A stretch of 64,000 nucleotides of DNA from a virus: the IMG/VR virus record IMGVR_UViG_3300021479_000010, positions 1 to 64,000 of that record, one strand, 5' to 3'. Below the pieces are notes generated by a model. That model saw nothing but the letters and a program-made list of their open reading frames with translations. It was not told the origin of the DNA and did no database searches. Position numbers and translations under genes: made by a program. Positions 1 through 64,000 of this stretch are shown piece after piece. Every line of letters begins with the position of its first letter. Within the stretch, counting starts at the first letter, position 1.

Positions 1-125
1 GCGATGGCATAAATCATTCGGCTATGCGGCGCGATTAGCACCGACCAGTTAAACTGCGACACCCTTTCGTAATCCTCGTCGTCAACGAGCGCCTCGTATC
101 CTTGCGTTAATGGTATTAATTTCAT
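1..125 (-). CDS. HNH/AP2 homing endonuclease, N-terminal part (runs off the window)
   Basis: Manual translation MKLIPLTQGYEALVDDEDYERVSQFNW matches the N-termini of the HNH-AP2 ORFs at 55084 and 63671; extended -10 TGGTATAAT lies 7 nt upstream. Confidence 0.8.
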   Translation of the reverse strand, partial: MKLIPLTQGYEALVDDEDYERVSQFNWSVLIAPHSRMIYAI

Positions 126-180
126 GAAATATATTATACCACAAAAATACTCATTCTTACACTAAAAAGGAACAATTTTT

Positions 181-453
181 ATGGGATATCAATTCTATCC
201 ATTTAAATGCACCCAAGTCACTGTTACCGGCACAGCCACACAACTAGTGGCCGCAAATGCCTCGCGTTCCGGATTTCAAGTAATTAATACTGGAACTAAC
301 GATTGCTACTTAGGAGAATCGAACGTAACCACATCTACCGGGCATCTTTTGGCCGGGACTAAAGGCACGAGCATTGGATTTGCGACCACACAGGCAGTCT
401 ATGCTATAACTGGCGGGGCTTCCCAAGTTGTTACAGTATTGGAGACTTTTTAG
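181..453 (+). CDS. small virion-associated hypothetical protein
   Basis: T/G/A-rich 90 aa ORF with AAGGA RBS, directly upstream of the tail fibre gene. Confidence 0.55.
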   Translation: MGYQFYPFKCTQVTVTGTATQLVAANASRSGFQVINTGTNDCYLGESNVTTSTGHLLAGTKGTSIGFATTQAVYAITGGASQVVTVLETF

Positions 454-1902
454 ATGAATAAACAATATACTGTTCCAACTGGAAGCACTCCCGGTTCTGG
501 TGGAGGGGGCGGCGGTTCGGGTACGGTTACGTCTGTAGGTCTTTCAGTAAATAGCGGGGCATCCTCGGGCATCTTCACAGTTACGGGGTCTCCAGTTACT
601 ACGGCAGGAACTCTTAACGCTAATTTGGCGGGGACTTCCGGAGGCGTCACATATTTCTCTAGTGGCGCGGTTTTGTCCAGTTCTGGAGCGCTAACTAACA
701 ATGCCGTCGTTCTTGGCGGAGGTGCGGGAGCTGCGCCTAAAACTGTTGCCGGAATTACAACAGATGGAGTATCTCAATTAACACTCGGAGTAGCAACATC
801 TAGTACTGGAGCGCTGAATCTAACTGGTGCAACTTCCGGTACTGCCACAATTACCGCACAAGCTGCCGCCAATACGCCTACTCTGACACTGCCCAATGCT
901 AGTGGTACGTTTGCAGTTACCGCTTCATCTCCTATAGTTCTAAATACAACCACTGGAAATCTAACAGCTCCGACGGCTGTTACTTCCGCAGCATCTTTAA
1001 CTAGTAACGCCGTAGTTCTCGGTGGTGGTGGGCAGGCAACTTCTACTCAGACTTTCATTACTACCAATGGTTCTACTACCTTAACAGTCGGTGTAATTGG
1101 CGGAGGAAACGGTGTTCTAGCTCTTGCGGGGAATACAAGCGGAACCGCAACGCTTACCGCTCCTGCCGTCGCGGGCACCGTCACGAATGCTGTAGTTAGC
1201 AGCAATGCGCTATCGATCCCCCCGGGCACGGTGGGTGTGGGCACGTCTATCGTAAACAGCTCCAGCGCAACAACAGGTATTAACTTGGGCGCGAATGTCG
1301 TGGACCTTGTGGCGGGCAACGCGGTTCAATGGCATGTATCCTCGTCCTTCAATACAACTACACCACCGATTGCGGATGCAGCCACCGGAAATAATCAAAT
1401 TACATGGGGTGCCGGTATTATAAGCACTACTGGCTCCGCAAATCCTTTATTCTACCCTACAAGTAATGTAACTAGAGTTACATCAGATATTACTCTATCT
1501 ACTTCCGCCACTAATATTGCCAGTTTTACTTTACCCGCATTAGCAAAAGCATGGGCATTTCGCGCAGATATTATGTGGGTAGTTTCTGCTGGGACCACAC
1601 CAACACTTTCCATTGGAGTTAATCTATCGCAAACCCCGACTGGAACAACAAATGGTGCGGGTAATATATTAACCTCAAATGCAGATGTCGGTGTAGATGG
1701 TTCTTCCCCAATAAGCGCTTCGGGGGCAACAAATTTAGTAACTACCGGAACCTTAACTCCAGCGGGAACGGTTTTTCAAGCATCTTGTTTTGGTACTATC
1801 TTAGCTTCTGCAACTGCTGGTACTTTCGCTATTACTATGACCGGCACCGGAAGTGGATTTGCTGGTGTGGCAAAAGCCGGAACTGCCTGCTATTTATTTT
1901 AA
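454..1902 (+). CDS. tail fibre-like structural protein (G/S/T/A-rich)
   Basis: GGGSGTVTSVGLS opening and repeated NAVVLGGG and G(A/N)TSGTAT modules typical of phage fibres. Confidence 0.65.
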   Translation: MNKQYTVPTGSTPGSGGGGGGSGTVTSVGLSVNSGASSGIFTVTGSPVTTAGTLNANLAGTSGGVTYFSSGAVLSSSGALTNNAVVLGGGAGAAPKTVAGITTDGVSQLTLGVATSSTGALNLTGATSGTATITAQAAANTPTLTLPNASGTFAVTASSPIVLNTTTGNLTAPTAVTSAASLTSNAVVLGGGGQATSTQTFITTNGSTTLTVGVIGGGNGVLALAGNTSGTATLTAPAVAGTVTNAVVSSNALSIPPGTVGVGTSIVNSSSATTGINLGANVVDLVAGNAVQWHVSSSFNTTTPPIADAATGNNQITWGAGIISTTGSANPLFYPTSNVTRVTSDITLSTSATNIASFTLPALAKAWAFRADIMWVVSAGTTPTLSIGVNLSQTPTGTTNGAGNILTSNADVGVDGSSPISASGATNLVTTGTLTPAGTVFQASCFGTILASATAGTFAITMTGTGSGFAGVAKAGTACYLF

Positions 1903-1908
1903 TATGAT

Positions 1909-3690
1909 ATGCCTAATCCGAAAGTTAAATCACAACAGCAGATTGTTGTCGGTCCCGATGCAGATGCCTTTCATTTTCTCGACACAAAAGGCAATGTAAT
2001 TGGATGGATTGACGGAACCGGAACGTTACAAGGAAATCTAACTACTAATGCTGGAGGAAATACAACTTCTCTGCAAGGAAATCCTATAGCTCCAACTATT
2101 CCGCAAATAAATCAAACTCTCATTTGGGACGGTTCCAAGTGGAGTCCGTCTTCTATTGCAAGCGGCGGGGTCGCCCCGCTTAATTCTCCAGTATTTATTG
2201 GAACACCAACCGCCCCGACGCCTCTATCTACTGATAATTCTACAACTATAGCCAATACAAGTTTTGTTCAAACAGTTATAGCAAATAAAGTTATAGGATC
2301 ATCCGTTCCACGAGGAGTATTTGATGTTCGTAGCTTCGGAGCGGTTGGAGACGGAAAAACTAATGATTTAGCAGCTCTACAAGCAGCAGTGGACGCTATA
2401 GACGCGGCAGGCGGGGGAACGCTATGGCTCGGCCCCGGTAATTATAACATAGGGACTGGAACCTGGAAGATAGGAACATCAGCGGCCCAGCATCATATTA
2501 ACATTGAGGGCATGAACGCAAATTCCACAGTTATTACTTGCGATACTTCTGGTGGGAATGCCGCAATATATTTGAATTTGGAGAAATACGTTGTACTCAA
2601 AGAGTTCTCCGTCATTAATCAGGGTGCCAAAGGCGGCTATGGAATACAGTTCGGTGGAGATAGTGGCGCGGGAACGCAAACGAATGGGAATAACGTATCC
2701 CACTTATATTTTCAGGGCTTCACATATGGTGCATATATGTCCGGCGGGATTGGAACATCAAGCGAAATAATTTTTGATCACTGTAGATTTGAATTGAATA
2801 CATACGGCTTCTTCAGTGCGAATTTCAATGCGCTTAATTTCCTTTTCTTAATGGTAGAGATATACGGCAACACAACGGCGGGGCTGTTTATTGCAAACGG
2901 AAACATGACAGTAATCGGTGGTGCATCGTCGAATAACGGTGTGGATTTCAATATCGCTGGAGGTAATGACGGTCAGGTAAAAATCGTTAGTTTTAGAGCC
3001 GAAACCCCCGTTGGAGATTGGTTGATTGCCTCTTCAGATAGTTATATTTCAATCGAAGATTGCATTTTACATCCAACGGTTGCTGGATCGGAAGTCATAA
3101 ATGCCACAGGTGAACTTCATATTAAGAATAGTGCTCTCGGAGGTTTCATTCGCTGGAATGGGTCTACTTTGTCGGCGATCACACTTGATCATGTTTCAGT
3201 AAATACGCCAGGTACCGATTGGACCCTATCTAATCAAATTAGTTCTTCAAGTCCACCATTTGGTCCTGGATTTAGAATGACCAATAACCCTGGATTTCAA
3301 GCTAGCGCTAGGGCCTATATTCGAGATGTTTACGAAGCTAGCACCGCGACTATGTACCCGGATATTGATGGTGTGCTTATTGCACGGCCCTCGGATAGTT
3401 TACGTGCCGTAGTCGGAATAAACAAAGGTCAAGGAGCGACTTTAACACTATCCTCCAATACTCTTGCGCCATATGCTTATTCGCATCATGTGAATGATGC
3501 AAGTTTGATGAAAAATTTAAGCCCAATCTCTGGATTCGGAGACTGGGCCACAAGTTTGATATTAATTCCAGATCAGGCTTTCACAACAGATACCACTGGA
3601 AATATCGGCAAAGCTAGTACGGCTGTCGTCGGACAACCTATGATCTTTACCAAAGATTTGGCAAACGGTAAGTGGTATCCGTCTTACTAG
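1909..3690 (+). CDS. tailspike / pectate-lyase-superfamily beta-helix depolymerase
   Basis: FDVRSFGAVGDGKTNDLAALQAAVDA motif, fibre motif SPVFIGTPTAPTP-DNSTTIANTSFV, then a G/N-rich beta-helix-like body. Confidence 0.8.
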   Translation: MPNPKVKSQQQIVVGPDADAFHFLDTKGNVIGWIDGTGTLQGNLTTNAGGNTTSLQGNPIAPTIPQINQTLIWDGSKWSPSSIASGGVAPLNSPVFIGTPTAPTPLSTDNSTTIANTSFVQTVIANKVIGSSVPRGVFDVRSFGAVGDGKTNDLAALQAAVDAIDAAGGGTLWLGPGNYNIGTGTWKIGTSAAQHHINIEGMNANSTVITCDTSGGNAAIYLNLEKYVVLKEFSVINQGAKGGYGIQFGGDSGAGTQTNGNNVSHLYFQGFTYGAYMSGGIGTSSEIIFDHCRFELNTYGFFSANFNALNFLFLMVEIYGNTTAGLFIANGNMTVIGGASSNNGVDFNIAGGNDGQVKIVSFRAETPVGDWLIASSDSYISIEDCILHPTVAGSEVINATGELHIKNSALGGFIRWNGSTLSAITLDHVSVNTPGTDWTLSNQISSSSPPFGPGFRMTNNPGFQASARAYIRDVYEASTATMYPDIDGVLIARPSDSLRAVVGINKGQGATLTLSSNTLAPYAYSHHVNDASLMKNLSPISGFGDWATSLILIPDQAFTTDTTGNIGKASTAVVGQPMIFTKDLANGKWYPSY

Positions 3691-3917
3691 GATTTCCTTC
3701 GCTTGCGAGGCGGAATTATCTCCACAGCCGTACTTTCTACATAATCCGTCTCGCCGGTCGAAGAATTCCAGTTCTGGAAAGTAGAATTCGTCTCCTTCTG
3801 GATTTCTGCGATTACCTGATCCTTTTCCGCGATCTTGTCCTTGGCGGCCATCGTGGCCAATTCTGCTTCATAAAACGCCCGATTCAATCGCGTCAACTGC
3901 TGTTCATTTAATTTCAT
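3687..3917 (-). CDS. hypothetical coiled-coil protein
   Basis: 76 aa ORF with GAGG RBS, converging on the tailspike stop. Confidence 0.5.
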   Translation of the reverse strand: MKLNEQQLTRLNRAFYEAELATMAAKDKIAEKDQVIAEIQKETNSTFQNWNSSTGETDYVESTAVEIIPPRKRRKS

Positions 3918-3925
3918 AGGTCCTC

Positions 3926-4162
3926 ATGATTAAAATAGGTTTCAAGACTATATCGATTGTATTAATTGCATCCATGCTGTCCGGATGTGCGACAATTCAC
4001 AGACATCCAAAACTTGCGGGGCTGGTTGCGGGGTCCGCTATCGGCGTCGGAGTCGGCCTTGCAACTAGTGGGCACGGACACTGCCCCAATGTTTATGACG
4101 GTCATCTATATAGCGGCACTCCGCCTTGTCCCAGCGATGCGGATAAAGGCAGTCATCGGTAA
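3926..4162 (+). CDS. small predicted lipoprotein
   Basis: Signal peptide with lipobox LSGC followed by a glycine-zipper-like hydrophobic segment. Confidence 0.55.
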   Translation: MIKIGFKTISIVLIASMLSGCATIHRHPKLAGLVAGSAIGVGVGLATSGHGHCPNVYDGHLYSGTPPCPSDADKGSHR

Positions 4163-4485
4163 TCTCCATTACCTTGCAATACTCCGCGTTCTTTTCTATC
4201 GGCCAACTTAGCTAGATTCTCAATTGCGAGGTCCGATAGCCTAGTGTCCAGTTCTGTACAAAGTTGAGATAAATACCAAAGCGCGTCTCCGAGTTCCTTG
4301 GAGAGCGCTTTTCTCTTTTCCGGAGTATCTCCGTCACGAAGCAACTTTTTCACGCAGTTTCCGGCTTCGCCCGTTTCTCCGCACAAACCTAACGTGCAAT
4401 ATTGGATCGCAGTTAGTGTTTCCTCGCCAGCTTCCGGATAGATAGCAGTAAAAGCTGTCTGTTTCTGGTATTCATCAAATGTCAT
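4153..4485 (-). CDS. mazG: MazG-like NTP pyrophosphohydrolase
   Basis: MTFDEYQ..LGLCGETGE..KELGDALWYLS..NLAKLADR..LQGNGD pattern. Confidence 0.85.
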   Translation of the reverse strand: MTFDEYQKQTAFTAIYPEAGEETLTAIQYCTLGLCGETGEAGNCVKKLLRDGDTPEKRKALSKELGDALWYLSQLCTELDTRLSDLAIENLAKLADRKERGVLQGNGDYR

Positions 4486-4865
4486 GCAGTGTAAACGCCT
4501 CGCAATTCTTTTTGAGTACTAAATATCTTACGTACAAGGTCTACCACAATTGCGGGGTCCTCTAGCTTCGGCAACCATCCGTCCAGCATCTTTTGTACTT
4601 TGTCCGGAAGTGGACCGTTTAGATACTTCCGCCGAATATATTTCCTCGTCAAAATTTTCTCAAGTCTTCGTTTAGAAGGACGAGCAGGACGCCGTTGCTT
4701 ACAATAGCACGCCTCGCATAATCCTTTAGCCTTGTGCTTTCTATCAGGATGGCATAGGGCTATTTTTCTTATGCGGGGTGTAGATTTGAGAACATTTTTG
4801 TAGCAAATGCGGCAAAGACCTTTAGCATAACAGAAACGGTCTGGATGACAAGTTGCGGCTTTCAT
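4482..4865 (-). CDS. protein with two CHPDR-x3-AKGLC-x2-CY zinc-type repeats (putative DNA binding)
   Basis: Repeats visible in the translation; the same module occurs in 24578..25270. Confidence 0.55.
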   Translation of the reverse strand: MKAATCHPDRFCYAKGLCRICYKNVLKSTPRIRKIALCHPDRKHKAKGLCEACYCKQRRPARPSKRRLEKILTRKYIRRKYLNGPLPDKVQKMLDGWLPKLEDPAIVVDLVRKIFSTQKELRGVYTA

Positions 4866-5242
4866 TTCTTCCCCGCAATTTTAGCATTAAGCGCATTTAA
4901 AAGTTCAATACAGCCTTTACCACCTTTAGGACGGTCATCAATAAGATTGCCCGTAGTCTCTGCGTCTAGGATAATTGCAAGGCAGGCTATGGCGTGTCCG
5001 AGGTGATGAACCCCGCTGTCCAGTGCTTCTTCCTCACCTTCCCGCCAAGACAACAAATGACGCTCGCAAGCGTCAAGATATATCGAGGCACGAACATCAT
5101 TATCTCTCCAGTTATACGGGCCGTAAATTCCAGCCCCGTACATCATTGCATGACTTCCGTGTAATGTTGCTGCGCTTGGGAATACAAATGTTGAGACTTT
5201 TTTAATCCCCACAAGGTCCTTGGGGTTGGTCTTATCGGACAC
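4862..5242 (-). CDS. dATP/dGTP diphosphohydrolase-domain protein (DUF5664-like)
   Basis: TNPKDLVGIKK..GAGIYGPYNWR..YLDACERHL..GEE..DSGVHHLGHAIAC..LIDDRP signature. Confidence 0.8.
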   Translation of the reverse strand: MSDKTNPKDLVGIKKVSTFVFPSAATLHGSHAMMYGAGIYGPYNWRDNDVRASIYLDACERHLLSWREGEEEALDSGVHHLGHAIACLAIILDAETTGNLIDDRPKGGKGCIELLNALNAKIAGKK

Positions 5243-5251
5243 GTTCCTCTC

Positions 5252-5734
5252 CTAATTTATCATCGCTCGCAGTCGATGAGTTGTACCAAAATGATGCGCG
5301 GTAAAATCAATTGCTTCTGAGACAGTGCTGCAATAATGCGATACAGCTTCTTTTACAAATGGGTGGCTCCGCATGAGTTTGTTGTCCGAATGGGCGATAG
5401 CAACTATAGGCTTCTTCATTTCCCACGCCCATGCAAGTTCACAAATCGTGCCCAGCAATGGACGGGGCGAACCGAAGTTTTCCAGGTGCATCAGGATTAT
5501 ATCTGATGATACAACATCGTGGTAATCCCGCAGGATAATATCTTTAGATGTCAGATTAGGATCAGTAATACCGCCGTCCGGAGATTGCAGTACGAGGTTC
5601 TCTTTGCCCCGCATTGGAGAAAGAACATCAAATTCATGTGCTTCCAGCATCGGGGTGACTTCTACCCTCCAGATAAGACTTTCTGGATAATCGGTCGAAA
5701 TTAACCCCGCCAAATATACAATTTTACGTTTCAT
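5252..5734 (-). CDS. nucleoside 2-deoxyribosyltransferase-like protein
   Basis: [34 protein letters not shown] pattern. Confidence 0.75.
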
Positions 5735-6705
5735 GCTTTGGCCCGTATCTCTGCTTCTAATTTGTCTGCTACTTCTGGATTTGTTTCAAGGAATTCTATC
5801 GCATTTGCACGGCCTTGTCCAATTCTTTCGCCACTACAAGAAAACCAACTACCGCTCTTTTCAATCAACCCACCCTGCACAGACAGATCGAGAAGATCGG
5901 CGTGGCGGGAAATACCCTTGCCATATAGAATATCAAACTCTGCTTCTTGATAAGGCCGAGCGCACTTGTTTTTCACAATCTTTACCTTGGTACGCGACCC
6001 GACAATATTCTCGCCATCTTTGATTTGTCCAATACGCCGAATGTCACAGCGGATCGAACTATAAAATTTTAGAGCTTTCCCACCAGTCGTGGTTTCCGGC
6101 GAGCCCCACATAACTCCGATCTTGTCGCGAATTTGGTTGATAAAAATTACGCAAGTATCGGATTTATGAACAATGCCCGTAAGCTTACGCATTGCCTGCG
6201 ACATCATCCGCGCTTGTAAACCCATCTGGCTATCTCCGTAGTCCCCTTCCAGTTCATTTTTGGGAATCAAGGCCGCTACACTATCAATAACCAGAACATC
6301 AATCTCGCCTGTCTTGATGAGAGCATCGGCAATTTCTAACGCCTGTTCCCCGTAATCTGGCTGGCTGACGAGAAGATTATCCACATCAACTCCGAGATTG
6401 CGGGCATATTTTAGATCAAGGGCGTGTTCTGCATCAATATAAGCGGAATGACCATCTTTACTAATCTTCTGCGCAGAAGCGATAACCTGCAACGCCGCCG
6501 TAGTCTTTCCAGAAGATTCGGGGCCGTACATCTCGCACACACGTCCTCGTGGAAATCCACCAATGACCAAGGCTCTGTCAAATGACAGACATCCCGTAGA
6601 GAATACTTTGACAGGCACGATATCATTCTTTCCGAGAGTCACGAGCGAGCCCTTGCCAAATTGTTTCTCAATATTGGCTGTAGCTAAATCTAACTGTTTA
6701 CCCAT
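5731..6705 (-). CDS. recA: RecA recombinase
   Basis: [73 protein letters not shown]. Confidence 0.97.
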
Positions 6706-7453
6706 TGGTCGTCCTCGCACCATCTTCGCACTTTACGGAACGACCCCATCCACCACAATCCAAGCACTGGAAGCGACGATAACGTCGTGATTGTGTAATT
6801 GTAAATCCTCGATACTGGATATTCTTGGAATTACACTTCGGACATAATGCGCGGTTAACTACAGTGAAATTAGGATGGTTGTTGATCCAAGGACGCAATC
6901 TGAGATAAAGTTTCTCCAGCAACAAGATATCTTTCTTATTGTATTTCACCATCAATTTCCAAGATGCGGGGTCGCCGTCAATACACCCCTGCCAAAGATC
7001 GAAATCCGTCTTAATCTTCTTCTCATTTTCCAATAGCGATGAAAGATCATCCAATTTATTACTATTGAATCTCGCGACTTTTTTAGTTGCCTTTTTCGTG
7101 TCTACAGTTTTGAATGGCTTTGGCGGCTTCAATCCGTGAAATATGAATCTTGCTTGGAATACTTTGATGTCGAATTGATCGCCATTGTGAGCTACAATGA
7201 TATCAGCTTCGTTCACTAGTAACCATAAATCCTTGACGAGTTTTTCGTCATTGTACGATCCTGGTTTATATCCTTTAAAATCGGGAAGTGCTTTTGCTAA
7301 TACTTGAGGTTCATCTAGCCATTTTGCTGCGTAAGTTGCTAAACAAGTTTCCTGTTTAAATCGAATTACATTCTGATCATACTTGCCCCAAACATAGGCT
7401 AAATTTGGGTATGTCTCTAGGTCCAGAAGTAAAATCCTCGGTCTGGGTTTCAT
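6698..7453 (-). CDS. RNase H-like 3'-5' exonuclease with C-terminal Zn ribbon
   Basis: LLLDLET (ExoI), AHNGDQFD (ExoII), YNKKD (ExoIII); CPKC..CLDC. Confidence 0.8.
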
Positions 7454-7461
7454 GTGATCCT

Positions 7462-8172
7462 TTATAGACCCAATTTAATAGCTGCCAGAATACCGCCAAC
7501 AAAACTCCCAATAATCCATTTAATCTTGCTTTTACGGGCATTGACCTTCACAAGTTCTATTTTAGCATCGCAAGCCTTCTTTTGGTCCGTGATTTCCACA
7601 GTCAGTCCATTAATTTGCGCGGCTTGCGCAGTATTAATCGTTTGACAAGAATTGACTTCTGAGGTAAGGTTGTCCTCGATTTTATGCCCCGCCAAAACTT
7701 CTTGATGTAAACTATCCACCATCTCCAGATCGTTTACAGTTTGATGCGAGGCTTGTTCAGATACGGACAAACTAGACCCCGCAGGTTGGATATCGGTTGG
7801 CTGCGCCGAGTTGATCAATGTCCGCCAGCGAATTGCGAGGTCCGCCAATGATAGGTTCTGATCGACTTGTTGTTGTTGCTGGACCTTCTGATTCATTGCC
7901 GCGATTTGCGTAACAATCAACGCATTTTGCGTAGATACTTGCGCGGCGAGTTTGTCATACGCCAGTTTACTCGTAGCCACATCCTGTGCAAGTTGCTGAT
8001 TCTTCTGGATTTGTGCGTCTAGCGTAGCCTTCGTCAAGGCGACATTTGCAACTGCTTCGTCGTGGCGGTGGTTCTCCCACATGTTGCCGAAATACAATAA
8101 CGCAGCAAGCCCCGCAAGAATAAGAATTAATCGCTCGTGAGCTTTTATAAAGATTATCCAAGTGTTAAGCAT
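7462..8172 (-). CDS. membrane-anchored coiled-coil protein (spanin-like)
   Basis: N-terminal TM, long Q-rich coiled coil, C-terminal TM; downstream of endolysin and holin. Confidence 0.45.
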   Translation of the reverse strand: MLNTWIIFIKAHERLILILAGLAALLYFGNMWENHRHDEAVANVALTKATLDAQIQKNQQLAQDVATSKLAYDKLAAQVSTQNALIVTQIAAMNQKVQQQQQVDQNLSLADLAIRWRTLINSAQPTDIQPAGSSLSVSEQASHQTVNDLEMVDSLHQEVLAGHKIEDNLTSEVNSCQTINTAQAAQINGLTVEITDQKKACDAKIELVKVNARKSKIKWIIGSFVGGILAAIKLGL

Positions 8173-8585
8173 TTCTGGTATCTCCGTATGTACTGTGCAG
8201 CTCGGTCCATCCTATCAGCATTATCTCTGAATTTTTGAATCGCAGTATTATCTTGCCAGCAGAGTAATCCTCTGACGGACAAAGTCAGCAACTTGCGCCG
8301 CAATTTTTGAATTGCAATTGATCTGGTAGCGTGCAAATAGTCTACAACTCGGCCATCTATATCAGCCTTAGCCAACCAAGAACCGGTTGCCTGCTTCTTG
8401 GTCGTAATCTTTGATCGGGCTACGCGGTGATCGTGGTCTACAGATAAAGCGTTCTTGAACTCCGAATGATGCTTCTTGCAAATCGCACAGCAACCCTGTT
8501 GGTTCCTTAACATCTCTCGGTAGTCATTAAGACTAATATTATATTTGCGGAGATAGTACTTATTTCTTTGTTCGTCTTTTATCAT
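8154..8585 (-). CDS. endonuclease VII-family protein
   Basis: YNISLNDYREML..Q.GCCAIC..LSVDHDH..VRGLLC..DN..I..FRDN. Confidence 0.8.
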   Translation of the reverse strand: MIKDEQRNKYYLRKYNISLNDYREMLRNQQGCCAICKKHHSEFKNALSVDHDHRVARSKITTKKQATGSWLAKADIDGRVVDYLHATRSIAIQKLRRKLLTLSVRGLLCWQDNTAIQKFRDNADRMDRAAQYIRRYQKCLTLG

Positions 8586-8844
8586 ATTTCTTGTCTAGTC
8601 CTACCATAGTTTCGAGGCCGCGTATTTCATTCATCCGTCTGCCGACTTCAATTCCGCACCGAATCGCATCGGCCATGACTGAATAAGGATCGTGGTCACC
8701 AGAAAGCATTCCATCAACCAAAAGATGAAAAGAGTCTGAATGCATAAGCGAATCCTCAATTTCTGTTAACTTATCGGCATCTAGATCAAAAACCTCCTCG
8801 AATAAAGCAAGGAGTTTGTGGTCGATATTGCAATTACAAGTCAA
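8560..8844 (-). CDS. hypothetical protein
   Basis: 94 aa ORF overlapping its neighbours in the operon. Confidence 0.5.
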   Translation of the reverse strand: MTCNCNIDHKLLALFEEVFDLDADKLTEIEDSLMHSDSFHLLVDGMLSGDHDPYSVMADAIRCGIEVGRRMNEIRGLETMVGLDKKYDKRRTKK

Positions 8845-9101
8845 TCCAATCTCTCCGGGTCTAGACTTTGCACCGCCGCGATAACCGCTTGACTAGTGAC
8901 TTGGCTGACTTCCCCGATGATGAATTTCAACTGAGTCTCATCCAGCGCGGCGATGATCTGTCGTTCTGTAAATAATTTAATCATATCGCGGAGCGCCTGA
9001 TTATTGTTGTTGATCAGAGACATCCGACCCCGCAAATAATGAATATATGCCCCGACAACAGTTATCAGGATTCCTAGCAAGATTGCGAGACCGTAGAACA
9101 T
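8841..9101 (-). CDS. hypothetical membrane protein
   Basis: N-terminal TM helix, AAGG RBS. Confidence 0.5.
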   Translation of the reverse strand: MFYGLAILLGILITVVGAYIHYLRGRMSLINNNNQALRDMIKLFTERQIIAALDETQLKFIIGEVSQVTSQAVIAAVQSLDPERLD

Positions 9102-9282
9102 TATTTGCCTTTCTTACTAGGTTTGTCCTTCTTTTTGCGCGGCTTCCAGATTTTATCCCAGTCAGTCTGCGAAATCTTCGGGGCTGCTGGGAGGGTAAAC
9201 GTCGGTAACGTATACTTCATTGCCTTCCTCTAATTGTTCCTGTCGTTCGGCCAATCGCCTGAACACGCTTTGTAAATCTGCA

Positions 9283-9510
9283 TCAGTGTTGAACTGGGGA
9301 GGTTCCATTGCCATTTTCTAATCCTTTCATGGCGCGAGTATGAAAATCGTCTGCGATTGCCCGAGTTACGAGGAGTATCTGGACTGCTCCGGCCAAAGAT
9401 ACATATGTAGGAGTGAGTTTTCCTGTAAATGCGAGGCCGATCCCCGCACACATAAAAACAAACGCAAAGAACGTACTCTTGCCTTGAAATTGATTGTATA
9501 GAAAGGTCAC
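9283..9510 (-). CDS. putative holin
   Basis: Two hydrophobic segments; probable GTG start overlaps the endolysin stop (GTGA). Confidence 0.5.
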   Translation of the reverse strand: MTFLYNQFQGKSTFFAFVFMCAGIGLAFTGKLTPTYVSLAGAVQILLVTRAIADDFHTRAMKGLENGNGTSPVQH

Positions 9511-9923
9511 TGATAAACTCCTGTCCGTATCTGGACTGATAATCTCTGGGCTCTTGCTCCGACTTGCGAGGCCCACGCTGAATTTAGCATTTCGGTTGCC
9601 GCCGCATCGTAATTGCCTTGTTGGAGATAATTGATCATGTTGTGAAACCCCAATACATGATTAATTCCCATATTGAAAGTCATGTTCTTGATAGCATCTT
9701 GGCGAACAGAATCGAGCCCCGCAAACCAAGAAAGATTTTGAAGCTGCCCCGCAACTTTGTTAATATCATTCTGTAGAAGGTATGAAGATTCGTCAGAAGT
9801 AATACCACCACCCTTGCGGATATCAATCATCCGCCCCACCCCGATAGTGTAATAACCAAGGCTATCCTGATAGGCGTGTAGAACTTCGCCTTCATCGCGG
9901 CGCAGCTGGTCAACGAGATTCAT
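9507..9923 (-). CDS. endolysin, T4-lysozyme-like (GH24)
   Basis: LRRDEG..YQDSLGYYTIGVGR (E-D-T catalytic triad), MTFNMG, EMLNSAWASQVGARAQRL; AAGGAG RBS. Confidence 0.9.
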   Translation of the reverse strand: MNLVDQLRRDEGEVLHAYQDSLGYYTIGVGRMIDIRKGGGITSDESSYLLQNDINKVAGQLQNLSWFAGLDSVRQDAIKNMTFNMGINHVLGFHNMINYLQQGNYDAAATEMLNSAWASQVGARAQRLSVQIRTGVYQ

Positions 9924-9991
9924 TTGCGATCTCCTTAAACCCCGTAGCATCGGAATCTGGTTCTTGATCAAACAGCAATTTCATTTGCGGA

Positions 9992-10396
9992 TTAGCTTCT
10001 TCCATCGCCCTGAACTGCTGCTGCGTTTACTTTGAATTCTTCGGACTTTTCCTGTAATAACTGGCGGGGCGATTTCGGAGGGACATGCGAATACACGAGA
10101 TAGTCCTTAACACAAACGGGGCCACAAAAAAATAGATTATAGTCACCGTTCAATGGATCGGGCTGGACTTTGATCAACCGGAAAAATGATTCTGGGAGAT
10201 TCGAAATATCACGTTGCGCCAGTTCCTCGTCCCAAGTCATGAAGGTCGCCTTCCCTTCATGCCGGGAAGCACAGCGAGGACTATCACAAACGAAGCTCAA
10301 AATTGTCTGGCCCCGCAATTTATCCTTGGCCGTAAAGACCGTTTCTGTTCCATCAATATTGGTTACGATGACGTTTCTATCCGCAGTTACGCCCAT
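9992..10396 (-). CDS. hypothetical Cys-containing protein
   Basis: 134 aa ORF, AAGGTG RBS, CDSPRC and CGPVC pairs. Confidence 0.5.
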   Translation of the reverse strand: MGVTADRNVIVTNIDGTETVFTAKDKLRGQTILSFVCDSPRCASRHEGKATFMTWDEELAQRDISNLPESFFRLIKVQPDPLNGDYNLFFCGPVCVKDYLVYSHVPPKSPRQLLQEKSEEFKVNAAAVQGDGRS

Positions 10397-11151
10397 TGTT
10401 CACCTTCTACTTTCGTAACATAGGCATCCCATACATGTGGGATGGTATCCGCGATTTCAACAGCTAATTCCCGCGCCTCGTCAGGAGAATTTGCATCGAT
10501 TTCAACATAGTCCTTGGTTTCCACAAATACGGTATACTTCATTTGTTTACTCGCTTTCCGTTTAGCAATAATCCTTGCGGGCAAGATTTAAGAGGACATT
10601 TGGCCGCGTATCCTAGATCATCCCCGTGTATTTCAGTAGGCATGGATACAAAATCAAAATTATGCGCGGCGCATTTGCCGGGATAAGAAATGCGGGTCTC
10701 GGGTTCGAGAGTAAGCTTAGGTCCAGTCATAAAATTGTAAATTGATCACAGCCACATTTTGGGCAAAAGAAGTTGTTCTCGTCCTCGTAATGCAACTCAT
10801 TGCTCGTGCAAATAGGACATGGTTGCTTTAGCGTTTCATCGCTCTCTCGCTTTTTGCGCGGCCACTTAATCTTGACCGTTTTGTCCATATCTGAACGGCA
10901 TCCAGTGCAAGCATAAGAAAAAGTCATCCCCGCAACAATATAATTTCCATGCTCACACTTGGCGATCACTTACCGTCTCCCCGAACATTTGGTCTAGATA
11001 ATAATCAGTGTCTTCATTGAAGAAATATTCGAAGGTTACGTCTGTGTGCTTGAGTTTCAATTTCTTAAGGGCCTTCTTAAATACTTCATCCTGCTGATGT
11101 TCGAGGTCCATCATTTGCTTCTTGAATTGCCGGGCGATTTTCAACTTATCG

Positions 11152-11505
11152 TTATGATTCATTTTTACTCCATTGCGGGGCACGTTTAGAGTGTTCACCC
11201 TTGGGTCCAATATGACACTTAGCGCATATGACAACAGAATTTTCTAAGCTAACATCTCCGCCTTTTGATCGATGGAGCTTTTCGTGCAGATGCGAGGACA
11301 TATTTGCAATTTTACCACAATATTTACAGCAATCTTCTTGCAATTGTAGAAGTTGCTTTTTTATACTACGCTCAGCCTCTATGCGGGGCCATTCAGCAAT
11401 TATCTCCGGCGGTAAAAATAAAGCCTTTGCTGGGTATTTAAATATTCTCAAAGGCATCTTCGTCTTGGGGTCGATCTGGCACATTACTCTGTTTCTTGAG
11501 GACAT
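11152..11505 (-). CDS. HNH endonuclease
   Basis: CKYCG..HLHE..RSKGG...LENSVVICAKCH. Confidence 0.75.
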   Translation of the reverse strand: MSSRNRVMCQIDPKTKMPLRIFKYPAKALFLPPEIIAEWPRIEAERSIKKQLLQLQEDCCKYCGKIANMSSHLHEKLHRSKGGDVSLENSVVICAKCHIGPKGEHSKRAPQWSKNES

Positions 11506-12196
11506 CCGGCTCCTTCTCCGCCAAGTAAGATGCCGTCCATCGCCATAGAATTTCTTTCCTCAGATGAGCGGCTTTATTGTCGTTCCATCGGTCGAGGAGC
11601 TGGATCGGGGGATCGTCTTGACACGCCACGCGAATAGCGCGTTCCCATTCTTCGCGCTCGGCTTCGTTCATGAAACAGCCACTTAAGTCTACCCACGTTC
11701 CACTCTCGAATTCATTCTTGAATTCGTACTCCGATGCGATGGCGGTATCGAGTTGCGCGGCTGTTACATTTATGTCCTTAGCAGCTTGGAGAAGAGAATC
11801 GCTGGGTTTCTTACCGTCGGCTTTCTTAATCGCCGAGGAAAGCTTAGAGGCTTTCGAGATACCCATCTGTTCTACATCTGCGGGGTCCGCTACTTCGAGG
11901 AGTTGCTCGGCAATGCGGGCGCAATTATAGAGCTTCGTCCTTCCGGCGTATTGGTACTTCTCTGCCAGCGATTTGATAAAGGCGTTATAGCCTTCGTATC
12001 CCCAATCGCTCCATAGCTTGCGGCCCCGCACTTGATCAAGCATAACACCGAGCTTTAGGAAATCCCGATCAGTCTTGGCTTCTTGGCTGTTGATATCGGT
12101 TAAGAGTTTGGTTAGTTCAATTTGGAGACGTTGTGGTTTCTGAGTATCTTTTTCTACGACCTCTGTGTCATGCATAGCAACTTTTTTGCCCCGCAT
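11438..12196 (-). CDS. hypothetical helical protein
   Basis: 252 aa ORF; LG..LDQVRGRKLWSDWGYEGYNAFI resembles common phage DNA-binding proteins. Confidence 0.55.
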   Translation of the reverse strand: MRGKKVAMHDTEVVEKDTQKPQRLQIELTKLLTDINSQEAKTDRDFLKLGVMLDQVRGRKLWSDWGYEGYNAFIKSLAEKYQYAGRTKLYNCARIAEQLLEVADPADVEQMGISKASKLSSAIKKADGKKPSDSLLQAAKDINVTAAQLDTAIASEYEFKNEFESGTWVDLSGCFMNEAEREEWERAIRVACQDDPPIQLLDRWNDNKAAHLRKEILWRWTASYLAEKEPDVLKKQSNVPDRPQDEDAFENI

Positions 12197-13203
12197 TCGA
12201 AATATATTGGTGCTCCAGAATCATTGGCCTTCAGTAATACATTACCAGATACTTCATTGAAAAAGTCCTGTAAAAATGCGTGGTTGACAACGAATTCCAT
12301 CTCGTCGAACAGCGGATCGCTTTCTATTGATTCCGCTTCAATGGAATCCTCCGCCGACCCCGAGATGCCTGAAACATTAATAGTAACACGGTTACTGTCG
12401 ATTTTTAGCTGGCATTTTCCTGTTTCATTGTCCACAAGCGGATAAACTCTTCGCAGGGCCTCTTTCATTTGCGCGGCGGGTAGACTTACAATCGTCGTGA
12501 AGTCCTTTGGAATGATGGAGTTGTAGTTAGGGAAGTCTTTCGCCAATTGCCTAGCTATTATTGTTACCGATCCACATCGAAAATAAAGACTAGTGCTATC
12601 TTGATAAACGCTAATAACTTCGCCCCGTAGATTCTTAAGCGCCTGTATTACTTGGACGGGCATTGTGAAGGAGAATTGCGAGGTGGCTTTCCCCTCGACC
12701 CAAGCGATTCGTTTCCCGTCGCTTCCGGCAATTCGCATAATTTGTCCATCTGCGGACACCAAGACGGACCCCGTATATGCATGAATTTGATCATCCGAAG
12801 CACTAGAAGCATAAGTTATCATGGCCAAGAAATCTGTCATGGCCAAGGTAGCAATTGCTGTCAAGGGTAGAACGATCTTGGGAATTTGCGGGGCGGCGAG
12901 AATGGGTAATGTAAGCTTATGTCCTTTTCCTTTTATAAGGACCTTCGCTATTAAAGTAGGGTTTAATTCCTCTATCCCCAATCCATTCAATAACTTAACG
13001 TCGATTTCGCCGCTTAACCGGGAGACTACCTGTCCGAATTTTTCTGCACCGACGCCGAAAGTTCCAATCTCCGGGCACAGAACACTACCTATTATATTTG
13101 GTGATACCGCATAAGCTAGCGACCCCGCAAATGTAAGATGTTCCGTCTTGATGGCGGATAAGACCTTCACTACGTTTTGCAGGTCCTGCGCGGCAAGTTT
13201 CAT
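12154..13203 (-). CDS. dnaN: DNA polymerase III beta sliding clamp homolog
   Basis: 349 aa; AGSDGKRIA, ARQLAKDFPNYNSIIP, MKEALRRV, VNHAFLQDF motifs. Confidence 0.85.
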   Translation of the reverse strand: MKLAAQDLQNVVKVLSAIKTEHLTFAGSLAYAVSPNIIGSVLCPEIGTFGVGAEKFGQVVSRLSGEIDVKLLNGLGIEELNPTLIAKVLIKGKGHKLTLPILAAPQIPKIVLPLTAIATLAMTDFLAMITYASSASDDQIHAYTGSVLVSADGQIMRIAGSDGKRIAWVEGKATSQFSFTMPVQVIQALKNLRGEVISVYQDSTSLYFRCGSVTIIARQLAKDFPNYNSIIPKDFTTIVSLPAAQMKEALRRVYPLVDNETGKCQLKIDSNRVTINVSGISGSAEDSIEAESIESDPLFDEMEFVVNHAFLQDFFNEVSGNVLLKANDSGAPIYFECGAKKLLCMTQRS

Positions 13204-13262
13204 AATTACTGATTGTATATTTACTGTTGCTGTAAATATGGACTTTGGAGTAAATTTAGAAA

Positions 13263-14162
13263 TTACTCAATCGTGAATGCACTTTCCAAAAGGGTCTTTT
13301 TGTAATGATCCGGCAACCCCGCTGTACTTGCTCGAAGGATGCGCGGCACCGCATATTCGACTAGTTTCTGCTGGATGAATTCCATCTCTTCTGCTTTAAT
13401 GTCCGATTGTACTTCCTTGATAAGCATTCCGATATCGCGAGGAGAATTTTCTAATTTACCCGCTTCACGTAATCTGGCAATCGATTTATTCCATCGCACT
13501 TCAGAACGCAATGTTGCAATGATTCGTTCGACTACATCACCAAGAGTGGGATTGTCAGCTTTCCATTCCTTGCCATGAGTTTCTTTGAACTCTTCGGTTA
13601 CAAATTTGCCCATTTGGACTTTTTTATCGCGTCCAAATTGATTGTAATTTTTGACGACAATACCTTCAATTTTTCCACCGCCAAGAATGCTGTCGCGATT
13701 CAACAGATTATAGAGAGTTTCTGGAGTATCGACCAGACCCTCGTACAAAACAGGCACGATTTCGAGACCGAGCCGCGCAGCCTCTTCTTCCTTTTCCCGC
13801 CTAGTCAAATAAATTTCATCGCCGGTATTGATATCGTAAAGGATTACATGACCATTTGGTACGCGGTCATATTTCATCGTGTTGTGCTTGGGCTTCTGGA
13901 GGAATTCGGTTCGGTAAGTCCAACCATCTCGCAAGCCGGGCGTGAGTCTCTTAGCCGTCTCAATCCCTAAAGAAAACATCTTCTCAGGATTGTCGGCATA
14001 AAGTTCCGCGCCTTTAGACCGCAGCGAAAGTTCTCCGTTTTGAACCCCAAAAGAAAATTGCGAACCGTCAACTTTCTCTTCGACGAGCACAGAGCCTTGG
14101 AACAATTCTCCGATAGCCCCGTGCCCGACCGCGTACACTTTAGGAAAAGAATGCAAGTTCAT
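13263..14162 (-). CDS. ATP-dependent RNA ligase (Rnl2-like)
   Basis: EEKVDGSQ (motif I), LYDI (IIIa), VPVLYEG, EGIVVK (IV), GKFVTEEFKE (V). Confidence 0.75.
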   Translation of the reverse strand: MNLHSFPKVYAVGHGAIGELFQGSVLVEEKVDGSQFSFGVQNGELSLRSKGAELYADNPEKMFSLGIETAKRLTPGLRDGWTYRTEFLQKPKHNTMKYDRVPNGHVILYDINTGDEIYLTRREKEEEAARLGLEIVPVLYEGLVDTPETLYNLLNRDSILGGGKIEGIVVKNYNQFGRDKKVQMGKFVTEEFKETHGKEWKADNPTLGDVVERIIATLRSEVRWNKSIARLREAGKLENSPRDIGMLIKEVQSDIKAEEMEFIQQKLVEYAVPRILRASTAGLPDHYKKTLLESAFTIE

Positions 14163-15478
14163 AGTGATCGTAGAAAATTCAGAATATCCTGCTGTTCAGA
14201 TGTGGACAGTTTGTTGAAATTGTTGATGACCTTGTTCGCTTCTGAACCTTTGCTTTTGTGCAGTTCAATTGCTTGGTGGAGATCAGCAGTTCTTCCATCT
14301 TGCAGAAAGAATATCCGCTGTCCTAGACCCCACAAGGGAGCAGTCCTGAATTCATCCGGCCCCGCATTTCCTTGAGAAATCCCATCCGCCAATCCCTTGC
14401 CCATATGATGAATCAAGAGGTCGGAGAATAGATTCGCCTTTACTCCAGACAGCCCCGGCCCAAACGATGATTGTCCGGTAGTCATAGTGGGTGTATGGCA
14501 AAGTGAGCAGCCAACCGAGACGAATAACGCTGCACCGTTTCCCGTACTCTTTACGGGGATCGGTTGATCCAAGAATCGCATGAACGTTGCAAATGCATCA
14601 TCGTCCGAAGGCACGCCGATAGGATCACTACCAAGAGCCAGCGTATTCGTCTGATCCTCGGGCAATGGATTGAAGATACAGCTTGCCGGAGCACCGCCCC
14701 GCTTATTAGGAAACATCTGATTTGTCTCGCCAACTTCTACGTTATAGGCTTCGTGCGAGAACATAATCAGGGATTTGTTCTGAGCCTTCCATCCGAAGCG
14801 GGTAATCGTGCCGTCATTCCCACTCCGATTTGGGCGGCCCTTGATTCCGAGACTGGCTTTCTGTTGTCCGTTTGCGGACATATTTGCGAGGATCGTTTCG
14901 TCTGAAATCGCTTCAATCAACCCGCCGCCGAAGGTTGGCGTAGGAATGCGTAGGCTGAGATTGTTTTGCATCGCCGCAAGGTCGAAATCTGGCTGAGCGA
15001 ATAAACATCCCGGAGCATCTTTGCGTCCTTGGATACTGAACAAGTCATGAACACCGCCGTCAGATTTGAACCGCGCTTCGCGAATAGGACCATCCGGCAA
15101 TACGAAGAACGGAACTTTGTTGGTTGCCCCATCCGCCGTCGCCAAAGCAACTTGTGGATTAGGCCCGACATTCGGAAAAGCTTTCGTGCTGGGGCTTGTT
15201 CCGCCAATAGCGGGTTGAGAATGGCAAACCCCGCAGGAATTTCCGTTAAATGCGGGGCCGAGGCCATTGGCTACGCCTTCTGCGTGATTGAATCGATCTG
15301 CGCTGTCATTGAAGAATCGAAGCTGATCGGGAGTGAGCCCCGCAATTGGGTAGCCAGCATCAATCGAAACCCCGCGAGGTCCGGGATCAACAGCAACTCG
15401 AATCGGCTGATGGTAGCAAGCATTCGAGCAAACTAGCGTTAACAAAATCGCGGATATGGTCCAAACTAGATATTTCAT
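14159..15478 (-). CDS. exported di-haem oxidoreductase/peroxidase (DHOR, DUF1111-like)
   Basis: Signal peptide with possible lipobox; two CxxCH motifs (CGVCH, CSLCH); GLGPAFN, RFGWKA, FSDLLIHHMG, FRTAPLWGLG. Confidence 0.85.
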   Translation of the reverse strand: MKYLVWTISAILLTLVCSNACYHQPIRVAVDPGPRGVSIDAGYPIAGLTPDQLRFFNDSADRFNHAEGVANGLGPAFNGNSCGVCHSQPAIGGTSPSTKAFPNVGPNPQVALATADGATNKVPFFVLPDGPIREARFKSDGGVHDLFSIQGRKDAPGCLFAQPDFDLAAMQNNLSLRIPTPTFGGGLIEAISDETILANMSANGQQKASLGIKGRPNRSGNDGTITRFGWKAQNKSLIMFSHEAYNVEVGETNQMFPNKRGGAPASCIFNPLPEDQTNTLALGSDPIGVPSDDDAFATFMRFLDQPIPVKSTGNGAALFVSVGCSLCHTPTMTTGQSSFGPGLSGVKANLFSDLLIHHMGKGLADGISQGNAGPDEFRTAPLWGLGQRIFFLQDGRTADLHQAIELHKSKGSEANKVINNFNKLSTSEQQDILNFLRSL

Positions 15479-15672
15479 GTTTTCTCCTTGGCCAGAGAAA
15501 ATTAATCTTCTGTATTTCGGTATTTTCCGAATATAGCTTCTGTCATCCCTCTTGTTGCTTCAGCTCGGGCTTTTGCATAATTCTGCGGGGTCGTCTACTA
15601 ATTTAACTCGCAAAGCATGTAAATCGGCGGCTATTTGTTTCAATAATTCTTCATTCATTGTCCACATCCGGA

Positions 15673-15966
15673 CTACCATTCTACGGGAGGCGGCCCCGCA
15701 ATTTTCTGCAACAGCCAATCATACCAATAAACCCTACGAAATGCAATAGCCTTATCATGTATTTTAATTACGCGGTATTTCTTGCCGTCAATGATTGTTA
15801 TCTCTCCAATTGCGAGGCTCGACAAGAGTTCGCGGCCAGATATGGCGCTAGACATAGGTGGCCCCGCAAGTGGAAGAATAAACACCCCTTCCAGCATCAA
15901 ACCTTGCCGGAACCCGGCATCTTCTAGAGCGAGTTCTATCATCGAATTGGTTAAATAGGCTCTCAT
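15673..15966 (-). CDS. hypothetical protein
   Basis: 97 aa ORF coupled to the primase-helicase stop. Confidence 0.45.
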   Translation of the reverse strand: MRAYLTNSMIELALEDAGFRQGLMLEGVFILPLAGPPMSSAISGRELLSSLAIGEITIIDGKKYRVIKIHDKAIAFRRVYWYDWLLQKIAGPPPVEW

Positions 15967-17870
15967 TAGAAAATGCTTTCCTCAATTTGCGGGGCGGGAA
16001 CTGGTACATTCGTCATCTCGACAAATGTGCAGTAAGCGCCCTTAAACAGCAATTTCGTAAAAGCCCGACCTTCTCCTTTGTCGCGGGCTTTCTGGAGCCT
16101 TATTTCCGTGATCGGGCTGTACTCGTGATCACTCTCATTGCCGTCCTTCCCGTGCTTTACTTCCTCTCGGTGGAGACTGAAAATCGTTGAAGAATCATTT
16201 TGCACGGCCTTGCTGCCGTCCAAATCAGAAACATGCGTAACCTTACGCTTATGGTTCTGATCGGCTTTACGAGCTTGGTGGACGAGAATAAACTTTAACC
16301 CATATTGCGCCGTCATATTGGTAATTCTCTGCATGGCATTTGCTTGTGCCTTGATGGAATCCGTTTCGTTGCGGCAGAGGAAGTGAAGATTATCCAAAAC
16401 AACAACTCTAGCCCCGTATCTACGAACAGCAACTTCGATCAGATTTAATACTTCGCCAATTGTCGTCAACGAAGTATTGCGGCCAATGTAATATTTGAAA
16501 TCCGGGCCAAGCAGCTTCCCCGCAGTTTTATAATCCGCGTCGTCTAATTGCAAACGATGCTTCCCTAGCAGATGAGAAGAAAATATAGTATCAATCTGGT
16601 TGGGACTCATTTCTGCCTGATAATTTAAAACGATTTCCTTTTTCACTCTTGCGTGGTGAATCGTAGCTTGTATGGCGAGTGTGCTTTTGCCTAGTCCGCT
16701 TTCTGTAGAATAGATTGTGGTCACAGTGCCCGGCAGAATGATGGCCATGTCGTGAATACTTTTCCAGGGCAGTTCCAAACGATCTGGATGATTCGGAACC
16801 CGAGCATGATCAGTATTCAGAAGGCTTTGCTGAATGTTGTAAACACCGACTATCGGTTTGGATTTAGCTTCTTCGATCAATCGTAAAACTTCCTCGCGGT
16901 ATTTATTGATATCTTGTCCGCATCCGGACATGAAGAATTCGTTTGCGTCTTTAAACGGGGCGGGCCACTGTAGCAAATACGTTCTTTCTTTCAGATCGGC
17001 CAGCAGACGCTGCATTGCCGTTTGTCCTTCCTCGTCCATGTCGCCCGCAAGGATGACACAATCCGCAAGCATCATTTGATCCCGCATATGAGCATCTGGA
17101 ATGTCTTTCGCTCCGTTGGGAAGAGACACGCTGCAAAACCCCGCTTGAGTATTAATAATCTTATCGAATTCTCCCTCCACTACGAGCAAAGGTTCTAATG
17201 GGTCTATGTCTTCTGTTCCGTGTAGAACAGTTTTCATTCCCCCTTGGCGGCAAAAACCCGACCATTTACCATCCAGTTTCTTAGCAACAATGGAACGATA
17301 TTTGACGCAGATAACTTCGCCGTTTTCAATACTCGGTATCGCGATCCAGCCTTTATTGGATAGTGGATTGTTCTCCCCTGCCATCATGCCTATGTTCTGT
17401 ACAAATCCAAGGCGGCACTTCTTGATAGTGTCTGGTGTAATGCCGCGTTCTTTCACGAGCCATTGCTGCGCGGCTGGGTTGTTGGCTAGATTATTTTCCC
17501 TGATTTTCCATTCCGCATCTGTCAGTTTCTTGTACGTTTTTGTCTCTTGTTTGATGGCAAAATTAGCATCGGCCTTTTCTCCGTCTCGATACCAGTCTCC
17601 ACAAAATTTTCTGATTATTTCGACCGCGCCCCGCAAATCTGTATTGTCCGTTTTTTGAATAAGATCGATGATGGAGCCGCTCACCCCGCAAACAAGACAC
17701 TTATAAACATAGACTCCATCACTAGGGAAAACATCAAAATTGGTAGCATTGCGATCAGCGTGAAATGGGCATAAACCTCTAAATCTTCGGCCTTCCTGCT
17801 TCAAAGGGAGTTTGCTACGATAAAGTTCTATAACCCGAGGATGTCTTTTCAATTCTGTCAAATCATTCAT
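15966..17870 (-). CDS. DNA primase-helicase (CHC2 Zn finger, TOPRIM, SF4 helicase)
   Basis: CPFH..CLVC; VVEGEFD..GDMDEEG..KDANE; ESGLGKST; VVLDNLHF; LVHQARK; LDGSKAVQND. Confidence 0.9.
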   Translation of the reverse strand: MNDLTELKRHPRVIELYRSKLPLKQEGRRFRGLCPFHADRNATNFDVFPSDGVYVYKCLVCGVSGSIIDLIQKTDNTDLRGAVEIIRKFCGDWYRDGEKADANFAIKQETKTYKKLTDAEWKIRENNLANNPAAQQWLVKERGITPDTIKKCRLGFVQNIGMMAGENNPLSNKGWIAIPSIENGEVICVKYRSIVAKKLDGKWSGFCRQGGMKTVLHGTEDIDPLEPLLVVEGEFDKIINTQAGFCSVSLPNGAKDIPDAHMRDQMMLADCVILAGDMDEEGQTAMQRLLADLKERTYLLQWPAPFKDANEFFMSGCGQDINKYREEVLRLIEEAKSKPIVGVYNIQQSLLNTDHARVPNHPDRLELPWKSIHDMAIILPGTVTTIYSTESGLGKSTLAIQATIHHARVKKEIVLNYQAEMSPNQIDTIFSSHLLGKHRLQLDDADYKTAGKLLGPDFKYYIGRNTSLTTIGEVLNLIEVAVRRYGARVVVLDNLHFLCRNETDSIKAQANAMQRITNMTAQYGLKFILVHQARKADQNHKRKVTHVSDLDGSKAVQNDSSTIFSLHREEVKHGKDGNESDHEYSPITEIRLQKARDKGEGRAFTKLLFKGAYCTFVEMTNVPVPAPQIEESIF

Positions 17871-18952
17871 AGGGGTAAGGTTTGATCCGATTCCTTCTCT
17901 CTCAATTTAGCTTCTTCTTGCAGCTGCGCGGCTTTTCTTTGAACTTCGCCGTCTGTTAATTGATTCAATTTTTCTAGTTCTAGTTGCGCGGCGTTCCTAT
18001 TTTTTCTTGCTCCAATTACACCGGTGGCCCCACCCTCGCAAAAATCCCGCACGGCGAAAGACTTTTGGAACTCATTCAAGTTTTCTACAAACTCCTGGTA
18101 AGCTGCCAGCACTTCTTCCTGTCCGTACCTTTTGACCATCTCCTTGACAGAGATTTTATATTTCCCAGCAAATGCTTGATCAGCAACTTGATATAAATCT
18201 GCCAGTAGTTTGTCTAAATTTTCGTCTTCAGATAGATCAATAATACCACCTAGAATACCATCCGCAACCTTCAGAAATTCCGACAACGGGTAGGATACTA
18301 TCTCGCCGCGCCGGGTCTTTGCCCAAATCTCGAATGCGTCTACGATTCGATGATGGTCGTATATCCTGCCGAGCGCCTTGATTTCCGACCAATCGTTGCT
18401 ATTGGGATTAAGCCTGATACCTAAAATCAATCTAGCTTTGTCCGTAAGATTGTTCTTCAGACTCATGTCAATGTCCTGTTCAGTTCGGTTCAGTTCTGTT
18501 TGTTCAGTTCGGTTCAGTTCGGTGGCATCGTGCGGCATTGCCACGGCATTGCCACGGGACTGCCGTGGCATACGTTCTTTCTCCCATCTCGTATTGGCCT
18601 TATCTCTTTGTTTTTCAGATAGTTTGGTGCGATATTCGATCTCCCGATCCCAGTCCAATTCCACCCGATTATGCTTAAGGAGGTTACGACCACTTTTGTA
18701 AAGTTTTGTAAAGTTAAGTAGGATTCGCTTTTTGTTCGCTACCCATTGTCGCTTGTTCTCGCATCCCGCGAGTTGCCAAAGCTCATTATCGTCGTCGGGA
18801 AGATAGGGCCGTGTAGGGCAGAAAAAAGACTTTTGTAGCAAGGAGCGGTAGAAAAGCCGCTGCAACCAATTCATAGAATTGACTGCCGGACTGCTCATGA
18901 ACTCGTCTTCGTTCCAGGGTTGATAAAGGGGTTTGTGGCCGTTCAGGGACAC
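17867..18952 (-). CDS. replication initiator-like protein (DUF1376/YdaU-type N-terminus)
   Basis: PWNEDEF..YRSLL..LPDDDNELWQLAG..HNRV..KANTRW; internal DNA repeats; directly upstream of the helicase. Confidence 0.65.
   Translation of the reverse strand: MSLNGHKPLYQPWNEDEFMSSPAVNSMNWLQRLFYRSLLQKSFFCPTRPYLPDDDNELWQLAGCENKRQWVANKKRILLNFTKLYKSGRNLLKHNRVELDWDREIEYRTKLSEKQRDKANTRWEKERMPRQSRGNAVAMPHDATELNRTEQTELNRTEQDIDMSLKNNLTDKARLILGIRLNPNSNDWSEIKALGRIYDHHRIVDAFEIWAKTRRGEIVSYPLSEFLKVADGILGGIIDLSEDENLDKLLADLYQVADQAFAGKYKISVKEMVKRYGQEEVLAAYQEFVENLNEFQKSFAVRDFCEGGATGVIGARKNRNAAQLELEKLNQLTDGEVQRKAAQLQEEAKLREKESDQTLPL
18476..18570. repeat. iteron-like repeats inside the initiator gene (candidate origin)
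   Basis: TGTTCAGTTCGGTTCAGTTC twice, CGGCATTGCCA twice, plus an inverted TGCCACGG/CCGTGGCA pair. Confidence 0.5.
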
Positions 18953-18953
18953 G

Positions 18954-19505
18954 TTATCCTCTCCACTGAACTTTGTTACCAGCCGCTTTCCAGATTTCCT
19001 TTTTATTGTCGTGGATAAACAAATTTTCTGGGCAAGTCCAGTCCCCTAAATCTGGAATTCTCCACGCATTGTCCGGATTGTTACCAAGTAGCAATACTTC
19101 ATTACCTTCTCCACCTTCTATAATTGTTTCTGTACCGCCTTCGAACATATCTGACGGCACTTCTTTAAACGTTATTCCTAAGCCCTTATAAATTCTATCT
19201 ACGCCGAAACCTTCCAGCAAGTATCTTTGCGAGGCCGGATGATCCTCTACCGGTCGTACTTCCACAAAAGGATGCTGGACTCTTATATGTGGTACTCCGT
19301 AAAATTGATCGAATTTACAATTGGGCGACTCGTTGTATTTAGGAAGAGTCAGTACGAAATCCGGAATCCATCCATTCAAATCGTAAGGTTCGTACGCCCA
19401 TTCCCAGCCGAGTAGATCAAATGTTGCAGCCCATCTTGCTTCCAGACGAGATCGAAAACGAACTCCCGCATATGTGGTTGGTATAGCTGCGATGGTTAGT
19501 GTCAT
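18954..19505 (-). CDS. PD-(D/E)XK-like nuclease
   Basis: PTTYAGVRFRSRLEARWAATFD..WAYEP..WIPDF..FVEVRP. Confidence 0.65.
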   Translation of the reverse strand: MTLTIAAIPTTYAGVRFRSRLEARWAATFDLLGWEWAYEPYDLNGWIPDFVLTLPKYNESPNCKFDQFYGVPHIRVQHPFVEVRPVEDHPASQRYLLEGFGVDRIYKGLGITFKEVPSDMFEGGTETIIEGGEGNEVLLLGNNPDNAWRIPDLGDWTCPENLFIHDNKKEIWKAAGNKVQWRG

Positions 19506-20308
19506 AAACTTGTTATCCAATCCTCTTCTTCTGGTTTTATCTTTCCAGATTTTTTCTCCCAGTTGTATACGCGGCGCAGGCATAAAAATGCCTCGTAAGC
19601 TTCTTCGATTTGCTTCCGAGTATACTTATATGGGATTGCTTTCTCCTCGCCGATTTGTAATATCCATGCCTGCTCGATCTTAATTGCCGGGCGCTCCTCC
19701 TCAAACGCACCGATATATCCTGCGAGTTGCATTTCGTATGGCTTATAGATATTTTTAGCGGCTTTAAAGTCGATCAATGAGGGAATACCGTCTACATATG
19801 CTGCATGATCTAAAGTGCCAACGAATTTATGCTTACGAGAGTATACCTTAATCTCGTTTCCGATGGTCTCTATTTTTCGCTGGTTATACCAGTCAAGAGC
19901 TTCATCGAATCTTGCGCGGATCGGTGTTCCTGCCAATGGCGGGGCGGATTCTGGATCGGTGAAATATCTTTCAAGGGCTGCGTGCGCCAATGTCCCCGTA
20001 TCTGCGGCCTTGTCTCGTACATTTCTATAATTAGCAGCGGCGTCTCGAAATGCTTCTTCTAGGAATTGCGCCCCGTGAATCTGATCGGGCATTATCCTTT
20101 GTCGCAGGACTTCAATACACATGCGGACACTCCAACCCTGAAGTGCCACACTTTTTCCGAAGTCGGCCAACGATGTAACGGTCGTGACCGAAGGTGATTT
20201 TACCTTTTCCCCGCGATCAGTAATTTTATATCGATGGCTGGCGGGATTGAATTCAATCCGAACTTCGCCGCCATAAAGTTCGGATATTTGAACCTCTTGA
20301 TCGGGCAT
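19502..20308 (-). CDS. PD-(D/E)XK recombination exonuclease (Cas4-like)
   Basis: PSVTTV, AADTGTLAHA, FVGTLD, LIDFK, QLAGY. Confidence 0.8.
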   Translation of the reverse strand: MPDQEVQISELYGGEVRIEFNPASHRYKITDRGEKVKSPSVTTVTSLADFGKSVALQGWSVRMCIEVLRQRIMPDQIHGAQFLEEAFRDAAANYRNVRDKAADTGTLAHAALERYFTDPESAPPLAGTPIRARFDEALDWYNQRKIETIGNEIKVYSRKHKFVGTLDHAAYVDGIPSLIDFKAAKNIYKPYEMQLAGYIGAFEEERPAIKIEQAWILQIGEEKAIPYKYTRKQIEEAYEAFLCLRRVYNWEKKSGKIKPEEEDWITSL

Positions 20309-20712
20309 CAGAAAGGAATATCAGAATCGCTAACTCCGGCCAACGCGGGTTCCGGCTGCGCTTGTCCAGATGCGGACTTCGAATCCAGAAGCACCAATTC
20401 GTTGCCTACAACTTCGGTCTTATATTTCTTCTGCCCAGATTTGGCGTCATCCCAGCTTCGGGTAGTAATCTTACCCTCGATGTAAACTTGGCTGCCCTTT
20501 TGAAGATATTCACCTGCGATCTCGGCCAAGCGTTGCCACAAAACTACATCAATGAATTCGGTTTTCTCAACCCAATTGCCAGCTTTGTCTTTGTACTTTT
20601 CATTGAGAGCCAAGCCAAAATTAGCGACTGCGGCCCCGCTAGGGGTGTACTTAACTTCCGGTGCGCGGGTCAGACGGCCCAACAATGTTACCTTGTTCAC
20701 GCTTTTTGACAT
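20308..20712 (-). CDS. ssb: single-stranded DNA-binding protein
   Basis: [42 protein letters not shown] tail. Confidence 0.95.
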
Positions 20713-20765
20713 GTCATTCTCCTTAAACTTGTTTAACTGACGCGATTAATTTAGTTTTAGAACGA

Positions 20766-20969
20766 TTGGGCCGTCATACGCCGCGAGCCAAAACCCTCGG
20801 CCTGATCCGGTTTTGGACGGGTCAGGATATGCTAATAGAGGACGACCCAAACTTTGAATTGCGGGGCATATTCCACGCTCTTGTGGGCGGTCACGAGTAC
20901 CCGCTTATTCCCTTTGCTCCAGTCGATTGGAGCTTACCCCTGCGGTTGTAGGTGAAACCCGCCCCGCAA
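20766..20969. ncRNA. candidate structured non-coding element with two multi-stem domains
   Basis: Closing stems 20766-20775/20841-20850 and 20859-20867/20961-20969, each with internal hairpins; no convincing ORF. Confidence 0.4.
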
Positions 20970-21109
20970 ACTTAGTGCTTAAATATACTATACCATATTA
21001 CGAATACCAGAATGGGCATACATGGCACGTGGAAATTTCTTATTGTTCCTATTATGCTGAATAGGGAATTCTGATAATTCCTTAGATATTTTACATTGTT
21101 TGCATATTT

Positions 21110-22132
21110 TCACTTGCAAAATTCCAATAATTTCCCTTCTTTCTGCGCGGCATCCAGTTTCATAAGAACTTCTTCCCACTCTCTCTTTTTAAGCGATCCC
21201 GTCTTGATATCGGGGTTTCCCGTTTCTTTAGCGATGAACTTTTTCATATTCTCAGAACCCGTTGTTTTGATATGCTCTTTGAGACGCTTCAGGAAATCAT
21301 TATATTCGACCGTGTTTGGTTTATCACCGATTATTGCTGGAATATCATTATCGTTTGCAATAGTTTCGGGCGGTTCGGTTGGTGCTGGAGCAGAGGAAGC
21401 TCGCAGATCGTTGTCGAATGGTTTGGCAACGGACCCCGCTTTATTTTGCTCCTGTAGAGCGGATTCCCCAACGCCCGAAGTTTTAGAATTTGCGGGGCGA
21501 CCCCGCTTCCCCGCTTCAAATTTGCCGCTAGCGCTCTGCGTTGCTTGTTCCGAAGCGGCCAATTGCTGGCGAGCCGCGTGTCCAGATGCGGACTTGGTTT
21601 CCTTTGTCTCCCCCGCATCGGTCGGCCCATCGACATCTTCATCCGCAGAAATTGCTAGCATACTGGACAGGGAATATCTTTTGGCATAACTGATGTACGT
21701 GCCCATTTCTTGTGGCTTGGTTGTACCATCTGGGACGAATATGCCGTCATCCTGCTGTACTTCATCTTGAAACTGAAGGCGAGTAGTAACGTAGAGCTTA
21801 CCATCTTTACGAACAAGAGGTTGGGTCAAAGCGATACCCTGCTTTGCAAGTAGAGGAAGCGCCATATTCAGAAGATCGGCCAAATCAGCGTATTTATATT
21901 CATATTCGTATTGGCGACCGTTCTTCTCGCCCCGTACCTTGGCTGTTTTAGACTTATTGACAGTTTTGAATTCGGATTGCGCTTTGGCCAGTGCCTCGGC
22001 GAGTTTTCCAGTTGTTTTCGCTGGCCACTGGTTCGGCCATTGATATCCGCCAATAGAACCATTTCCTGGAATGGAGTTGGTTCCCGTAGGAATATCAAAA
22101 GAAGTATTAATCTGATTTAAAGCAGTGCTCAT
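21110..22132 (-). CDS. ERF-family ssDNA annealing protein
   Basis: LAEALAKAQSEF..YKYADL..GTYISYAKRYSLSSMLAISADEDVDG. Confidence 0.85.
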   Translation of the reverse strand: MSTALNQINTSFDIPTGTNSIPGNGSIGGYQWPNQWPAKTTGKLAEALAKAQSEFKTVNKSKTAKVRGEKNGRQYEYEYKYADLADLLNMALPLLAKQGIALTQPLVRKDGKLYVTTRLQFQDEVQQDDGIFVPDGTTKPQEMGTYISYAKRYSLSSMLAISADEDVDGPTDAGETKETKSASGHAARQQLAASEQATQSASGKFEAGKRGRPANSKTSGVGESALQEQNKAGSVAKPFDNDLRASSAPAPTEPPETIANDNDIPAIIGDKPNTVEYNDFLKRLKEHIKTTGSENMKKFIAKETGNPDIKTGSLKKREWEEVLMKLDAAQKEGKLLEFCK

Positions 22133-22650
22133 TGAATGTGCTCCCATGATTGACCAACGATAGCGCGGTATGCGGTCATAGTAGAAACCCCGTATTTTTC
22201 ACCAATCTTTTTATAGGATAGACTGCGCGGTTCTGCCCGCATCTGCCTAACTAGTTCTTCGGTTAATTTAGAGACAGGATTATCTTCTCCGAACCTATAG
22301 AGCGGATTCATGCGGTCTTTTTTCGCCGCATCTTTCATATTATCGTCTTGTGTTCCCAGAAATAAATGATCAGGATTTACGCAGGCTGGATTGTCACATT
22401 TATGTAGAACGAAATTTCCTTTAGGTATTTCTCCGTGTACTAAAAACCAAGAAACTCTATGTGCTTTCCGATTATACCCCCTAAACCAAATAGTACCATA
22501 TTCCTGCGTGGTAGACCCAATCCACAACCAACAGCCGCTCATTGGTTCTGGACTTACCTTTTTCCAGAATCTTTTTTCTATGGGAATACGCGGCTTAACA
22601 CCGTCATCTTCCATAGACCTAATTCGTGTGTAGGCAATGCTTTCAATCAT
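22129..22650 (-). CDS. HNH homing endonuclease
   Basis: CWLWIG..YG..AHRVSW..VLHKCDNPACVNPDHLFLGTQDDNMKD, C-terminal HTH. Confidence 0.9.
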   Translation of the reverse strand: MIESIAYTRIRSMEDDGVKPRIPIEKRFWKKVSPEPMSGCWLWIGSTTQEYGTIWFRGYNRKAHRVSWFLVHGEIPKGNFVLHKCDNPACVNPDHLFLGTQDDNMKDAAKKDRMNPLYRFGEDNPVSKLTEELVRQMRAEPRSLSYKKIGEKYGVSTMTAYRAIVGQSWEHIQ

Positions 22651-22740
22651 TTGTTAAGAAATAGGGTTAGGCCGGTTGGAGGTCCAGCCTAACCCCGATA
22701 CGGGGTGACGCGCCCCGCAGCCTGACTTCACGTTAAAGGA

Positions 22741-22769
22741 ATTATACGCGGCTCCCCGCAATTTGTCAA
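22741..22769 (-). promoter_or_regulatory. consensus sigma70-type promoter
   Basis: TTGACA-17-TATAAT; the spacer contains TGCGGGG. Confidence 0.75.
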
Positions 22770-24577
22770 CCTACATTTCGCCTTTACAGAGGCATTTCAT
22801 TCTGTATCCAGCCATCTATCAAAACGATCAAGACCTTGACAAAATTTATCCATAAACCACCATACAAACAGCACGAATGGCACTACGAACCATCCGCCCA
22901 ATGCGAGTGCTATCACCATAGCAATTTTGCGTTTGCGGGTCGATCTGCGCCAAATGTATACAAAATCCTTCATTTCGGTTTAATCGGGTTAGACAATAAA
23001 GTTTCTAGTGATTGTCCGCAAATCCGCCAGCCCAATCATCCGGGGAATTGACCCAATCTTTCTCGGCTTTTGCAGGCTGCACCTTTTCCCGTTCACATTC
23101 GTAACAGATTTCAAATCCGCTTCGCATGTCGTAATGCAGCTCATTTCCATGTACCAGACAACGATCTCCTTGCATCGGGTTCTTCTCCTTCCCCGCCATC
23201 CGCGACGGCCTTGTCGTATTCCTGAGATGCTTGTTGTTCTAAAGGACTGGGCAGAACAGATTGACAAATGTTGTCGATGCGGATAAGCGCGTCGTTTGCA
23301 TTTTCTCCATCCCCGACCTCTTCCTCTCCAGAAGCATATCTACGAATCTGTTCCAGTGCCGCGAGCAACGTTTCTTTCTCAGAAAGTGACCCATCTTTTC
23401 TGGGCATTGTTGCCTCCAATCTTGAATAAAGTCTTCAGGGCTCGCGAACTGAATAAAAGGCTATCCATTCCGCAAATGCTTTTGCAGCTCTAGCCCATGT
23501 TGCGGCTGAAACGTTTGCCTTATACGGCCTGAATTTCCTGTTGGCCGTGTTCGCTCGAATCCAAGTGACAAGCCAATCCTGTACTTCATTGGTAGTCAAG
23601 TTACAATATGCCATTACTCCTCCTCAACTAATGGCGTTTTGTAATACACGCCATCAATCCACTTTGCAATCGCTTCCTGCTGTCCGTATGCCGCTAGTGC
23701 GCTGGCATAGGCTATCCAGTCAAACGGGTTATCCGTATCCGGACAAATTGGACACTTAATATTGTTTTTCATATTAGCAACCAAAGCAGTCCTCGCAACA
23801 ATCATCGTGACAGTGACTCGCGGCGAACGCTCCTCGTGCTCTAGCCTCAACATCTGCTTTATAGCAATCTGAATGTCGATTGCAGCCGGGGCGACGATTT
23901 CCATTCTCGTCTATACCCCGATTTGTGCGCGTTTTTATCGCCTTCTGCCCCAACCCCAAACGATATGCTGTCTCCAATGTTTCAATCATGCTGATCTCAG
24001 TCTGCCCTGTCCATTCTGAATAGAGCTGCTCGATTACATCTGAGATTGTGAAATGGCTTTGAAGTAGCTGTGGCATATGAAACTCCTTTAATCAGGGAAC
24101 TTAACTAAGTATCCAGCCAATTGTCGAAACGATCTAGGTTGCTAGATACAGTATCCATTAGCCACCACTGAAATTCAACCAATAGGATTACGGGCCATCC
24201 GATAATCAGCGCCACAATCATAGCAATTTTCCGCTTGTGTGTCGCGCCTTGCCAAATCTCTAGAAACGTCCTGATCATTTCGGATCAGCATGCTCGGCAA
24301 GATGTGCGTCGAACTCTTCGCCGACTTTCTGCCACGTTCGGCACCCTCGCGTGCTTACCCAACCGCACAAACATTCCATCCACGGGCAAACATGCCCGAG
24401 CAGCGCGTGTCCCAGATTATCATAAGCAGCTTCATGTGGTCCGTGCGCTTGCGCGATAATTTCCTTGATATGCGCCATAAAAACCTATTTAAGTGATGTT
24501 ATTAAAGCAATCTCGGTCTTCGCCCTACTTATGAATCCTCGCGATGCCAACTTTCATCTAATGAGAATATAGCACCA

Positions 24578-25270
24578 ATGTCTGCATTGTCAAGAGGTAC
24601 AATGGGAAAAAATGGGCTGCGAAAAATTAATGCATGGGCCTGCCGCCATACGGATCGGCTCCAACACTCCAGAGGAATGTGCAAAAATTGCTATAGCACT
24701 TCTATGCGAAAATCGCCTACTAAAATTCGGGCGTGGAAGTGCGAGCACAGAGATAGACCACACCATGCTAAGGGCTTGTGCGAGGCTTGCTACTGCCAAC
24801 GGGAAACTAACAAAAGAGCTTGGAAATGTGATCACATAGATCAGCCACACGCCGCTCATGGCCTGTGCCAGCATTGCTACGATAAACACCGCAAGGCTAA
24901 ACAGAAGAAATGGCGCGATACAAAAGGACCGGACCATGTTCGTCGCATATACAGAAAGAGCTACTATAAAAATTATTATAAAATGACAATGGAGCAATTC
25001 GAAGAACTTTTTGCCAGACAAGATGGCAAGTGTGCGGGATGCCGCTATATTTTTCGCGACTCTAATGACGAATTGATATGCATTGACCACGATCACGCCT
25101 GTTGCTCCAACGGAAAGAAAACATGTGGTAAGTGTGTTCGGGGGATTCTATGCGATCTTTGCAATCGAATTTTAGGGCAGGGAAAGGATGTGCCAGAAAC
25201 CCTAGAATCTTTAGCTAGATATTTGCGCAATTGGTCTTCTCTCAGAGAACTCGAAGAGCTATTCATATAA
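24578..25270 (+). CDS. endonuclease VII-family protein with three N-terminal Zn-type repeats
   Basis: AW.C.H.D..H...G.C..CY three times; QDGKCAGC..IDHDHACC..CGKCVRGILCDLCN. Confidence 0.85.
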   Translation: MSALSRGTMGKNGLRKINAWACRHTDRLQHSRGMCKNCYSTSMRKSPTKIRAWKCEHRDRPHHAKGLCEACYCQRETNKRAWKCDHIDQPHAAHGLCQHCYDKHRKAKQKKWRDTKGPDHVRRIYRKSYYKNYYKMTMEQFEELFARQDGKCAGCRYIFRDSNDELICIDHDHACCSNGKKTCGKCVRGILCDLCNRILGQGKDVPETLESLARYLRNWSSLRELEELFI

Positions 25271-26120
25271 CATCTTTGCATACTTGTCAATGTATGAAAC
25301 ATCTGCGTTATCAACAACTTGCGCATAGGTGCCCAAAGTAAGACTTTTGCAGGCGTGGCCGACCCGGTAGGCCAGAATTTTCTCTGGTATGCATACCTGA
25401 GACGCTAGGGTTGTTATACAGCCTCTGCGCCAAGCGTGGAACCCGACAGGTTGGACTCCGAGTGAAATCATTACAGGGTCCAATGCCCGCCTACATTCCG
25501 TGGGCCCACCAGGGGCCTCCGGATCGTGTCTTAAAGAAAAATCCCTCCGAGGAGCATCCACGCAACATTTCTCTTAATTGATTGGATACATAAATATCTC
25601 GAAACGCCGAGGATGTCTTAGGGTCTTGGCAATTTCCAAGATACACGCTCTTATTAATCGAGAGTGTTTGCTCCTTTATATCGTTTACTTTTAATGCTAG
25701 GATTTCTCCTATCCTTGCGCCTGTCTCTGCCAACGTTGCCGTAAAAGCTTTCTGTCGATGATCTGCGCATCCCTTGATAACAGTGCGCATTTGGTCAAGA
25801 GTTAGCCAGTCCTGTTGAGTCTTCCTAATCTTTGGCAGTACGGGTGTGGGAAACTCTTTGATCAATCCTTCCCGCTTAGCCTGCCCTAGCAAATTACGGA
25901 GCGTGCCGTGGATATTCTTAACACTGCGGGGCTGTTGTTCTTTTGCGAGGTCGGAAAACACCTGCTGGAGTTGCGCATACGTGATGTCCACAAGCGGACA
26001 ACTACCCAGCCGCGCATTTAGCAAACGGATATGGCTACCCATTGTTGCTTGACTTGCCCTCTTTTTCAGTGGCAAAATCGTTTCTTTCCAACGAGTTGCG
26101 AACTGTTCGAAGGTTTCCAT
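25259..26120 (-). pseudogene. int: tyrosine integrase split by a one-base frameshift near 25505
   Basis: 5' ORF has ETGARIGEILAL and PKT; 3' ORF has FHAWRR, VGH and TYAQ. Removing one G from TGG TGG GCC joins them as WWPTECRRAL. Confidence 0.85.
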
Positions 26121-26126
26121 ACCCGA

Positions 26127-26154
26127 ATATTACCACAAACTAATTTAATGTCAA
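26127..26154 (-). promoter_or_regulatory. promoter for a probably leaderless integrase mRNA
   Basis: TTGACA-16-TAATAT with extended TG, 6 nt before the ATG, no RBS. Confidence 0.55.
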
Positions 26155-26588
26155 GAGAAATCTTTCTCAAATTGCGCGGATTATCGTATTGTAAAAACAT
26201 TCGTGATCCTGCGATACCAGAAATCTTCGGCATTCGCACATCCTCGTTATTTCACAATACGTGCAAATCCACCGATCTTCGTTGGCGTAGTGATATCGCC
26301 ATCGCCCGCAATGTGGACAGAACGTATCGGGGTGCCATACGTATTTCATTCTAATGTAATCCAGCTACTTAATAAAGTTCTTAGCTTTGGCTTCCTCTTC
26401 GGTCATCCAGATTTCCCGCTGCCATCCGTATGGCAATTCGAGGTCAAGAGTCACGAAAGGAACTTTGCCACCGTAGAGGGATAGATCAATCGCTTCCCAC
26501 GGGCCGTTCCCGATCTTGCGTTGCCCGCTCGTGGGTGTCCAGCGTTCCAAAACTAGGATTGTATTCTTCATTGATTGCTTCGATTAAA

Positions 26589-27233
26589 CTAGTCGCCCCG
26601 CAATTTTTCCAGTTCGGCAATGCGGGAGCGCCTTTTTCGAATTGCTTCGAGCTTGGCCAGCGCCCGATCCGGTAGCTCATCTTTGGCCTTCAGTGTTTCC
26701 GTGAGCGCGGCGATCTCCGTACGAAGGGAGTGCTCATCTACAGCCCATTGTTTATGTACATCCTTTAGTTCCTCTCGCAGCGCGGCGATCTCGTGTCGGA
26801 GCGAGGCGGCGATTTTTGCAAGTGCTTCTCGAACGTTGGCGCGAAATGTAACTTGTTCATTGTTCAGCTCAGCGCAAATGTACCACCCTGCTTCGGCCTC
26901 GACTCGTTGGAGTAATTCGTGATCTTCTGGCGCTGCGGACACGAGCTGCTCGGGAGCGGCGCTTAGGGTGGGGCATGACCCATGGTGTGCCCCTTTCTTG
27001 GTTCGGTAAAACGTCTGTCCTCGCTGAATAAGGCCGCGACACTTAGTACAAAGCATCAGGCTTGGTCCCCTCTCAGGCCGTAGGAGTTTCCCATCTTCAT
27101 CTCTCTCATCCATTCTTACTGTTTCAGGCTCCGGCGCTGGCGGCTGCGGAGTGGAGTGCCCCGGATCAGGGCGATTAATCTGTGATTGCAACTCAGCCAT
27201 TTCTTTTTTGTTCATTCCTTGCGGATGGTTCAC
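26589..27233 (-). CDS. hypothetical protein with Zn finger and coiled coil
   Basis: CTKC..HGSC; repeated LR.EIAAL; strong GGAGG RBS. Confidence 0.55.
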   Translation of the reverse strand: MNHPQGMNKKEMAELQSQINRPDPGHSTPQPPAPEPETVRMDERDEDGKLLRPERGPSLMLCTKCRGLIQRGQTFYRTKKGAHHGSCPTLSAAPEQLVSAAPEDHELLQRVEAEAGWYICAELNNEQVTFRANVREALAKIAASLRHEIAALREELKDVHKQWAVDEHSLRTEIAALTETLKAKDELPDRALAKLEAIRKRRSRIAELEKLRGD

Positions 27234-27266
27234 TGCTCCTCCTCCTCCTCCGTGGCATCGGGCCGA

Positions 27267-29060
27267 TCACTGACACCGTTTCAACTGCCCTCCGCTAGTT
27301 GTGGCGAATTCTTTCCGCTGCCGCGCAATCGTGCAGGACAGCAGCCCAGTGTTCGGGTCGGTTGAATAGAACTGAAGAAAGCGAGTCGTTCCGGCAATAT
27401 GCGCACCGGTATCCGGGTCAATATAATCCAGCCCTCTTGACTTGATGTTATTGGCCAGCTTACCCACGATCAAAGCATCGCTACAATCAGGCTCCAATTC
27501 GTAACCGCATACGGTCTGTATATCGGGGATTACGCCCTCCTGATACCAAGTGCCACCTACCCCGTATGGATGAAGGCACGTCGCTGCGGTTCCAATTGCG
27601 CACATGTTTACATTCATCGCCCCCGCGCCCTCCCCGCTCCATCCGAGGTCGATTGGTCCCGTGTTCCCAAACAAACCGTGCGGAACAATTATTTTCTTAA
27701 CGTTATACCAGGTAAATGACGATCCATCATAGGATTGATAGTCGATGGAAATCTGGCCAAGGCCGTTCAGCTTGCAGCTTTGCGTCGTGCCGCTTGAATG
27801 CGGGGTTGTACACGTGGGCGGCGGCGGAGGTGGAGGCGTAAGTACACCCGCAATCGGGCACAGCACATACGCATCGTAAGTGATGTTGCAAGACGGATCA
27901 TTTGGGTCCGAATAAAACGGCGAGCACTTCGCGGTCAGGTCTGTCGCGGTTATACCGAACGTGTTATTCGCAGGCCGAGACTGGTTCGATTGTGTTCCGC
28001 ATCCTGCGCATAGTCCACCATGCGGCCAGTTAACCTGCGCATAGGCTGTGTGATTGATGTATCCAGGGCACGTAGCCGTAGGGCACTGGTCATCTGCGCC
28101 CTCAACCGCCATCGTAATCGACATGCCAGTGAGGTTAAGTGCATTGATCTGCCCTGCCGTTGATCCCGTGCCAGGAACGAGAGCGAAAATTGTATCCTGG
28201 TCGCCCGCTACCATCGTGCCGACTTGAGATAGCACAACCCCGCCCGGCTGACTGTACACCGTGTCCCATACCGCATTGGCTTGATCGTACCACTTGACTT
28301 TCGGAGCTAGTCCTCCGCCTGTAACGATAATAAGCATCGCTCCAGTTTCTGTGTTCGTAGTAAACGAACACGCTATCGCACTTGGCCCCTGATGCCCAGA
28401 CGCAGGGAAGGGTTGGAGATACATTGCCTCGAATGCGCTCCCGTTCCAGAGATAAACCTGCCCACCTTTGATCGCACAAGCATGTGTGCCATCAGATACC
28501 GCTCCAGCTGTCCATCCTGTGCCAATATCCTTGCCGGGCCAACCAGTGGTACTACCATAGCTCCAGAACCATGAATCCCCGCCATTGAAGCTTATCTCCA
28601 ACTGGCCAGTGTTGTCGCTCGCTGAGTACCAATGCGTGGCGCAATTCCCCGCCGTGGTCGGCGCAGTCCCGTGATAAGACCAATAGAACCGATTGGTTCC
28701 AGCGGGGCAACCGGAATCTGCCTTTAGAAATCCGACCATTAAACCATCCGTTGGATCATTCATCATCGTAATTTCTGACCATCCGCAACCGAGAACTGTC
28801 TGCTGTGTCCAGACCTTCGACGCATCCATTGCGAATGACCAGACGCAGCCTTGAGCGGAATCGAGCATATACAAGTCCGAATCAGGTAGGACCGCGAGCG
28901 CTTTCGCTGTCTTGTTCCCTGCGAGCGGAACCCAACAGTCCGCCGCTCCGATGCACTGCGAGGTCACATCCGCGAACGATGCACTGGATGTGATGTTGTA
29001 CGTTGCAGAACAAAGCGAAGCGCAGATACACAGAGCGAGAACAATGATGTACTTCAACAT
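27267..29060 (-). CDS. large exported Cys/Gly/Thr-rich protein (possible beta-propeller N-terminal half)
   Basis: Signal peptide, many Cys, W-rich blade-like segments, poly-Pro linker. Confidence 0.65.
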   Translation of the reverse strand: MLKYIIVLALCICASLCSATYNITSSASFADVTSQCIGAADCWVPLAGNKTAKALAVLPDSDLYMLDSAQGCVWSFAMDASKVWTQQTVLGCGWSEITMMNDPTDGLMVGFLKADSGCPAGTNRFYWSYHGTAPTTAGNCATHWYSASDNTGQLEISFNGGDSWFWSYGSTTGWPGKDIGTGWTAGAVSDGTHACAIKGGQVYLWNGSAFEAMYLQPFPASGHQGPSAIACSFTTNTETGAMLIIVTGGGLAPKVKWYDQANAVWDTVYSQPGGVVLSQVGTMVAGDQDTIFALVPGTGSTAGQINALNLTGMSITMAVEGADDQCPTATCPGYINHTAYAQVNWPHGGLCAGCGTQSNQSRPANNTFGITATDLTAKCSPFYSDPNDPSCNITYDAYVLCPIAGVLTPPPPPPPTCTTPHSSGTTQSCKLNGLGQISIDYQSYDGSSFTWYNVKKIIVPHGLFGNTGPIDLGWSGEGAGAMNVNMCAIGTAATCLHPYGVGGTWYQEGVIPDIQTVCGYELEPDCSDALIVGKLANNIKSRGLDYIDPDTGAHIAGTTRFLQFYSTDPNTGLLSCTIARQRKEFATTSGGQLKRCQ

Positions 29061-29117
29061 AGAGACTCCTTTAGATTGTGCGCGTTGTCGAGTCGCGCCC
29101 CTCGTCCCTGACTTACC

Positions 29118-29996
29118 TTAGTCGTCCCCGCCACCATTCGACACGCCCGTAATCGTAAACCTCGTTGACCACGATGGCAGATTACCCGCATCGGAGTTAA
29201 GCAGAATGCTCAGCGCCGTGTAAGCGTAACCTTGCGGCGATCCGGTTTTAATCGGCGTAGGGCTGTTCGGATCGTAATGCACGGTTACCGTGCAGGTTGA
29301 GCCCGGAGCAGCCCCCTGACACGTATTGCCTGCCAGCGTCCCCGTGCCCGCTCCAACTGTGTAGTAACCGCTCGCAGACGTTGCGATAGCCGCGCTGCCG
29401 ACGTTAAGCGGAAAATCGCCATCGCTTGCCAGCGTAAGAACGAAGTCGAACGGCGCGTCGTTGATCACGTACTGGCAAGCTGTGAATGACGGAAACACAC
29501 CCTGGCAACTCGGCGTAACCGACTGCCAGGTGAAATGCGACGCTGGCGTGTCAATGAAACCGAAGCCATATCGAGCGTAACTCGTTCCTGCGCCGTTATC
29601 GAATCCCGTCGCTGACGGCCCACTCGTTGCGTAGATTTCCTCCAGGCCGCCCCTGTCCAGCGGACTCGGCCTCGTGGCTATAGGAGCAGGAACCGTGCAG
29701 GGCGTGGTTTGCTGAACCGTGTATGGCGTCGAGCTAAGCAGGTTACCTTGCCCATCCCATGTACCTGTAGCACCGCAGAAATACTGCCTCGGCGCACAAG
29801 CACGATTACAGCTCTGCGTAAAATAGGTAATGCTTCCACTGACCGTTCCGTCAGCGTTATACTGATCTCCGATAGAAGTCATGCCCTGTGCACGCGGGAT
29901 GATAGGTAGTTGCAAGCGGTATTCATACGCATGTGCATTGGATAACAAACCGATAGCACACGCAAGGAAGAACAGGATAGTTTGAACTTTTTTCAT
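29118..29996 (-). CDS. exported protein with C-terminal Ig-like domain
   Basis: Signal peptide ending AHA; PLNVGS..NTC..PGSTCTVTVHYDP resembles choice-of-anchor D/ASH Ig domains. Confidence 0.65.
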   Translation of the reverse strand: MKKVQTILFFLACAIGLLSNAHAYEYRLQLPIIPRAQGMTSIGDQYNADGTVSGSITYFTQSCNRACAPRQYFCGATGTWDGQGNLLSSTPYTVQQTTPCTVPAPIATRPSPLDRGGLEEIYATSGPSATGFDNGAGTSYARYGFGFIDTPASHFTWQSVTPSCQGVFPSFTACQYVINDAPFDFVLTLASDGDFPLNVGSAAIATSASGYYTVGAGTGTLAGNTCQGAAPGSTCTVTVHYDPNSPTPIKTGSPQGYAYTALSILLNSDAGNLPSWSTRFTITGVSNGGGDD

Positions 29997-30420
29997 TTGG
30001 CACCTTTCAGGGAGTGGTCAGTTTAGACGAAAATGCCGCGCAAATTAAGGAAGTACAGTCCACGGTTTATTTAATTTCTGATAATCATTCTTGGCTTCAT
30101 CGCTGCCCCACGCGACGTTATCCAAATGGCCGCGTCCGTCGAGATTGTCAAAAAGGAACTGGACGACCTCGGCAAGATCAAGAACATCTGCGCGGGTGCT
30201 GGTATTGAATACGTCTTTAAGTTGTTGGATAGCTTCGGATTTAGTCATATTGCTCCTGATACAAAATTGCCAATCGGACAACCTCTGCTTGTCCAGATTC
30301 GGACAGTTCATCAAAGACTCGCGCCTCGTATTCTGGGTGAAAGAACTTGTATTTTGCAAGACCCATTTCAAACGCCCAAGGCTCTACAACGCCCCGCATA
30401 CTTTCGACTTGCATTGTCTA

Positions 30421-30449
30421 AGGATAGCGCGATTCGGGATATTTGTCAA
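30421..30449 (-). promoter_or_regulatory. sigma70-type promoter downstream of polA
   Basis: TTGACA-17-TATCCT. Confidence 0.55.
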
Positions 30450-30456
30450 GTATTTA

Positions 30457-32418
30457 TTAATGCGCGGCGGACCAATTCGACCCCCGTTTGCTCTCTACAA
30501 TTACGGGGACCACAAGTCCTTTAGTTACAGTAGTTTCCATGATATGCTTAAGCTCTGCCAATGCTTCGCGCCCCGCATCTGTAGGAGCCACGGAACCGGC
30601 TAATTCGTCATGCACCGTGAGAGATACTTGTAGCGGTCCACTTTCGGACAACAATCCGCTTTCCCACGCCGCTACCATTGCTGCCTTTGTGATGTCCGCA
30701 GATGAACCTTGCGTATAGCGATTTAAAGCCCGGTGAAGTCCCGCACGTTTAATATCGCCATAGGCTTCCAGCGCTTGCTTGTAAGGAAGCGCTAAAGCCT
30801 TGTAACTTCCGATTGCGCTGGTTTTAGCTTCCCACAGATCGAAGCGCGAACGACGGCCAAGAATGGTACGAATAAATCCTTGTTGCTCGGCTCTCTTCAT
30901 CGCAACCTGCGAGACTTCCTTTACGAATGGAACGTTATCGTGATAGCGTTGAAGAGTATCGTAGGCTTGCTGGGTCGGCTCGCCTTCTTCGTTGACCATA
31001 CCCAATTCATTCGCCAGCTTCTTCGCTCCCATCGAGAACGCGAGGCCAAAGTTGATCGTCTTTGCGGGATCGCGGCCAAGCTTGGTCAGTTCCATGACCA
31101 TGTTGTGGAAATCGGTCTTGGGATCGGTCTGATAGCGCCGAAGTGCTTCTTTCGCGCCCCGCAATGAATGTCCGCGTTCATTCTTGGCAAGCGCAGCAGC
31201 ATTTACGATGAGACGGAACTCGATTTGGCTGTAATCATTCGCAAAGAATTCCTTGCCTTCATCTGGCAGGAACATAGAACGAAGCAGCGGGCCTAGTTCT
31301 GGATCGCGACGAGGAATCTGCTGGAGGTTTGGCGTTGTACAACTGAAGCGCCCTGTAACTGTTCCCTTTTCGCCTTCTTCTTCATCTGCGCGGCGCAGTG
31401 GATGAAACTGGGTATGGATGCGGCCCTTGATATTGTCTTCTAAAATGAACTTCGATACGAAGGGATTCCGTGCCTTTTCATACTTGCGAGCGGCCAAGAT
31501 TAGTTTGAATGCGGGGTGTTGCTGGCGCTTCATCCAATTATTTGTGAAAGACGGATTGCCTTTCGCGGTTGTCCGGAACTGGACATTTATCTTCTCACAC
31601 ATCTTTACGAGATCGGCGGACGCCGCGATATTAATCTCGAATCCCGCAATTCTATGAAGTTCCTGAAGCTTTTCATCTCGCCTATTGATAAGCGTCTGGT
31701 TGACTTCAGCGGCCTTCTCTACGTCTACACGGATGCCCCGCATCCTCATAGAATTAAGCATCGGCGTAAGACGGCATTCTAGATTATAAAGATCATGCAA
31801 ACCTTGCTTCTTAAGCTCTGCCTTTTGCTTTGTAAGGATGTCTGGTGGTAAATCAATGTCGGTCAAGGCATATTCCGAAGCATGGGCCGGATGTACTTCG
31901 GCGAAATGTTCCATTACATTGTCGCCATATAATTCTGTAAGGAAGCTGCTTTTCTTGCCCGTTCCCATCCATTTCTGGCCTAGCGCCTCTAGGCTGTAAC
32001 TGTAGGCCAACTCGTCCAGAAGTGCCTCTGCCCACTGAATATCTTGGAACTTCGCATGTGGGGCGACAATCCCATACTTCATCAGGAAGAAAGCGTCGAA
32101 CAAGTTGGAGTTCGCACCGATGAAATCGCCGTGGAAGTCTTTCAGCTCTGTCTTGAGCCAGCGAAGGACTTGTGTTTCGTCGCAGTTCATTCCTTGCTGA
32201 TGGCGAATCGGCCAATAATTGCGGGTTCCTTGATCCGTCTTTAGGACGACGCCAACGATGTAATCGCCGCGCAATACATCTAATCCCGAGGTCTCCAAAT
32301 CGAGGGATAACCAGCGGCACCCCGCAAATGAAGGGAATTCAACTGGCGGACGATATTCTACGGTTGTATAGGTAGGGATATGCCTGATAGGAAAATCTGG
32401 GAAGAGAAGTTCGGTCAT
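30457..32418 (-). CDS. polA: family A DNA polymerase (3'-5' exonuclease plus polymerase)
   Basis: SLDLET, TGRFSCTTPNLQQIP, DYSQIEFR (motif A), AKTINFGLAFSMG (B), QGSSAD, TVHDEL (C). Confidence 0.95.
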   Translation of the reverse strand: MTELLFPDFPIRHIPTYTTVEYRPPVEFPSFAGCRWLSLDLETSGLDVLRGDYIVGVVLKTDQGTRNYWPIRHQQGMNCDETQVLRWLKTELKDFHGDFIGANSNLFDAFFLMKYGIVAPHAKFQDIQWAEALLDELAYSYSLEALGQKWMGTGKKSSFLTELYGDNVMEHFAEVHPAHASEYALTDIDLPPDILTKQKAELKKQGLHDLYNLECRLTPMLNSMRMRGIRVDVEKAAEVNQTLINRRDEKLQELHRIAGFEINIAASADLVKMCEKINVQFRTTAKGNPSFTNNWMKRQQHPAFKLILAARKYEKARNPFVSKFILEDNIKGRIHTQFHPLRRADEEEGEKGTVTGRFSCTTPNLQQIPRRDPELGPLLRSMFLPDEGKEFFANDYSQIEFRLIVNAAALAKNERGHSLRGAKEALRRYQTDPKTDFHNMVMELTKLGRDPAKTINFGLAFSMGAKKLANELGMVNEEGEPTQQAYDTLQRYHDNVPFVKEVSQVAMKRAEQQGFIRTILGRRSRFDLWEAKTSAIGSYKALALPYKQALEAYGDIKRAGLHRALNRYTQGSSADITKAAMVAAWESGLLSESGPLQVSLTVHDELAGSVAPTDAGREALAELKHIMETTVTKGLVVPVIVESKRGSNWSAAH

Positions 32419-32438
32419 TCAAACCTATTTGTTCATCC

Positions 32439-32837
32439 CTAGTTAATAAGGTTCTGTCTCAAATGAGGACACTCACCGTAAAACTGCTTAGATTGATTGC
32501 AGTTATGGCACAATAAGCGGTATCGATCCTTTGGCCAACCATTCTTTTTCAGGAAGCGGTAAGTTCCGTGAGTTTTTCCGACCCGTTTCCGATGTTCGTG
32601 GCCATCATCAAAAATATGATCCAGACACAAAAACTCCTCTTCAGTAATATTGCACCCTCCCGGACATTGGCACTTGTGACCGTAAGCTATTAACATTTCT
32701 TCCCGCAGAGCATCTCGATATCTTTTATGGCTGTCTATGCATTTCTGACATCTGGCTTTTCTCTTAGAAACCGTCACACCGCCGCAGGCACACAACCCCT
32801 TGGCTCTGTTCTTCTGGGCCGTTGTTTGCTTCTTCAA
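32439..32837 (-). CDS. HNH endonuclease
   Basis: YGHKCQC..LCLDHIFDDG..YRLLCHNCN. Confidence 0.75.
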   Translation of the reverse strand: MKKQTTAQKNRAKGLCACGGVTVSKRKARCQKCIDSHKRYRDALREEMLIAYGHKCQCPGGCNITEEEFLCLDHIFDDGHEHRKRVGKTHGTYRFLKKNGWPKDRYRLLCHNCNQSKQFYGECPHLRQNLIN

Positions 32838-32880
32838 ACGTATTCATTCTTTCTCCTCCAAACTTTACAAATTGCCTGAG

Positions 32881-33126
32881 TTAAACTAGTTCTCCCAAAA
32901 CGCGCCGCGCATACCGTCTGCGAGAATCATCGCTATTCATGTCTGCCATCTGCCGCAAAAGTTTATCGCGGCTCTCTGGAGTAGCTTTTTCAACTAGCTC
33001 GCAATCCTCAAGATGCGCCATTCCTTCTGGCCAGCCGCACCAACTTAAGTATCGGCCTTCAACGAAGGCTGTGACCCATCTTTCGCCGCTCGGTCTATGG
33101 AAAACAACGTCTCCTGTCTGAATCAT
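32881..33126 (-). CDS. small hypothetical protein bounded by junction sites
   Basis: 81 aa ORF with 27-bp sites at both ends (32863, 33130). Confidence 0.65.
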   Translation of the reverse strand: MIQTGDVVFHRPSGERWVTAFVEGRYLSWCGWPEGMAHLEDCELVEKATPESRDKLLRQMADMNSDDSRRRYARRVLGELV

Positions 33127-33152
33127 AAACTTTATTAACTCCGCTGATTAAA

Positions 33153-33515
33153 CTAGATTTGCTCACTAACAGTTTCTGCTTTAGCGAGCATTTTCGCTTT
33201 ACCATCCAATAAACAAACACGAACCCAATCATCGTCCAATTTGCCGTCACTGACGGCCATGCGGATCGGTTGCAGGGGTTGTCCGAATGTGGACAATTCC
33301 AGATAAATGTCCGCGCCGCTGGCAATGGCCTGCCGGGCATTTTCATTCAAAGTCCAGCGGGAAATTACCCGCCGTTCTGGTCCTTCCGATACTAGCGAGC
33401 GAAGCGGTAAATACTCTGGTTGATCTGCGGCATAGACAACTTCTTCCGATTCCATGCCATCGACTACGGGACCATTCTTGATTGTTAGATAATTCCACAT
33501 TCGTATTACCCTCAT
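33153..33515 (-). CDS. small hypothetical protein bounded by junction sites
   Basis: 120 aa ORF with sites at 33130 and 33522. Confidence 0.65.
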   Translation of the reverse strand: MRVIRMWNYLTIKNGPVVDGMESEEVVYAADQPEYLPLRSLVSEGPERRVISRWTLNENARQAIASGADIYLELSTFGQPLQPIRMAVSDGKLDDDWVRVCLLDGKAKMLAKAETVSEQI

Positions 33516-33519
33516 TAAA

Positions 33520-33681
33520 TCATCTATTGTCTTTCTTGGTTAAACTAGTATCGTGCCATTTGTCCTGACATGGATCATACAGTGTCGGGCCGCCGTATTC
33601 GTGGCAGATATCATCCGCCACAAGCTTGCGAAGTTCTGGACGGTTGCTGTCGCAAGTCGGACATTTGTCTGGAATAGTCAT
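33520..33681 (-). CDS. 53 aa Cys-containing ORF between 36-bp direct repeats
   Basis: Manual translation MTIPDKCPTCDSNRPELRK..PCQDKWHDTSLTKKDNR; not in the ORF track. Confidence 0.55.
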   Translation of the reverse strand: MTIPDKCPTCDSNRPELRKLVADDICHEYGGPTLYDPCQDKWHDTSLTKKDNR

Positions 33682-33701
33682 TAAATCATCAATTGTCCTT
33701 C

Positions 33702-33980
33702 TTAGTTAACCAAGCTTTTCTTCTCATCTGGCGCGGCCAATTTAAGCACGTTTACAACCCCACCGATTGCTGGAACAATAGTTTGTAATTCCACCTTTAC
33801 TAAAATACATGCGGGGTTCTCGACACCCTTTGGTGATCCAGATACGGACAGCCCCTTAACGATAGAACCATCCTCAATTCGAGTTATTACACCCACAACA
33901 AAATCAGACTTAATATTTACAACGGAACCGATTTCAAGTATATTTCCTAATAAGTCTACTATTTTCATCGTTGATTCCAT
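33702..33980 (-). CDS. hypothetical protein
   Basis: 92 aa ORF ending in the junction site at 33688. Confidence 0.55.
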   Translation of the reverse strand: MESTMKIVDLLGNILEIGSVVNIKSDFVVGVITRIEDGSIVKGLSVSGSPKGVENPACILVKVELQTIVPAIGGVVNVLKLAAPDEKKSLVN

Positions 33981-34480
33981 TGCCTTCCTTTTGCAGCCAT
34001 GTCTTTCATATTATCTTGATGAGTTCCAAGAAATAAATGATCTATATTTACACATGCTCGATTATCGCATTTATGGAGAACATACCAACTTTCTGGCCAT
34101 TTTCCATTGTGCAAGAACCATGAAACTCGCGGAGCTGAGATTATTTTTCTATCTCGATGAAAACTACCATACCCACTGCTATTGATTGCGCCTGTCCATG
34201 TCCAGCAAGGACCGATCTCCGCACAATGAGATGGGATTGGTCCATTTTTATCTACCTTTTCCCAAAATGCCTGCTCAATAGATTTCTTAGGTTCTAGCCT
34301 TAAACATCCGCAAGATTTGCTATTCTTCATCAAAGATTCGTGTGAAACTTCTTTTTCTACTCCGCAGTCGCAAATGCACCAATAGAACTTGCTTTTCCTT
34401 GGTGAAGGCCGCCTAGTTATTCGTATTACCAACCATCGACCGATTCTTCGTCCTGATAAATCTTTGAATATATTTGGCAT
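33965..34480 (-). CDS. HNH homing endonuclease
   Basis: DLSGRRIGRWLVI..WCICDCG..SCGC; CWTWTG..VLHKCDNRACVNIDHLFLGTHQDNMKD. Confidence 0.9.
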   Translation of the reverse strand: MPNIFKDLSGRRIGRWLVIRITRRPSPRKSKFYWCICDCGVEKEVSHESLMKNSKSCGCLRLEPKKSIEQAFWEKVDKNGPIPSHCAEIGPCWTWTGAINSSGYGSFHRDRKIISAPRVSWFLHNGKWPESWYVLHKCDNRACVNIDHLFLGTHQDNMKDMAAKGRQWNQR

Positions 34481-34510
34481 ATGCGTATTTCATTGAGTTC
34501 TATAATCTAA

Positions 34511-35272
34511 CTAGATTTTGCCCGACGGACTCGGAAAAGCTTGGCCATAATAATATGCGGCCATCGTCGCCTTTGTAGCCGTTATATTTCCTGACAAAGC
34601 CAACTGCGGCTTTGGAGTCGGCTTTACCGTAATTGCGGGGACTTGATAGATGTGTGCAAGCTTCGCCGCAACCCCGCCATTATTAACAAGCGACTTCGGA
34701 TAAGCATATTGTGCGCGGTAGCCATGTTCGTGCTCAATTACGCGGCCCCACAAATAGACTTCCCCGTAAACACGAAGATCATCGGTAGGAGCGTTCTCGC
34801 CATGCTCCGTGTCTGCTTGTGACTTATAGGCGTAGATACCGCATACGCAATGAACACCTTTACAAATAGCGCCCTGCCCCGCAGGATCAGCAATAGACGG
34901 TCCTTTCGGAATCTTGCATTCCGCGCATAGTTTCTCAAGCGGTTTCCATTCTGTACGATTGTTGGACAGCAATTTGTCTGCAAATACCGGGACGCTCCAT
35001 CGTCGCCAGCCAATAATAGGACTGACTAGTGTTTCTTGCGGCTTCGGCAATTTGCGGGGCGTCGGTTCGGCGAGTCCCGTAGACCAGGGATACGCATTCG
35101 TGGTCAGACCCGTAATACTTTGGATGTTACATACATGAGTATTGGGCGTGGTATAGCTCGTCCCGCATAGTACACACATGTATGTAGTTGACGGCATGGC
35201 CATATTAGTCGCCTCCGGCGGGGACAGGTTCTTCGATTCGCTTCGGAGTTTCTGTAGGAATTTCTTCCACAT
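34511..35272 (-). CDS. hypothetical phage protein
   Basis: PIIGWRRW..CVCGIYAY..VYGEVYLWGRVIEHEHGYRAQYAYP, a pattern recurrent in phage proteins. Confidence 0.6.
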   Translation of the reverse strand: MWKKFLQKLRSESKNLSPPEATNMAMPSTTYMCVLCGTSYTTPNTHVCNIQSITGLTTNAYPWSTGLAEPTPRKLPKPQETLVSPIIGWRRWSVPVFADKLLSNNRTEWKPLEKLCAECKIPKGPSIADPAGQGAICKGVHCVCGIYAYKSQADTEHGENAPTDDLRVYGEVYLWGRVIEHEHGYRAQYAYPKSLVNNGGVAAKLAHIYQVPAITVKPTPKPQLALSGNITATKATMAAYYYGQAFPSPSGKI

Positions 35273-35524
35273 CTGGAATGCTCCTTCCGGGCAGTGGTTC
35301 GTACAACGGCTCAACTGTAAATAATCCTCAACGGGTCGCCAATTTGTGCCATAAGGTCTTTAGAATCTACGGGGTCCGTGGTTGCGAACCCCGCAATTCG
35401 GGAGAGACTCCTTTCCATAGATTATACTACAAGTTCAAAATCTTCGCAATTCTTAAAACGAGCCTCGCAATTTGATAGAACATATTTATTGCCCAAGCCA
35501 GCGCGACGGCCATCGCGTTTCTCC

Positions 35525-37138
35525 TTAATTTATATTAGCTCCGCTATTCGAAATGTAATTATTCATCGGCCATTTATCATTTCCAGCCTTAGTTCCATTG
35601 CTCAAAATGATATTTCCCGCAAACGAAGAATTGCCTGTCCAACAGCCGGGCACGAGCGTGGAATAATTCGCTTCAACTGTTGTTGCACAGTTGTTAACTC
35701 CGCCGCCTGTACTCCAAACAGGATATGTCCCCGCAGAAACGATATTGTTCGTAAAATTGATGTCCGATGTTTGCGCAACACCGAGAGCGTTATTCGCCGG
35801 GGGTCCACCGATCAGAAGGAACCCGTGTCCGGTTGATCCCGCTTGCGGAGCCCATTGCGACAAGAACAACGAATTGTGATCGAATGAGACATCGTGCATA
35901 ACAACCGGCGTGGATACGGGGTCGTACAGAGACGAAATCTGCATTAGGAAATTACCGGGAGTATTTTCACCTGTAAACTGTAAATCCGCGAATACATTGT
36001 CATGAATCGAATAACCGTAACAAGCAGCAGGCCACGCGCCGTTATCACTTTTCCCGCACGCAACTTGCATTGCGTTTGAAGTATGCGAGATTCGGTTAAA
36101 TCGGACAGTTACATCGGTAACCGCGCAGATCGGACAAGTACCAGGATTTTTGGCTGTAAGTAGTATTGCAAATCCGTTTTGAGTGTAGCCTGCCCACGCG
36201 CCGCGCATTATGTTGTTCGCAACCAAACAGCGGACACAGTTCTTCATCTCCACTATATTCTTTACAATCCATGCACACTTTCCACCGGGACATTTGCTAT
36301 TAACAGATGCGGGGACAAATGATGGGTCGCCGGGGTTCCACGAATCTGGCTTATTGAAGGTATTGTTCGTAATCGTAACATCGGTCGGATTGAATGTCGC
36401 AGTTCCACCACCTGCAAGGATGTTCTCGCCAGATGCCTCGATAAAGTTGTTGTCGATGAGAATGTTGTGATCCTGAACGATTGTACTTAGCCCGAAGTTA
36501 ATACCTTGAGCATCCCCGCAAGTTCCTACAATTGCGAGACAATGAAACCCCGCAAGATAGCTATTGATAATACCTATGTTATAAGCATTACTTAGCTCAA
36601 AACCCCGCACAGTTTCATCTTGACCATTCCCATGAATATAGCTTCGGTCAAATATGAGATCGTGAGCGCCCGAGCCGGGCGTTACGAGATTGTAAACCAC
36701 CCCCGACCCCGTAGTTCTAAGAATCTCAAATCCTACAATGCGGACGAATGCTCCGCCATGAATCCCCGCACCCGAGGAGTTAATAACAATCTTTGGCAGG
36801 GAGTATTGCAGGGGATTCAGCCGCGTACCCTCAACGGGCAATACGCCAGATGACCAAATTGTAATCCAATGCTGGGCGTCGCAGTTCAATGTCGTGGGAA
36901 GCTGTAGAGTTCCTGTCCAAACATTTGCGGGGTCCACTAGGAATGTATCGCCGCACACTGCACCATTCAGTGCTGCTTGCAGGTTATCGGTCGGTCCTAC
37001 GATCTTAGGAGCATTTGGAGACGGTGTGTTGGCAACCGATGTCGCCATAGTTGTTCGAGGAAGTTCGGCGGGGCCATCGTATGTCGATTGTCCATATGCG
37101 GACAAAGCCGCGCAAATTAAGAATAAGGGAAGCTTCAT
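35525..37138 (-). CDS. exported right-handed beta-helix protein
   Basis: Signal peptide, YDGPAELPR, NLQAALNGA.CGDT, N/I/G-rich beta-helix repeats. Confidence 0.7.
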   Translation of the reverse strand: MKLPLFLICAALSAYGQSTYDGPAELPRTTMATSVANTPSPNAPKIVGPTDNLQAALNGAVCGDTFLVDPANVWTGTLQLPTTLNCDAQHWITIWSSGVLPVEGTRLNPLQYSLPKIVINSSGAGIHGGAFVRIVGFEILRTTGSGVVYNLVTPGSGAHDLIFDRSYIHGNGQDETVRGFELSNAYNIGIINSYLAGFHCLAIVGTCGDAQGINFGLSTIVQDHNILIDNNFIEASGENILAGGGTATFNPTDVTITNNTFNKPDSWNPGDPSFVPASVNSKCPGGKCAWIVKNIVEMKNCVRCLVANNIMRGAWAGYTQNGFAILLTAKNPGTCPICAVTDVTVRFNRISHTSNAMQVACGKSDNGAWPAACYGYSIHDNVFADLQFTGENTPGNFLMQISSLYDPVSTPVVMHDVSFDHNSLFLSQWAPQAGSTGHGFLLIGGPPANNALGVAQTSDINFTNNIVSAGTYPVWSTGGGVNNCATTVEANYSTLVPGCWTGNSSFAGNIILSNGTKAGNDKWPMNNYISNSGANIN

Positions 37139-37418
37139 TTCTTGTCCTCAATGTCGCCCAGATTTTTAGACGAAGTAGCGGCAACGTCGAGTTGAACTAA
37201 ATTTGGCCTAGTAAGACTCAGCTCCATAGCTGTAGTTTCTGGTTTGATAGACGTGCAACCGATTAAAAAGCTAATGTTCGCATCTGGGCAAGTCATCTGT
37301 CCGTCTTTCGCCGAGCACTTGCCGAAGCTGTGAATTACCATGCGGGACATACAAGGTAACGGGATGTATTGAGTAGGTTTCTTTTCCGTCGCCCCGCAAA
37401 TTGTTGAAAGCAAAAGAA

Positions 37419-37706
37419 TTAAGCTGCAAGTTCGCATTTGTTCTCCATCGGTGCCCCGCACATTATACAATAACTCGGTCCATTGTCGCAAGAAAATACC
37501 CTTCGGCCAATCTGATCGCGGAGTAACCATACAATCCGCACACGCACGCAATAGCGGTTAGGGTCTATGCCCAACTTCAAGCTGATACGATGTAGATGCT
37601 GTTTCACTGTGTTCTGGCAGATACCGAAGCGCTCGGCCAATTCTCTATTGCCGAGGCCCTCCATTAATGCAAGTATAACTTTATTTTCCTGTCGCGTAAA
37701 GTTCAT
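37419..37706 (-). CDS. LuxR-type HTH regulator
   Basis: FTRQENKVILALMEGLGNRELAERFGICQNTVKQHLHRISLKLGI. Confidence 0.8.
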   Translation of the reverse strand: MNFTRQENKVILALMEGLGNRELAERFGICQNTVKQHLHRISLKLGIDPNRYCVRVRIVWLLRDQIGRRVFSCDNGPSYCIMCGAPMENKCELAA

Positions 37707-38588
37707 TGTCGCCTTCAGTATTCTAGCCAAAGTTCCACAGATTCGTGTTTCTCAATGGCCTCCAATAATTCCAGAGCGCCTTCAATGTTGGCATCAGCCA
37801 ATCCTTGTAAATATGGTACTTGGTTTCGCCCGAAAGTTTGCCGATGTTCAAGGCCATATCTGTCACGCAGTACGAACTTGAGAGCATCCGGCAGTGATTC
37901 AGCCGGGCGTTTGGCGGGCTCCCACATCAAATTTGCGCTCATAGCTCCTCCATTTGTCCAGATACGGACAGCTCCCGCCCCGCAATATCGTATCTGCGTA
38001 TCCGTATAACCCTTCGGTCAAGTTCCTGCTTTACAGCTTCGGTATGCTGGTGATTCAGCCACGCAAATAAAAGTAACTCTTGTAATTCCATACCAGGGCG
38101 CAATTTGATGATTAGCATATGCGCGGCCCTCCAAGCCGCCCCGTATAATCTGGTTTAACTAATTGAATCTAACAAGTTTTGAACGCTCTCCAAGTCGTCG
38201 CGCCAGTCGGGTGCTTGTTCTTCTCAGAAACACCAAGGATCACAGTCTTCGGCATATTTTGCCCAACCCCGCATAGTTTTGACTGCATCGACAAGCTTTG
38301 TGATTTGTTCGTCTTTCGTCATTGTCGCCCCGCATCTTAGAAAACTGTTCGGTCAAGTATACCAAATGTCGCCCAAACTTCTGTGATTGTCAAGCTTAAA
38401 TTAGTCCTCTCGCTTCGCTTTTCGTACAGCTTCTTCGGCAGCCTGCCATAGGGGACCGCTGTACTTCAATTCACAATAGTGATTAAGGAGATTCTCTAGT
38501 GCCCTGAGCAAGTCAGGAGCCGCATCTCGGATGTGATCCTCTTGTCGTTCGGCTTTGTATACCATTAAACGCCTCCAAACTTTATTGT

Positions 38589-39041
38589 CTAGATAACTCT
38601 ATCAGGTTCTCCGAGTAGCGTTCTTTCCTCTAGCAGTTCGGCTAATCGTCGCTCAGAGAATTTAATATGTGATCGCAAATCTTCAATTTTCCAATCTAAT
38701 TGTCGCAAGTGTCTCTGTTTATTAGGCTTAGCGTCCTTTCGTACCCACCATTGTTCGCTGATTCCACCGATAGGGACGTGAATTACATCGCAGTCGTCGT
38801 ATCGGTCGCATTCGTCTCGGTCAGTTTTGCGGAAATCATCCAAGCAACCAAGGAATTCCGCTTCGGCTAGTTTTTCCAAAGATACGCCATCCATCGAAGG
38901 ATCACGCCAATAGGTATCAGTTCCGAATAAGCCATATCCTCTGTCTTGGATGATGGCTAATCCGTGCCGACACCACGCGCCGGATGAGTATCGGAAAATC
39001 ATGTTCGGTCTAATGTCGCTGAGGTTCATGTCGCCCCGCAA
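38589..39041 (-). CDS. hypothetical protein
   Basis: 150 aa ORF ending at the junction site 38580. Confidence 0.55.
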   Translation of the reverse strand: MRGDMNLSDIRPNMIFRYSSGAWCRHGLAIIQDRGYGLFGTDTYWRDPSMDGVSLEKLAEAEFLGCLDDFRKTDRDECDRYDDCDVIHVPIGGISEQWWVRKDAKPNKQRHLRQLDWKIEDLRSHIKFSERRLAELLEERTLLGEPDRVI

Positions 39042-39234
39042 TTGTAAATATGGTTCGGTCAGTTATGAGGTTTGCGGGGCGCGGTCAGCCCATACGCATG
39101 TGTACAAAGCTGGCAAGTGTGCCATTGCTCCTCCGGCTTGCCTTGCTTGTCAGTGTATCGGCTTGCGCCACAATCGCAAATCTCAATATTGCGCGAGTCG
39201 CCTATGCTTGTGTGGTGCGGCTTATGTTTGTGCA

Positions 39235-39726
39235 TTAGGCTATCTCGCTTTCTTTCATTAGTTTAGCATAATCGAAAGACTTTACGGCCTCGCGCCATTT
39301 GTTGCTAAGTTCCTTACGGGCAATCCAACCGATTACTTCGGCCATTGCAGCGGTCTGCCGCGCAACCAAGAAAAGACTTGCCTTGGGCATCTCAGGAAGG
39401 CTAGCACCGAATGTCGCCTGGGACATTAGAATGAGTTTGGCAGCTTGGCCGACTGAGAATGATGCGCGGCGTTCGCCTCTGTGTTGCCTTTCGTTGGCCG
39501 TCTCCTGCCCTAATAGCTTGGCTAAATCATCGTGCCAGCTAACATCCTGCGCGAAGTCGCGCAAGCACACGCCGTCATCGTTCGGCCCCGCAGCTTTATA
39601 TGCGCGGTCAATCGCTTCGCGGAAGTCACACCAGAGAGTATCAATTTGCTGTTTCGTTTTGGTCATTGTCGCCTCGTTTTTAACGTCCTGTCCGGACGAA
39701 TTGTAAACCTGTTTGATCATGCCCAT
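39235..39726 (-). CDS. hypothetical protein
   Basis: 163 aa ORF in the leftward small-gene run. Confidence 0.5.
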   Translation of the reverse strand: MGMIKQVYNSSGQDVKNEATMTKTKQQIDTLWCDFREAIDRAYKAAGPNDDGVCLRDFAQDVSWHDDLAKLLGQETANERQHRGERRASFSVGQAAKLILMSQATFGASLPEMPKASLFLVARQTAAMAEVIGWIARKELSNKWREAVKSFDYAKLMKESEIA

Positions 39727-40040
39727 TAATTAAGTTTCGGTTCGCTGTATGGTTCGATGTTAATGATATTGTACCACGCAAAGGTGATTAGGTCGCCCCA
39801 CTCCATAGGCAGAAACAGCGGAGTATTGCGAAGGAATCCCGTATATTTGCCCTTACTGGCCGCGGTAACTTGGACCCACATACGCTCCCCGCCTTCGAAT
39901 CCTTCCGCCTCAAATACAAGCTTGACCGATTGACCGGGCAAAATGTGCTTGCGGTCGTAATCGTTTGGCAGTTCGAAAGTAACAGCAGGAGCTATGGCGT
40001 AATCTACGATTGTAATGTCGCTAGTCATTCTTGCCTCCAA
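39726..40040 (-). CDS. hypothetical protein (DUF2314-like ERMWV motif)
   Basis: PGQSVKLVFE..GERMWVQV..YTGFLRNTP..GDLITF. Confidence 0.5.
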   Translation of the reverse strand: MEARMTSDITIVDYAIAPAVTFELPNDYDRKHILPGQSVKLVFEAEGFEGGERMWVQVTAASKGKYTGFLRNTPLFLPMEWGDLITFAWYNIINIEPYSEPKLN

Positions 40041-40416
40041 TGTCGCTAGAACTGTTCGGTTTTGTCCGCTTCTGGATAACTGCGGAGCCGCGCATTGTCC
40101 ACAATCCGAATCGTAGTCTCTAGCAATCTCTCTGGCTCCTCGTCATATTGCGCGGCTAGTCTATCACGTAATGCTTTCGTCGGCCATCCGTCCGCGTCGA
40201 TTAGGTTAACCATTATCGGCCTCGATTCTAACCCGCGCAAGCTTCGCACGGAACGATGCATTCGGGCAGTTCTCGCGGTAGCATTTTAGCTGTGCTTTCA
40301 TGTCGCGCCAGTTATCTTCTGAGACTTCATGCTCCCAGCCATAGCCGTAATTAGACCACATCTGCCATTCGTCGCGTGTCTTTCGAGTGTACGTCATGTT
40401 TTCCTCCAATGCAGAT

Positions 40417-41037
40417 AGTATTGCATAACTGCGGGGCGCGTGTCAAGGCTTTTATTAGCCTTGATTTTCAAGCACTTGCAAGGCTTCCCGCTCAATGTCG
40501 CTATCAAACTTAGCTAATTCCTCATCATCTGATAGCTGTCCAGATGCGGACGCCGCAGGAGCCGCGCAGTTCAAATGGAACAGCGGCGTTCCTTGCCAGT
40601 CCATACTTACTAGGTCGCCATCGTTCATAGGTGCCCCGCAGTTCGGGCAAATGTCGCGGGAATACATGCGGTTTGCCCAGTTCAAATTACGGCGTGTTTC
40701 CCAAGTTTTCATTACAGTCTCCCTTCGTGGAACTGTGCAATAATCTCTTTCATGCGTGCTTCGGTGAGCCGCGCATCCGTCAAGAGAATCACGTATTCGA
40801 CTAGAGTAAAGTACATGTCAGTATCCTCGCATATTCAGATTTGATTGTCAAGCATTATTTATGGTTGCAATCGAGTGGCCGCGCAATTATCATAGAGATG
40901 CGGGGAAAGCTTGACAATGGCGGTCATTCGGAGGCATAATCCGTGTTCAGATGCGGACAAAATCTGTCGATCCGCGCAAGTTGTTGAAAACAGGGCAAAA
41001 GAAAATGCTTGACAAATTTCCCCGCATTCAGTAAGAT
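40417..41037. promoter_or_regulatory. divergent promoter region
   Basis: TTGACA boxes at 40446(-), 40851(-), 40911(+, CATAAT) and 41009(+, TAAGAT, 17 bp spacer); gene orientation switches here. Confidence 0.65.
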
Positions 41038-41059
41038 ACTGACATTGGAGGAAAGCACA

Positions 41060-41230
41060 ATGAAGCTACTTGATATGCAAGGCAAGGTTTACTTCGCGGA
41101 TCAAGCCCTTGACGTTGCGCGGCAGTTACAGGAATCTGATCCTGACTGGAAATATGAGGCCGAAATCAAAGGCGACTATGGCCGCGTCAATGTCTACGAT
41201 GAGAATGGCCAGTTGCTAGGTGCATTCTAG
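41060..41230 (+). CDS. small hypothetical protein
   Basis: GGAGG RBS; stop codon lies in the junction site at 41227. Confidence 0.65.
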   Translation: MKLLDMQGKVYFADQALDVARQLQESDPDWKYEAEIKGDYGRVNVYDENGQLLGAF

Positions 41231-41268
41231 TTTGTTCAATCGAGTTAAACAAGAATCTTGGAGGAAAT

Positions 41269-41436
41269 ATGTGGAAACTTGGATACGAAGACGCGGTACA
41301 GTTCAAGCCCAGCATGTACGAAGACGGGCCAGTGAGCATTATCGGGATAGCTGCCTACGATTATCGCCAAGGATACAAGGCAGGCAATCGAGACCGCATC
41401 TGGGCAAACGGCAATCGTCCGCCACAAGCAAACTAG
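41269..41436 (+). CDS. 55 aa hypothetical protein
   Basis: Manual translation MWKLGYEDAVQ..; GGAGG RBS; TAG stop lies in the site at 41433. Confidence 0.6.
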   Translation: MWKLGYEDAVQFKPSMYEDGPVSIIGIAAYDYRQGYKAGNRDRIWANGNRPPQAN

Positions 41437-41460
41437 TTTGATGAGCGAGATTAAACCAGA

Positions 41461-41748
41461 ATGACAAACCAAGACTATCTCGATTCGCTTGATTCCATGT
41501 TCGGCGGTCCCGACGAGACCGTGATTGAATGCCGGACTACAAAGGTTGTAACCGTCCGCAAAGAGCATCTTTGCATGTGCCCGGCCCACACTCCGCTGCA
41601 TACGATCAAAGCCGGAGAACAGGCAGGCATGGAACGGGCTATCGCTGATGGGGCTTGGGGCACCTGTTACGTCTGCTTACCTTGTCTGGAATCGTGGGCA
41701 AGACATTGTGACAAGCAAGAGGACTACTGCAATGCGAAACTAGTTTAA
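41461..41748 (+). CDS. small Cys-rich hypothetical protein
   Basis: Ends KLV-stop in the site at 41740. Confidence 0.6.
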   Translation: MTNQDYLDSLDSMFGGPDETVIECRTTKVVTVRKEHLCMCPAHTPLHTIKAGEQAGMERAIADGAWGTCYVCLPCLESWARHCDKQEDYCNAKLV

Positions 41749-41756
41749 GGAGCCTT

Positions 41757-41951
41757 ATGACATTAGCGATATGCGACTATTGCGGGGTCGTGATTCTTAG
41801 TGCTCAGTTGAAGGAATACATAGATGGGCGTGTGTATCACGCAGGTTGCGCCAAGAATCCTAATGGCACAACAGTCACTCGCGCAGGCGAATGCACATGC
41901 AACAACGACAGCGCAAAATGGCATTTTCCCGGATGCCCGAAACTAGTTTAA
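41757..41951 (+). CDS. small Zn-finger-like hypothetical protein
   Basis: Ends KLV-stop in the site at 41943. Confidence 0.6.
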   Translation: MTLAICDYCGVVILSAQLKEYIDGRVYHAGCAKNPNGTTVTRAGECTCNNDSAKWHFPGCPKLV

Positions 41952-41984
41952 TCGAGCAAGTTAATAAAGAATTGGAGGGGTTAT

Positions 41985-42380
41985 ATGAATACATCTGACT
42001 ATGACAAAGCTCTTAGAGACGTGGTTCTCATAGGATGCATCTGCCATGAAGGAGGAGAACACGAGCGCGGTCAATGCCCGGTTTGTGAGACTGTGGATAC
42101 GATCAGAAAGAATCGGAAATCCGCGCAGATGACATCCAAAGACATTAAACAAGCTGCCAAGTCTCTTAAATCCAATTGGGACGATTTGCGGCCTAATCCA
42201 TTAGCCGCGCAATTAGATGATTTCGTCCGAGAAAGCTTAACGCTGGATTTGCTCAAAACGGTTTACGAACTCTCCGAGCTAGTTTACCACTTGTGTCCCG
42301 ATTCCGGGAGTATGAAAGACCGTATTATCAGGATGCGAGATCGTTTATACGACACGTATGGCAAAGACAAACTAGTTTAA
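41985..42380 (+). CDS. hypothetical protein
   Basis: GGAGG RBS; ends KLV-stop in the site at 42372. Confidence 0.6.
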   Translation: MNTSDYDKALRDVVLIGCICHEGGEHERGQCPVCETVDTIRKNRKSAQMTSKDIKQAAKSLKSNWDDLRPNPLAAQLDDFVRESLTLDLLKTVYELSELVYHLCPDSGSMKDRIIRMRDRLYDTYGKDKLV

Positions 42381-42427
42381 TGTACTCACTTAGAATATGA
42401 TTTAATCAAAATTGGAGGATAAGGAAC

Positions 42428-43066
42428 ATGACCGAAGTAACCAAAGACGCTATTACGATTCTATCGCGTTGGTCTGGTAAAGTATTGTACTCCTGCGCGA
42501 AAGCAACGATCAAAGAAGCGGTATTACAGGCAATTAAAGACGGCGCGGACCTGTCCGGCGCGAACCTGTCCGGCGCGAACCTGTCCGGCGCGAACCTGTC
42601 CGGCGCGGACCTGTCCGGCGCGGACCTGTCCGGCGCGAACCTGTCCGGCGCGGACCTGTACGGCGCGAACCTGTCCGGCGCGGACCTGTCCGGCGCGAAC
42701 CTGTCCGGCGCGGACCTGTCCGGCGCGAAAGAAATTCCAGTCTTGGCAGCCGCGCAATCCTTGATTGTGCCCGAATCTGGCCCGTTCTTTGGATGGAAGA
42801 AATGCAAGAATGGGGTTATTGTAAAGCTTGCCATTGGAACAAATGCGAGGCGCAGTAACGCGACTGGGCGAAAATGCCGCGCAGAATATGTCAAGGTCTT
42901 AGAAGTAATTGGCGCGGAAGTAGGCATTAGCGAACATGACGGTAAAACTGAATACCGCAAAGGCGCGATTGTTCGATGCGACAAATGGAATGAGGACAGA
43001 TGGACAGAATGCGGGGGCGGGATTCATTTCTTCTTGACTCGCATCGAAGCCGAGAATTACAGCTAG
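42428..43066 (+). CDS. pentapeptide-repeat protein with DUF5758-like C-terminus
   Basis: 12 GA(D/N)L(S/Y) repeats; [39 protein letters not shown]. Confidence 0.85.
42542..42727 (+). repeat. 15-bp tandem repeat GGCGCGRACCTGTMC, 12 copies
   Basis: Near-perfect DNA tandem array. Confidence 0.95.
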
Positions 43067-43112
43067 TTGATAACAAAGGGGTTATTTTGTTCGCATCTGG
43101 ACAAGATTTTGC

Positions 43113-43141
43113 TTGACAGGTGCCGCGCATTTTGCTATTGT
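43113..43141 (+). promoter_or_regulatory. sigma70-type promoter
   Basis: TTGACA-17-TATTGT; CCGCGCA in the spacer; TGTTC-N6-GGACA 9 bp upstream. Confidence 0.6.
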
Positions 43142-43504
43142 ATCTGTATTGGAGGATACACAAATGGACTGGAATACAGCGAACACGGAAGCAACGAAGC
43201 TCTGGTACAAATGGGTTAGCTCGCGCCCTGCAGTAGGCATTGACGGATACTTGCAACAAAGCCGCGATATGGCCGACTACAAGCTGTATGATTTGGACAG
43301 AATCCACTCATCCATGCTGCAAGAGTACCGATACATTCGCCAAGGAACAAGCCGCGCAACTCCCGGATTAATCTCAGAAGTAAAGGGAGAATTGATTCTC
43401 CTAGGCAAGATTCGCAAGGCATTGGCAAAAGACACAGACGCGGGTTCGCGCCCACGTTGCAACATTGGCTCAATTGAATTGTGCCAATGCACTTTCCTGC
43501 CGCA

Positions 43505-43527
43505 AAACCCCCTTATTTAGGGGGTTT
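43505..43527. terminator. hairpin terminator
   Basis: AAACCCCCT-TATTT-AGGGGGTTT. Confidence 0.6.
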
Positions 43528-43617
43528 CGTTACAAATTATGGTTTCAACAAATGGTGAAATATGCCGTTTGATTGAAACCTGTTTAAGTAGTAGGATTAA
43601 ACCAGAATGAGGACAGC

Positions 43618-45551
43618 ATGAGTGCAGACAATGGAATCAAGACGCATGCGCGGCCTCGCAATTTGGGAGAGAGCACATACAGTCAGCAATACAGAAATGG
43701 ATTGACAGCGTATATGGCAAATGATTGGACAATCGAAACCATGCGAATTGTCAATGAGTTAACGCCGGATATTCACGGCAGGGCATTTGATCCTGACTGG
43801 TTTCTATTGCGCCAACGTTTCGAGCAAATGGAAGAGAAATACAGCGAGATGCTGGAATTACTGGAAACCATTGAGAACGATACCAAGCTTGTTCCTAACT
43901 GGCTGTGGGTTCGGATACAATCTGCTGTCAAAAGAGCCAAGGAGCCCGGCAAATGACATTTGACGAATGGTGGGATAATGACGGCAAATACTACGATCCT
44001 GACTGGGATGATATTCCGTGGTACGACAAGCGCAAATCATTGGCTGAATACGCTTGGCATCGCGCACTCGAAACGCGCGGCAGTCCGCCAGTGGACATCG
44101 TAACGAATGCCGGATTTGGACCTGATCACGCGTTCAAACGCCAGCCCCGCAAATTAGTAGACTTAGACAAGGATTTAGGCATATGAAGAAGCAAATCAGA
44201 AAGCTATCGCCTTGGGCAAAGATGCTGCAAGCCGCGAAGCGCAAAACCAGCTTGCGATTGACTGCCAGTGAAGTGCAGACCTTTGTGTATCTCCGCAAGC
44301 CAAAAGACTAAGGATTTAGAATGCCTGCTGGCATAAACCGCGATTGCTCAGTGTGCATGAATACGGGATTGCGCAATGGTGCGCCTTGCGACGTATGTCG
44401 AGACGCGCCCCGCAAGCCAGAGGAATGGTGCAAGTGGCGAGACGCGGACAAAGGCATGATCAAACCAGAGCACAGCACAGGATACAATCGACAATGGGAG
44501 AATGAGACATTGGCCGAATGGATCGCACGATGCGGCCTCGCAACTGTGGAAGCGATTCTCAAGGCAGAACGCAAATGAGCGATACATACGACCTCGCATG
44601 TCATGACTGTAAAGCTAGCCTATGGATAGGTCAGAGTGGCAGCAGTCCGTGGTGTTTCTATACAGGCGAACCAGAGACAATGCAGGCGCTTGGGCTGTTC
44701 TTCTGGGCGCATCGTGGACATCGGCTAGAGTTTAATGAATGCCAATTACTCGAATACGTGGCAGATTTAGGCTCAGCATAGACGTGTTGAGCGAAGGAAT
44801 GACCATTGCCAGCCCCGCCAACCCCATTAGGTTTGATGACGGCAAGCTTGGCTACTTCGCTGATCGTCATTGGCACGTACAGAGCGAACCCGGCAATTGG
44901 ATAGTTGCGGACCTCGCCGCGCATAATCTCATGGAATACATGCTATCGAAGGGAATGTTTGAATGAATCTATCAGGCTATTTAGACCACGAAGAGGATTG
45001 CACTTGTCTTGATTACCATGACAGGTTTTTGTCCGCAAGTGGACAAGCCGATGGACCGCAATTCGCCCCGCAATGTGTGAAGGACATCTGGAATGAGGAA
45101 ATGGTATTCAAGATGACAAGGGGAACATGGGCGGACCTAATCGACGGCAAACCAATTGGCCGTTGCTACGTCATGGCCGATGGTGCGATACGAGTAGAGC
45201 GCAACAAGCTTGTCCGCTGTACGTCATGCGGATTCCAAGGCACAAACGATCAATTCCTTGCCGGACATCTGGCCTCAGTCTGCCCGAACTGCAAGAGCGA
45301 TTACACGGTCCAAAACGCCCCGCAATTCCCAAAGGACAATCAAGACTAAGATGAGCTATTATTCATTCCAATGGTGGATTCGATGGTTCGTGCCGTTGCC
45401 AATCCTTATCCGAATATCAAAGGCGACGTTTGGCCGTCATCATGTCTGGTATCAAGACGATCATATAAGCCTTGAAACACATCCGTTTGATCGTGCCGAA
45501 GTGACCGATGCAGACCGCAAAGCAATGCAAGACTTGGACCGATACATCTAG
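43618..45551 (+). other. run of about eight overlapping small hypothetical ORFs
   Basis: Several ATGA-coupled ORFs, many Cys-rich; bracketed by junction sites at 43579 and 45548/45661. Confidence 0.55.
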
Positions 45552-46230
45552 TAATTAAATAATTAACAATTGACTGCAAAGCATTGACCAATTGAGTAAC
45601 AGAACTAACCACGCGAATTTTCCGCTGGCATTTTCGCCCATCCAATCCCAACCGGGCGAACTAGTTTAATCTGTTTACTCAACCAAGAATCGAAGCAAGT
45701 CCTTTGTTTTCAATGCACATCAGCGTCTCTGCTATGATCTGCCGATTTCCTAGGTGCTAGAGGAGGATAGACGTAAAGGCACTACTTTCATAGACTTAGG
45801 CCCCGTGACTTACCCCACGTGGGTGGGCCACCTTGCGCGAGGCTTGGGTGGCTCCAAAGCATCCTTTTCTCAGATATATGCCCCGGTATTGTTTTCCTAT
45901 AAAAAGGGTCCCTATTTGGTCACAGACCCCCGGTATATTTTCCCCTATGCGTGATTTATCTTGACAAAGTACCTTGTATATGAGATTATGTGTTTGGGAG
46001 GATTTATGAAGACATTTGCTATCGTAGTTTTGTTCTCGATCTCAGCGTTCGGGAAGAACCAACCGGGGTTTTCCACCAAGCCATCTGTCGTTATTGTTCG
46101 ACCATCGATCCGCAACTCGGTCCCGGTCTCTGGATATGTCCGCGTTCCGTCCGCGCCGAATACTGGCAGCTACAAAGGTACCTCTAATCCAAAACATCCC
46201 CGGTAGCTCGCTGAACCGTAGAGCTTTATG

Positions 46231-46256
46231 AGCCCATCTAATAAAGGTGGGCTTTT
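46231..46256 (+). terminator. rho-independent terminator
   Basis: AGCCCATCT-AATAA-AGGTGGGCT-TTT. Confidence 0.55.
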
Positions 46257-46670
46257 CCATTTGCAAACATGTTTCTAATGTTTTCAATGAGATAGACCCG
46301 TCCATACCAATAGTGAGGGATAGTGACACGTAAGCCAACAAAACGACAGCAAGATTATTGGGAGAAAGTCCTGATAGACCATCGACTTGGCATGGGGCGG
46401 GGAACGAGTTCTAAGGTAGATTACGAAGGCGGTTCCCAAGATTTAGATCGCAAGCAATCCCAGAGTTTTGCCAAGAAATCGGGGCGGACGAAGCCCAAAT
46501 CAGGAGCTGAGTAGTGGATTTTTCCTACGACGCCGGGTATAAGAGTTATCAGTGGTATTGTCAGTTGATCGGGAACCCGCCCCGTTCATTTGAAGACTGG
46601 ATGAAATTGCGGGAAACCCCGAGTCCGAAGAAGGACGCCGGGAAGGAATTTATTAGTTCCGGTTCGGACA

Positions 46671-47405
46671 ATGAGACTGAAACGCTTTACCGTTGATCTA
46701 GATTCGCAGAAGTCAATCGATGATCACGTAGGTTTGCTGCGGCATGAATTGCGCTTGCTCAAACTTGCCAAGCGCGAAGCCAAGGGTCTGGCACCTACCG
46801 GGAAAGCTAAGAAGTTCCGAGATTATTACGATGCTTGCTGCCGGATTTACGATACGGATATTTCGAGTCTTTACCGGGACATGGTAACAGATGTGGATAC
46901 TTGTTATTATGTTTACGCTCATTTAGATATGACTCGGCCAATTGTAGTTCCCAAGCACCCAGACAAAGGCGCGGAACCCGGTCTTAAGTTCTTCGCGGCC
47001 AGCAAGGGATTGGACTTCATGCCTTTTTACATCGGTAAAGGAAAAGGCGATAGATATCTGTCCGGCGAACGAAATGCGGCATACCAGAAAATCGATAAAA
47101 AGATTCGATTGGCCGGGAAGACCGCCAAAATTATAAAAATTAAAGAAGGACTTACGGAATCCGAAGCCCTTCAACTAGAAGCCAAATTAATTGATATCTT
47201 CGGTTTGGCGATCTACGACGGAGTGTTGACCAACCTCGACGAGGGGCATAACAACTCTGAACGCATAAAAATGTATCTAGATAACTTCCGTACATTGCGC
47301 AGAATGAATCGGCAGATGTACGGAACTGAAAAAGTTTCGCAGGGCGGGCAGCGTTTTGACGACCAAGTATTGGACTCAATAAAAGAAATACCCGCCACAT
47401 TTTAA
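46671..47405 (+). CDS. GIY-YIG (LEM-3-like) endonuclease
   Basis: YYVYAH..PFYIGKGKGDR..LTESEALQLEAKLIDIFG..GVLTN. Confidence 0.8.
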   Translation: MRLKRFTVDLDSQKSIDDHVGLLRHELRLLKLAKREAKGLAPTGKAKKFRDYYDACCRIYDTDISSLYRDMVTDVDTCYYVYAHLDMTRPIVVPKHPDKGAEPGLKFFAASKGLDFMPFYIGKGKGDRYLSGERNAAYQKIDKKIRLAGKTAKIIKIKEGLTESEALQLEAKLIDIFGLAIYDGVLTNLDEGHNNSERIKMYLDNFRTLRRMNRQMYGTEKVSQGGQRFDDQVLDSIKEIPATF

Positions 47406-47662
47406 TATCCGGGGCTGCGCAGCGGGGGATCAATCATCCTTTCCTACTACTCCCCCGCGCCCCGGTCTCTTTAATTGCGGGGTTCGGTCACGACTCTCGA
47501 TAGGAGGCATATGTTCAAGCTTCTTGTCCGGATGTGGAATTCGCTGTTCGCGAATCGCGAACGTAGGCATGTAATCGTGGATGCGGATTTGTACGAAGAT
47601 GCGACTTGATTTTCCCCTTTTATGGCCCCTTTTGGACGGACGGGGCTTTTTATGATTCTAAA

Positions 47663-48478
47663 ATGGTTATAATTAACCTTTGTGGTGGTCTGGGAAATCA
47701 ACTCTGGCAAAGAGCTTTTGGATACGTACTTGAAGCTCTAGGAAATGAAGTAGCCTTTGATCCGTTCTACTTTGCTAATAACGACGAACGAGCATACGTT
47801 CTGTATCATTGGAACTGCGAAGTCCCGCTTAAAGGAAAACTCGGACAAGTAATCCAAGAGCCGGACTTGCGGTATCATCCAGAGTTCCTAAAAAAGTACA
47901 ACGAAGATGTAACCCTAACCGGATATTGGCAGTGCCCGCGATATTTAGAGGGAATCGAAGATCAGATTCGAAAAGCCTTCGTTCCTAGAACTATAAGCAA
48001 GGAAACTGCCAAACTGATTCAAACTACAGAGCAGTGCAATTCGGTATCTTTTCACGTTCGTCGGACGGACACGCTATCATCCCGTGGGCTAGTCAATCAC
48101 GGGCTTGTTCCACAACAATTCTATGATCGTGCCCGAAACCATGTTTCAAACTGTCATTACTTTATATTTAGTGATGACATTGAGTGGTGTAAAAAAAATC
48201 TTTCGTTCGAGTGTACTTTCGTAGATCATAATACTACGGGCGTTCAAGAAACATCTGAACACGAAGTACGGAAAACGAATGATGGTACTGAGTACGAAGA
48301 TTTATGGATAATGTCTCGCTGTAAGCATAATATCATAGCCAACAGTTCCTTCGGATTCTGGGGGGCGTGGCTGAATCAAAACCCGGACAAGATAGTAATA
48401 TATCCTAGACAATGGTTTGCTCCTACTAGCCCACACGATTCTACAGACATGTTTCCTAAGACTTGGATTTCCTGTTAA
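47663..48478 (+). CDS. GT11 alpha-1,2-fucosyltransferase-like glycosyltransferase
   Basis: GGLGNQL.Q, GYWQ, HVRRTD, FSDDIEWCK, MSRCKHNIIANSSFGFWGAWLN. Confidence 0.9.
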   Translation: MVIINLCGGLGNQLWQRAFGYVLEALGNEVAFDPFYFANNDERAYVLYHWNCEVPLKGKLGQVIQEPDLRYHPEFLKKYNEDVTLTGYWQCPRYLEGIEDQIRKAFVPRTISKETAKLIQTTEQCNSVSFHVRRTDTLSSRGLVNHGLVPQQFYDRARNHVSNCHYFIFSDDIEWCKKNLSFECTFVDHNTTGVQETSEHEVRKTNDGTEYEDLWIMSRCKHNIIANSSFGFWGAWLNQNPDKIVIYPRQWFAPTSPHDSTDMFPKTWISC

Positions 48479-49329
48479 TGAGCAATTTATCCATTGTGTA
48501 CTCAGTAAATAACCGGGGCTACGGCGGGGATTTTATAGGCCGTGTTCAGGCATGTATTGATAATTTGTTTCAGCTTTCGGCCAAAATTGGGCTGGATGCT
48601 GATATCATATTTGTTGAATGGAACCCGCCGGTAGATCAACTTCGGGTTTCGCAAGTTATAAACTGGCAATACAAGACATTGCCAGTAAGATTCATAGAAG
48701 TTCCTGAGCATATTCATAAATTAGTTCCCAATCCCAGAAACGAAGTATTTTGGGAGATGTGGGCTAAAAACGTTGGTATCCGAAGGGCGACTGGACGATT
48801 CATATTATCGGCCAATCCGGATAATCTCTATAGTGAACAACTTTTAGCTCGTTTAAATGATTTGGAAGAAGATGCCTTCTATCGGACAGATAGCTACGAT
48901 ATTGTAGACGGCAAGCTGTATCAAATTCACCGTGCCTGTGAATCGCTAGTTAACGGAAAACCCAATGGTAGCGATGGATTTGTCAAACCGGATGAGAATG
49001 GCAAATTCTCGTATCCGCCCCCTATAGGATATATAGAACCGCTGCATTTTAATAAATCTGGCGATTTCTTTCTCATGTCCAGAAAGAATTGGTATGAAAT
49101 GTGCGGGCATCCCGAAACAGATTATACCGTTACTGCGGATGGCGAAACGGTATACTTAGCCGCTGCGAGTGGCTGGCGACAGATATATCTTTCGGAACCT
49201 ACATATCATTTATATCATTCCCGAAATGAACGACACTGCCCTCCGTGGTCGGATGCCGCACCGCACGGACACAAGAATGGTACTAATTGGGGTTTCGCTG
49301 GTCACGAGTTTCATACTTACGAAATTTAA
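48478..49329 (+). CDS. GT-A fold (GT2-like) glycosyltransferase
   Basis: IIFVEWNPP, AKNVGIRRATGRFILSANPD, SGDFFLMSR..W....GHPE. Confidence 0.7.
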   Translation: MSNLSIVYSVNNRGYGGDFIGRVQACIDNLFQLSAKIGLDADIIFVEWNPPVDQLRVSQVINWQYKTLPVRFIEVPEHIHKLVPNPRNEVFWEMWAKNVGIRRATGRFILSANPDNLYSEQLLARLNDLEEDAFYRTDSYDIVDGKLYQIHRACESLVNGKPNGSDGFVKPDENGKFSYPPPIGYIEPLHFNKSGDFFLMSRKNWYEMCGHPETDYTVTADGETVYLAAASGWRQIYLSEPTYHLYHSRNERHCPPWSDAAPHGHKNGTNWGFAGHEFHTYEI

Positions 49330-50057
49330 TGCAGCAGCAGGATTATATTCGGGATTTAATTTCTTTCTCCCGCCTAGCGGGTAGTGACCCGAATATATCA
49401 TTTTATTCTGGAGATTGCGTTCCTTGTTTAGAGGAATCAGAAACACAAGTAACATATAATCATAGATATTTACTTCATGTGGGTTGGGCTGCGCGAATAT
49501 TGGCAACAACTCGCCCGGAAGAACATATAGATATCGGATCGTGCTCATACTTCGTAAGTATTGTTTCAGCATTTCTAAATTTAAAAAATTACGATATCCG
49601 TCCAATGGATATTCCCTTGCCGGGAATAGTAACAGGCACGGCGGACTTGTGCGGACTTCCGTTTAATAACAAGGAACTGAAATCCATTTCTTGTATGCAC
49701 GCTCTGGAGCATGTGGGTCTCGGACGATATGGAGACCCTATTAATCCTTATGGCGATGTAAAAGCTGCCCGTGAATTAAGCCGCGTTTTATCGGACAATG
49801 GGAACCTTTTGGTGGTTCTCCCAATTGGTCAGCCGAAAATCGCATTTAATGCCCATCGTATTTATTCGTTCCAATATGTAGTTGATTCGTTGTTCTCAAA
49901 TCTAGTTCTCAAGGAATTTTCTTTTATTCCTACTGATTTGCCGTACCGTTTTGTAAAGAACGCAGACCCCGCATCCACCGCTAGCGAAGTTGAAGGAGCT
50001 GGATGTTTTTGGTTTACTAAACATGCTTGTGCAGATATCGGGCTTTCGACCCATTAG
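49329..50057 (+). CDS. DUF268-like methyltransferase-fold protein
   Basis: WAARIL..PEEHIDIGS..YDIRP..SISCMHALEHVGLGRYGDP..FNAHRIY. Confidence 0.75.
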   Translation: MQQQDYIRDLISFSRLAGSDPNISFYSGDCVPCLEESETQVTYNHRYLLHVGWAARILATTRPEEHIDIGSCSYFVSIVSAFLNLKNYDIRPMDIPLPGIVTGTADLCGLPFNNKELKSISCMHALEHVGLGRYGDPINPYGDVKAARELSRVLSDNGNLLVVLPIGQPKIAFNAHRIYSFQYVVDSLFSNLVLKEFSFIPTDLPYRFVKNADPASTASEVEGAGCFWFTKHACADIGLSTH

Positions 50058-51465
50058 TCGGGAAAAAATATGTTTAGTAACTCCACCCTCGGGATTCTTA
50101 CTTGACCAGAGAGTTTTTGTATCACTTGGAATTCTTAAAATAGGTGCAGTTTTAGAACAGGCCGGATTTGAAGTTGATCACCTGGATTTGACCGGCGTAG
50201 CTAACTTCGAAGAAGCGGCAGCAGATTATAAGGAATGCGAGATATTCGCGATTACCGCAACAACCCCGCAGATTCCTGCGGCTGTAAAAATTAGAAAAGT
50301 TCTGAAGGGAAAAGTAATTCTTGGAGGGCCGCATCCAACTTTAGTTCATGCGGCGGTAAAACGAGGAAGTCAACGAGCGCAGGTTGCTCTTGATTTCCTT
50401 ATGCAAAATTTCGATACCATCGTCGCAGGCGATGGAGAGAAGTCTATATTCCGGGCGATTCGGGAATATGGGTTTATTGACGCGGACGATCCGAAATCCG
50501 ATTTGTGGGTGACTTCAAAGGATTTTTCGGAATCTCCTTTTCCTGCTCGTCATTTGGTAGATTTAAATAGTTATCATTATACGGTCGATAACGAAAGAGC
50601 AACGAGCGCAGTATTTCAGTTAGGTTGCCCGTTTGAATGCGGGTTTTGTGGCGGGCGATTTTCTCCTATGCTCCGCCGAATCCGCAGCCGAACAGCCGAT
50701 AGCATAATTGCTGAGATGCTTCATATCCACGAAAAATACGGCATTCGGGGTCTGATGGCATATGACGATGAATTGAATGTAAATAAAGGTCTAGTTGATC
50801 TTTGTCGAAAAATTAAAGATACTGGAATTGACTGGCGTCTTCGAGGATTTGTAAAAGCTGAATTGTTTAATGAAGAACAAGCGGAAGCAATGTATGATGC
50901 TGGTTTTCGGTGGCTGCTGTGCGGATTTGAGTCTGCACATCCTAGAATTCTGAAGAATATAAATAAGAAAGCCACTCTAGAAGATAATACGAACATGCTC
51001 CGGGTAGCTCATAAATATGGACTAAAAGTAAAAGCCCTTATGAGCTTCGGACACCCCGGCGAGAGCGAAGAAACTATTTTAGCTACTCAAGATTGGCTTC
51101 TAGCGGAGAAGCCCGATGATTTTGATTGCACGGTAATCACTACGTATCCTGGTACACCGTATTGGGACAATGCGGTTTTGGTTAAAGAACCTGTTTACCG
51201 ATATGAATTTAACGGCGATGCCTTGTATATGGAAAATACTGACCCTAATGCTGAAGTAGGGTACTACAAAGGCAAGCCCGGCGAATATAAAGCTTTTGTG
51301 TGGACGGACTATCTTTCATCTCAGGATTTAGTAAGATTGCGAGATAGAGTAGAAGCCAATGTTCGAAAACAATTGGGTATCCCATATCCAACCGGTTCCG
51401 CTGCTTTGCAGTACGAGCACACTATGGGCCAGAGGCTTCCACCTTATATTCTGACGACACTATGA
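50023..51465 (+). CDS. cobalamin-dependent radical SAM enzyme (class B methylase-like)
   Basis: B12-binding SLGILKIGAVL..ILGGPHPT..AGDGE; GCPFECGFC (CxxxCxxC); GFES; YPGTP. Confidence 0.9.
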   Translation: MLVQISGFRPISREKICLVTPPSGFLLDQRVFVSLGILKIGAVLEQAGFEVDHLDLTGVANFEEAAADYKECEIFAITATTPQIPAAVKIRKVLKGKVILGGPHPTLVHAAVKRGSQRAQVALDFLMQNFDTIVAGDGEKSIFRAIREYGFIDADDPKSDLWVTSKDFSESPFPARHLVDLNSYHYTVDNERATSAVFQLGCPFECGFCGGRFSPMLRRIRSRTADSIIAEMLHIHEKYGIRGLMAYDDELNVNKGLVDLCRKIKDTGIDWRLRGFVKAELFNEEQAEAMYDAGFRWLLCGFESAHPRILKNINKKATLEDNTNMLRVAHKYGLKVKALMSFGHPGESEETILATQDWLLAEKPDDFDCTVITTYPGTPYWDNAVLVKEPVYRYEFNGDALYMENTDPNAEVGYYKGKPGEYKAFVWTDYLSSQDLVRLRDRVEANVRKQLGIPYPTGSAALQYEHTMGQRLPPYILTTL

Positions 51466-52424
51466 GAATTTTAGTTACAGGCGCGGGTGGGTTTATAGGG
51501 CACCATCTCGTTAAGAGATTAAAATACGAAGGACATTGTATTGTCGGCGTGGATTTAAAATATCCTGAATTTGAAGAATCCTGCGCCGACGAGTTTCAGA
51601 TTGGCGATCTCCGCGATTACGAAGTTTGCCTTGCAGCCTGCAAAGATATAGATGAAGTTTACAACCTCGCAGCAGACATGGGTGGTATTGGATATATTAC
51701 CGCGCATCTCGCAGACATATCACGGAATAATATCCTGATTAATGTCAATATGCTGGAGGCAGCGAGGGTTCAGAAAGTAAAAAAGTTTTTGTTCTCGTCT
51801 TCCGCTTGTGTGTATGCACAAAATAAGCAACACACTGCGGATGTGGTGCCTCTTAAAGAAGAGGACGCCTATCCAGCCGATCCCGAACCAGGGTATGGCT
51901 GGGAAAAATTGTTCACCGAGCAGATGTGTGAATATTATCGCAAAGACTATAATCTGGATGTCCGTGTCGTTCGTTTTCATAACGTATATGGTCCGCAAGG
52001 AACATACGACGGAGGAAAAGAAAAATCCCCCGCCGCCTTGTGCCGTAAAGTCGCGAAAGCGCAATCGGGTGAAACGGTAGACATCTGGGGCGATGGCGAG
52101 CAGACTCGTTCATATATGTACATCGCTGATTGTGTAGACGGCCTTATACGGTTGATGGATTCTGATTATACTCCACCATTGAATCTCGGTACGGATGAGT
52201 TGGTGACGATTAATGGATTGTTTGACAAGATTGCATATATTGCCGGGAAAGATTTAATCAAACAGCACGATCTTACGAAGCCGCAAGGTGTACGTGGACG
52301 AAATAGCGACAACCGCCAACTTCTGAAAGTATTGAAATGGCAGCCTGAAATTAAACTTGACTGGGGCTTGCAAGAAACATATAGATGGATTAACGAACAG
52401 GTCAAAGAATTTGTCCACAATTGA
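51462..52424 (+). CDS. GDP-mannose 3',5'-epimerase-like NAD-dependent epimerase
   Basis: TGAGGFIG, YNLAADMGGIG, SSSACVY, AYPADP..YGWEKL, RFHNVYGP, EKSPAALCRK, GVRGRNSDN. Confidence 0.85.
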   Translation: MRILVTGAGGFIGHHLVKRLKYEGHCIVGVDLKYPEFEESCADEFQIGDLRDYEVCLAACKDIDEVYNLAADMGGIGYITAHLADISRNNILINVNMLEAARVQKVKKFLFSSSACVYAQNKQHTADVVPLKEEDAYPADPEPGYGWEKLFTEQMCEYYRKDYNLDVRVVRFHNVYGPQGTYDGGKEKSPAALCRKVAKAQSGETVDIWGDGEQTRSYMYIADCVDGLIRLMDSDYTPPLNLGTDELVTINGLFDKIAYIAGKDLIKQHDLTKPQGVRGRNSDNRQLLKVLKWQPEIKLDWGLQETYRWINEQVKEFVHN

Positions 52425-53223
52425 ACAAATACGAGACTATTGGGATCAGCGCCCCTGCAATATACGGCACTCCGCCAAAGCAATCGGTACTCAGGAATAC
52501 TGCGACGAAACCGAGAAAAGGAAATATTTCGTAGAACCTCACATTCCTGATTTTGCCGATTTCAATATATGGCGCGGCAAGAAGGTTCTAGAAATCGGCT
52601 GCGGTATCGGGACGGATACCGCGAATTTCGCCAGAGCCGGGGCGCACGTAACCGCAATTGATCTCTCTGAGAAATCTCTAAAAGTTGCTAAGCAAAGAGC
52701 AGAAATCAATGGTCTCGATATTAAGTTTTATCAAGGTAACGCGGAAGAACTGGATAAGATAGTTCCCATAGAAGCATATGATTTGATTTACTCTTTCGGA
52801 GCGATTCATCATACGGTTAGCCCCGTAGAAATATTAAAACAGATCAAGAAGTATCTCGCGCCCGAAGGCGTTATCAAGATCATGGTGTACCATAGATTTT
52901 CGTGGAAGGTTCTACGAATCCTTGTGCTTTATGGGAAATGTCAATTCTGGAAATTGACGAAATTGGTTGCTACACATTCGGAAGCCGAAACGGGCTGCCC
53001 GGTCACACATACTTACTCTCGGAAATCGATTAAAGAATTGCTGGCCGTGCCCGGATTCAAAATACGATATGCCGAGATCGATCATATATTTCCTTACGAC
53101 GTTTCCGAATATAAGCAATATCGATACAAAAAAGTCTGGTATTTCCGTTGGATACCGAAATGGTTATTTCGTAAACTGGAAAGAATATTCGGTTGGCATC
53201 TGATGATTACAGCAACAACATGA
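52411..53223 (+). CDS. class I SAM-dependent methyltransferase
   Basis: VLEIGCGIGTD, AIDLS, YDLIYSFGAIHH; probable TTG start. Confidence 0.85.
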   Translation: MSTIEQIRDYWDQRPCNIRHSAKAIGTQEYCDETEKRKYFVEPHIPDFADFNIWRGKKVLEIGCGIGTDTANFARAGAHVTAIDLSEKSLKVAKQRAEINGLDIKFYQGNAEELDKIVPIEAYDLIYSFGAIHHTVSPVEILKQIKKYLAPEGVIKIMVYHRFSWKVLRILVLYGKCQFWKLTKLVATHSEAETGCPVTHTYSRKSIKELLAVPGFKIRYAEIDHIFPYDVSEYKQYRYKKVWYFRWIPKWLFRKLERIFGWHLMITATT

Positions 53224-54425
53224 AACTATCAGTAATTGGTTTAGGTAAACTCGGTAGTCCACTCGTCGCGTGTTTGGCTTCAAAAGGATTCGAAGTCATA
53301 GGCGTTGATGTGGACCAAGATAAGGTCCGAGCAATTAATGGCGGGCAGCATCCGCCAGTAGATGAACCGGGATTACAGGATTTGCTATTCGCGAATAGCG
53401 AACGGATATCTGCAACAGTAGATACCCAATCTGCCGTATTAAAGTCCTCCGTTACTTTTGTAATCGTTCCTACGCCAAGCGACGAAAACGGAAGATTCTC
53501 CTTGAAGTATATCTTGCCGGTTTGTGAGAAAATCGGCGAGGCTCTTACTAGAAAATCCGAATTTCATATAGTAGTAATTGTTAGTACGGTTATGCCGGGC
53601 GACTGCGATGGCGAGATCAAGAAAGCTCTTGAGTCCGCAAGTGGACTGAAATGCGGAGAAGGATTCGGACTTTGTTATAATCCGGAATTTGTTGCTCTCG
53701 GATCGGTAATCAAAGACTTCCTGAATCCAGATTTTATTCTATTGGGATACGAAGACCCGCTTTCTAATTGCCGGGTTCGAAGTATTTACCAAAGAATTTG
53801 TTCCGCCCCGATCAGGGCAATGAATCGGATCAACGCCGAGATTGCTAAATTATCACTTAATTCTTATGTGACAATGAAGATTAGCTTCGCGAATATGCTA
53901 TGTCGTATTTGCGAACAAATTTCGGGCGCGGATGTAGATGTCATAACCGATGCTATTGGAACCGATTCCCGCATCGGACATAAATATTTAAAAGGTGCAG
54001 TAAGTTATGGCGGCCCGTGCTTTCCGAGAGACAATCGAGCGCTGGCCGTCTTAGCCGAATCCGTGGGAACATCTTCTGAGATTCCAAAGACGATTGATCG
54101 ATTCAATCGTTTCCAAATTCAAGAAGTCGCGAATCTCGTAGAGAATAATAGAAAAGGACCCGTAACAGTTCTTGGTCTGCCCTACAAAGTAGGTACGGCG
54201 GTGATGGAAGAATCCGCCGGGGTCAGTATATTAGAAGAACTGCGGGGACGGAACATTCCAACTGATATTTATATTACTGAAACTACCGATACAATTGTAC
54301 TTGCACTTCCGTACACCGGCAATCCCATCCCCGACGGAAAAATCATAATCGATTGCTGGCGGGCGTTTCCGGAACTGAAAGAAAAAGCGAAGAAATATAT
54401 CGCTCTTGGCCGATGCGACTCATAG
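53220..54425 (+). CDS. UDP-glucose/GDP-mannose 6-dehydrogenase family protein
   Basis: VIGLGKLG, IVPTP, STVMPG, YNPEF, KISFAN, DSRIG, YGGPCFPRD. Confidence 0.9.
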   Translation: MKLSVIGLGKLGSPLVACLASKGFEVIGVDVDQDKVRAINGGQHPPVDEPGLQDLLFANSERISATVDTQSAVLKSSVTFVIVPTPSDENGRFSLKYILPVCEKIGEALTRKSEFHIVVIVSTVMPGDCDGEIKKALESASGLKCGEGFGLCYNPEFVALGSVIKDFLNPDFILLGYEDPLSNCRVRSIYQRICSAPIRAMNRINAEIAKLSLNSYVTMKISFANMLCRICEQISGADVDVITDAIGTDSRIGHKYLKGAVSYGGPCFPRDNRALAVLAESVGTSSEIPKTIDRFNRFQIQEVANLVENNRKGPVTVLGLPYKVGTAVMEESAGVSILEELRGRNIPTDIYITETTDTIVLALPYTGNPIPDGKIIIDCWRAFPELKEKAKKYIALGRCDS

Positions 54426-55075
54426 CTGTTGTAACTTGTCATTCTTACGAGTACCCCAAACAAGATAGCGGGGCGGCGCATCATAGCCGAATCGATACCG
54501 TGCGGTCTTCGGCAATCCGACGAACTTGGCACAACGATTGGCTACGACACAAAGATGAGATCGATCTTAAGTTCTTTTATGGGCGGGGCGAACGCAGTCC
54601 AGAAGCGGACGAAGTTTTCCTAGACGTACCCGACGATTACTATAGTTTGCCTATCAAAGTTAAGGCCGTATTTCAATGGGCGCTGGATCATCACTATGAT
54701 TTTTGTCTTAAAGTTGATGATGATGTTTTTGTTTGGGTTGATCGGCTTATTCGGAATTATCCTTCTGATGATTATCGCGGCTTTATGCTCGAAGCCTCGG
54801 AGGGCAAATACGCCAGCGGAACTGCCTATTGGCTCAGTCGAAAAGCAATGGAAGTGGTAGTAAAGGCGGAGTGGAATCCCGCAGACTTCGCAGAAGATAA
54901 ATACGTGGGGCGCACATTAGCGTATAACGGCATCAACTTGGCTCACGACGACGGCTTCCAGTGCTGCAACTGTCCCGGATGCATGAGCCGATATTCAGAA
55001 GAAAATAGAATTTCTTTACACACTACTTCTCCGGAAGAAATGGTCGCTTTACATAAAGCGAATAATAGAGTATAA
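54413..55075 (+). CDS. GT31 (galactosyltransferase/Fringe-like) glycosyltransferase
   Basis: AIRRTW, DDYYSLPIKV, LKVDDDVFV, YASGTAYWLS, EDKYVG. Confidence 0.8.
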   Translation: MRLIAVVTCHSYEYPKQDSGAAHHSRIDTVRSSAIRRTWHNDWLRHKDEIDLKFFYGRGERSPEADEVFLDVPDDYYSLPIKVKAVFQWALDHHYDFCLKVDDDVFVWVDRLIRNYPSDDYRGFMLEASEGKYASGTAYWLSRKAMEVVVKAEWNPADFAEDKYVGRTLAYNGINLAHDDGFQCCNCPGCMSRYSEENRISLHTTSPEEMVALHKANNRV

Positions 55076-55083
55076 TAAGTAGT

Positions 55084-55872
55084 ATGAAAGAAATACATTT
55101 GTCCGGTGGTTACACGGCTTTAGTGGACGATTGTGATTTTGATAGGGTCATGAATAGCGGGCAATGGCAGCCGCTTGTAGATAAACGCAAGGCTGACAGA
55201 ACTGTTTATGCTCGTCGCAGCCTAACCTTACGCTCCAGAAAAGAAGCCAGAGATACCGGACTTCCTAGACGCAAAACCATCCTGCTTCATCGATTTATTC
55301 TGAACGTAGACGATGATGTTAAAGTAGATCATAAAGATGGAAACGGTCTCAACAACCAAAGAGATAATTTGAGAATTGCCACGCAATCTCAGAACAATCA
55401 AAACCGAAAAATATATCCTCACAAGAAGTATAAAGGAACGCACAAGAATTGGAATAAATGGTGGGCCGTCATTCGAATAAATGGTGGCGACGCAATTTAC
55501 ATAGGAAGTTTTGAAACGGAAGAAGAAGCAGCACGGGCCTATGATAAAGCGGCCAGAGAACACTTTGGGGAATTTGCTCGTTGCAATTTTGCTGCGTGGG
55601 GGAACATGGCCGACGACATTATCCTTGGTGCCCGGCAACTCAAAAATCCTAAAGGTGTAAAGCCTGCTTGGGATGAACAACAGTTAACTACCTCTAAATT
55701 GCCGGGTGGCGGGACGCTGGATATAAGCAATGCTAGCGGCGCACCGCGAACGGATATGGCCAATCCACCAAAGAGTGAGATTACTAGAACTCACCCGCTA
55801 GAAGATCATTTCGCGAAACCGAAGACGCGGCAACATTTCGGAGCGGGAACGGTGAAGATTACCGAAAATTAG
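55084..55872 (+). CDS. HNH-AP2 endonuclease fused in frame to a downstream phage ORF (internal ATG at 55606)
   Basis: LHRFIL..VDHKDGNGLNNQRDNLRIATQSQN; AP2 YIGSFETEEEAARAYD..FGEFARCNF; then an unrelated MADDIILG segment. Confidence 0.8.
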   Translation: MKEIHLSGGYTALVDDCDFDRVMNSGQWQPLVDKRKADRTVYARRSLTLRSRKEARDTGLPRRKTILLHRFILNVDDDVKVDHKDGNGLNNQRDNLRIATQSQNNQNRKIYPHKKYKGTHKNWNKWWAVIRINGGDAIYIGSFETEEEAARAYDKAAREHFGEFARCNFAAWGNMADDIILGARQLKNPKGVKPAWDEQQLTTSKLPGGGTLDISNASGAPRTDMANPPKSEITRTHPLEDHFAKPKTRQHFGAGTVKITEN

Positions 55873-55935
55873 GCCCATGCTCGAACGTATACGAACCTTT
55901 TGCGCCGCGTTATCAGTTTTAATTCAGATAATCGT

Positions 55936-56331
55936 GCTCTATCTATTGAGGCATCGATGAATGAATATTCCCTATTTTTCGATGGGGCGTGGAAGGCCGG
56001 AATTTCCTCATTTGGATTTACACTTTTTTTAGATAACGCGCAAATAGATTTTGGATACGGTTCGACTTTTGGCGATAAGCACGATGCCGAAGCATTCGCG
56101 CTCTGTCAAGGTTTAGACTGTTTCATTCGGCGAATTGATCGTCCTAGCGCAACTCTGCATATTTATGGCGATTCACAATTCATAATCAATACCGCTTATA
56201 AAAATTCCATTATTCGATCTAAGCTAAAACAGATCGAACAGATGACCTCGGGGATAAAGATTTCATGGATTCCGAGAGAATTAAATTCTTTAGCCAATAA
56301 CTTGGCTAAGAAACTACGATCCTTACAATAA
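55936..56331 (+). CDS. RNase HI-like protein
   Basis: FFDGA, AEAFAL.QGL, IYGDSQ, WIPRELNSLANNLAK. Confidence 0.7.
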   Translation, partial: ALSIEASMNEYSLFFDGAWKAGISSFGFTLFLDNAQIDFGYGSTFGDKHDAEAFALCQGLDCFIRRIDRPSATLHIYGDSQFIINTAYKNSIIRSKLKQIEQMTSGIKISWIPRELNSLANNLAKKLRSLQ

Positions 56332-56388
56332 TTAGAGAAGCAGGAATAGCTAATACCTTACTCCGGCCCTCTTTAAATAGGAAATAAA

Positions 56389-57012
56389 ATGGCTATTGTT
56401 GTTAATCAGGCTCCTGTGGCATTTAGCGCGATGACTTCCGGTTCGGGCACGTCTGCCCAGGTATGGCAGGTTAGTTCCACCGGTACTTCAGCTGGTGTTA
56501 CTGCTGGCAATCTTTATTTGGATTCGGCATCGTCCAATCTTCTGAATGGTCGCCGATTTCAGGTTAGTGTTGGCGGGTGGGTTAAGGCGCACGGTGCGAC
56601 TCAGACGTTTGCTCCGGGCCTTCAAATTTTTCCGTGGAATACCACTGTTGCGGGCGGGCGAACGGCTTCTGGTACTGCAACTTATACCTCGCAAGCTTCT
56701 GGAACTCTCACTGCCGGTACGTTTTATGATTTTGTGATCATGCAGGAATTCTTCGGCGAAGCAAATGCTAATACTTTGATTTGTCTTCCCGCTTCGGTTT
56801 ATGTGAATAGCGGTACTGCTATTGCATCGACTACTGCGGCTTCTCCTATTACGGTTTCATTTGCTTCCGCTTCACAAACGGAACCCATTACCGGCATCAA
56901 CGCCACGACTGATTATCCGCTGGCCTCATTTGCAGTTACTTTTGCCAATAGTGTCAGTGATACCGTGGAAACAATGCAATTAACTTCCTTTAGCTTGCAG
57001 GTGACGGTGTAA
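56389..57012 (+). CDS. S/T/A-rich probable virion protein
   Basis: Composition like the fibre ORFs; AGGA RBS. Confidence 0.5.
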   Translation: MAIVVNQAPVAFSAMTSGSGTSAQVWQVSSTGTSAGVTAGNLYLDSASSNLLNGRRFQVSVGGWVKAHGATQTFAPGLQIFPWNTTVAGGRTASGTATYTSQASGTLTAGTFYDFVIMQEFFGEANANTLICLPASVYVNSGTAIASTTAASPITVSFASASQTEPITGINATTDYPLASFAVTFANSVSDTVETMQLTSFSLQVTV

Positions 57013-57662
57013 TGAAAAAAGCAGATCGGATGCACAAACTGAGTATGGAACGGGCAGGCAAGACTCATATTGAGTCTTACTCCAAAAAGGGCGGATTCAA
57101 CAGCGCAGGACACAAGCGCCAAGGAGACAACAAATACGCTTCCTACCCCGATGCTCCGAAAGACAATATGAACCCCGATTATTGCGGCGGGACCGATGGC
57201 TCCGCAATGGGGAATATCCCAGAATAATTGGTGGTAGATAATGACTCTAGAAGAGAAACAGCAAGAACTGCTTACTAAAAATAAGCAGCGTCGTTCAAAG
57301 CAGAACAGCCGAAATGCTCGGGGGCCGCGAAAGCAGCCTACTCGCCGGTCCCCGCGTTCTGCTGTACCGTGGCTGAGAGGTATTCTGGCGGACCCCGCAA
57401 TACCTATCAGAGCCAAACTCTATGCCGCATACATGCTGGCATGTTTTGAGAAGATGAACGTTTTGTCTTACCAGGAATTCTACAAGTACAAAGAGGGCGA
57501 GGAATCTAGTGTTGAAAATGAAATCGCTGCGGCCTTCCAGATTCGACTCCCCGAAAAGTCCGGAAGCGGACAAACCGATCCAGCAAGGGAAGCAGTATCC
57601 GTGGGATGACGATTCGGACGAGGGTCAGGACCCCGTAAACAGTAAGCACGAATGAGGCTCTA

Positions 57663-58031
57663 GTGCGATCTGACAGGACTCTAAAGAAATACTATCGGCT
57701 CATCAATCGTAAATTCTTCGACAACGAACTACCCGATGATGTTTGCGTGCGGTGGTCTAACGAAGATGACGACGAAGAAGGATTCGAAGATAGATATTTC
57801 GGCATGGCTACGCGAGCCGATGACGGCTACCACAGCTATGTAATCATAATGAGCCGCGCATTAAATATAAAAGATTGTGTACGATTAAGCACTTTGGCAC
57901 ACGAATGTTGTCATATAGCGACGGGCCTGAGAGACAACCACGGCCCTGCATTTTCAGCATGGCATCAGAAATTGACAGATAGAGGCTTGTTCAAGAAAGG
58001 TGCGGTTCGTAAAGGACTGACATTATTCTGA
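57663..58031 (+). CDS. SprT-like zinc metalloprotease
   Basis: INRKFFDNELP..TLAHECCH..HGPAF. Confidence 0.75.
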   Translation: MRSDRTLKKYYRLINRKFFDNELPDDVCVRWSNEDDDEEGFEDRYFGMATRADDGYHSYVIIMSRALNIKDCVRLSTLAHECCHIATGLRDNHGPAFSAWHQKLTDRGLFKKGAVRKGLTLF

Positions 58032-58357
58032 ATGTGGTGGTGGGCCATGAAAGAGAAGCCCAAACCCGATACAGCGGACATGGGCGCAGGAGAGCCGTGG
58101 CGATGTACTTCGTGCGGCTGGTTTGTATATAACATAGGTTGGCTCGACGGGCGATACTGTCCGGTTGGAGGGGCTTCGGCGAGTAAATACATCAGCATCA
58201 ACTTCCCCAAGGTATGCTGCGTTTGTTATGATTTGTACCATAACATTATCCAAGAAGATTATTGGAAGCACGTACAAGATACTGAGAACGCAAAAGTACG
58301 TAAGTTACGTTCCGGTTCCGATTACTTGGGTGTCTAATCCTAATAGAAGTTGGGCTC

Positions 58358-58735
58358 ATGGATAAAATTCTGGCTTTTGTCCGTATTACCTATTTGTGGA
58401 TGATATTGCTGCCTGTCTCAATTATGTTTGTTGGCGCGGCTTCTAATCAGATAGTAATGATCGCCAATCACGATTCCTTTCCCGTTCTTGTGAACGATAC
58501 GCGGTTCGAAAATCTACCGTCGGCGGGGATGATAGACAAGCAGCATTGCGTAATGACTAGCGAAACGCATTTGAATATGCTGGCGGATATCTTCGATTTT
58601 GGACACGACGGGATCGAGAGTATTGGAGATTTGTGCTTGGATTTCGGTCAATGGTTGTGGACTTTTGCTCCTTATGTCTGGGGAGTGATAGTAATTAGGA
58701 AACTGTATTTTTTAGACTATGAAGGAATTATTTAA
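58358..58735 (+). CDS. membrane protein (DUF5317-like)
   Basis: GAASNQIVMIAN..FPV..H..M...THLNMLADI..SIGD. Confidence 0.55.
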   Translation: MDKILAFVRITYLWMILLPVSIMFVGAASNQIVMIANHDSFPVLVNDTRFENLPSAGMIDKQHCVMTSETHLNMLADIFDFGHDGIESIGDLCLDFGQWLWTFAPYVWGVIVIRKLYFLDYEGII

Positions 58736-59201
58736 GGATGTATACGTTGGAACGGATGATGATGTTCCTGAAGCACGAAAACGAAATTTTAATATTGTTC
58801 ATGCCGAGAAAGATGGCGAGTATAGCCACAGGGCGTTGCTGAAGTATGAAACGCAAGGAGCCCCGAAAGGCTCTGATTATCTTTACGCAAAACGCCCCGG
58901 TAATTTGTATTTGAATCTGATTGACGCCGATGATCCTGCTTTTGTTCCCGATGCAGTAATTAACGAAGCGCTGGCGTTTATAAAACATAGTTTAGATGAA
59001 GGCAAATCGGTTTTGATCCACTGCAATAAAGGTCTCAGCCGTTCGCCGACTATAGTTTTTCTTTACCTCTATTCAACCGGCAAATTGCCTCGCAATCATC
59101 ATCAAGCGATCCGAGCGTTTCGTCGTTTATATCCGCAATATGATCCTAGCGTTGGACTCGAATTATACGCCAAACGGCGCATCAAGGAATTGAAAAGGTA
59201 A
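58719..59201 (+). CDS. dual-specificity/Cys-based phosphatase
   Basis: VLIHCNKGLSRSPT (HCx5R). Confidence 0.85.
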   Translation: MKELFKDVYVGTDDDVPEARKRNFNIVHAEKDGEYSHRALLKYETQGAPKGSDYLYAKRPGNLYLNLIDADDPAFVPDAVINEALAFIKHSLDEGKSVLIHCNKGLSRSPTIVFLYLYSTGKLPRNHHQAIRAFRRLYPQYDPSVGLELYAKRRIKELKR

Positions 59202-59203
59202 CT

Positions 59204-59830
59204 ATGCAGAATCCTCTTAAGGGAATGATGGATACCAGCGATGCGGGGACGCTAGGAACCGCGCTGGCCGAGAAGCAAAAGATTATCGAGCAAGATAAAT
59301 CCGCGCAGGCGGCGAAGCCCGATACGACTCCCGCGAAGACCACGATGGCGAGTCCCAAGGACAAGATCAATCCCAAGGCTGGATACGGTTCCGGCAAAGG
59401 CGAGAAGCGGATCGATACATCGGACATGGTGAAGCCGATAGGTAGTTTCCACAAGGGCGGAACGGTTCCGATGGACGGTCCCTATAATCTCAAAAAGGGC
59501 GAACATGTTATGACCGCCCAACAGCATGGAAATATGAATCATGCTTTTGACCTTGCGGGGTCTGTGCTTGCTCAGCAAAGTCCAGAACCGGACATGCCCA
59601 AGAAGGAACTCAAAGAAATGCGTATTCGCAAGGGCGCGAATGGTGGACATATCGTAACACATATTCACACTCATATGATGCACCCCGATGAAGAACATGT
59701 CCATGAACACACCGATGGACTGATTGATCATGTCATGCAGCACATGACTGAACCAAACGAGGGCGAAGCAGAGGCGGATGCGGGCGATCCTGGCATCGAA
59801 GCGGCAGAAAAAGCAGTGGGGTATAAATAA
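59204..59830 (+). CDS. hypothetical His-rich phage protein
   Basis: FHKGGTVP..LKKGEHVM motif and a His-rich C-terminus. Confidence 0.55.
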   Translation: MQNPLKGMMDTSDAGTLGTALAEKQKIIEQDKSAQAAKPDTTPAKTTMASPKDKINPKAGYGSGKGEKRIDTSDMVKPIGSFHKGGTVPMDGPYNLKKGEHVMTAQQHGNMNHAFDLAGSVLAQQSPEPDMPKKELKEMRIRKGANGGHIVTHIHTHMMHPDEEHVHEHTDGLIDHVMQHMTEPNEGEAEADAGDPGIEAAEKAVGYK

Positions 59831-60024
59831 TGGCAAAAGCAAAGAATCCAAGTCTGTACCGAGCAATGCATCACTTGAATAAAGGCGGGTTGCACCGTGC
59901 TCTCGGCGTTCCGGAAGGCGAGAAGATTCCCGAATCGAAGCTAGAAGCCGCGAAGAATTCCAAGAACAGCCATGTTCAGCACATGGCGAATTTTGCGGCA
60001 ACTATGAAAGGATTTAAACACTAA
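59830..60024 (+). CDS. small basic phage protein
   Basis: KGGLHRALGVPEGEKIP motif. Confidence 0.55.
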   Translation: MAKAKNPSLYRAMHHLNKGGLHRALGVPEGEKIPESKLEAAKNSKNSHVQHMANFAATMKGFKH

Positions 60025-60169
60025 TGGGATATTTACTATGGTTTTTGAAACATCTTCCTTACTTTTTGATCGGAGCTTACGGAGCCTCTTTCGCGGAGTA
60101 CAAGCTCAAATATAATCTTTATGATCTGACTAAGGACAAGATTGTTTCGCTGTTCAACAAGAAGAAATA

Positions 60170-61975
60170 ATGGGCTACGAGGCTCTTAAGAACGATAAGA
60201 TCGAATTCTTGAGAAAATGCTGGGCCGGATACGCCCCGCAAGTTCAGAAGGAATGGGGTATCGATCTATCCGACGGGCTAGAGCTAAGGCACAAAGCTCA
60301 AACGGATTTGTTCTGGCTCTGCAATATCCTTGGCCGAACAAAGTTGCGGGGCAAACGCGAATGGAACGGGTATCAAATCGATACCCACCAAGAGATGTGC
60401 GATTTCTTTGTTCACAAAGACCCCTTGTTTAAGACGTTCGAAGAATTTGCAAAGCAAGATAAAGAAACCCACAACCGGCTTCTGCTCGTTCCTCGCGGTG
60501 GGTACAAGTCCACCATTAATATCGCGGATTGCGTTCAGTGGACGATTTGTTTCCCCGATATCGCTATCCTGTCATTGACAGGTGTTCGTAAACTCGCAGT
60601 TGACTTCGTTGGTGAATATACAACGTATTTCACACTGTCTGAAGACGGAACCCCGCGATACGTCCGAATTGACGGTGAAGATAGAATTAGTCTATTCCAG
60701 ATTTTATTTCCAGAACATTGCATTCGTCCGCAGGATGCTAAGCAGGACGAATTTACAACTCCGGCGCGGCGGGTAAATAGCAAAGAGCCGACCATTATGG
60801 CGGCGGGTATTGAGCAGAGTTTATCCGGCTGGCACTTCGATATTCTCAAACCAGACGACGTGGTAACGAATGACAACTCTTATACCCAGCACAAAATCCA
60901 GTGGGTCAATCGACAACTAGGAATTGACCACGCGATGCTCCATCCTTATGGATATTACGATAAGGTTGGAACCTGGTACGACATCGCGGATACTTACGGA
61001 CAAGATATTAAGGCCGAAGAAGAATTAAAGAAGGAAGGTCGCGATCCTTCGATTAAGATTCTACTTCGTTCTGCATTGTGGCTGAAACCAGAAGCAATTG
61101 CTCGGGGCGTGAATGATGATAACGCCCGCGAAGAAGATTATATCTTGTGGTTTCCAGAAGGACTCAGTTATGAGTTCCTAATGGATCAGCGGCGCAAGAA
61201 TCAAGAAACTTACGCTATTAAATACCTTAATAATCCCCTTGCTGCGCACCAGATTAAGTTTCCTCGCGAACTACTGATCGCACGAACGGTTGATACGATT
61301 CCTCAAAGTGGAATTGTATTCGAAGCTTGGGACCTCGCATATTCTGAGAAAGAATCTGCGAAATATACCGTAGGAATGGCTGGACTATTCAGTTCCGACG
61401 GTATCTATCTTATCGATATGGTGCGTGGTCGATTCGGGGAATACGAACTTCCCGGTGTGATGGCTGCGTTTGCGCACAAGTGGAAGCCGCGCAGAGTCGC
61501 CGTTGAGGATTCAATGGGTGCTCGATGGCTCAAGCGTGGAATAGATGAAGAACTCGCCAAGACCAGAACGAATGTAGCCTTTGAATTTATTTCCCTCGGC
61601 AAAGGCAGCAAAGCCAAGAGTAAGGAAATAAAGGCCAAGGGCGCGTCCAATATGCTCGGTACTGGACGACTTTTCTTTTGGAAGTCCATGACTGGATTGC
61701 AAGACGCCTACAACGAAATGGAAGCTTTTCCAAAAGGCACGTTTACTGACATCGTTTGTTCTTTATCTTTGCTGGTCAATCACTTCTCAAATTTTACTTA
61801 TGCAGTGATGCCAACCGAGCCCATTTTCATAACTGAAAGAATGGAACGAGTTCAGAGAGACATGGTTTATGGCCTCGGGGCTTACGCACCAAAGGTGCAA
61901 GATCAGACGATGATTGCCTTACAGGGTGAACAAGACGTGGACTATGACCCTCTTGCCCAATCAGGGCTCTACTAG
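60170..61975 (+). CDS. terL: terminase large subunit
   Basis: LLVPRGGYKST, LSGWHFD..PDDVV, VGTWY..D.YG, YLNNP, nuclease AWDLA..AVED..FPKG..DIV. Confidence 0.85.
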   Translation: MGYEALKNDKIEFLRKCWAGYAPQVQKEWGIDLSDGLELRHKAQTDLFWLCNILGRTKLRGKREWNGYQIDTHQEMCDFFVHKDPLFKTFEEFAKQDKETHNRLLLVPRGGYKSTINIADCVQWTICFPDIAILSLTGVRKLAVDFVGEYTTYFTLSEDGTPRYVRIDGEDRISLFQILFPEHCIRPQDAKQDEFTTPARRVNSKEPTIMAAGIEQSLSGWHFDILKPDDVVTNDNSYTQHKIQWVNRQLGIDHAMLHPYGYYDKVGTWYDIADTYGQDIKAEEELKKEGRDPSIKILLRSALWLKPEAIARGVNDDNAREEDYILWFPEGLSYEFLMDQRRKNQETYAIKYLNNPLAAHQIKFPRELLIARTVDTIPQSGIVFEAWDLAYSEKESAKYTVGMAGLFSSDGIYLIDMVRGRFGEYELPGVMAAFAHKWKPRRVAVEDSMGARWLKRGIDEELAKTRTNVAFEFISLGKGSKAKSKEIKAKGASNMLGTGRLFFWKSMTGLQDAYNEMEAFPKGTFTDIVCSLSLLVNHFSNFTYAVMPTEPIFITERMERVQRDMVYGLGAYAPKVQDQTMIALQGEQDVDYDPLAQSGLY

Positions 61976-61981
61976 AGGCAC

Positions 61982-62585
61982 ATGGATTTCATTGATTATT
62001 CTGCCAAGAGCGTCTGCAAGACGCCAACGCTTTCCGTAACAGCCAGCACTTCGAGTCCAAAAACTCTTTATCAGGTCCACACTGATTTGATTTTTATCAA
62101 TGTTGGTAGCGGCTGGGTTCCAATGGCGCAACCTTCCAGTAGTTCTGTGTATTCTGGATATACGACTTTGCCCGCTTCCACGCAAGCCAACGTTGTTACC
62201 AGTTTGGCCGTTACTGCCCCGTTGGGAAGCGTAACAGTTAAAACCGGCAATGCAATTGATACCGCGATTCGCGGACACAAATAGGAGATATATGTCTAAC
62301 GTTTCGACTGTTCTGCCCGCCAATATCATTAAAACTGCTCGAACTGCGGCGACTGCTGCGGCTTCTAGCACCGCGACGCCATATGATAGCGGTAATATTA
62401 TTACTTGGTCGCTTCCGGGATTTCCGACAACTAAGTTAGTTAACGGCTCGCAAAGTTTCTCCACCAAGGCTGGAGAAGTATTTACGGATTTCGCATCTGG
62501 ACAAGTTGTAACTGCCAGCACAGATGTTAGCGGTTCTACGTTGACCTACAGCTTGCAAGCCGGGACACCAGCAAATAACGACTAA
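61982..62585 (+). other. two small S/T-rich probable virion proteins (61982..62284 and about 62292..62585)
   Basis: GAGG and AGGAG RBSs; S/T/A/V-rich; located between terL and the portal. Confidence 0.5.
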
Positions 62586-63125
62586 TGCGCCAAATTGGTG
62601 CTTACACAATAATAGAAGATGGTGAGGAGAAATTCTACACCATCCTCGATTGTGAATGCCACTTACAAGTAATGGTTGGAATGTTCTTCGAAGAAGACCT
62701 TCCTTGCCCACTCCACGAAGAATATAGATATTTCTACGATTTTAATGATGGAAAGCCGCATAGGAAATAATATGACTACGAATAGATTGATTCCGCCAAC
62801 TGTACAAGAAACCACCACTGGGGGAGTTTACCCCGCCCCGCAGCCACAGCATGTTTGTCCGGCTTGCGGATATTGCCCGTGCTGCGGACGTGGGTACGGA
62901 TTTCAGCCGCCATATTATGTTCCCCAACCGCACTATGTTCCTCCGACAATGCCGTACTACAGATATCCGTGGACAGTAACCTGCTAAATCTTGTAACGAA
63001 CCGTCTGCTGTTCTGAACCAAGCGGCCAGTTTTTAAGCCACTGCTTTCGAGATTCGCCGTAGTCAAAACGAGAAATGCTGACGGGAATGCCATCATCCGC
63101 TATAAGAATAACTGTATTTCCATCA

Positions 63126-63671
63126 TTACTGATTACTTTGGATTTCATCGTTTCTTTTTCCATTATTGTTCTCCGGTAGATTTAATTTAGCAAATTCTCC
63201 AAAATAGTGTAAGGCCGCTCGATCATAAGCTTCCACGGCTTCCGCCTCGGTTTTGAATTGCCCTAAATTGATAGTCTTCTTGCTAACGGTTATGATGGCC
63301 CGCCATCTTTTTTGATCCGAGCGCCAGCGGATACCTTTAAAAGTAGTCCCGATGGATGGCTGTCTCTTTTGGCGATTCTGCCCGTTAGTGACGTGCGTGG
63401 CGATTCTGAGATTATCGCGGGTATTGTTCAAACCATCGCCATCTTTGTGATCAACCTTAATTTTTGGATCGGCAACTCCTAAAATCAATCGATGCATGTG
63501 TTGCGTGGTTCGATTGGATTTAGGACCAACTGTGCGAATGGCGTAAACCGCGTACAGTAGACCTTTGCGCCAAGTTTCCTGCGCTTGCCATTTTCGGCCA
63601 GCAACAATTTCATCATATTTATCATCATCTACTAAAGCAATATATCCCTTAGTTAATTTGATCTGCTTCAT
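63126..63671 (-). CDS. HNH-AP2 homing endonuclease
   Basis: MHRLIL..VDHKDGDGLNNTRDNLRIAT..N; FKGI..WRA.I..LGQFKTEAEAVEAYD..FGEFAKLN. Confidence 0.9.
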   Translation of the reverse strand: MKQIKLTKGYIALVDDDKYDEIVAGRKWQAQETWRKGLLYAVYAIRTVGPKSNRTTQHMHRLILGVADPKIKVDHKDGDGLNNTRDNLRIATHVTNGQNRQKRQPSIGTTFKGIRWRSDQKRWRAIITVSKKTINLGQFKTEAEAVEAYDRAALHYFGEFAKLNLPENNNGKRNDEIQSNQ

Positions 63672-63680
63672 AATCTCTAT

Positions 63681-63709
63681 ATTATACGATCAAGATTGAG
63701 AATTGTCAA
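63681..63709 (-). promoter_or_regulatory. consensus promoter for the HNH-AP2 gene
   Basis: TTGACA-17-TATAAT, 9 nt before the ATG. Confidence 0.75.
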
Positions 63710-64000
63710 TGGCCTTGTTGCAACATGACGGAAACGAACATAAAGTCCTAGAAGGGACAGACTTTACTTCGTCCGGAGAATTAAAGACTCGGGAAGATAC
63801 CACCGCTCTCGTTGTGGGTTTTGCGGAAAAATCTGAAACGTGGATCGCAAGCAAGCAGTGGAATTTGATGTGGAGGGACGCAGATTTACTGTTCCAAGCG
63901 CCCCGTCCGATGTCTGTTGTAGAAAATACTTATGTACTAGAACCTAACGTGCAGAGGTTCACTGTTGCAAAAGTAGTTAACTCGGTGGTGCCTCAATTAT
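63709..64000 (+). CDS. probable portal protein, N-terminal part
   Basis: Open frame MALLQHDGNEHK..WNLMWRDADLLFQ..TVAKVVNSVVPQL to the window end; first large ORF after terL. Assignment rests mainly on position. Confidence 0.55.
   Translation, partial: MALLQHDGNEHKVLEGTDFTSSGELKTREDTTALVVGFAEKSETWIASKQWNLMWRDADLLFQAPRPMSVVENTYVLEPNVQRFTVAKVVNSVVPQL

Follow-up and report, generated by a model that had tools for sequence, protein, structure and literature searches.

A 33-base near-palindrome repeated at early gene junctions of an uncultured, temperate 96-kb phage looks like a fixed joint for gene swapping

The closest known systems to the junction element described here appear to be the PeSLs of T4 and the ESAS of Cluster K. 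PeSLs are promoter-early stem-loops of T4-type phages, and exchange at them is ascribed to recombination between repeats (Arbiol et al. 2010, PMC2839356; PMC4122927). ESAS are the extended start-associated sequences of Cluster K mycobacteriophages (Pope et al. 2011, PMC3203893; PMC11373665; PMC12699233). The stoperators of Cluster A mycobacteriophages, with gp71 of L5, are a further comparison (PMC9283540, PMC6550527).

The element comes from an uncultured temperate phage whose record, IMGVR_UViG_3300021479_000010 (G000), is complete at 96,206 bp; the window, that is, the whole stretch of DNA analysed, is its first 64 kb. The near-palindrome follows the pattern AAACTAGTTTAA-N9-TTAAAC(A/C)AG(AAT/TTT) and occurs in the window as 17 strong and 5 weaker copies, all within 20.7–45.7 kb. 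The array claimed in a preliminary description of this DNA is real: a search with its pattern and up to three mismatches gave 16 matches against 0.36 expected from shuffles, and every copy that it listed was found. Scanning the complete 96,206-bp record for dyads returned 17 sites at a cut-off of 8 mismatches in the 24 arm positions (3.3 in shuffles) and 12 at the stricter cut-off of 6 (0.1 in shuffles). These sites were confined to 20,725–45,690, with none in 1–20 kb or 46–96 kb. A PWM scan, as the description had proposed, added weaker copies at 22972, 33519, 34485 and 38577, and the copy at 33685 was added by reading the sequence. The sites are listed here, with their matches in two other genomes, G001 and L090.

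20725–20757, minus: junction site between the erf–ssb gap and ssb; 3 arm mismatches; TAA stop in the left arm, AGGAG and ATG 12 nt past the right arm
22972–23004, minus: weak junction site; PWM 16.9
24080–24112, minus: junction site; RBS GGAG within the right arm
24481–24513, minus: junction site; the plus-strand EndoVII HEG starts 65 nt away
26348–26380, minus: junction site; ATG overlapping the right-arm end
26563–26595, minus: junction site; right arm TCAATGAAG, ATG inside
32860–32892, minus: junction site; occupies the first slot upstream of polA, with orthologs in G001 (25759r) and L090
33127–33159, minus: junction site; spacer shared 9/9 with G001r 25914
33519–33551, minus: junction site; second-type right arm (ACAATAGATGAT ttaATG); duplicate of 33685
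33685–33717, minus: junction site; second-type right arm; spacer 8/9 against G001r 26566
34485–34517, minus: weak junction site (PWM scan), immediately upstream of an HNH_3 HEG
38147–38179, minus: junction site (pattern and dyad scans)
38375–38407, minus: junction site (dyad scan)
38577–38609, minus: weak junction site (PWM scan)
39705–39737, minus: junction site (dyad scan)
41224–41256, plus: junction site, first of the rightward early operon
41430–41462, plus: junction site; spacer 9/9 against G001r 34929, in the opposite arm in G001
41737–41769, plus: junction site; left arm perfect, right arm poor with ATG inside
41940–41972, plus: junction site; matches G001r 37061 at 33/33 (40/40 with the RBS) between flanks at random identity
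42369–42401, plus: junction site; left arm and spacer match G001r 37744 at 20/21, but the right arm differs
43576–43608, plus: junction site (pattern and dyad scans)
45658–45690, plus: last junction site; the early-operon terminator follows about 540 nt further on

As the description had stated, the copies sit at gene junctions and are missing from the structural genes and the 4–20 kb replication genes. They occupy 22 of the 59 junctions in the array versus none of the 53 in the other two scored blocks (4–20 kb and 47.6–62 kb), and the median intergenic gap is 28–47 nt with a site versus 1–3.5 nt without one. Two divergent early transcription units enclose all copies. Those of the plus arm all lie between consensus sigma-70 promoters (40.9–41.0 kb) and a strong terminator (46.23 kb), and no junction site is present at the early promoters themselves (40889–41037 checked).

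40889–41037, no single strand: divergent early promoters, sigma-70-type, three in the span
40911–40940, plus: early promoter, TTGACA-18-CATAAT
40917–40889, minus: early promoter, sigma-70-type
41009–41037, plus: second early promoter, TTGACA-17-TAAGAT
46230–46264, plus: intrinsic-terminator-like hairpin that ends the rightward early unit

The left arm is 12 bp long and near-invariant. It usually provides the stop codon of the upstream gene, as had been noticed before: the stop falls inside it at 14 of the 17 strong sites (TAG at offset 4–5, TAA at offset 9). The right arm is looser and of a few types (two are spelled out above, at 26563 and 33519), and the earlier observation that it contains or adjoins the next RBS or ATG also holds, with the downstream start lying within the arm or 0–28 nt past it. 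The 9-bp spacer between the arms differs from copy to copy. At 33519 and 33685 the duplicated junction brackets an ORF of 53 codons. The inverted-arm geometry that had been proposed is borne out in the consensus, a true dyad (AAACTAGTTTAA / TTAAACTAGTTT) with the outer ACT/AG and inner TTTAA/TTAAA blocks kept, but not in equal conservation of the arms: only the transcription-upstream arm is strongly conserved, most clearly in the relative G001. The element is not an RNA hairpin. The sites have a minimum free energy of 0 to −5 kcal/mol, 8.06 of 12 arm positions pair (8.46 in a shuffled-arm null), and 75 of 98 arm deviations lack compensation.

One close full-length relative was compared, G001 (PolA 78%). 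It carries about 16 sites in the same region, with a near-invariant left arm and a loose or second-type right arm, the stronger arm being upstream in 15 of the 16. The motif is also present in L090 and is absent from the relatives at 46–49%; G002 and G003 lack it. Spacer matches of at least 8/9 between G000 and G001 number six, versus 0.05 expected, and the reciprocal-best site pairs, also six, are collinear. The slot pattern is based on six or seven site pairs, chosen by spacer identity, so that collinearity is its only independent feature. In paired sites 8–12 of 12 left-arm positions are identical, and in most of them 3–6 of 12 in the right arm; homology between orthologous sites often stops at the spacer/right-arm boundary. 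The site itself reaches 33/33, while its flanks (15–28 of 75 identical) are at the random level of about 25%. ORFs between orthologous sites show no relation at E≤1, and nucleotide-level alignment covers 11% of the array versus 43–63% of the replication-core and late-structural blocks. Slots are conserved, then, while genes turn over.

These comparisons support the view that junction sites behave as cassette boundaries between G000 and its one close relative, and the copies look like fixed joints for gene swapping. This much of the cassette array envisaged in the preliminary description survives. Of all the boundaries of G001-conserved genes, however, about 5 of 16 fall at a site by a hand count, close to the base rate of site-bearing junctions, so exchange exclusively at sites is unsupported.

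At roughly even odds (about 0.5), we read the repeat as a lineage-specific junction element of the early accessory-gene region, probably a DNA site at which a protein docks and which also serves as a joint for cassette exchange via the phage's RecA/Erf. Its protein binding, regulatory effect and recombination pathway are what we infer. The element would work as duplex DNA and would most likely dock a phage-encoded sequence-specific DNA-binding protein, which may act on both divergent early operons, e.g., by damping or shutting off read-through. Since the left arm and spacer remain in fixed map slots while the intervening genes are replaced, the copies may act as exchange joints. The likely route is homologous recombination over the 21–40 bp common to equivalent slots, carried out in co-infected cells by RecA, Erf and SSB of the phage itself. 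Common stretches of 21–28 bp are on the short side for RecA/Erf recombination. The recombination kit of the phage comprises RecA, Erf, SSB, EndoVII and a sub-threshold PD-(D/E)XK-like match.

5731–6723, minus: RecA, bacterial-type
21110–22147, minus: Erf single-strand annealing protein
4482–4865, minus: basic 127-aa ORF, candidate site-binding protein, as a lead only

The 127-aa ORF has no nuclease domain, contains two HEG-type zinc-finger-like modules, and is found in G001 and missing from G002 and G003; its predicted fold is uninformative. Searches of the phage proteins for sigma-70, HTH_3 and RHH_1 domains found none.

It is possible, although rather unlikely, that the sites are regulated internal promoters, as Cluster K ESAS are now read: one weak sigma-70-type promoter per cassette (TAGTTT-17 bp-nAGAAT), overlapped by the dyad as operator. 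Adephagia ESAS are read as a SigA-like promoter plus inverted repeat (PMC11373665). Here both −10 invariants are kept at positions 28–33 (A29 in 15 and T33 in 16 of 17 sites), and a −10-like nAnnnT hexamer (e.g., TAGAAT, TATAAC, CATAAT, TATGAT) stands at offset 28 in 57% of 37 sites of both right-arm classes, so a promoter component is possible. The matching −35 is poor, however (mean 2.2 of 6 matches), and a promoter scan flags no site, while the real early promoters are near-consensus TTGACA/TATAAT. Additionally, start codons at 26348, 26563, 41430, 41737 and 33127 lie in or directly past the putative −10, and a transcript starting about 7 nt downstream would miss them. A phage sigma factor was searched for and none was found.

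A more doubtful proposal makes the sites recognition or homing sites of free-standing HEGs, with cleavage in co-infecting relatives and repair leading to cassette replacement. At least eight HEG-like genes lie in the window, four of them in the array.

22129–22650, minus: HNH_3 homing endonuclease, weak C-terminal HTH match
24578–25270, plus: EndoVII-type homing endonuclease whose N-terminal part has three H(P/T)DR..GLC..CY modules
32439–32837, minus: HNH-like ORF, called by eye, in the slot between site 32860 and polA
33965–34480, minus: HNH_3 homing endonuclease

Three of the four are within 65 nt of a site, but with a base rate of 37% this adjacency is not significant. The HNH-like ORF, which gave no HNH match in a Pfam search, has a G001 homolog at a different location that likewise adjoins sites, and the 127-aa ORF, a nuclease-less paralog of the zinc-finger-like modules of the EndoVII HEG, is common only to the motif-bearing G001. 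Homologs of the EndoVII HEG, on the other hand, also occur in motif-less G003, and homing is disfavoured because intronless homing yields variable conversion tracts, not precise boundaries.

It is quite improbable that the signal acts on mRNA, as an A/U-rich unstructured leader between cistrons that enhances translation, provides a ribosome standby site or is processed by RNase. The location between stop and start, the A/U-rich, unstructured sequence, the polarity with transcription (above all in G001, with 15 of 16 sites) and the start contexts supplied by right-arm types would fit. Dyad symmetry and strict C/G positions, however, are meaningless in unpaired RNA, the best-conserved part lies at the 3′ end of the upstream gene, 25–45 nt from the next start, and the counterpart of site 41430 sits in the opposite arm of G001.

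25259–26120, minus: tyrosine integrase, frameshifted near residue 205–215, not linked to the sites

Hardly credible are crossover sites of an integron-like system worked by this integrase or by host XerC/D, even though the arms are inverted around a short spacer, the integrase does exist, as described, within the array, and orthologous homology often ends at the spacer/right-arm boundary like hybrid sites after site-specific exchange: the integrase, the sole tyrosine recombinase of G000, is frameshifted while the sites are intact, its homologs in motif-less G002 and G003 mark it as a family-wide lysogeny gene, spacers are unlike between copies, many right arms are degenerate or swapped for an unrelated type, hairpin potential for an attC-like fold is absent, and searches for a serine recombinase or HUH transposase in the phage found none. 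The integrase is not likely to be the agent working the sites, and the integrase-served crossover of the preliminary description is not supported.

Compared with known systems, the element resembles attC and loxP, FRT and dif in that inverted arms flank a spacer where cassettes meet; here, however, folded-strand potential is absent, the 9-bp spacers are not identical, the second arm is not kept up, and the integrase is broken and its distribution does not follow that of the sites. Stoperators, the alternative raised earlier, are nearer in spirit. They too occur in many copies in short intergenic spaces, overlap stops and starts and are co-oriented with transcription in both arms of a temperate phage. 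The specifics fail: stoperators are 13-bp asymmetric sites for a monomeric repressor, occur genome-wide and match the early-promoter operator, whereas here a 33-bp dyad with a 12-bp core is restricted to the early region, is absent from the early promoters and has no repressor found in the phage.

PeSLs are likewise short conserved repeats amid small non-essential early ORFs in hyperplastic regions, and they bound insertions and replacements between relatives. A PeSL, however, combines a strong sigma-70 promoter with a terminator hairpin; the junction sites have no hairpin, and their promoter-like match is weak at best. We know of no counterpart in PeSLs to copy-specific spacers held in map order.

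Like ESAS, the sites lie shortly before starts as imperfect inverted repeats whose spacer varies, restricted to the non-structural part of the genome in a single orientation; the left repeat is nearer to consensus than the right, and the departures lend no support to RNA pairing. The lineage restriction also has a parallel in the subcluster-specific ESAS consensus. Sequence and host are unrelated, the 13-bp SAS partner is missing here, and ESAS have good −35/−10 hexamers that the junction sites lack. Finally, an ESAS moves together with the gene family downstream of it, whereas in this phage the site keeps its place and the genes are replaced.

The 33-bp near-palindromic repeat at the early-gene junctions is genuine: its occurrence departs strongly from chance, and the way it has evolved is informative. 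The motif proposed in the preliminary description gave 16 matches at no more than 3 mismatches, compared with 0.36 expected, and the observation was borne out in every particular. Read as a dyad, the site has the consensus AAACTAGTTTAA-N9-TTAAACTAGTTT. A dyad scan of the whole 96,206-bp IMG/VR record (G000, rated complete by CheckV) found 17 copies at up to 8 mismatches in the 24 arm positions, compared with 3.3 in shuffled sequences, and 12 compared with 0.1 at a cut-off of 6 mismatches. All of these copies are confined to 20,725–45,690, inside the window, which covers the first 64 kb of the record. A PWM scan and direct reading added five weaker ones (22972, 33519, 33685, 34485, and 38577).

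The placement of the sites likewise agreed with what had been described. The left arm, upstream in the direction of transcription, carries the stop codon of the preceding ORF in 14 of the 17 strong copies, and the next start codon lies inside the right arm or at most 28 nt past it, often behind a GGAGG. Sites occupy 22 of the 59 junctions in the array but none of the 53 in the 4–20 kb and 47.6–62 kb blocks. Where a site is present, adjacent genes are separated by approximately 28–47 nt; where none is present, they mostly overlap or abut. Conservation is dyad-symmetric, with outer ACT/AG blocks and inner TTTAA/TTAAA blocks, and no further conserved element was found within 45 nt on either side.

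In G000 alone, polarity with respect to transcription is weak (12 of 17 copies, not significant). It is clear in G001, a close relative, where the transcription-upstream arm mostly has 0–1 mismatches and the other arm 4–10, a pattern seen in 15 of 16 copies. Thus, the near-invariant core of the element is AAACTAGTTTAA. The right arm takes the following forms:

TTAAACMAG(AAT/TTT), followed by the RBS
TCAATGAAG, which contains the ATG
ACAATWKATGWATTAATG, a second class

Genes of G000 point leftward from about 40.7 to 4.1 kb and rightward from about 41.0 kb. The leftward arm encodes SSB, Erf, a tyrosine integrase, PolA, a primase-helicase, a sliding-clamp-like protein, RNA ligase, and a bacterial-type RecA, as well as many small ORFs with no assigned function. 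Transcription signals and the genes of a nucleotide-pool module are as follows:

40.89–41.04 kb, both strands, divergent near-consensus sigma-70 promoters (TTGACA-18-CATAAT, TTGTCA-17-TATGAT, TTGACA-17-TAAGAT)
46,230–46,254, plus strand, strong intrinsic-terminator-like hairpin at the end of the rightward early unit
4153–4485, MazG-like pyrophosphohydrolase
4862–5242, dATP/dGTP diphosphohydrolase N-terminal domain (PF18909)
5252–5734, nucleoside 2-deoxyribosyltransferase

The nucleotide-pool module (4153–5734) may hint at modified DNA bases. The phage-encoded RecA is full-length and of bacterial type (5731–6723; Pfam RecA, E=2e-127), and G000 also encodes Erf and SSB and gave a PD-(D/E)XK-like match that was weak and below threshold. 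A di-haem oxidoreductase/peroxidase-like protein (14159–15478; PF06537, E=5e-35), an unusual phage auxiliary gene, is located amid the replication genes. The gap between erf and ssb (20760–21105, minus strand) is unusually long and not present in G001; it contains a short fragment of a CxxC ORF, along with a GC-rich segment in which GCGGGGC pairs at long range with GCCCCGC (MFE −83 kcal/mol, z = −2.5), and gave no Rfam match at E<=1. Two 8-mers are strongly over-represented over the whole of G000 (e.g. at 4014, 7616, and 9136), GCCGCGCA (52 vs 6 expected) and TTGCGGGG (61 vs 17 expected), and both are also in excess in G001. The idea of an archaeal virus, which came from the TATA-like TTTAAT, was dropped because of the consensus sigma-70 promoters, the strong GGAGG RBSs, and the bacterial RecA and PolA.

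A different palindrome, TGTTCAGATGCGGACA, lies at 40944–40959, just past the −10 of the early promoter at 40911–40940, and by its sequence looks like a conventional operator. It is one copy of a 16-bp palindrome unrelated to the sites, TGTCCR-N4-YGGACA, which has 44 copies at no more than 1 mismatch in the whole of G000, almost always inside coding sequence, from 4245 to 63744 in the window and on to 95688 in the full record. Exact TGTCC-N6-GGACA occurs 13 times in G000 and 21 times in G001, compared with about 0.15 expected.

PolA homologs define a family of 93–98 kb phages. Among the contigs that carry them are two of 95.8 kb (P0002, PolA 81%) and 98.0 kb (P0006, 78%); we searched four full records of relatives (G001–G004) for the motif. 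G001 (93,865 bp, PolA 78% identical) has about 16 copies in the equivalent early region, and the motif is absent from G002 (49%), G003 (46%), and G004 (38%). One copy is found in the 1.6-kb metagenome contig L090 (PolA 92% at the amino-acid level), in the first slot upstream of polA. An unbiased search for dyads and 8-mers in G002 and G003 yielded no CTAGTTTAA-type motif. Instead, these two distant relatives, of 93–94 kb, have palindromes of their own between stops and RBSs: GTMCGGAAAACGKAY in G002, with about 60 copies (L101, e.g. 10131–10149), often fused to GGAGG, and GTCCGGAACCGGAC in G003, with 22 GTCCG-N4-CGGAC genome-wide (L103, e.g. 8266–8300). Palindromes at gene junctions are therefore a recurrent feature of these phages, the CTAGTTTAA type being confined, among the relatives examined, to the branch of G000, G001, and L090.

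Queries with PolA, a 268-aa nuclease-like ORF, and RNA ligase retrieved only G001 as a further close relative in IMG/VR. There are no close cultured relatives (best PolA identity among GenBank phages, 38.5%), and the metagenome contigs of relatives are short and come from soil, peat, and fen. One 50% PolA homolog is on a contig binned with an Acidobacteria MAG; 401 sampled genomes from the phylum of this fen MAG contained no arrays, only single matches at chance level. An exact-pattern scan of IMG/VR gave 76 single matches, all chance except G001. EBPR siphovirus 1 was rejected as a relative: this phage lacks the motif, and the 91% nucleotide match to its gp3 is spurious, produced by 15-nt tandem repeats in the G000 gene for a pentapeptide-repeat and DUF5758 protein (42428–43066).

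The comparison with G001 identified the array as the hyperplastic region of the genome. Nucleotide alignment covers 11% of 20.7–46.3 kb, compared with 43% of the replication core and 63% of the late structural region, and most of the small array ORFs have no counterpart in G001. Nevertheless, sites can be matched between the two phages by their spacers: in six cross-genome pairs the spacers are identical at no fewer than 8 of their 9 bases, compared with 0.05 pairs expected from shuffled spacers. Six reciprocal-best pairs are perfectly collinear, and since they were chosen by spacer identity, only the collinearity is independent evidence. With positions in G001 given as G001r coordinates, they are:

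32860 in G000, 25759 in G001r
33127 in G000, 25914 in G001r
33685 in G000, 26566 in G001r
41430 in G000, 34929 in G001r
41940 in G000, 37061 in G001r
42369 in G000, 37744 in G001r

Flanks of the paired sites are identical at 15–28 of 75 positions, which is random, compared with up to 33 of 33 in the site itself; at 41940 the identity extends to 40 of 40 and includes the RBS. Homology typically runs through the left arm and spacer and is lost at the right arm or just within it. Between orthologous sites, the two genomes have ORFs of differing number and length, without similarity at E<=1. In the first slot upstream of polA, each of three genomes has its own insert: G000 an HNH-like ORF, G001 a 96-codon ORF, and L090 other DNA of about 700 nt. 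A 53-codon ORF in G000 is flanked by two near-duplicate junctions, as would be expected had the ORF been inserted through exchange at a junction. Additionally, site 41430 is in the rightward arm of G000 and its ortholog in the leftward arm of G001, and an 85-codon zinc-ribbon gene by the divergent promoters points leftward in G000 (40455–40712) and rightward in G001 (G001r 35920–36108). These switches show rearrangement around the quasi-palindromic sites and around the promoter region.

The slot pattern rests on one full-length close relative, G001. The proposal that the sites are cassette boundaries held, as sites stay while the genes between them change. By a hand count, boundaries of genes conserved with G001 coincide with a site in about 5 of 16 cases, which is about the base rate. 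Restriction of exchange to the sites is thus unsupported.

Our preferred reading, to which we assign a probability of roughly 0.5, is that the sites are a junction element of duplex DNA, probably protein-bound, which doubles as a joint for cassette exchange. A putative phage protein would bind the site as duplex DNA, and the sites would mark fixed slots in the early operons. Cassettes would be exchanged by the phage's homologous recombination (RecA, Erf, SSB, EndoVII) on the 21–40 bp common to equivalent slots. In phages, turnover is far faster in accessory regions than among core genes, and it is only partly understood how operons survive it. A compact joint made of a stop codon, a slot-specific spacer, and the context of the next start, which stays while neighbouring genes are replaced, bears on this question.

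Only tentatively do we propose an addressed system of cassette exchange, in which every early-gene junction would be labelled by a slot address composed of the 12-bp invariant arm and the copy-specific 9-bp spacer. Relatives that co-infect would swap the contents between two matching addresses, position for position, with the joint itself supplying stop and start signals. Catalysis might be by RecA/Erf; exchange might also be triggered by HEG-derived proteins that recognise the invariant arm and bind or cleave DNA.

It is doubtful that the sites are regulated weak promoters of the ESAS type. A −10-like nAnnnT is present at positions 28–33 in 57% of 37 copies from G000 and G001, but the matching −35 hexamer is poor (mean 2.2/6), several start codons fall inside or directly past the −10-like hexamer, and no site was among the promoter-scan predictions. 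Taken together, the hexamer and the starts make a promoter conceivable, if geometrically awkward.

As for proteins that could read the duplex-DNA junction element, no sigma-70, HTH_3, or RHH_1 domain was detectable in G000, and Pfam and PHROG screens of about 70 ORFs revealed no repressor. The conserved early proteins encoded close to the promoters are acidic or of the zinc-ribbon type, and none shows a clear DNA-binding fold. One lead is a basic 127-residue ORF (4482–4865) with two H(P)DR..GLC..CY modules, present in G001 and absent from G002 and G003. The EndoVII-type homing endonuclease gene (HEG) product encoded inside the array has three such modules N-terminally, to which the ORF is 43% identical; the remaining homologs are N-terminal parts of EndoVII and GIY-YIG endonucleases. 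Judging by this similarity, we infer a nuclease-less copy of a HEG DNA-binding module, which is a candidate, as a lead only, for the protein that reads the invariant arm. A fold predicted from the single sequence was unusable (pLDDT 41), with Atlas matches at chance level.

Free-standing HEG-like genes are unusually dense, with at least eight in the window:

8154–8585, HEG-like gene
11152–11505, HEG-like gene
22129–22650, HEG-like gene
24578–25270, HEG-like gene
32439–32837, HEG-like gene
33965–34480, HEG-like gene
46671–47405, HEG-like gene
63126–63671, HEG-like gene

Two are of the EndoVII class, four are HNH/HNH_3 (one with AP2), one is HNH-like by eye only, and one is a weak, sub-threshold GIY-YIG-like match. 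That the sites themselves are homing-endonuclease targets we consider unlikely.

An RNA hairpin or cruciform was ruled out: individual copies fold weakly (MFE 0 to −5 kcal/mol), arms pair at 8.06 of 12 positions compared with 8.46 when right arms are shuffled among copies, and 75 of 98 departures from the consensus are uncompensated. A signal for translation or processing at the mRNA level is improbable.

The preliminary description had proposed an integron-like mechanism possibly served by the integrase inside the array (25259–26120, minus strand), and this was not supported. In G000 the enzyme is split by an apparent frameshift near residue 205–215, both halves being 50–62% identical to an intact 293-residue G001 protein with Arg, His-x-x-Arg, and Tyr motifs. 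It is the sole tyrosine-recombinase match in G000, and searches of this genome for serine recombinases (resolvases) and HUH/Y1 transposases gave no matches. Homologs are present in the motif-less relatives G003 (42% over 284 residues) and G002 (29%). Spacers are 9 bp and not 6–8 bp, with a within-family identity of typically about 3/9. In G001, and at 33519 and 33685, the right arm either departs from the consensus at 4–10 of 12 positions or has ACAATWKATG... in its place. With the classical core-site and attC properties of spacer, second arm, and hairpin missing, crossover sites of this integrase are highly improbable, and the integrase is most plausibly the lysogeny gene of the family rather than the array's enzyme. 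The case cautions against assuming that an integrase inside such an array acts on it.

Among known systems, integrons differ in the single-strand hairpin folding of attC, which the sites do not share (pairing not above null), and in a dedicated integrase that co-occurs with its sites. The core sites loxP, FRT, and dif have two conserved inverted arms, whereas here the right arm is loose or replaced, and an overlap of 6–8 bp identical between partners, whereas the 9-bp spacers differ. The stoperators of Cluster A, raised earlier as the main alternative, also fail as a model: no site copy is located at the 40.9–41.04 kb promoters, where the palindrome is TGTTCAGATGCGGACA, and the site is not 13-bp asymmetric.

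In anatomy, the sites are most like the ESAS of Cluster K (PMC3203893, PMC12699233, PMC11373665), whose function was still unverified in 2025 according to the same reports. Both lie upstream of starts and consist of imperfect inverted repeats around a variable spacer; both are limited to the non-structural part of the genome, with a better conserved left repeat and no support for RNA pairing (PMC3203893). Unlike ESAS, the sites have no 13-bp SAS partner GGGATAGGAGCCC, only generic GGAGG RBSs, and they persist while downstream genes differ, whereas ESAS travels with a downstream gene family. If many relatives confirm the pattern, ESAS-like repeats would gain a testable evolutionary role.

In evolutionary behaviour, the sites are most like the PeSL of T4-type phages: they occur in a hyperplastic region, and gene replacements between relatives, here one full-length relative and L090, are bounded by the element. 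PeSL are defined by a promoter and a stem-loop (PMC2839356), and the sites have neither a strong sigma-70 early promoter nor a stem-loop terminator inside the repeat. Mini-circles that arise from exchange between repeats are a further mark of PeSL. Confirmation in many relatives would thus extend the PeSL idea to an element with no promoter or hairpin.
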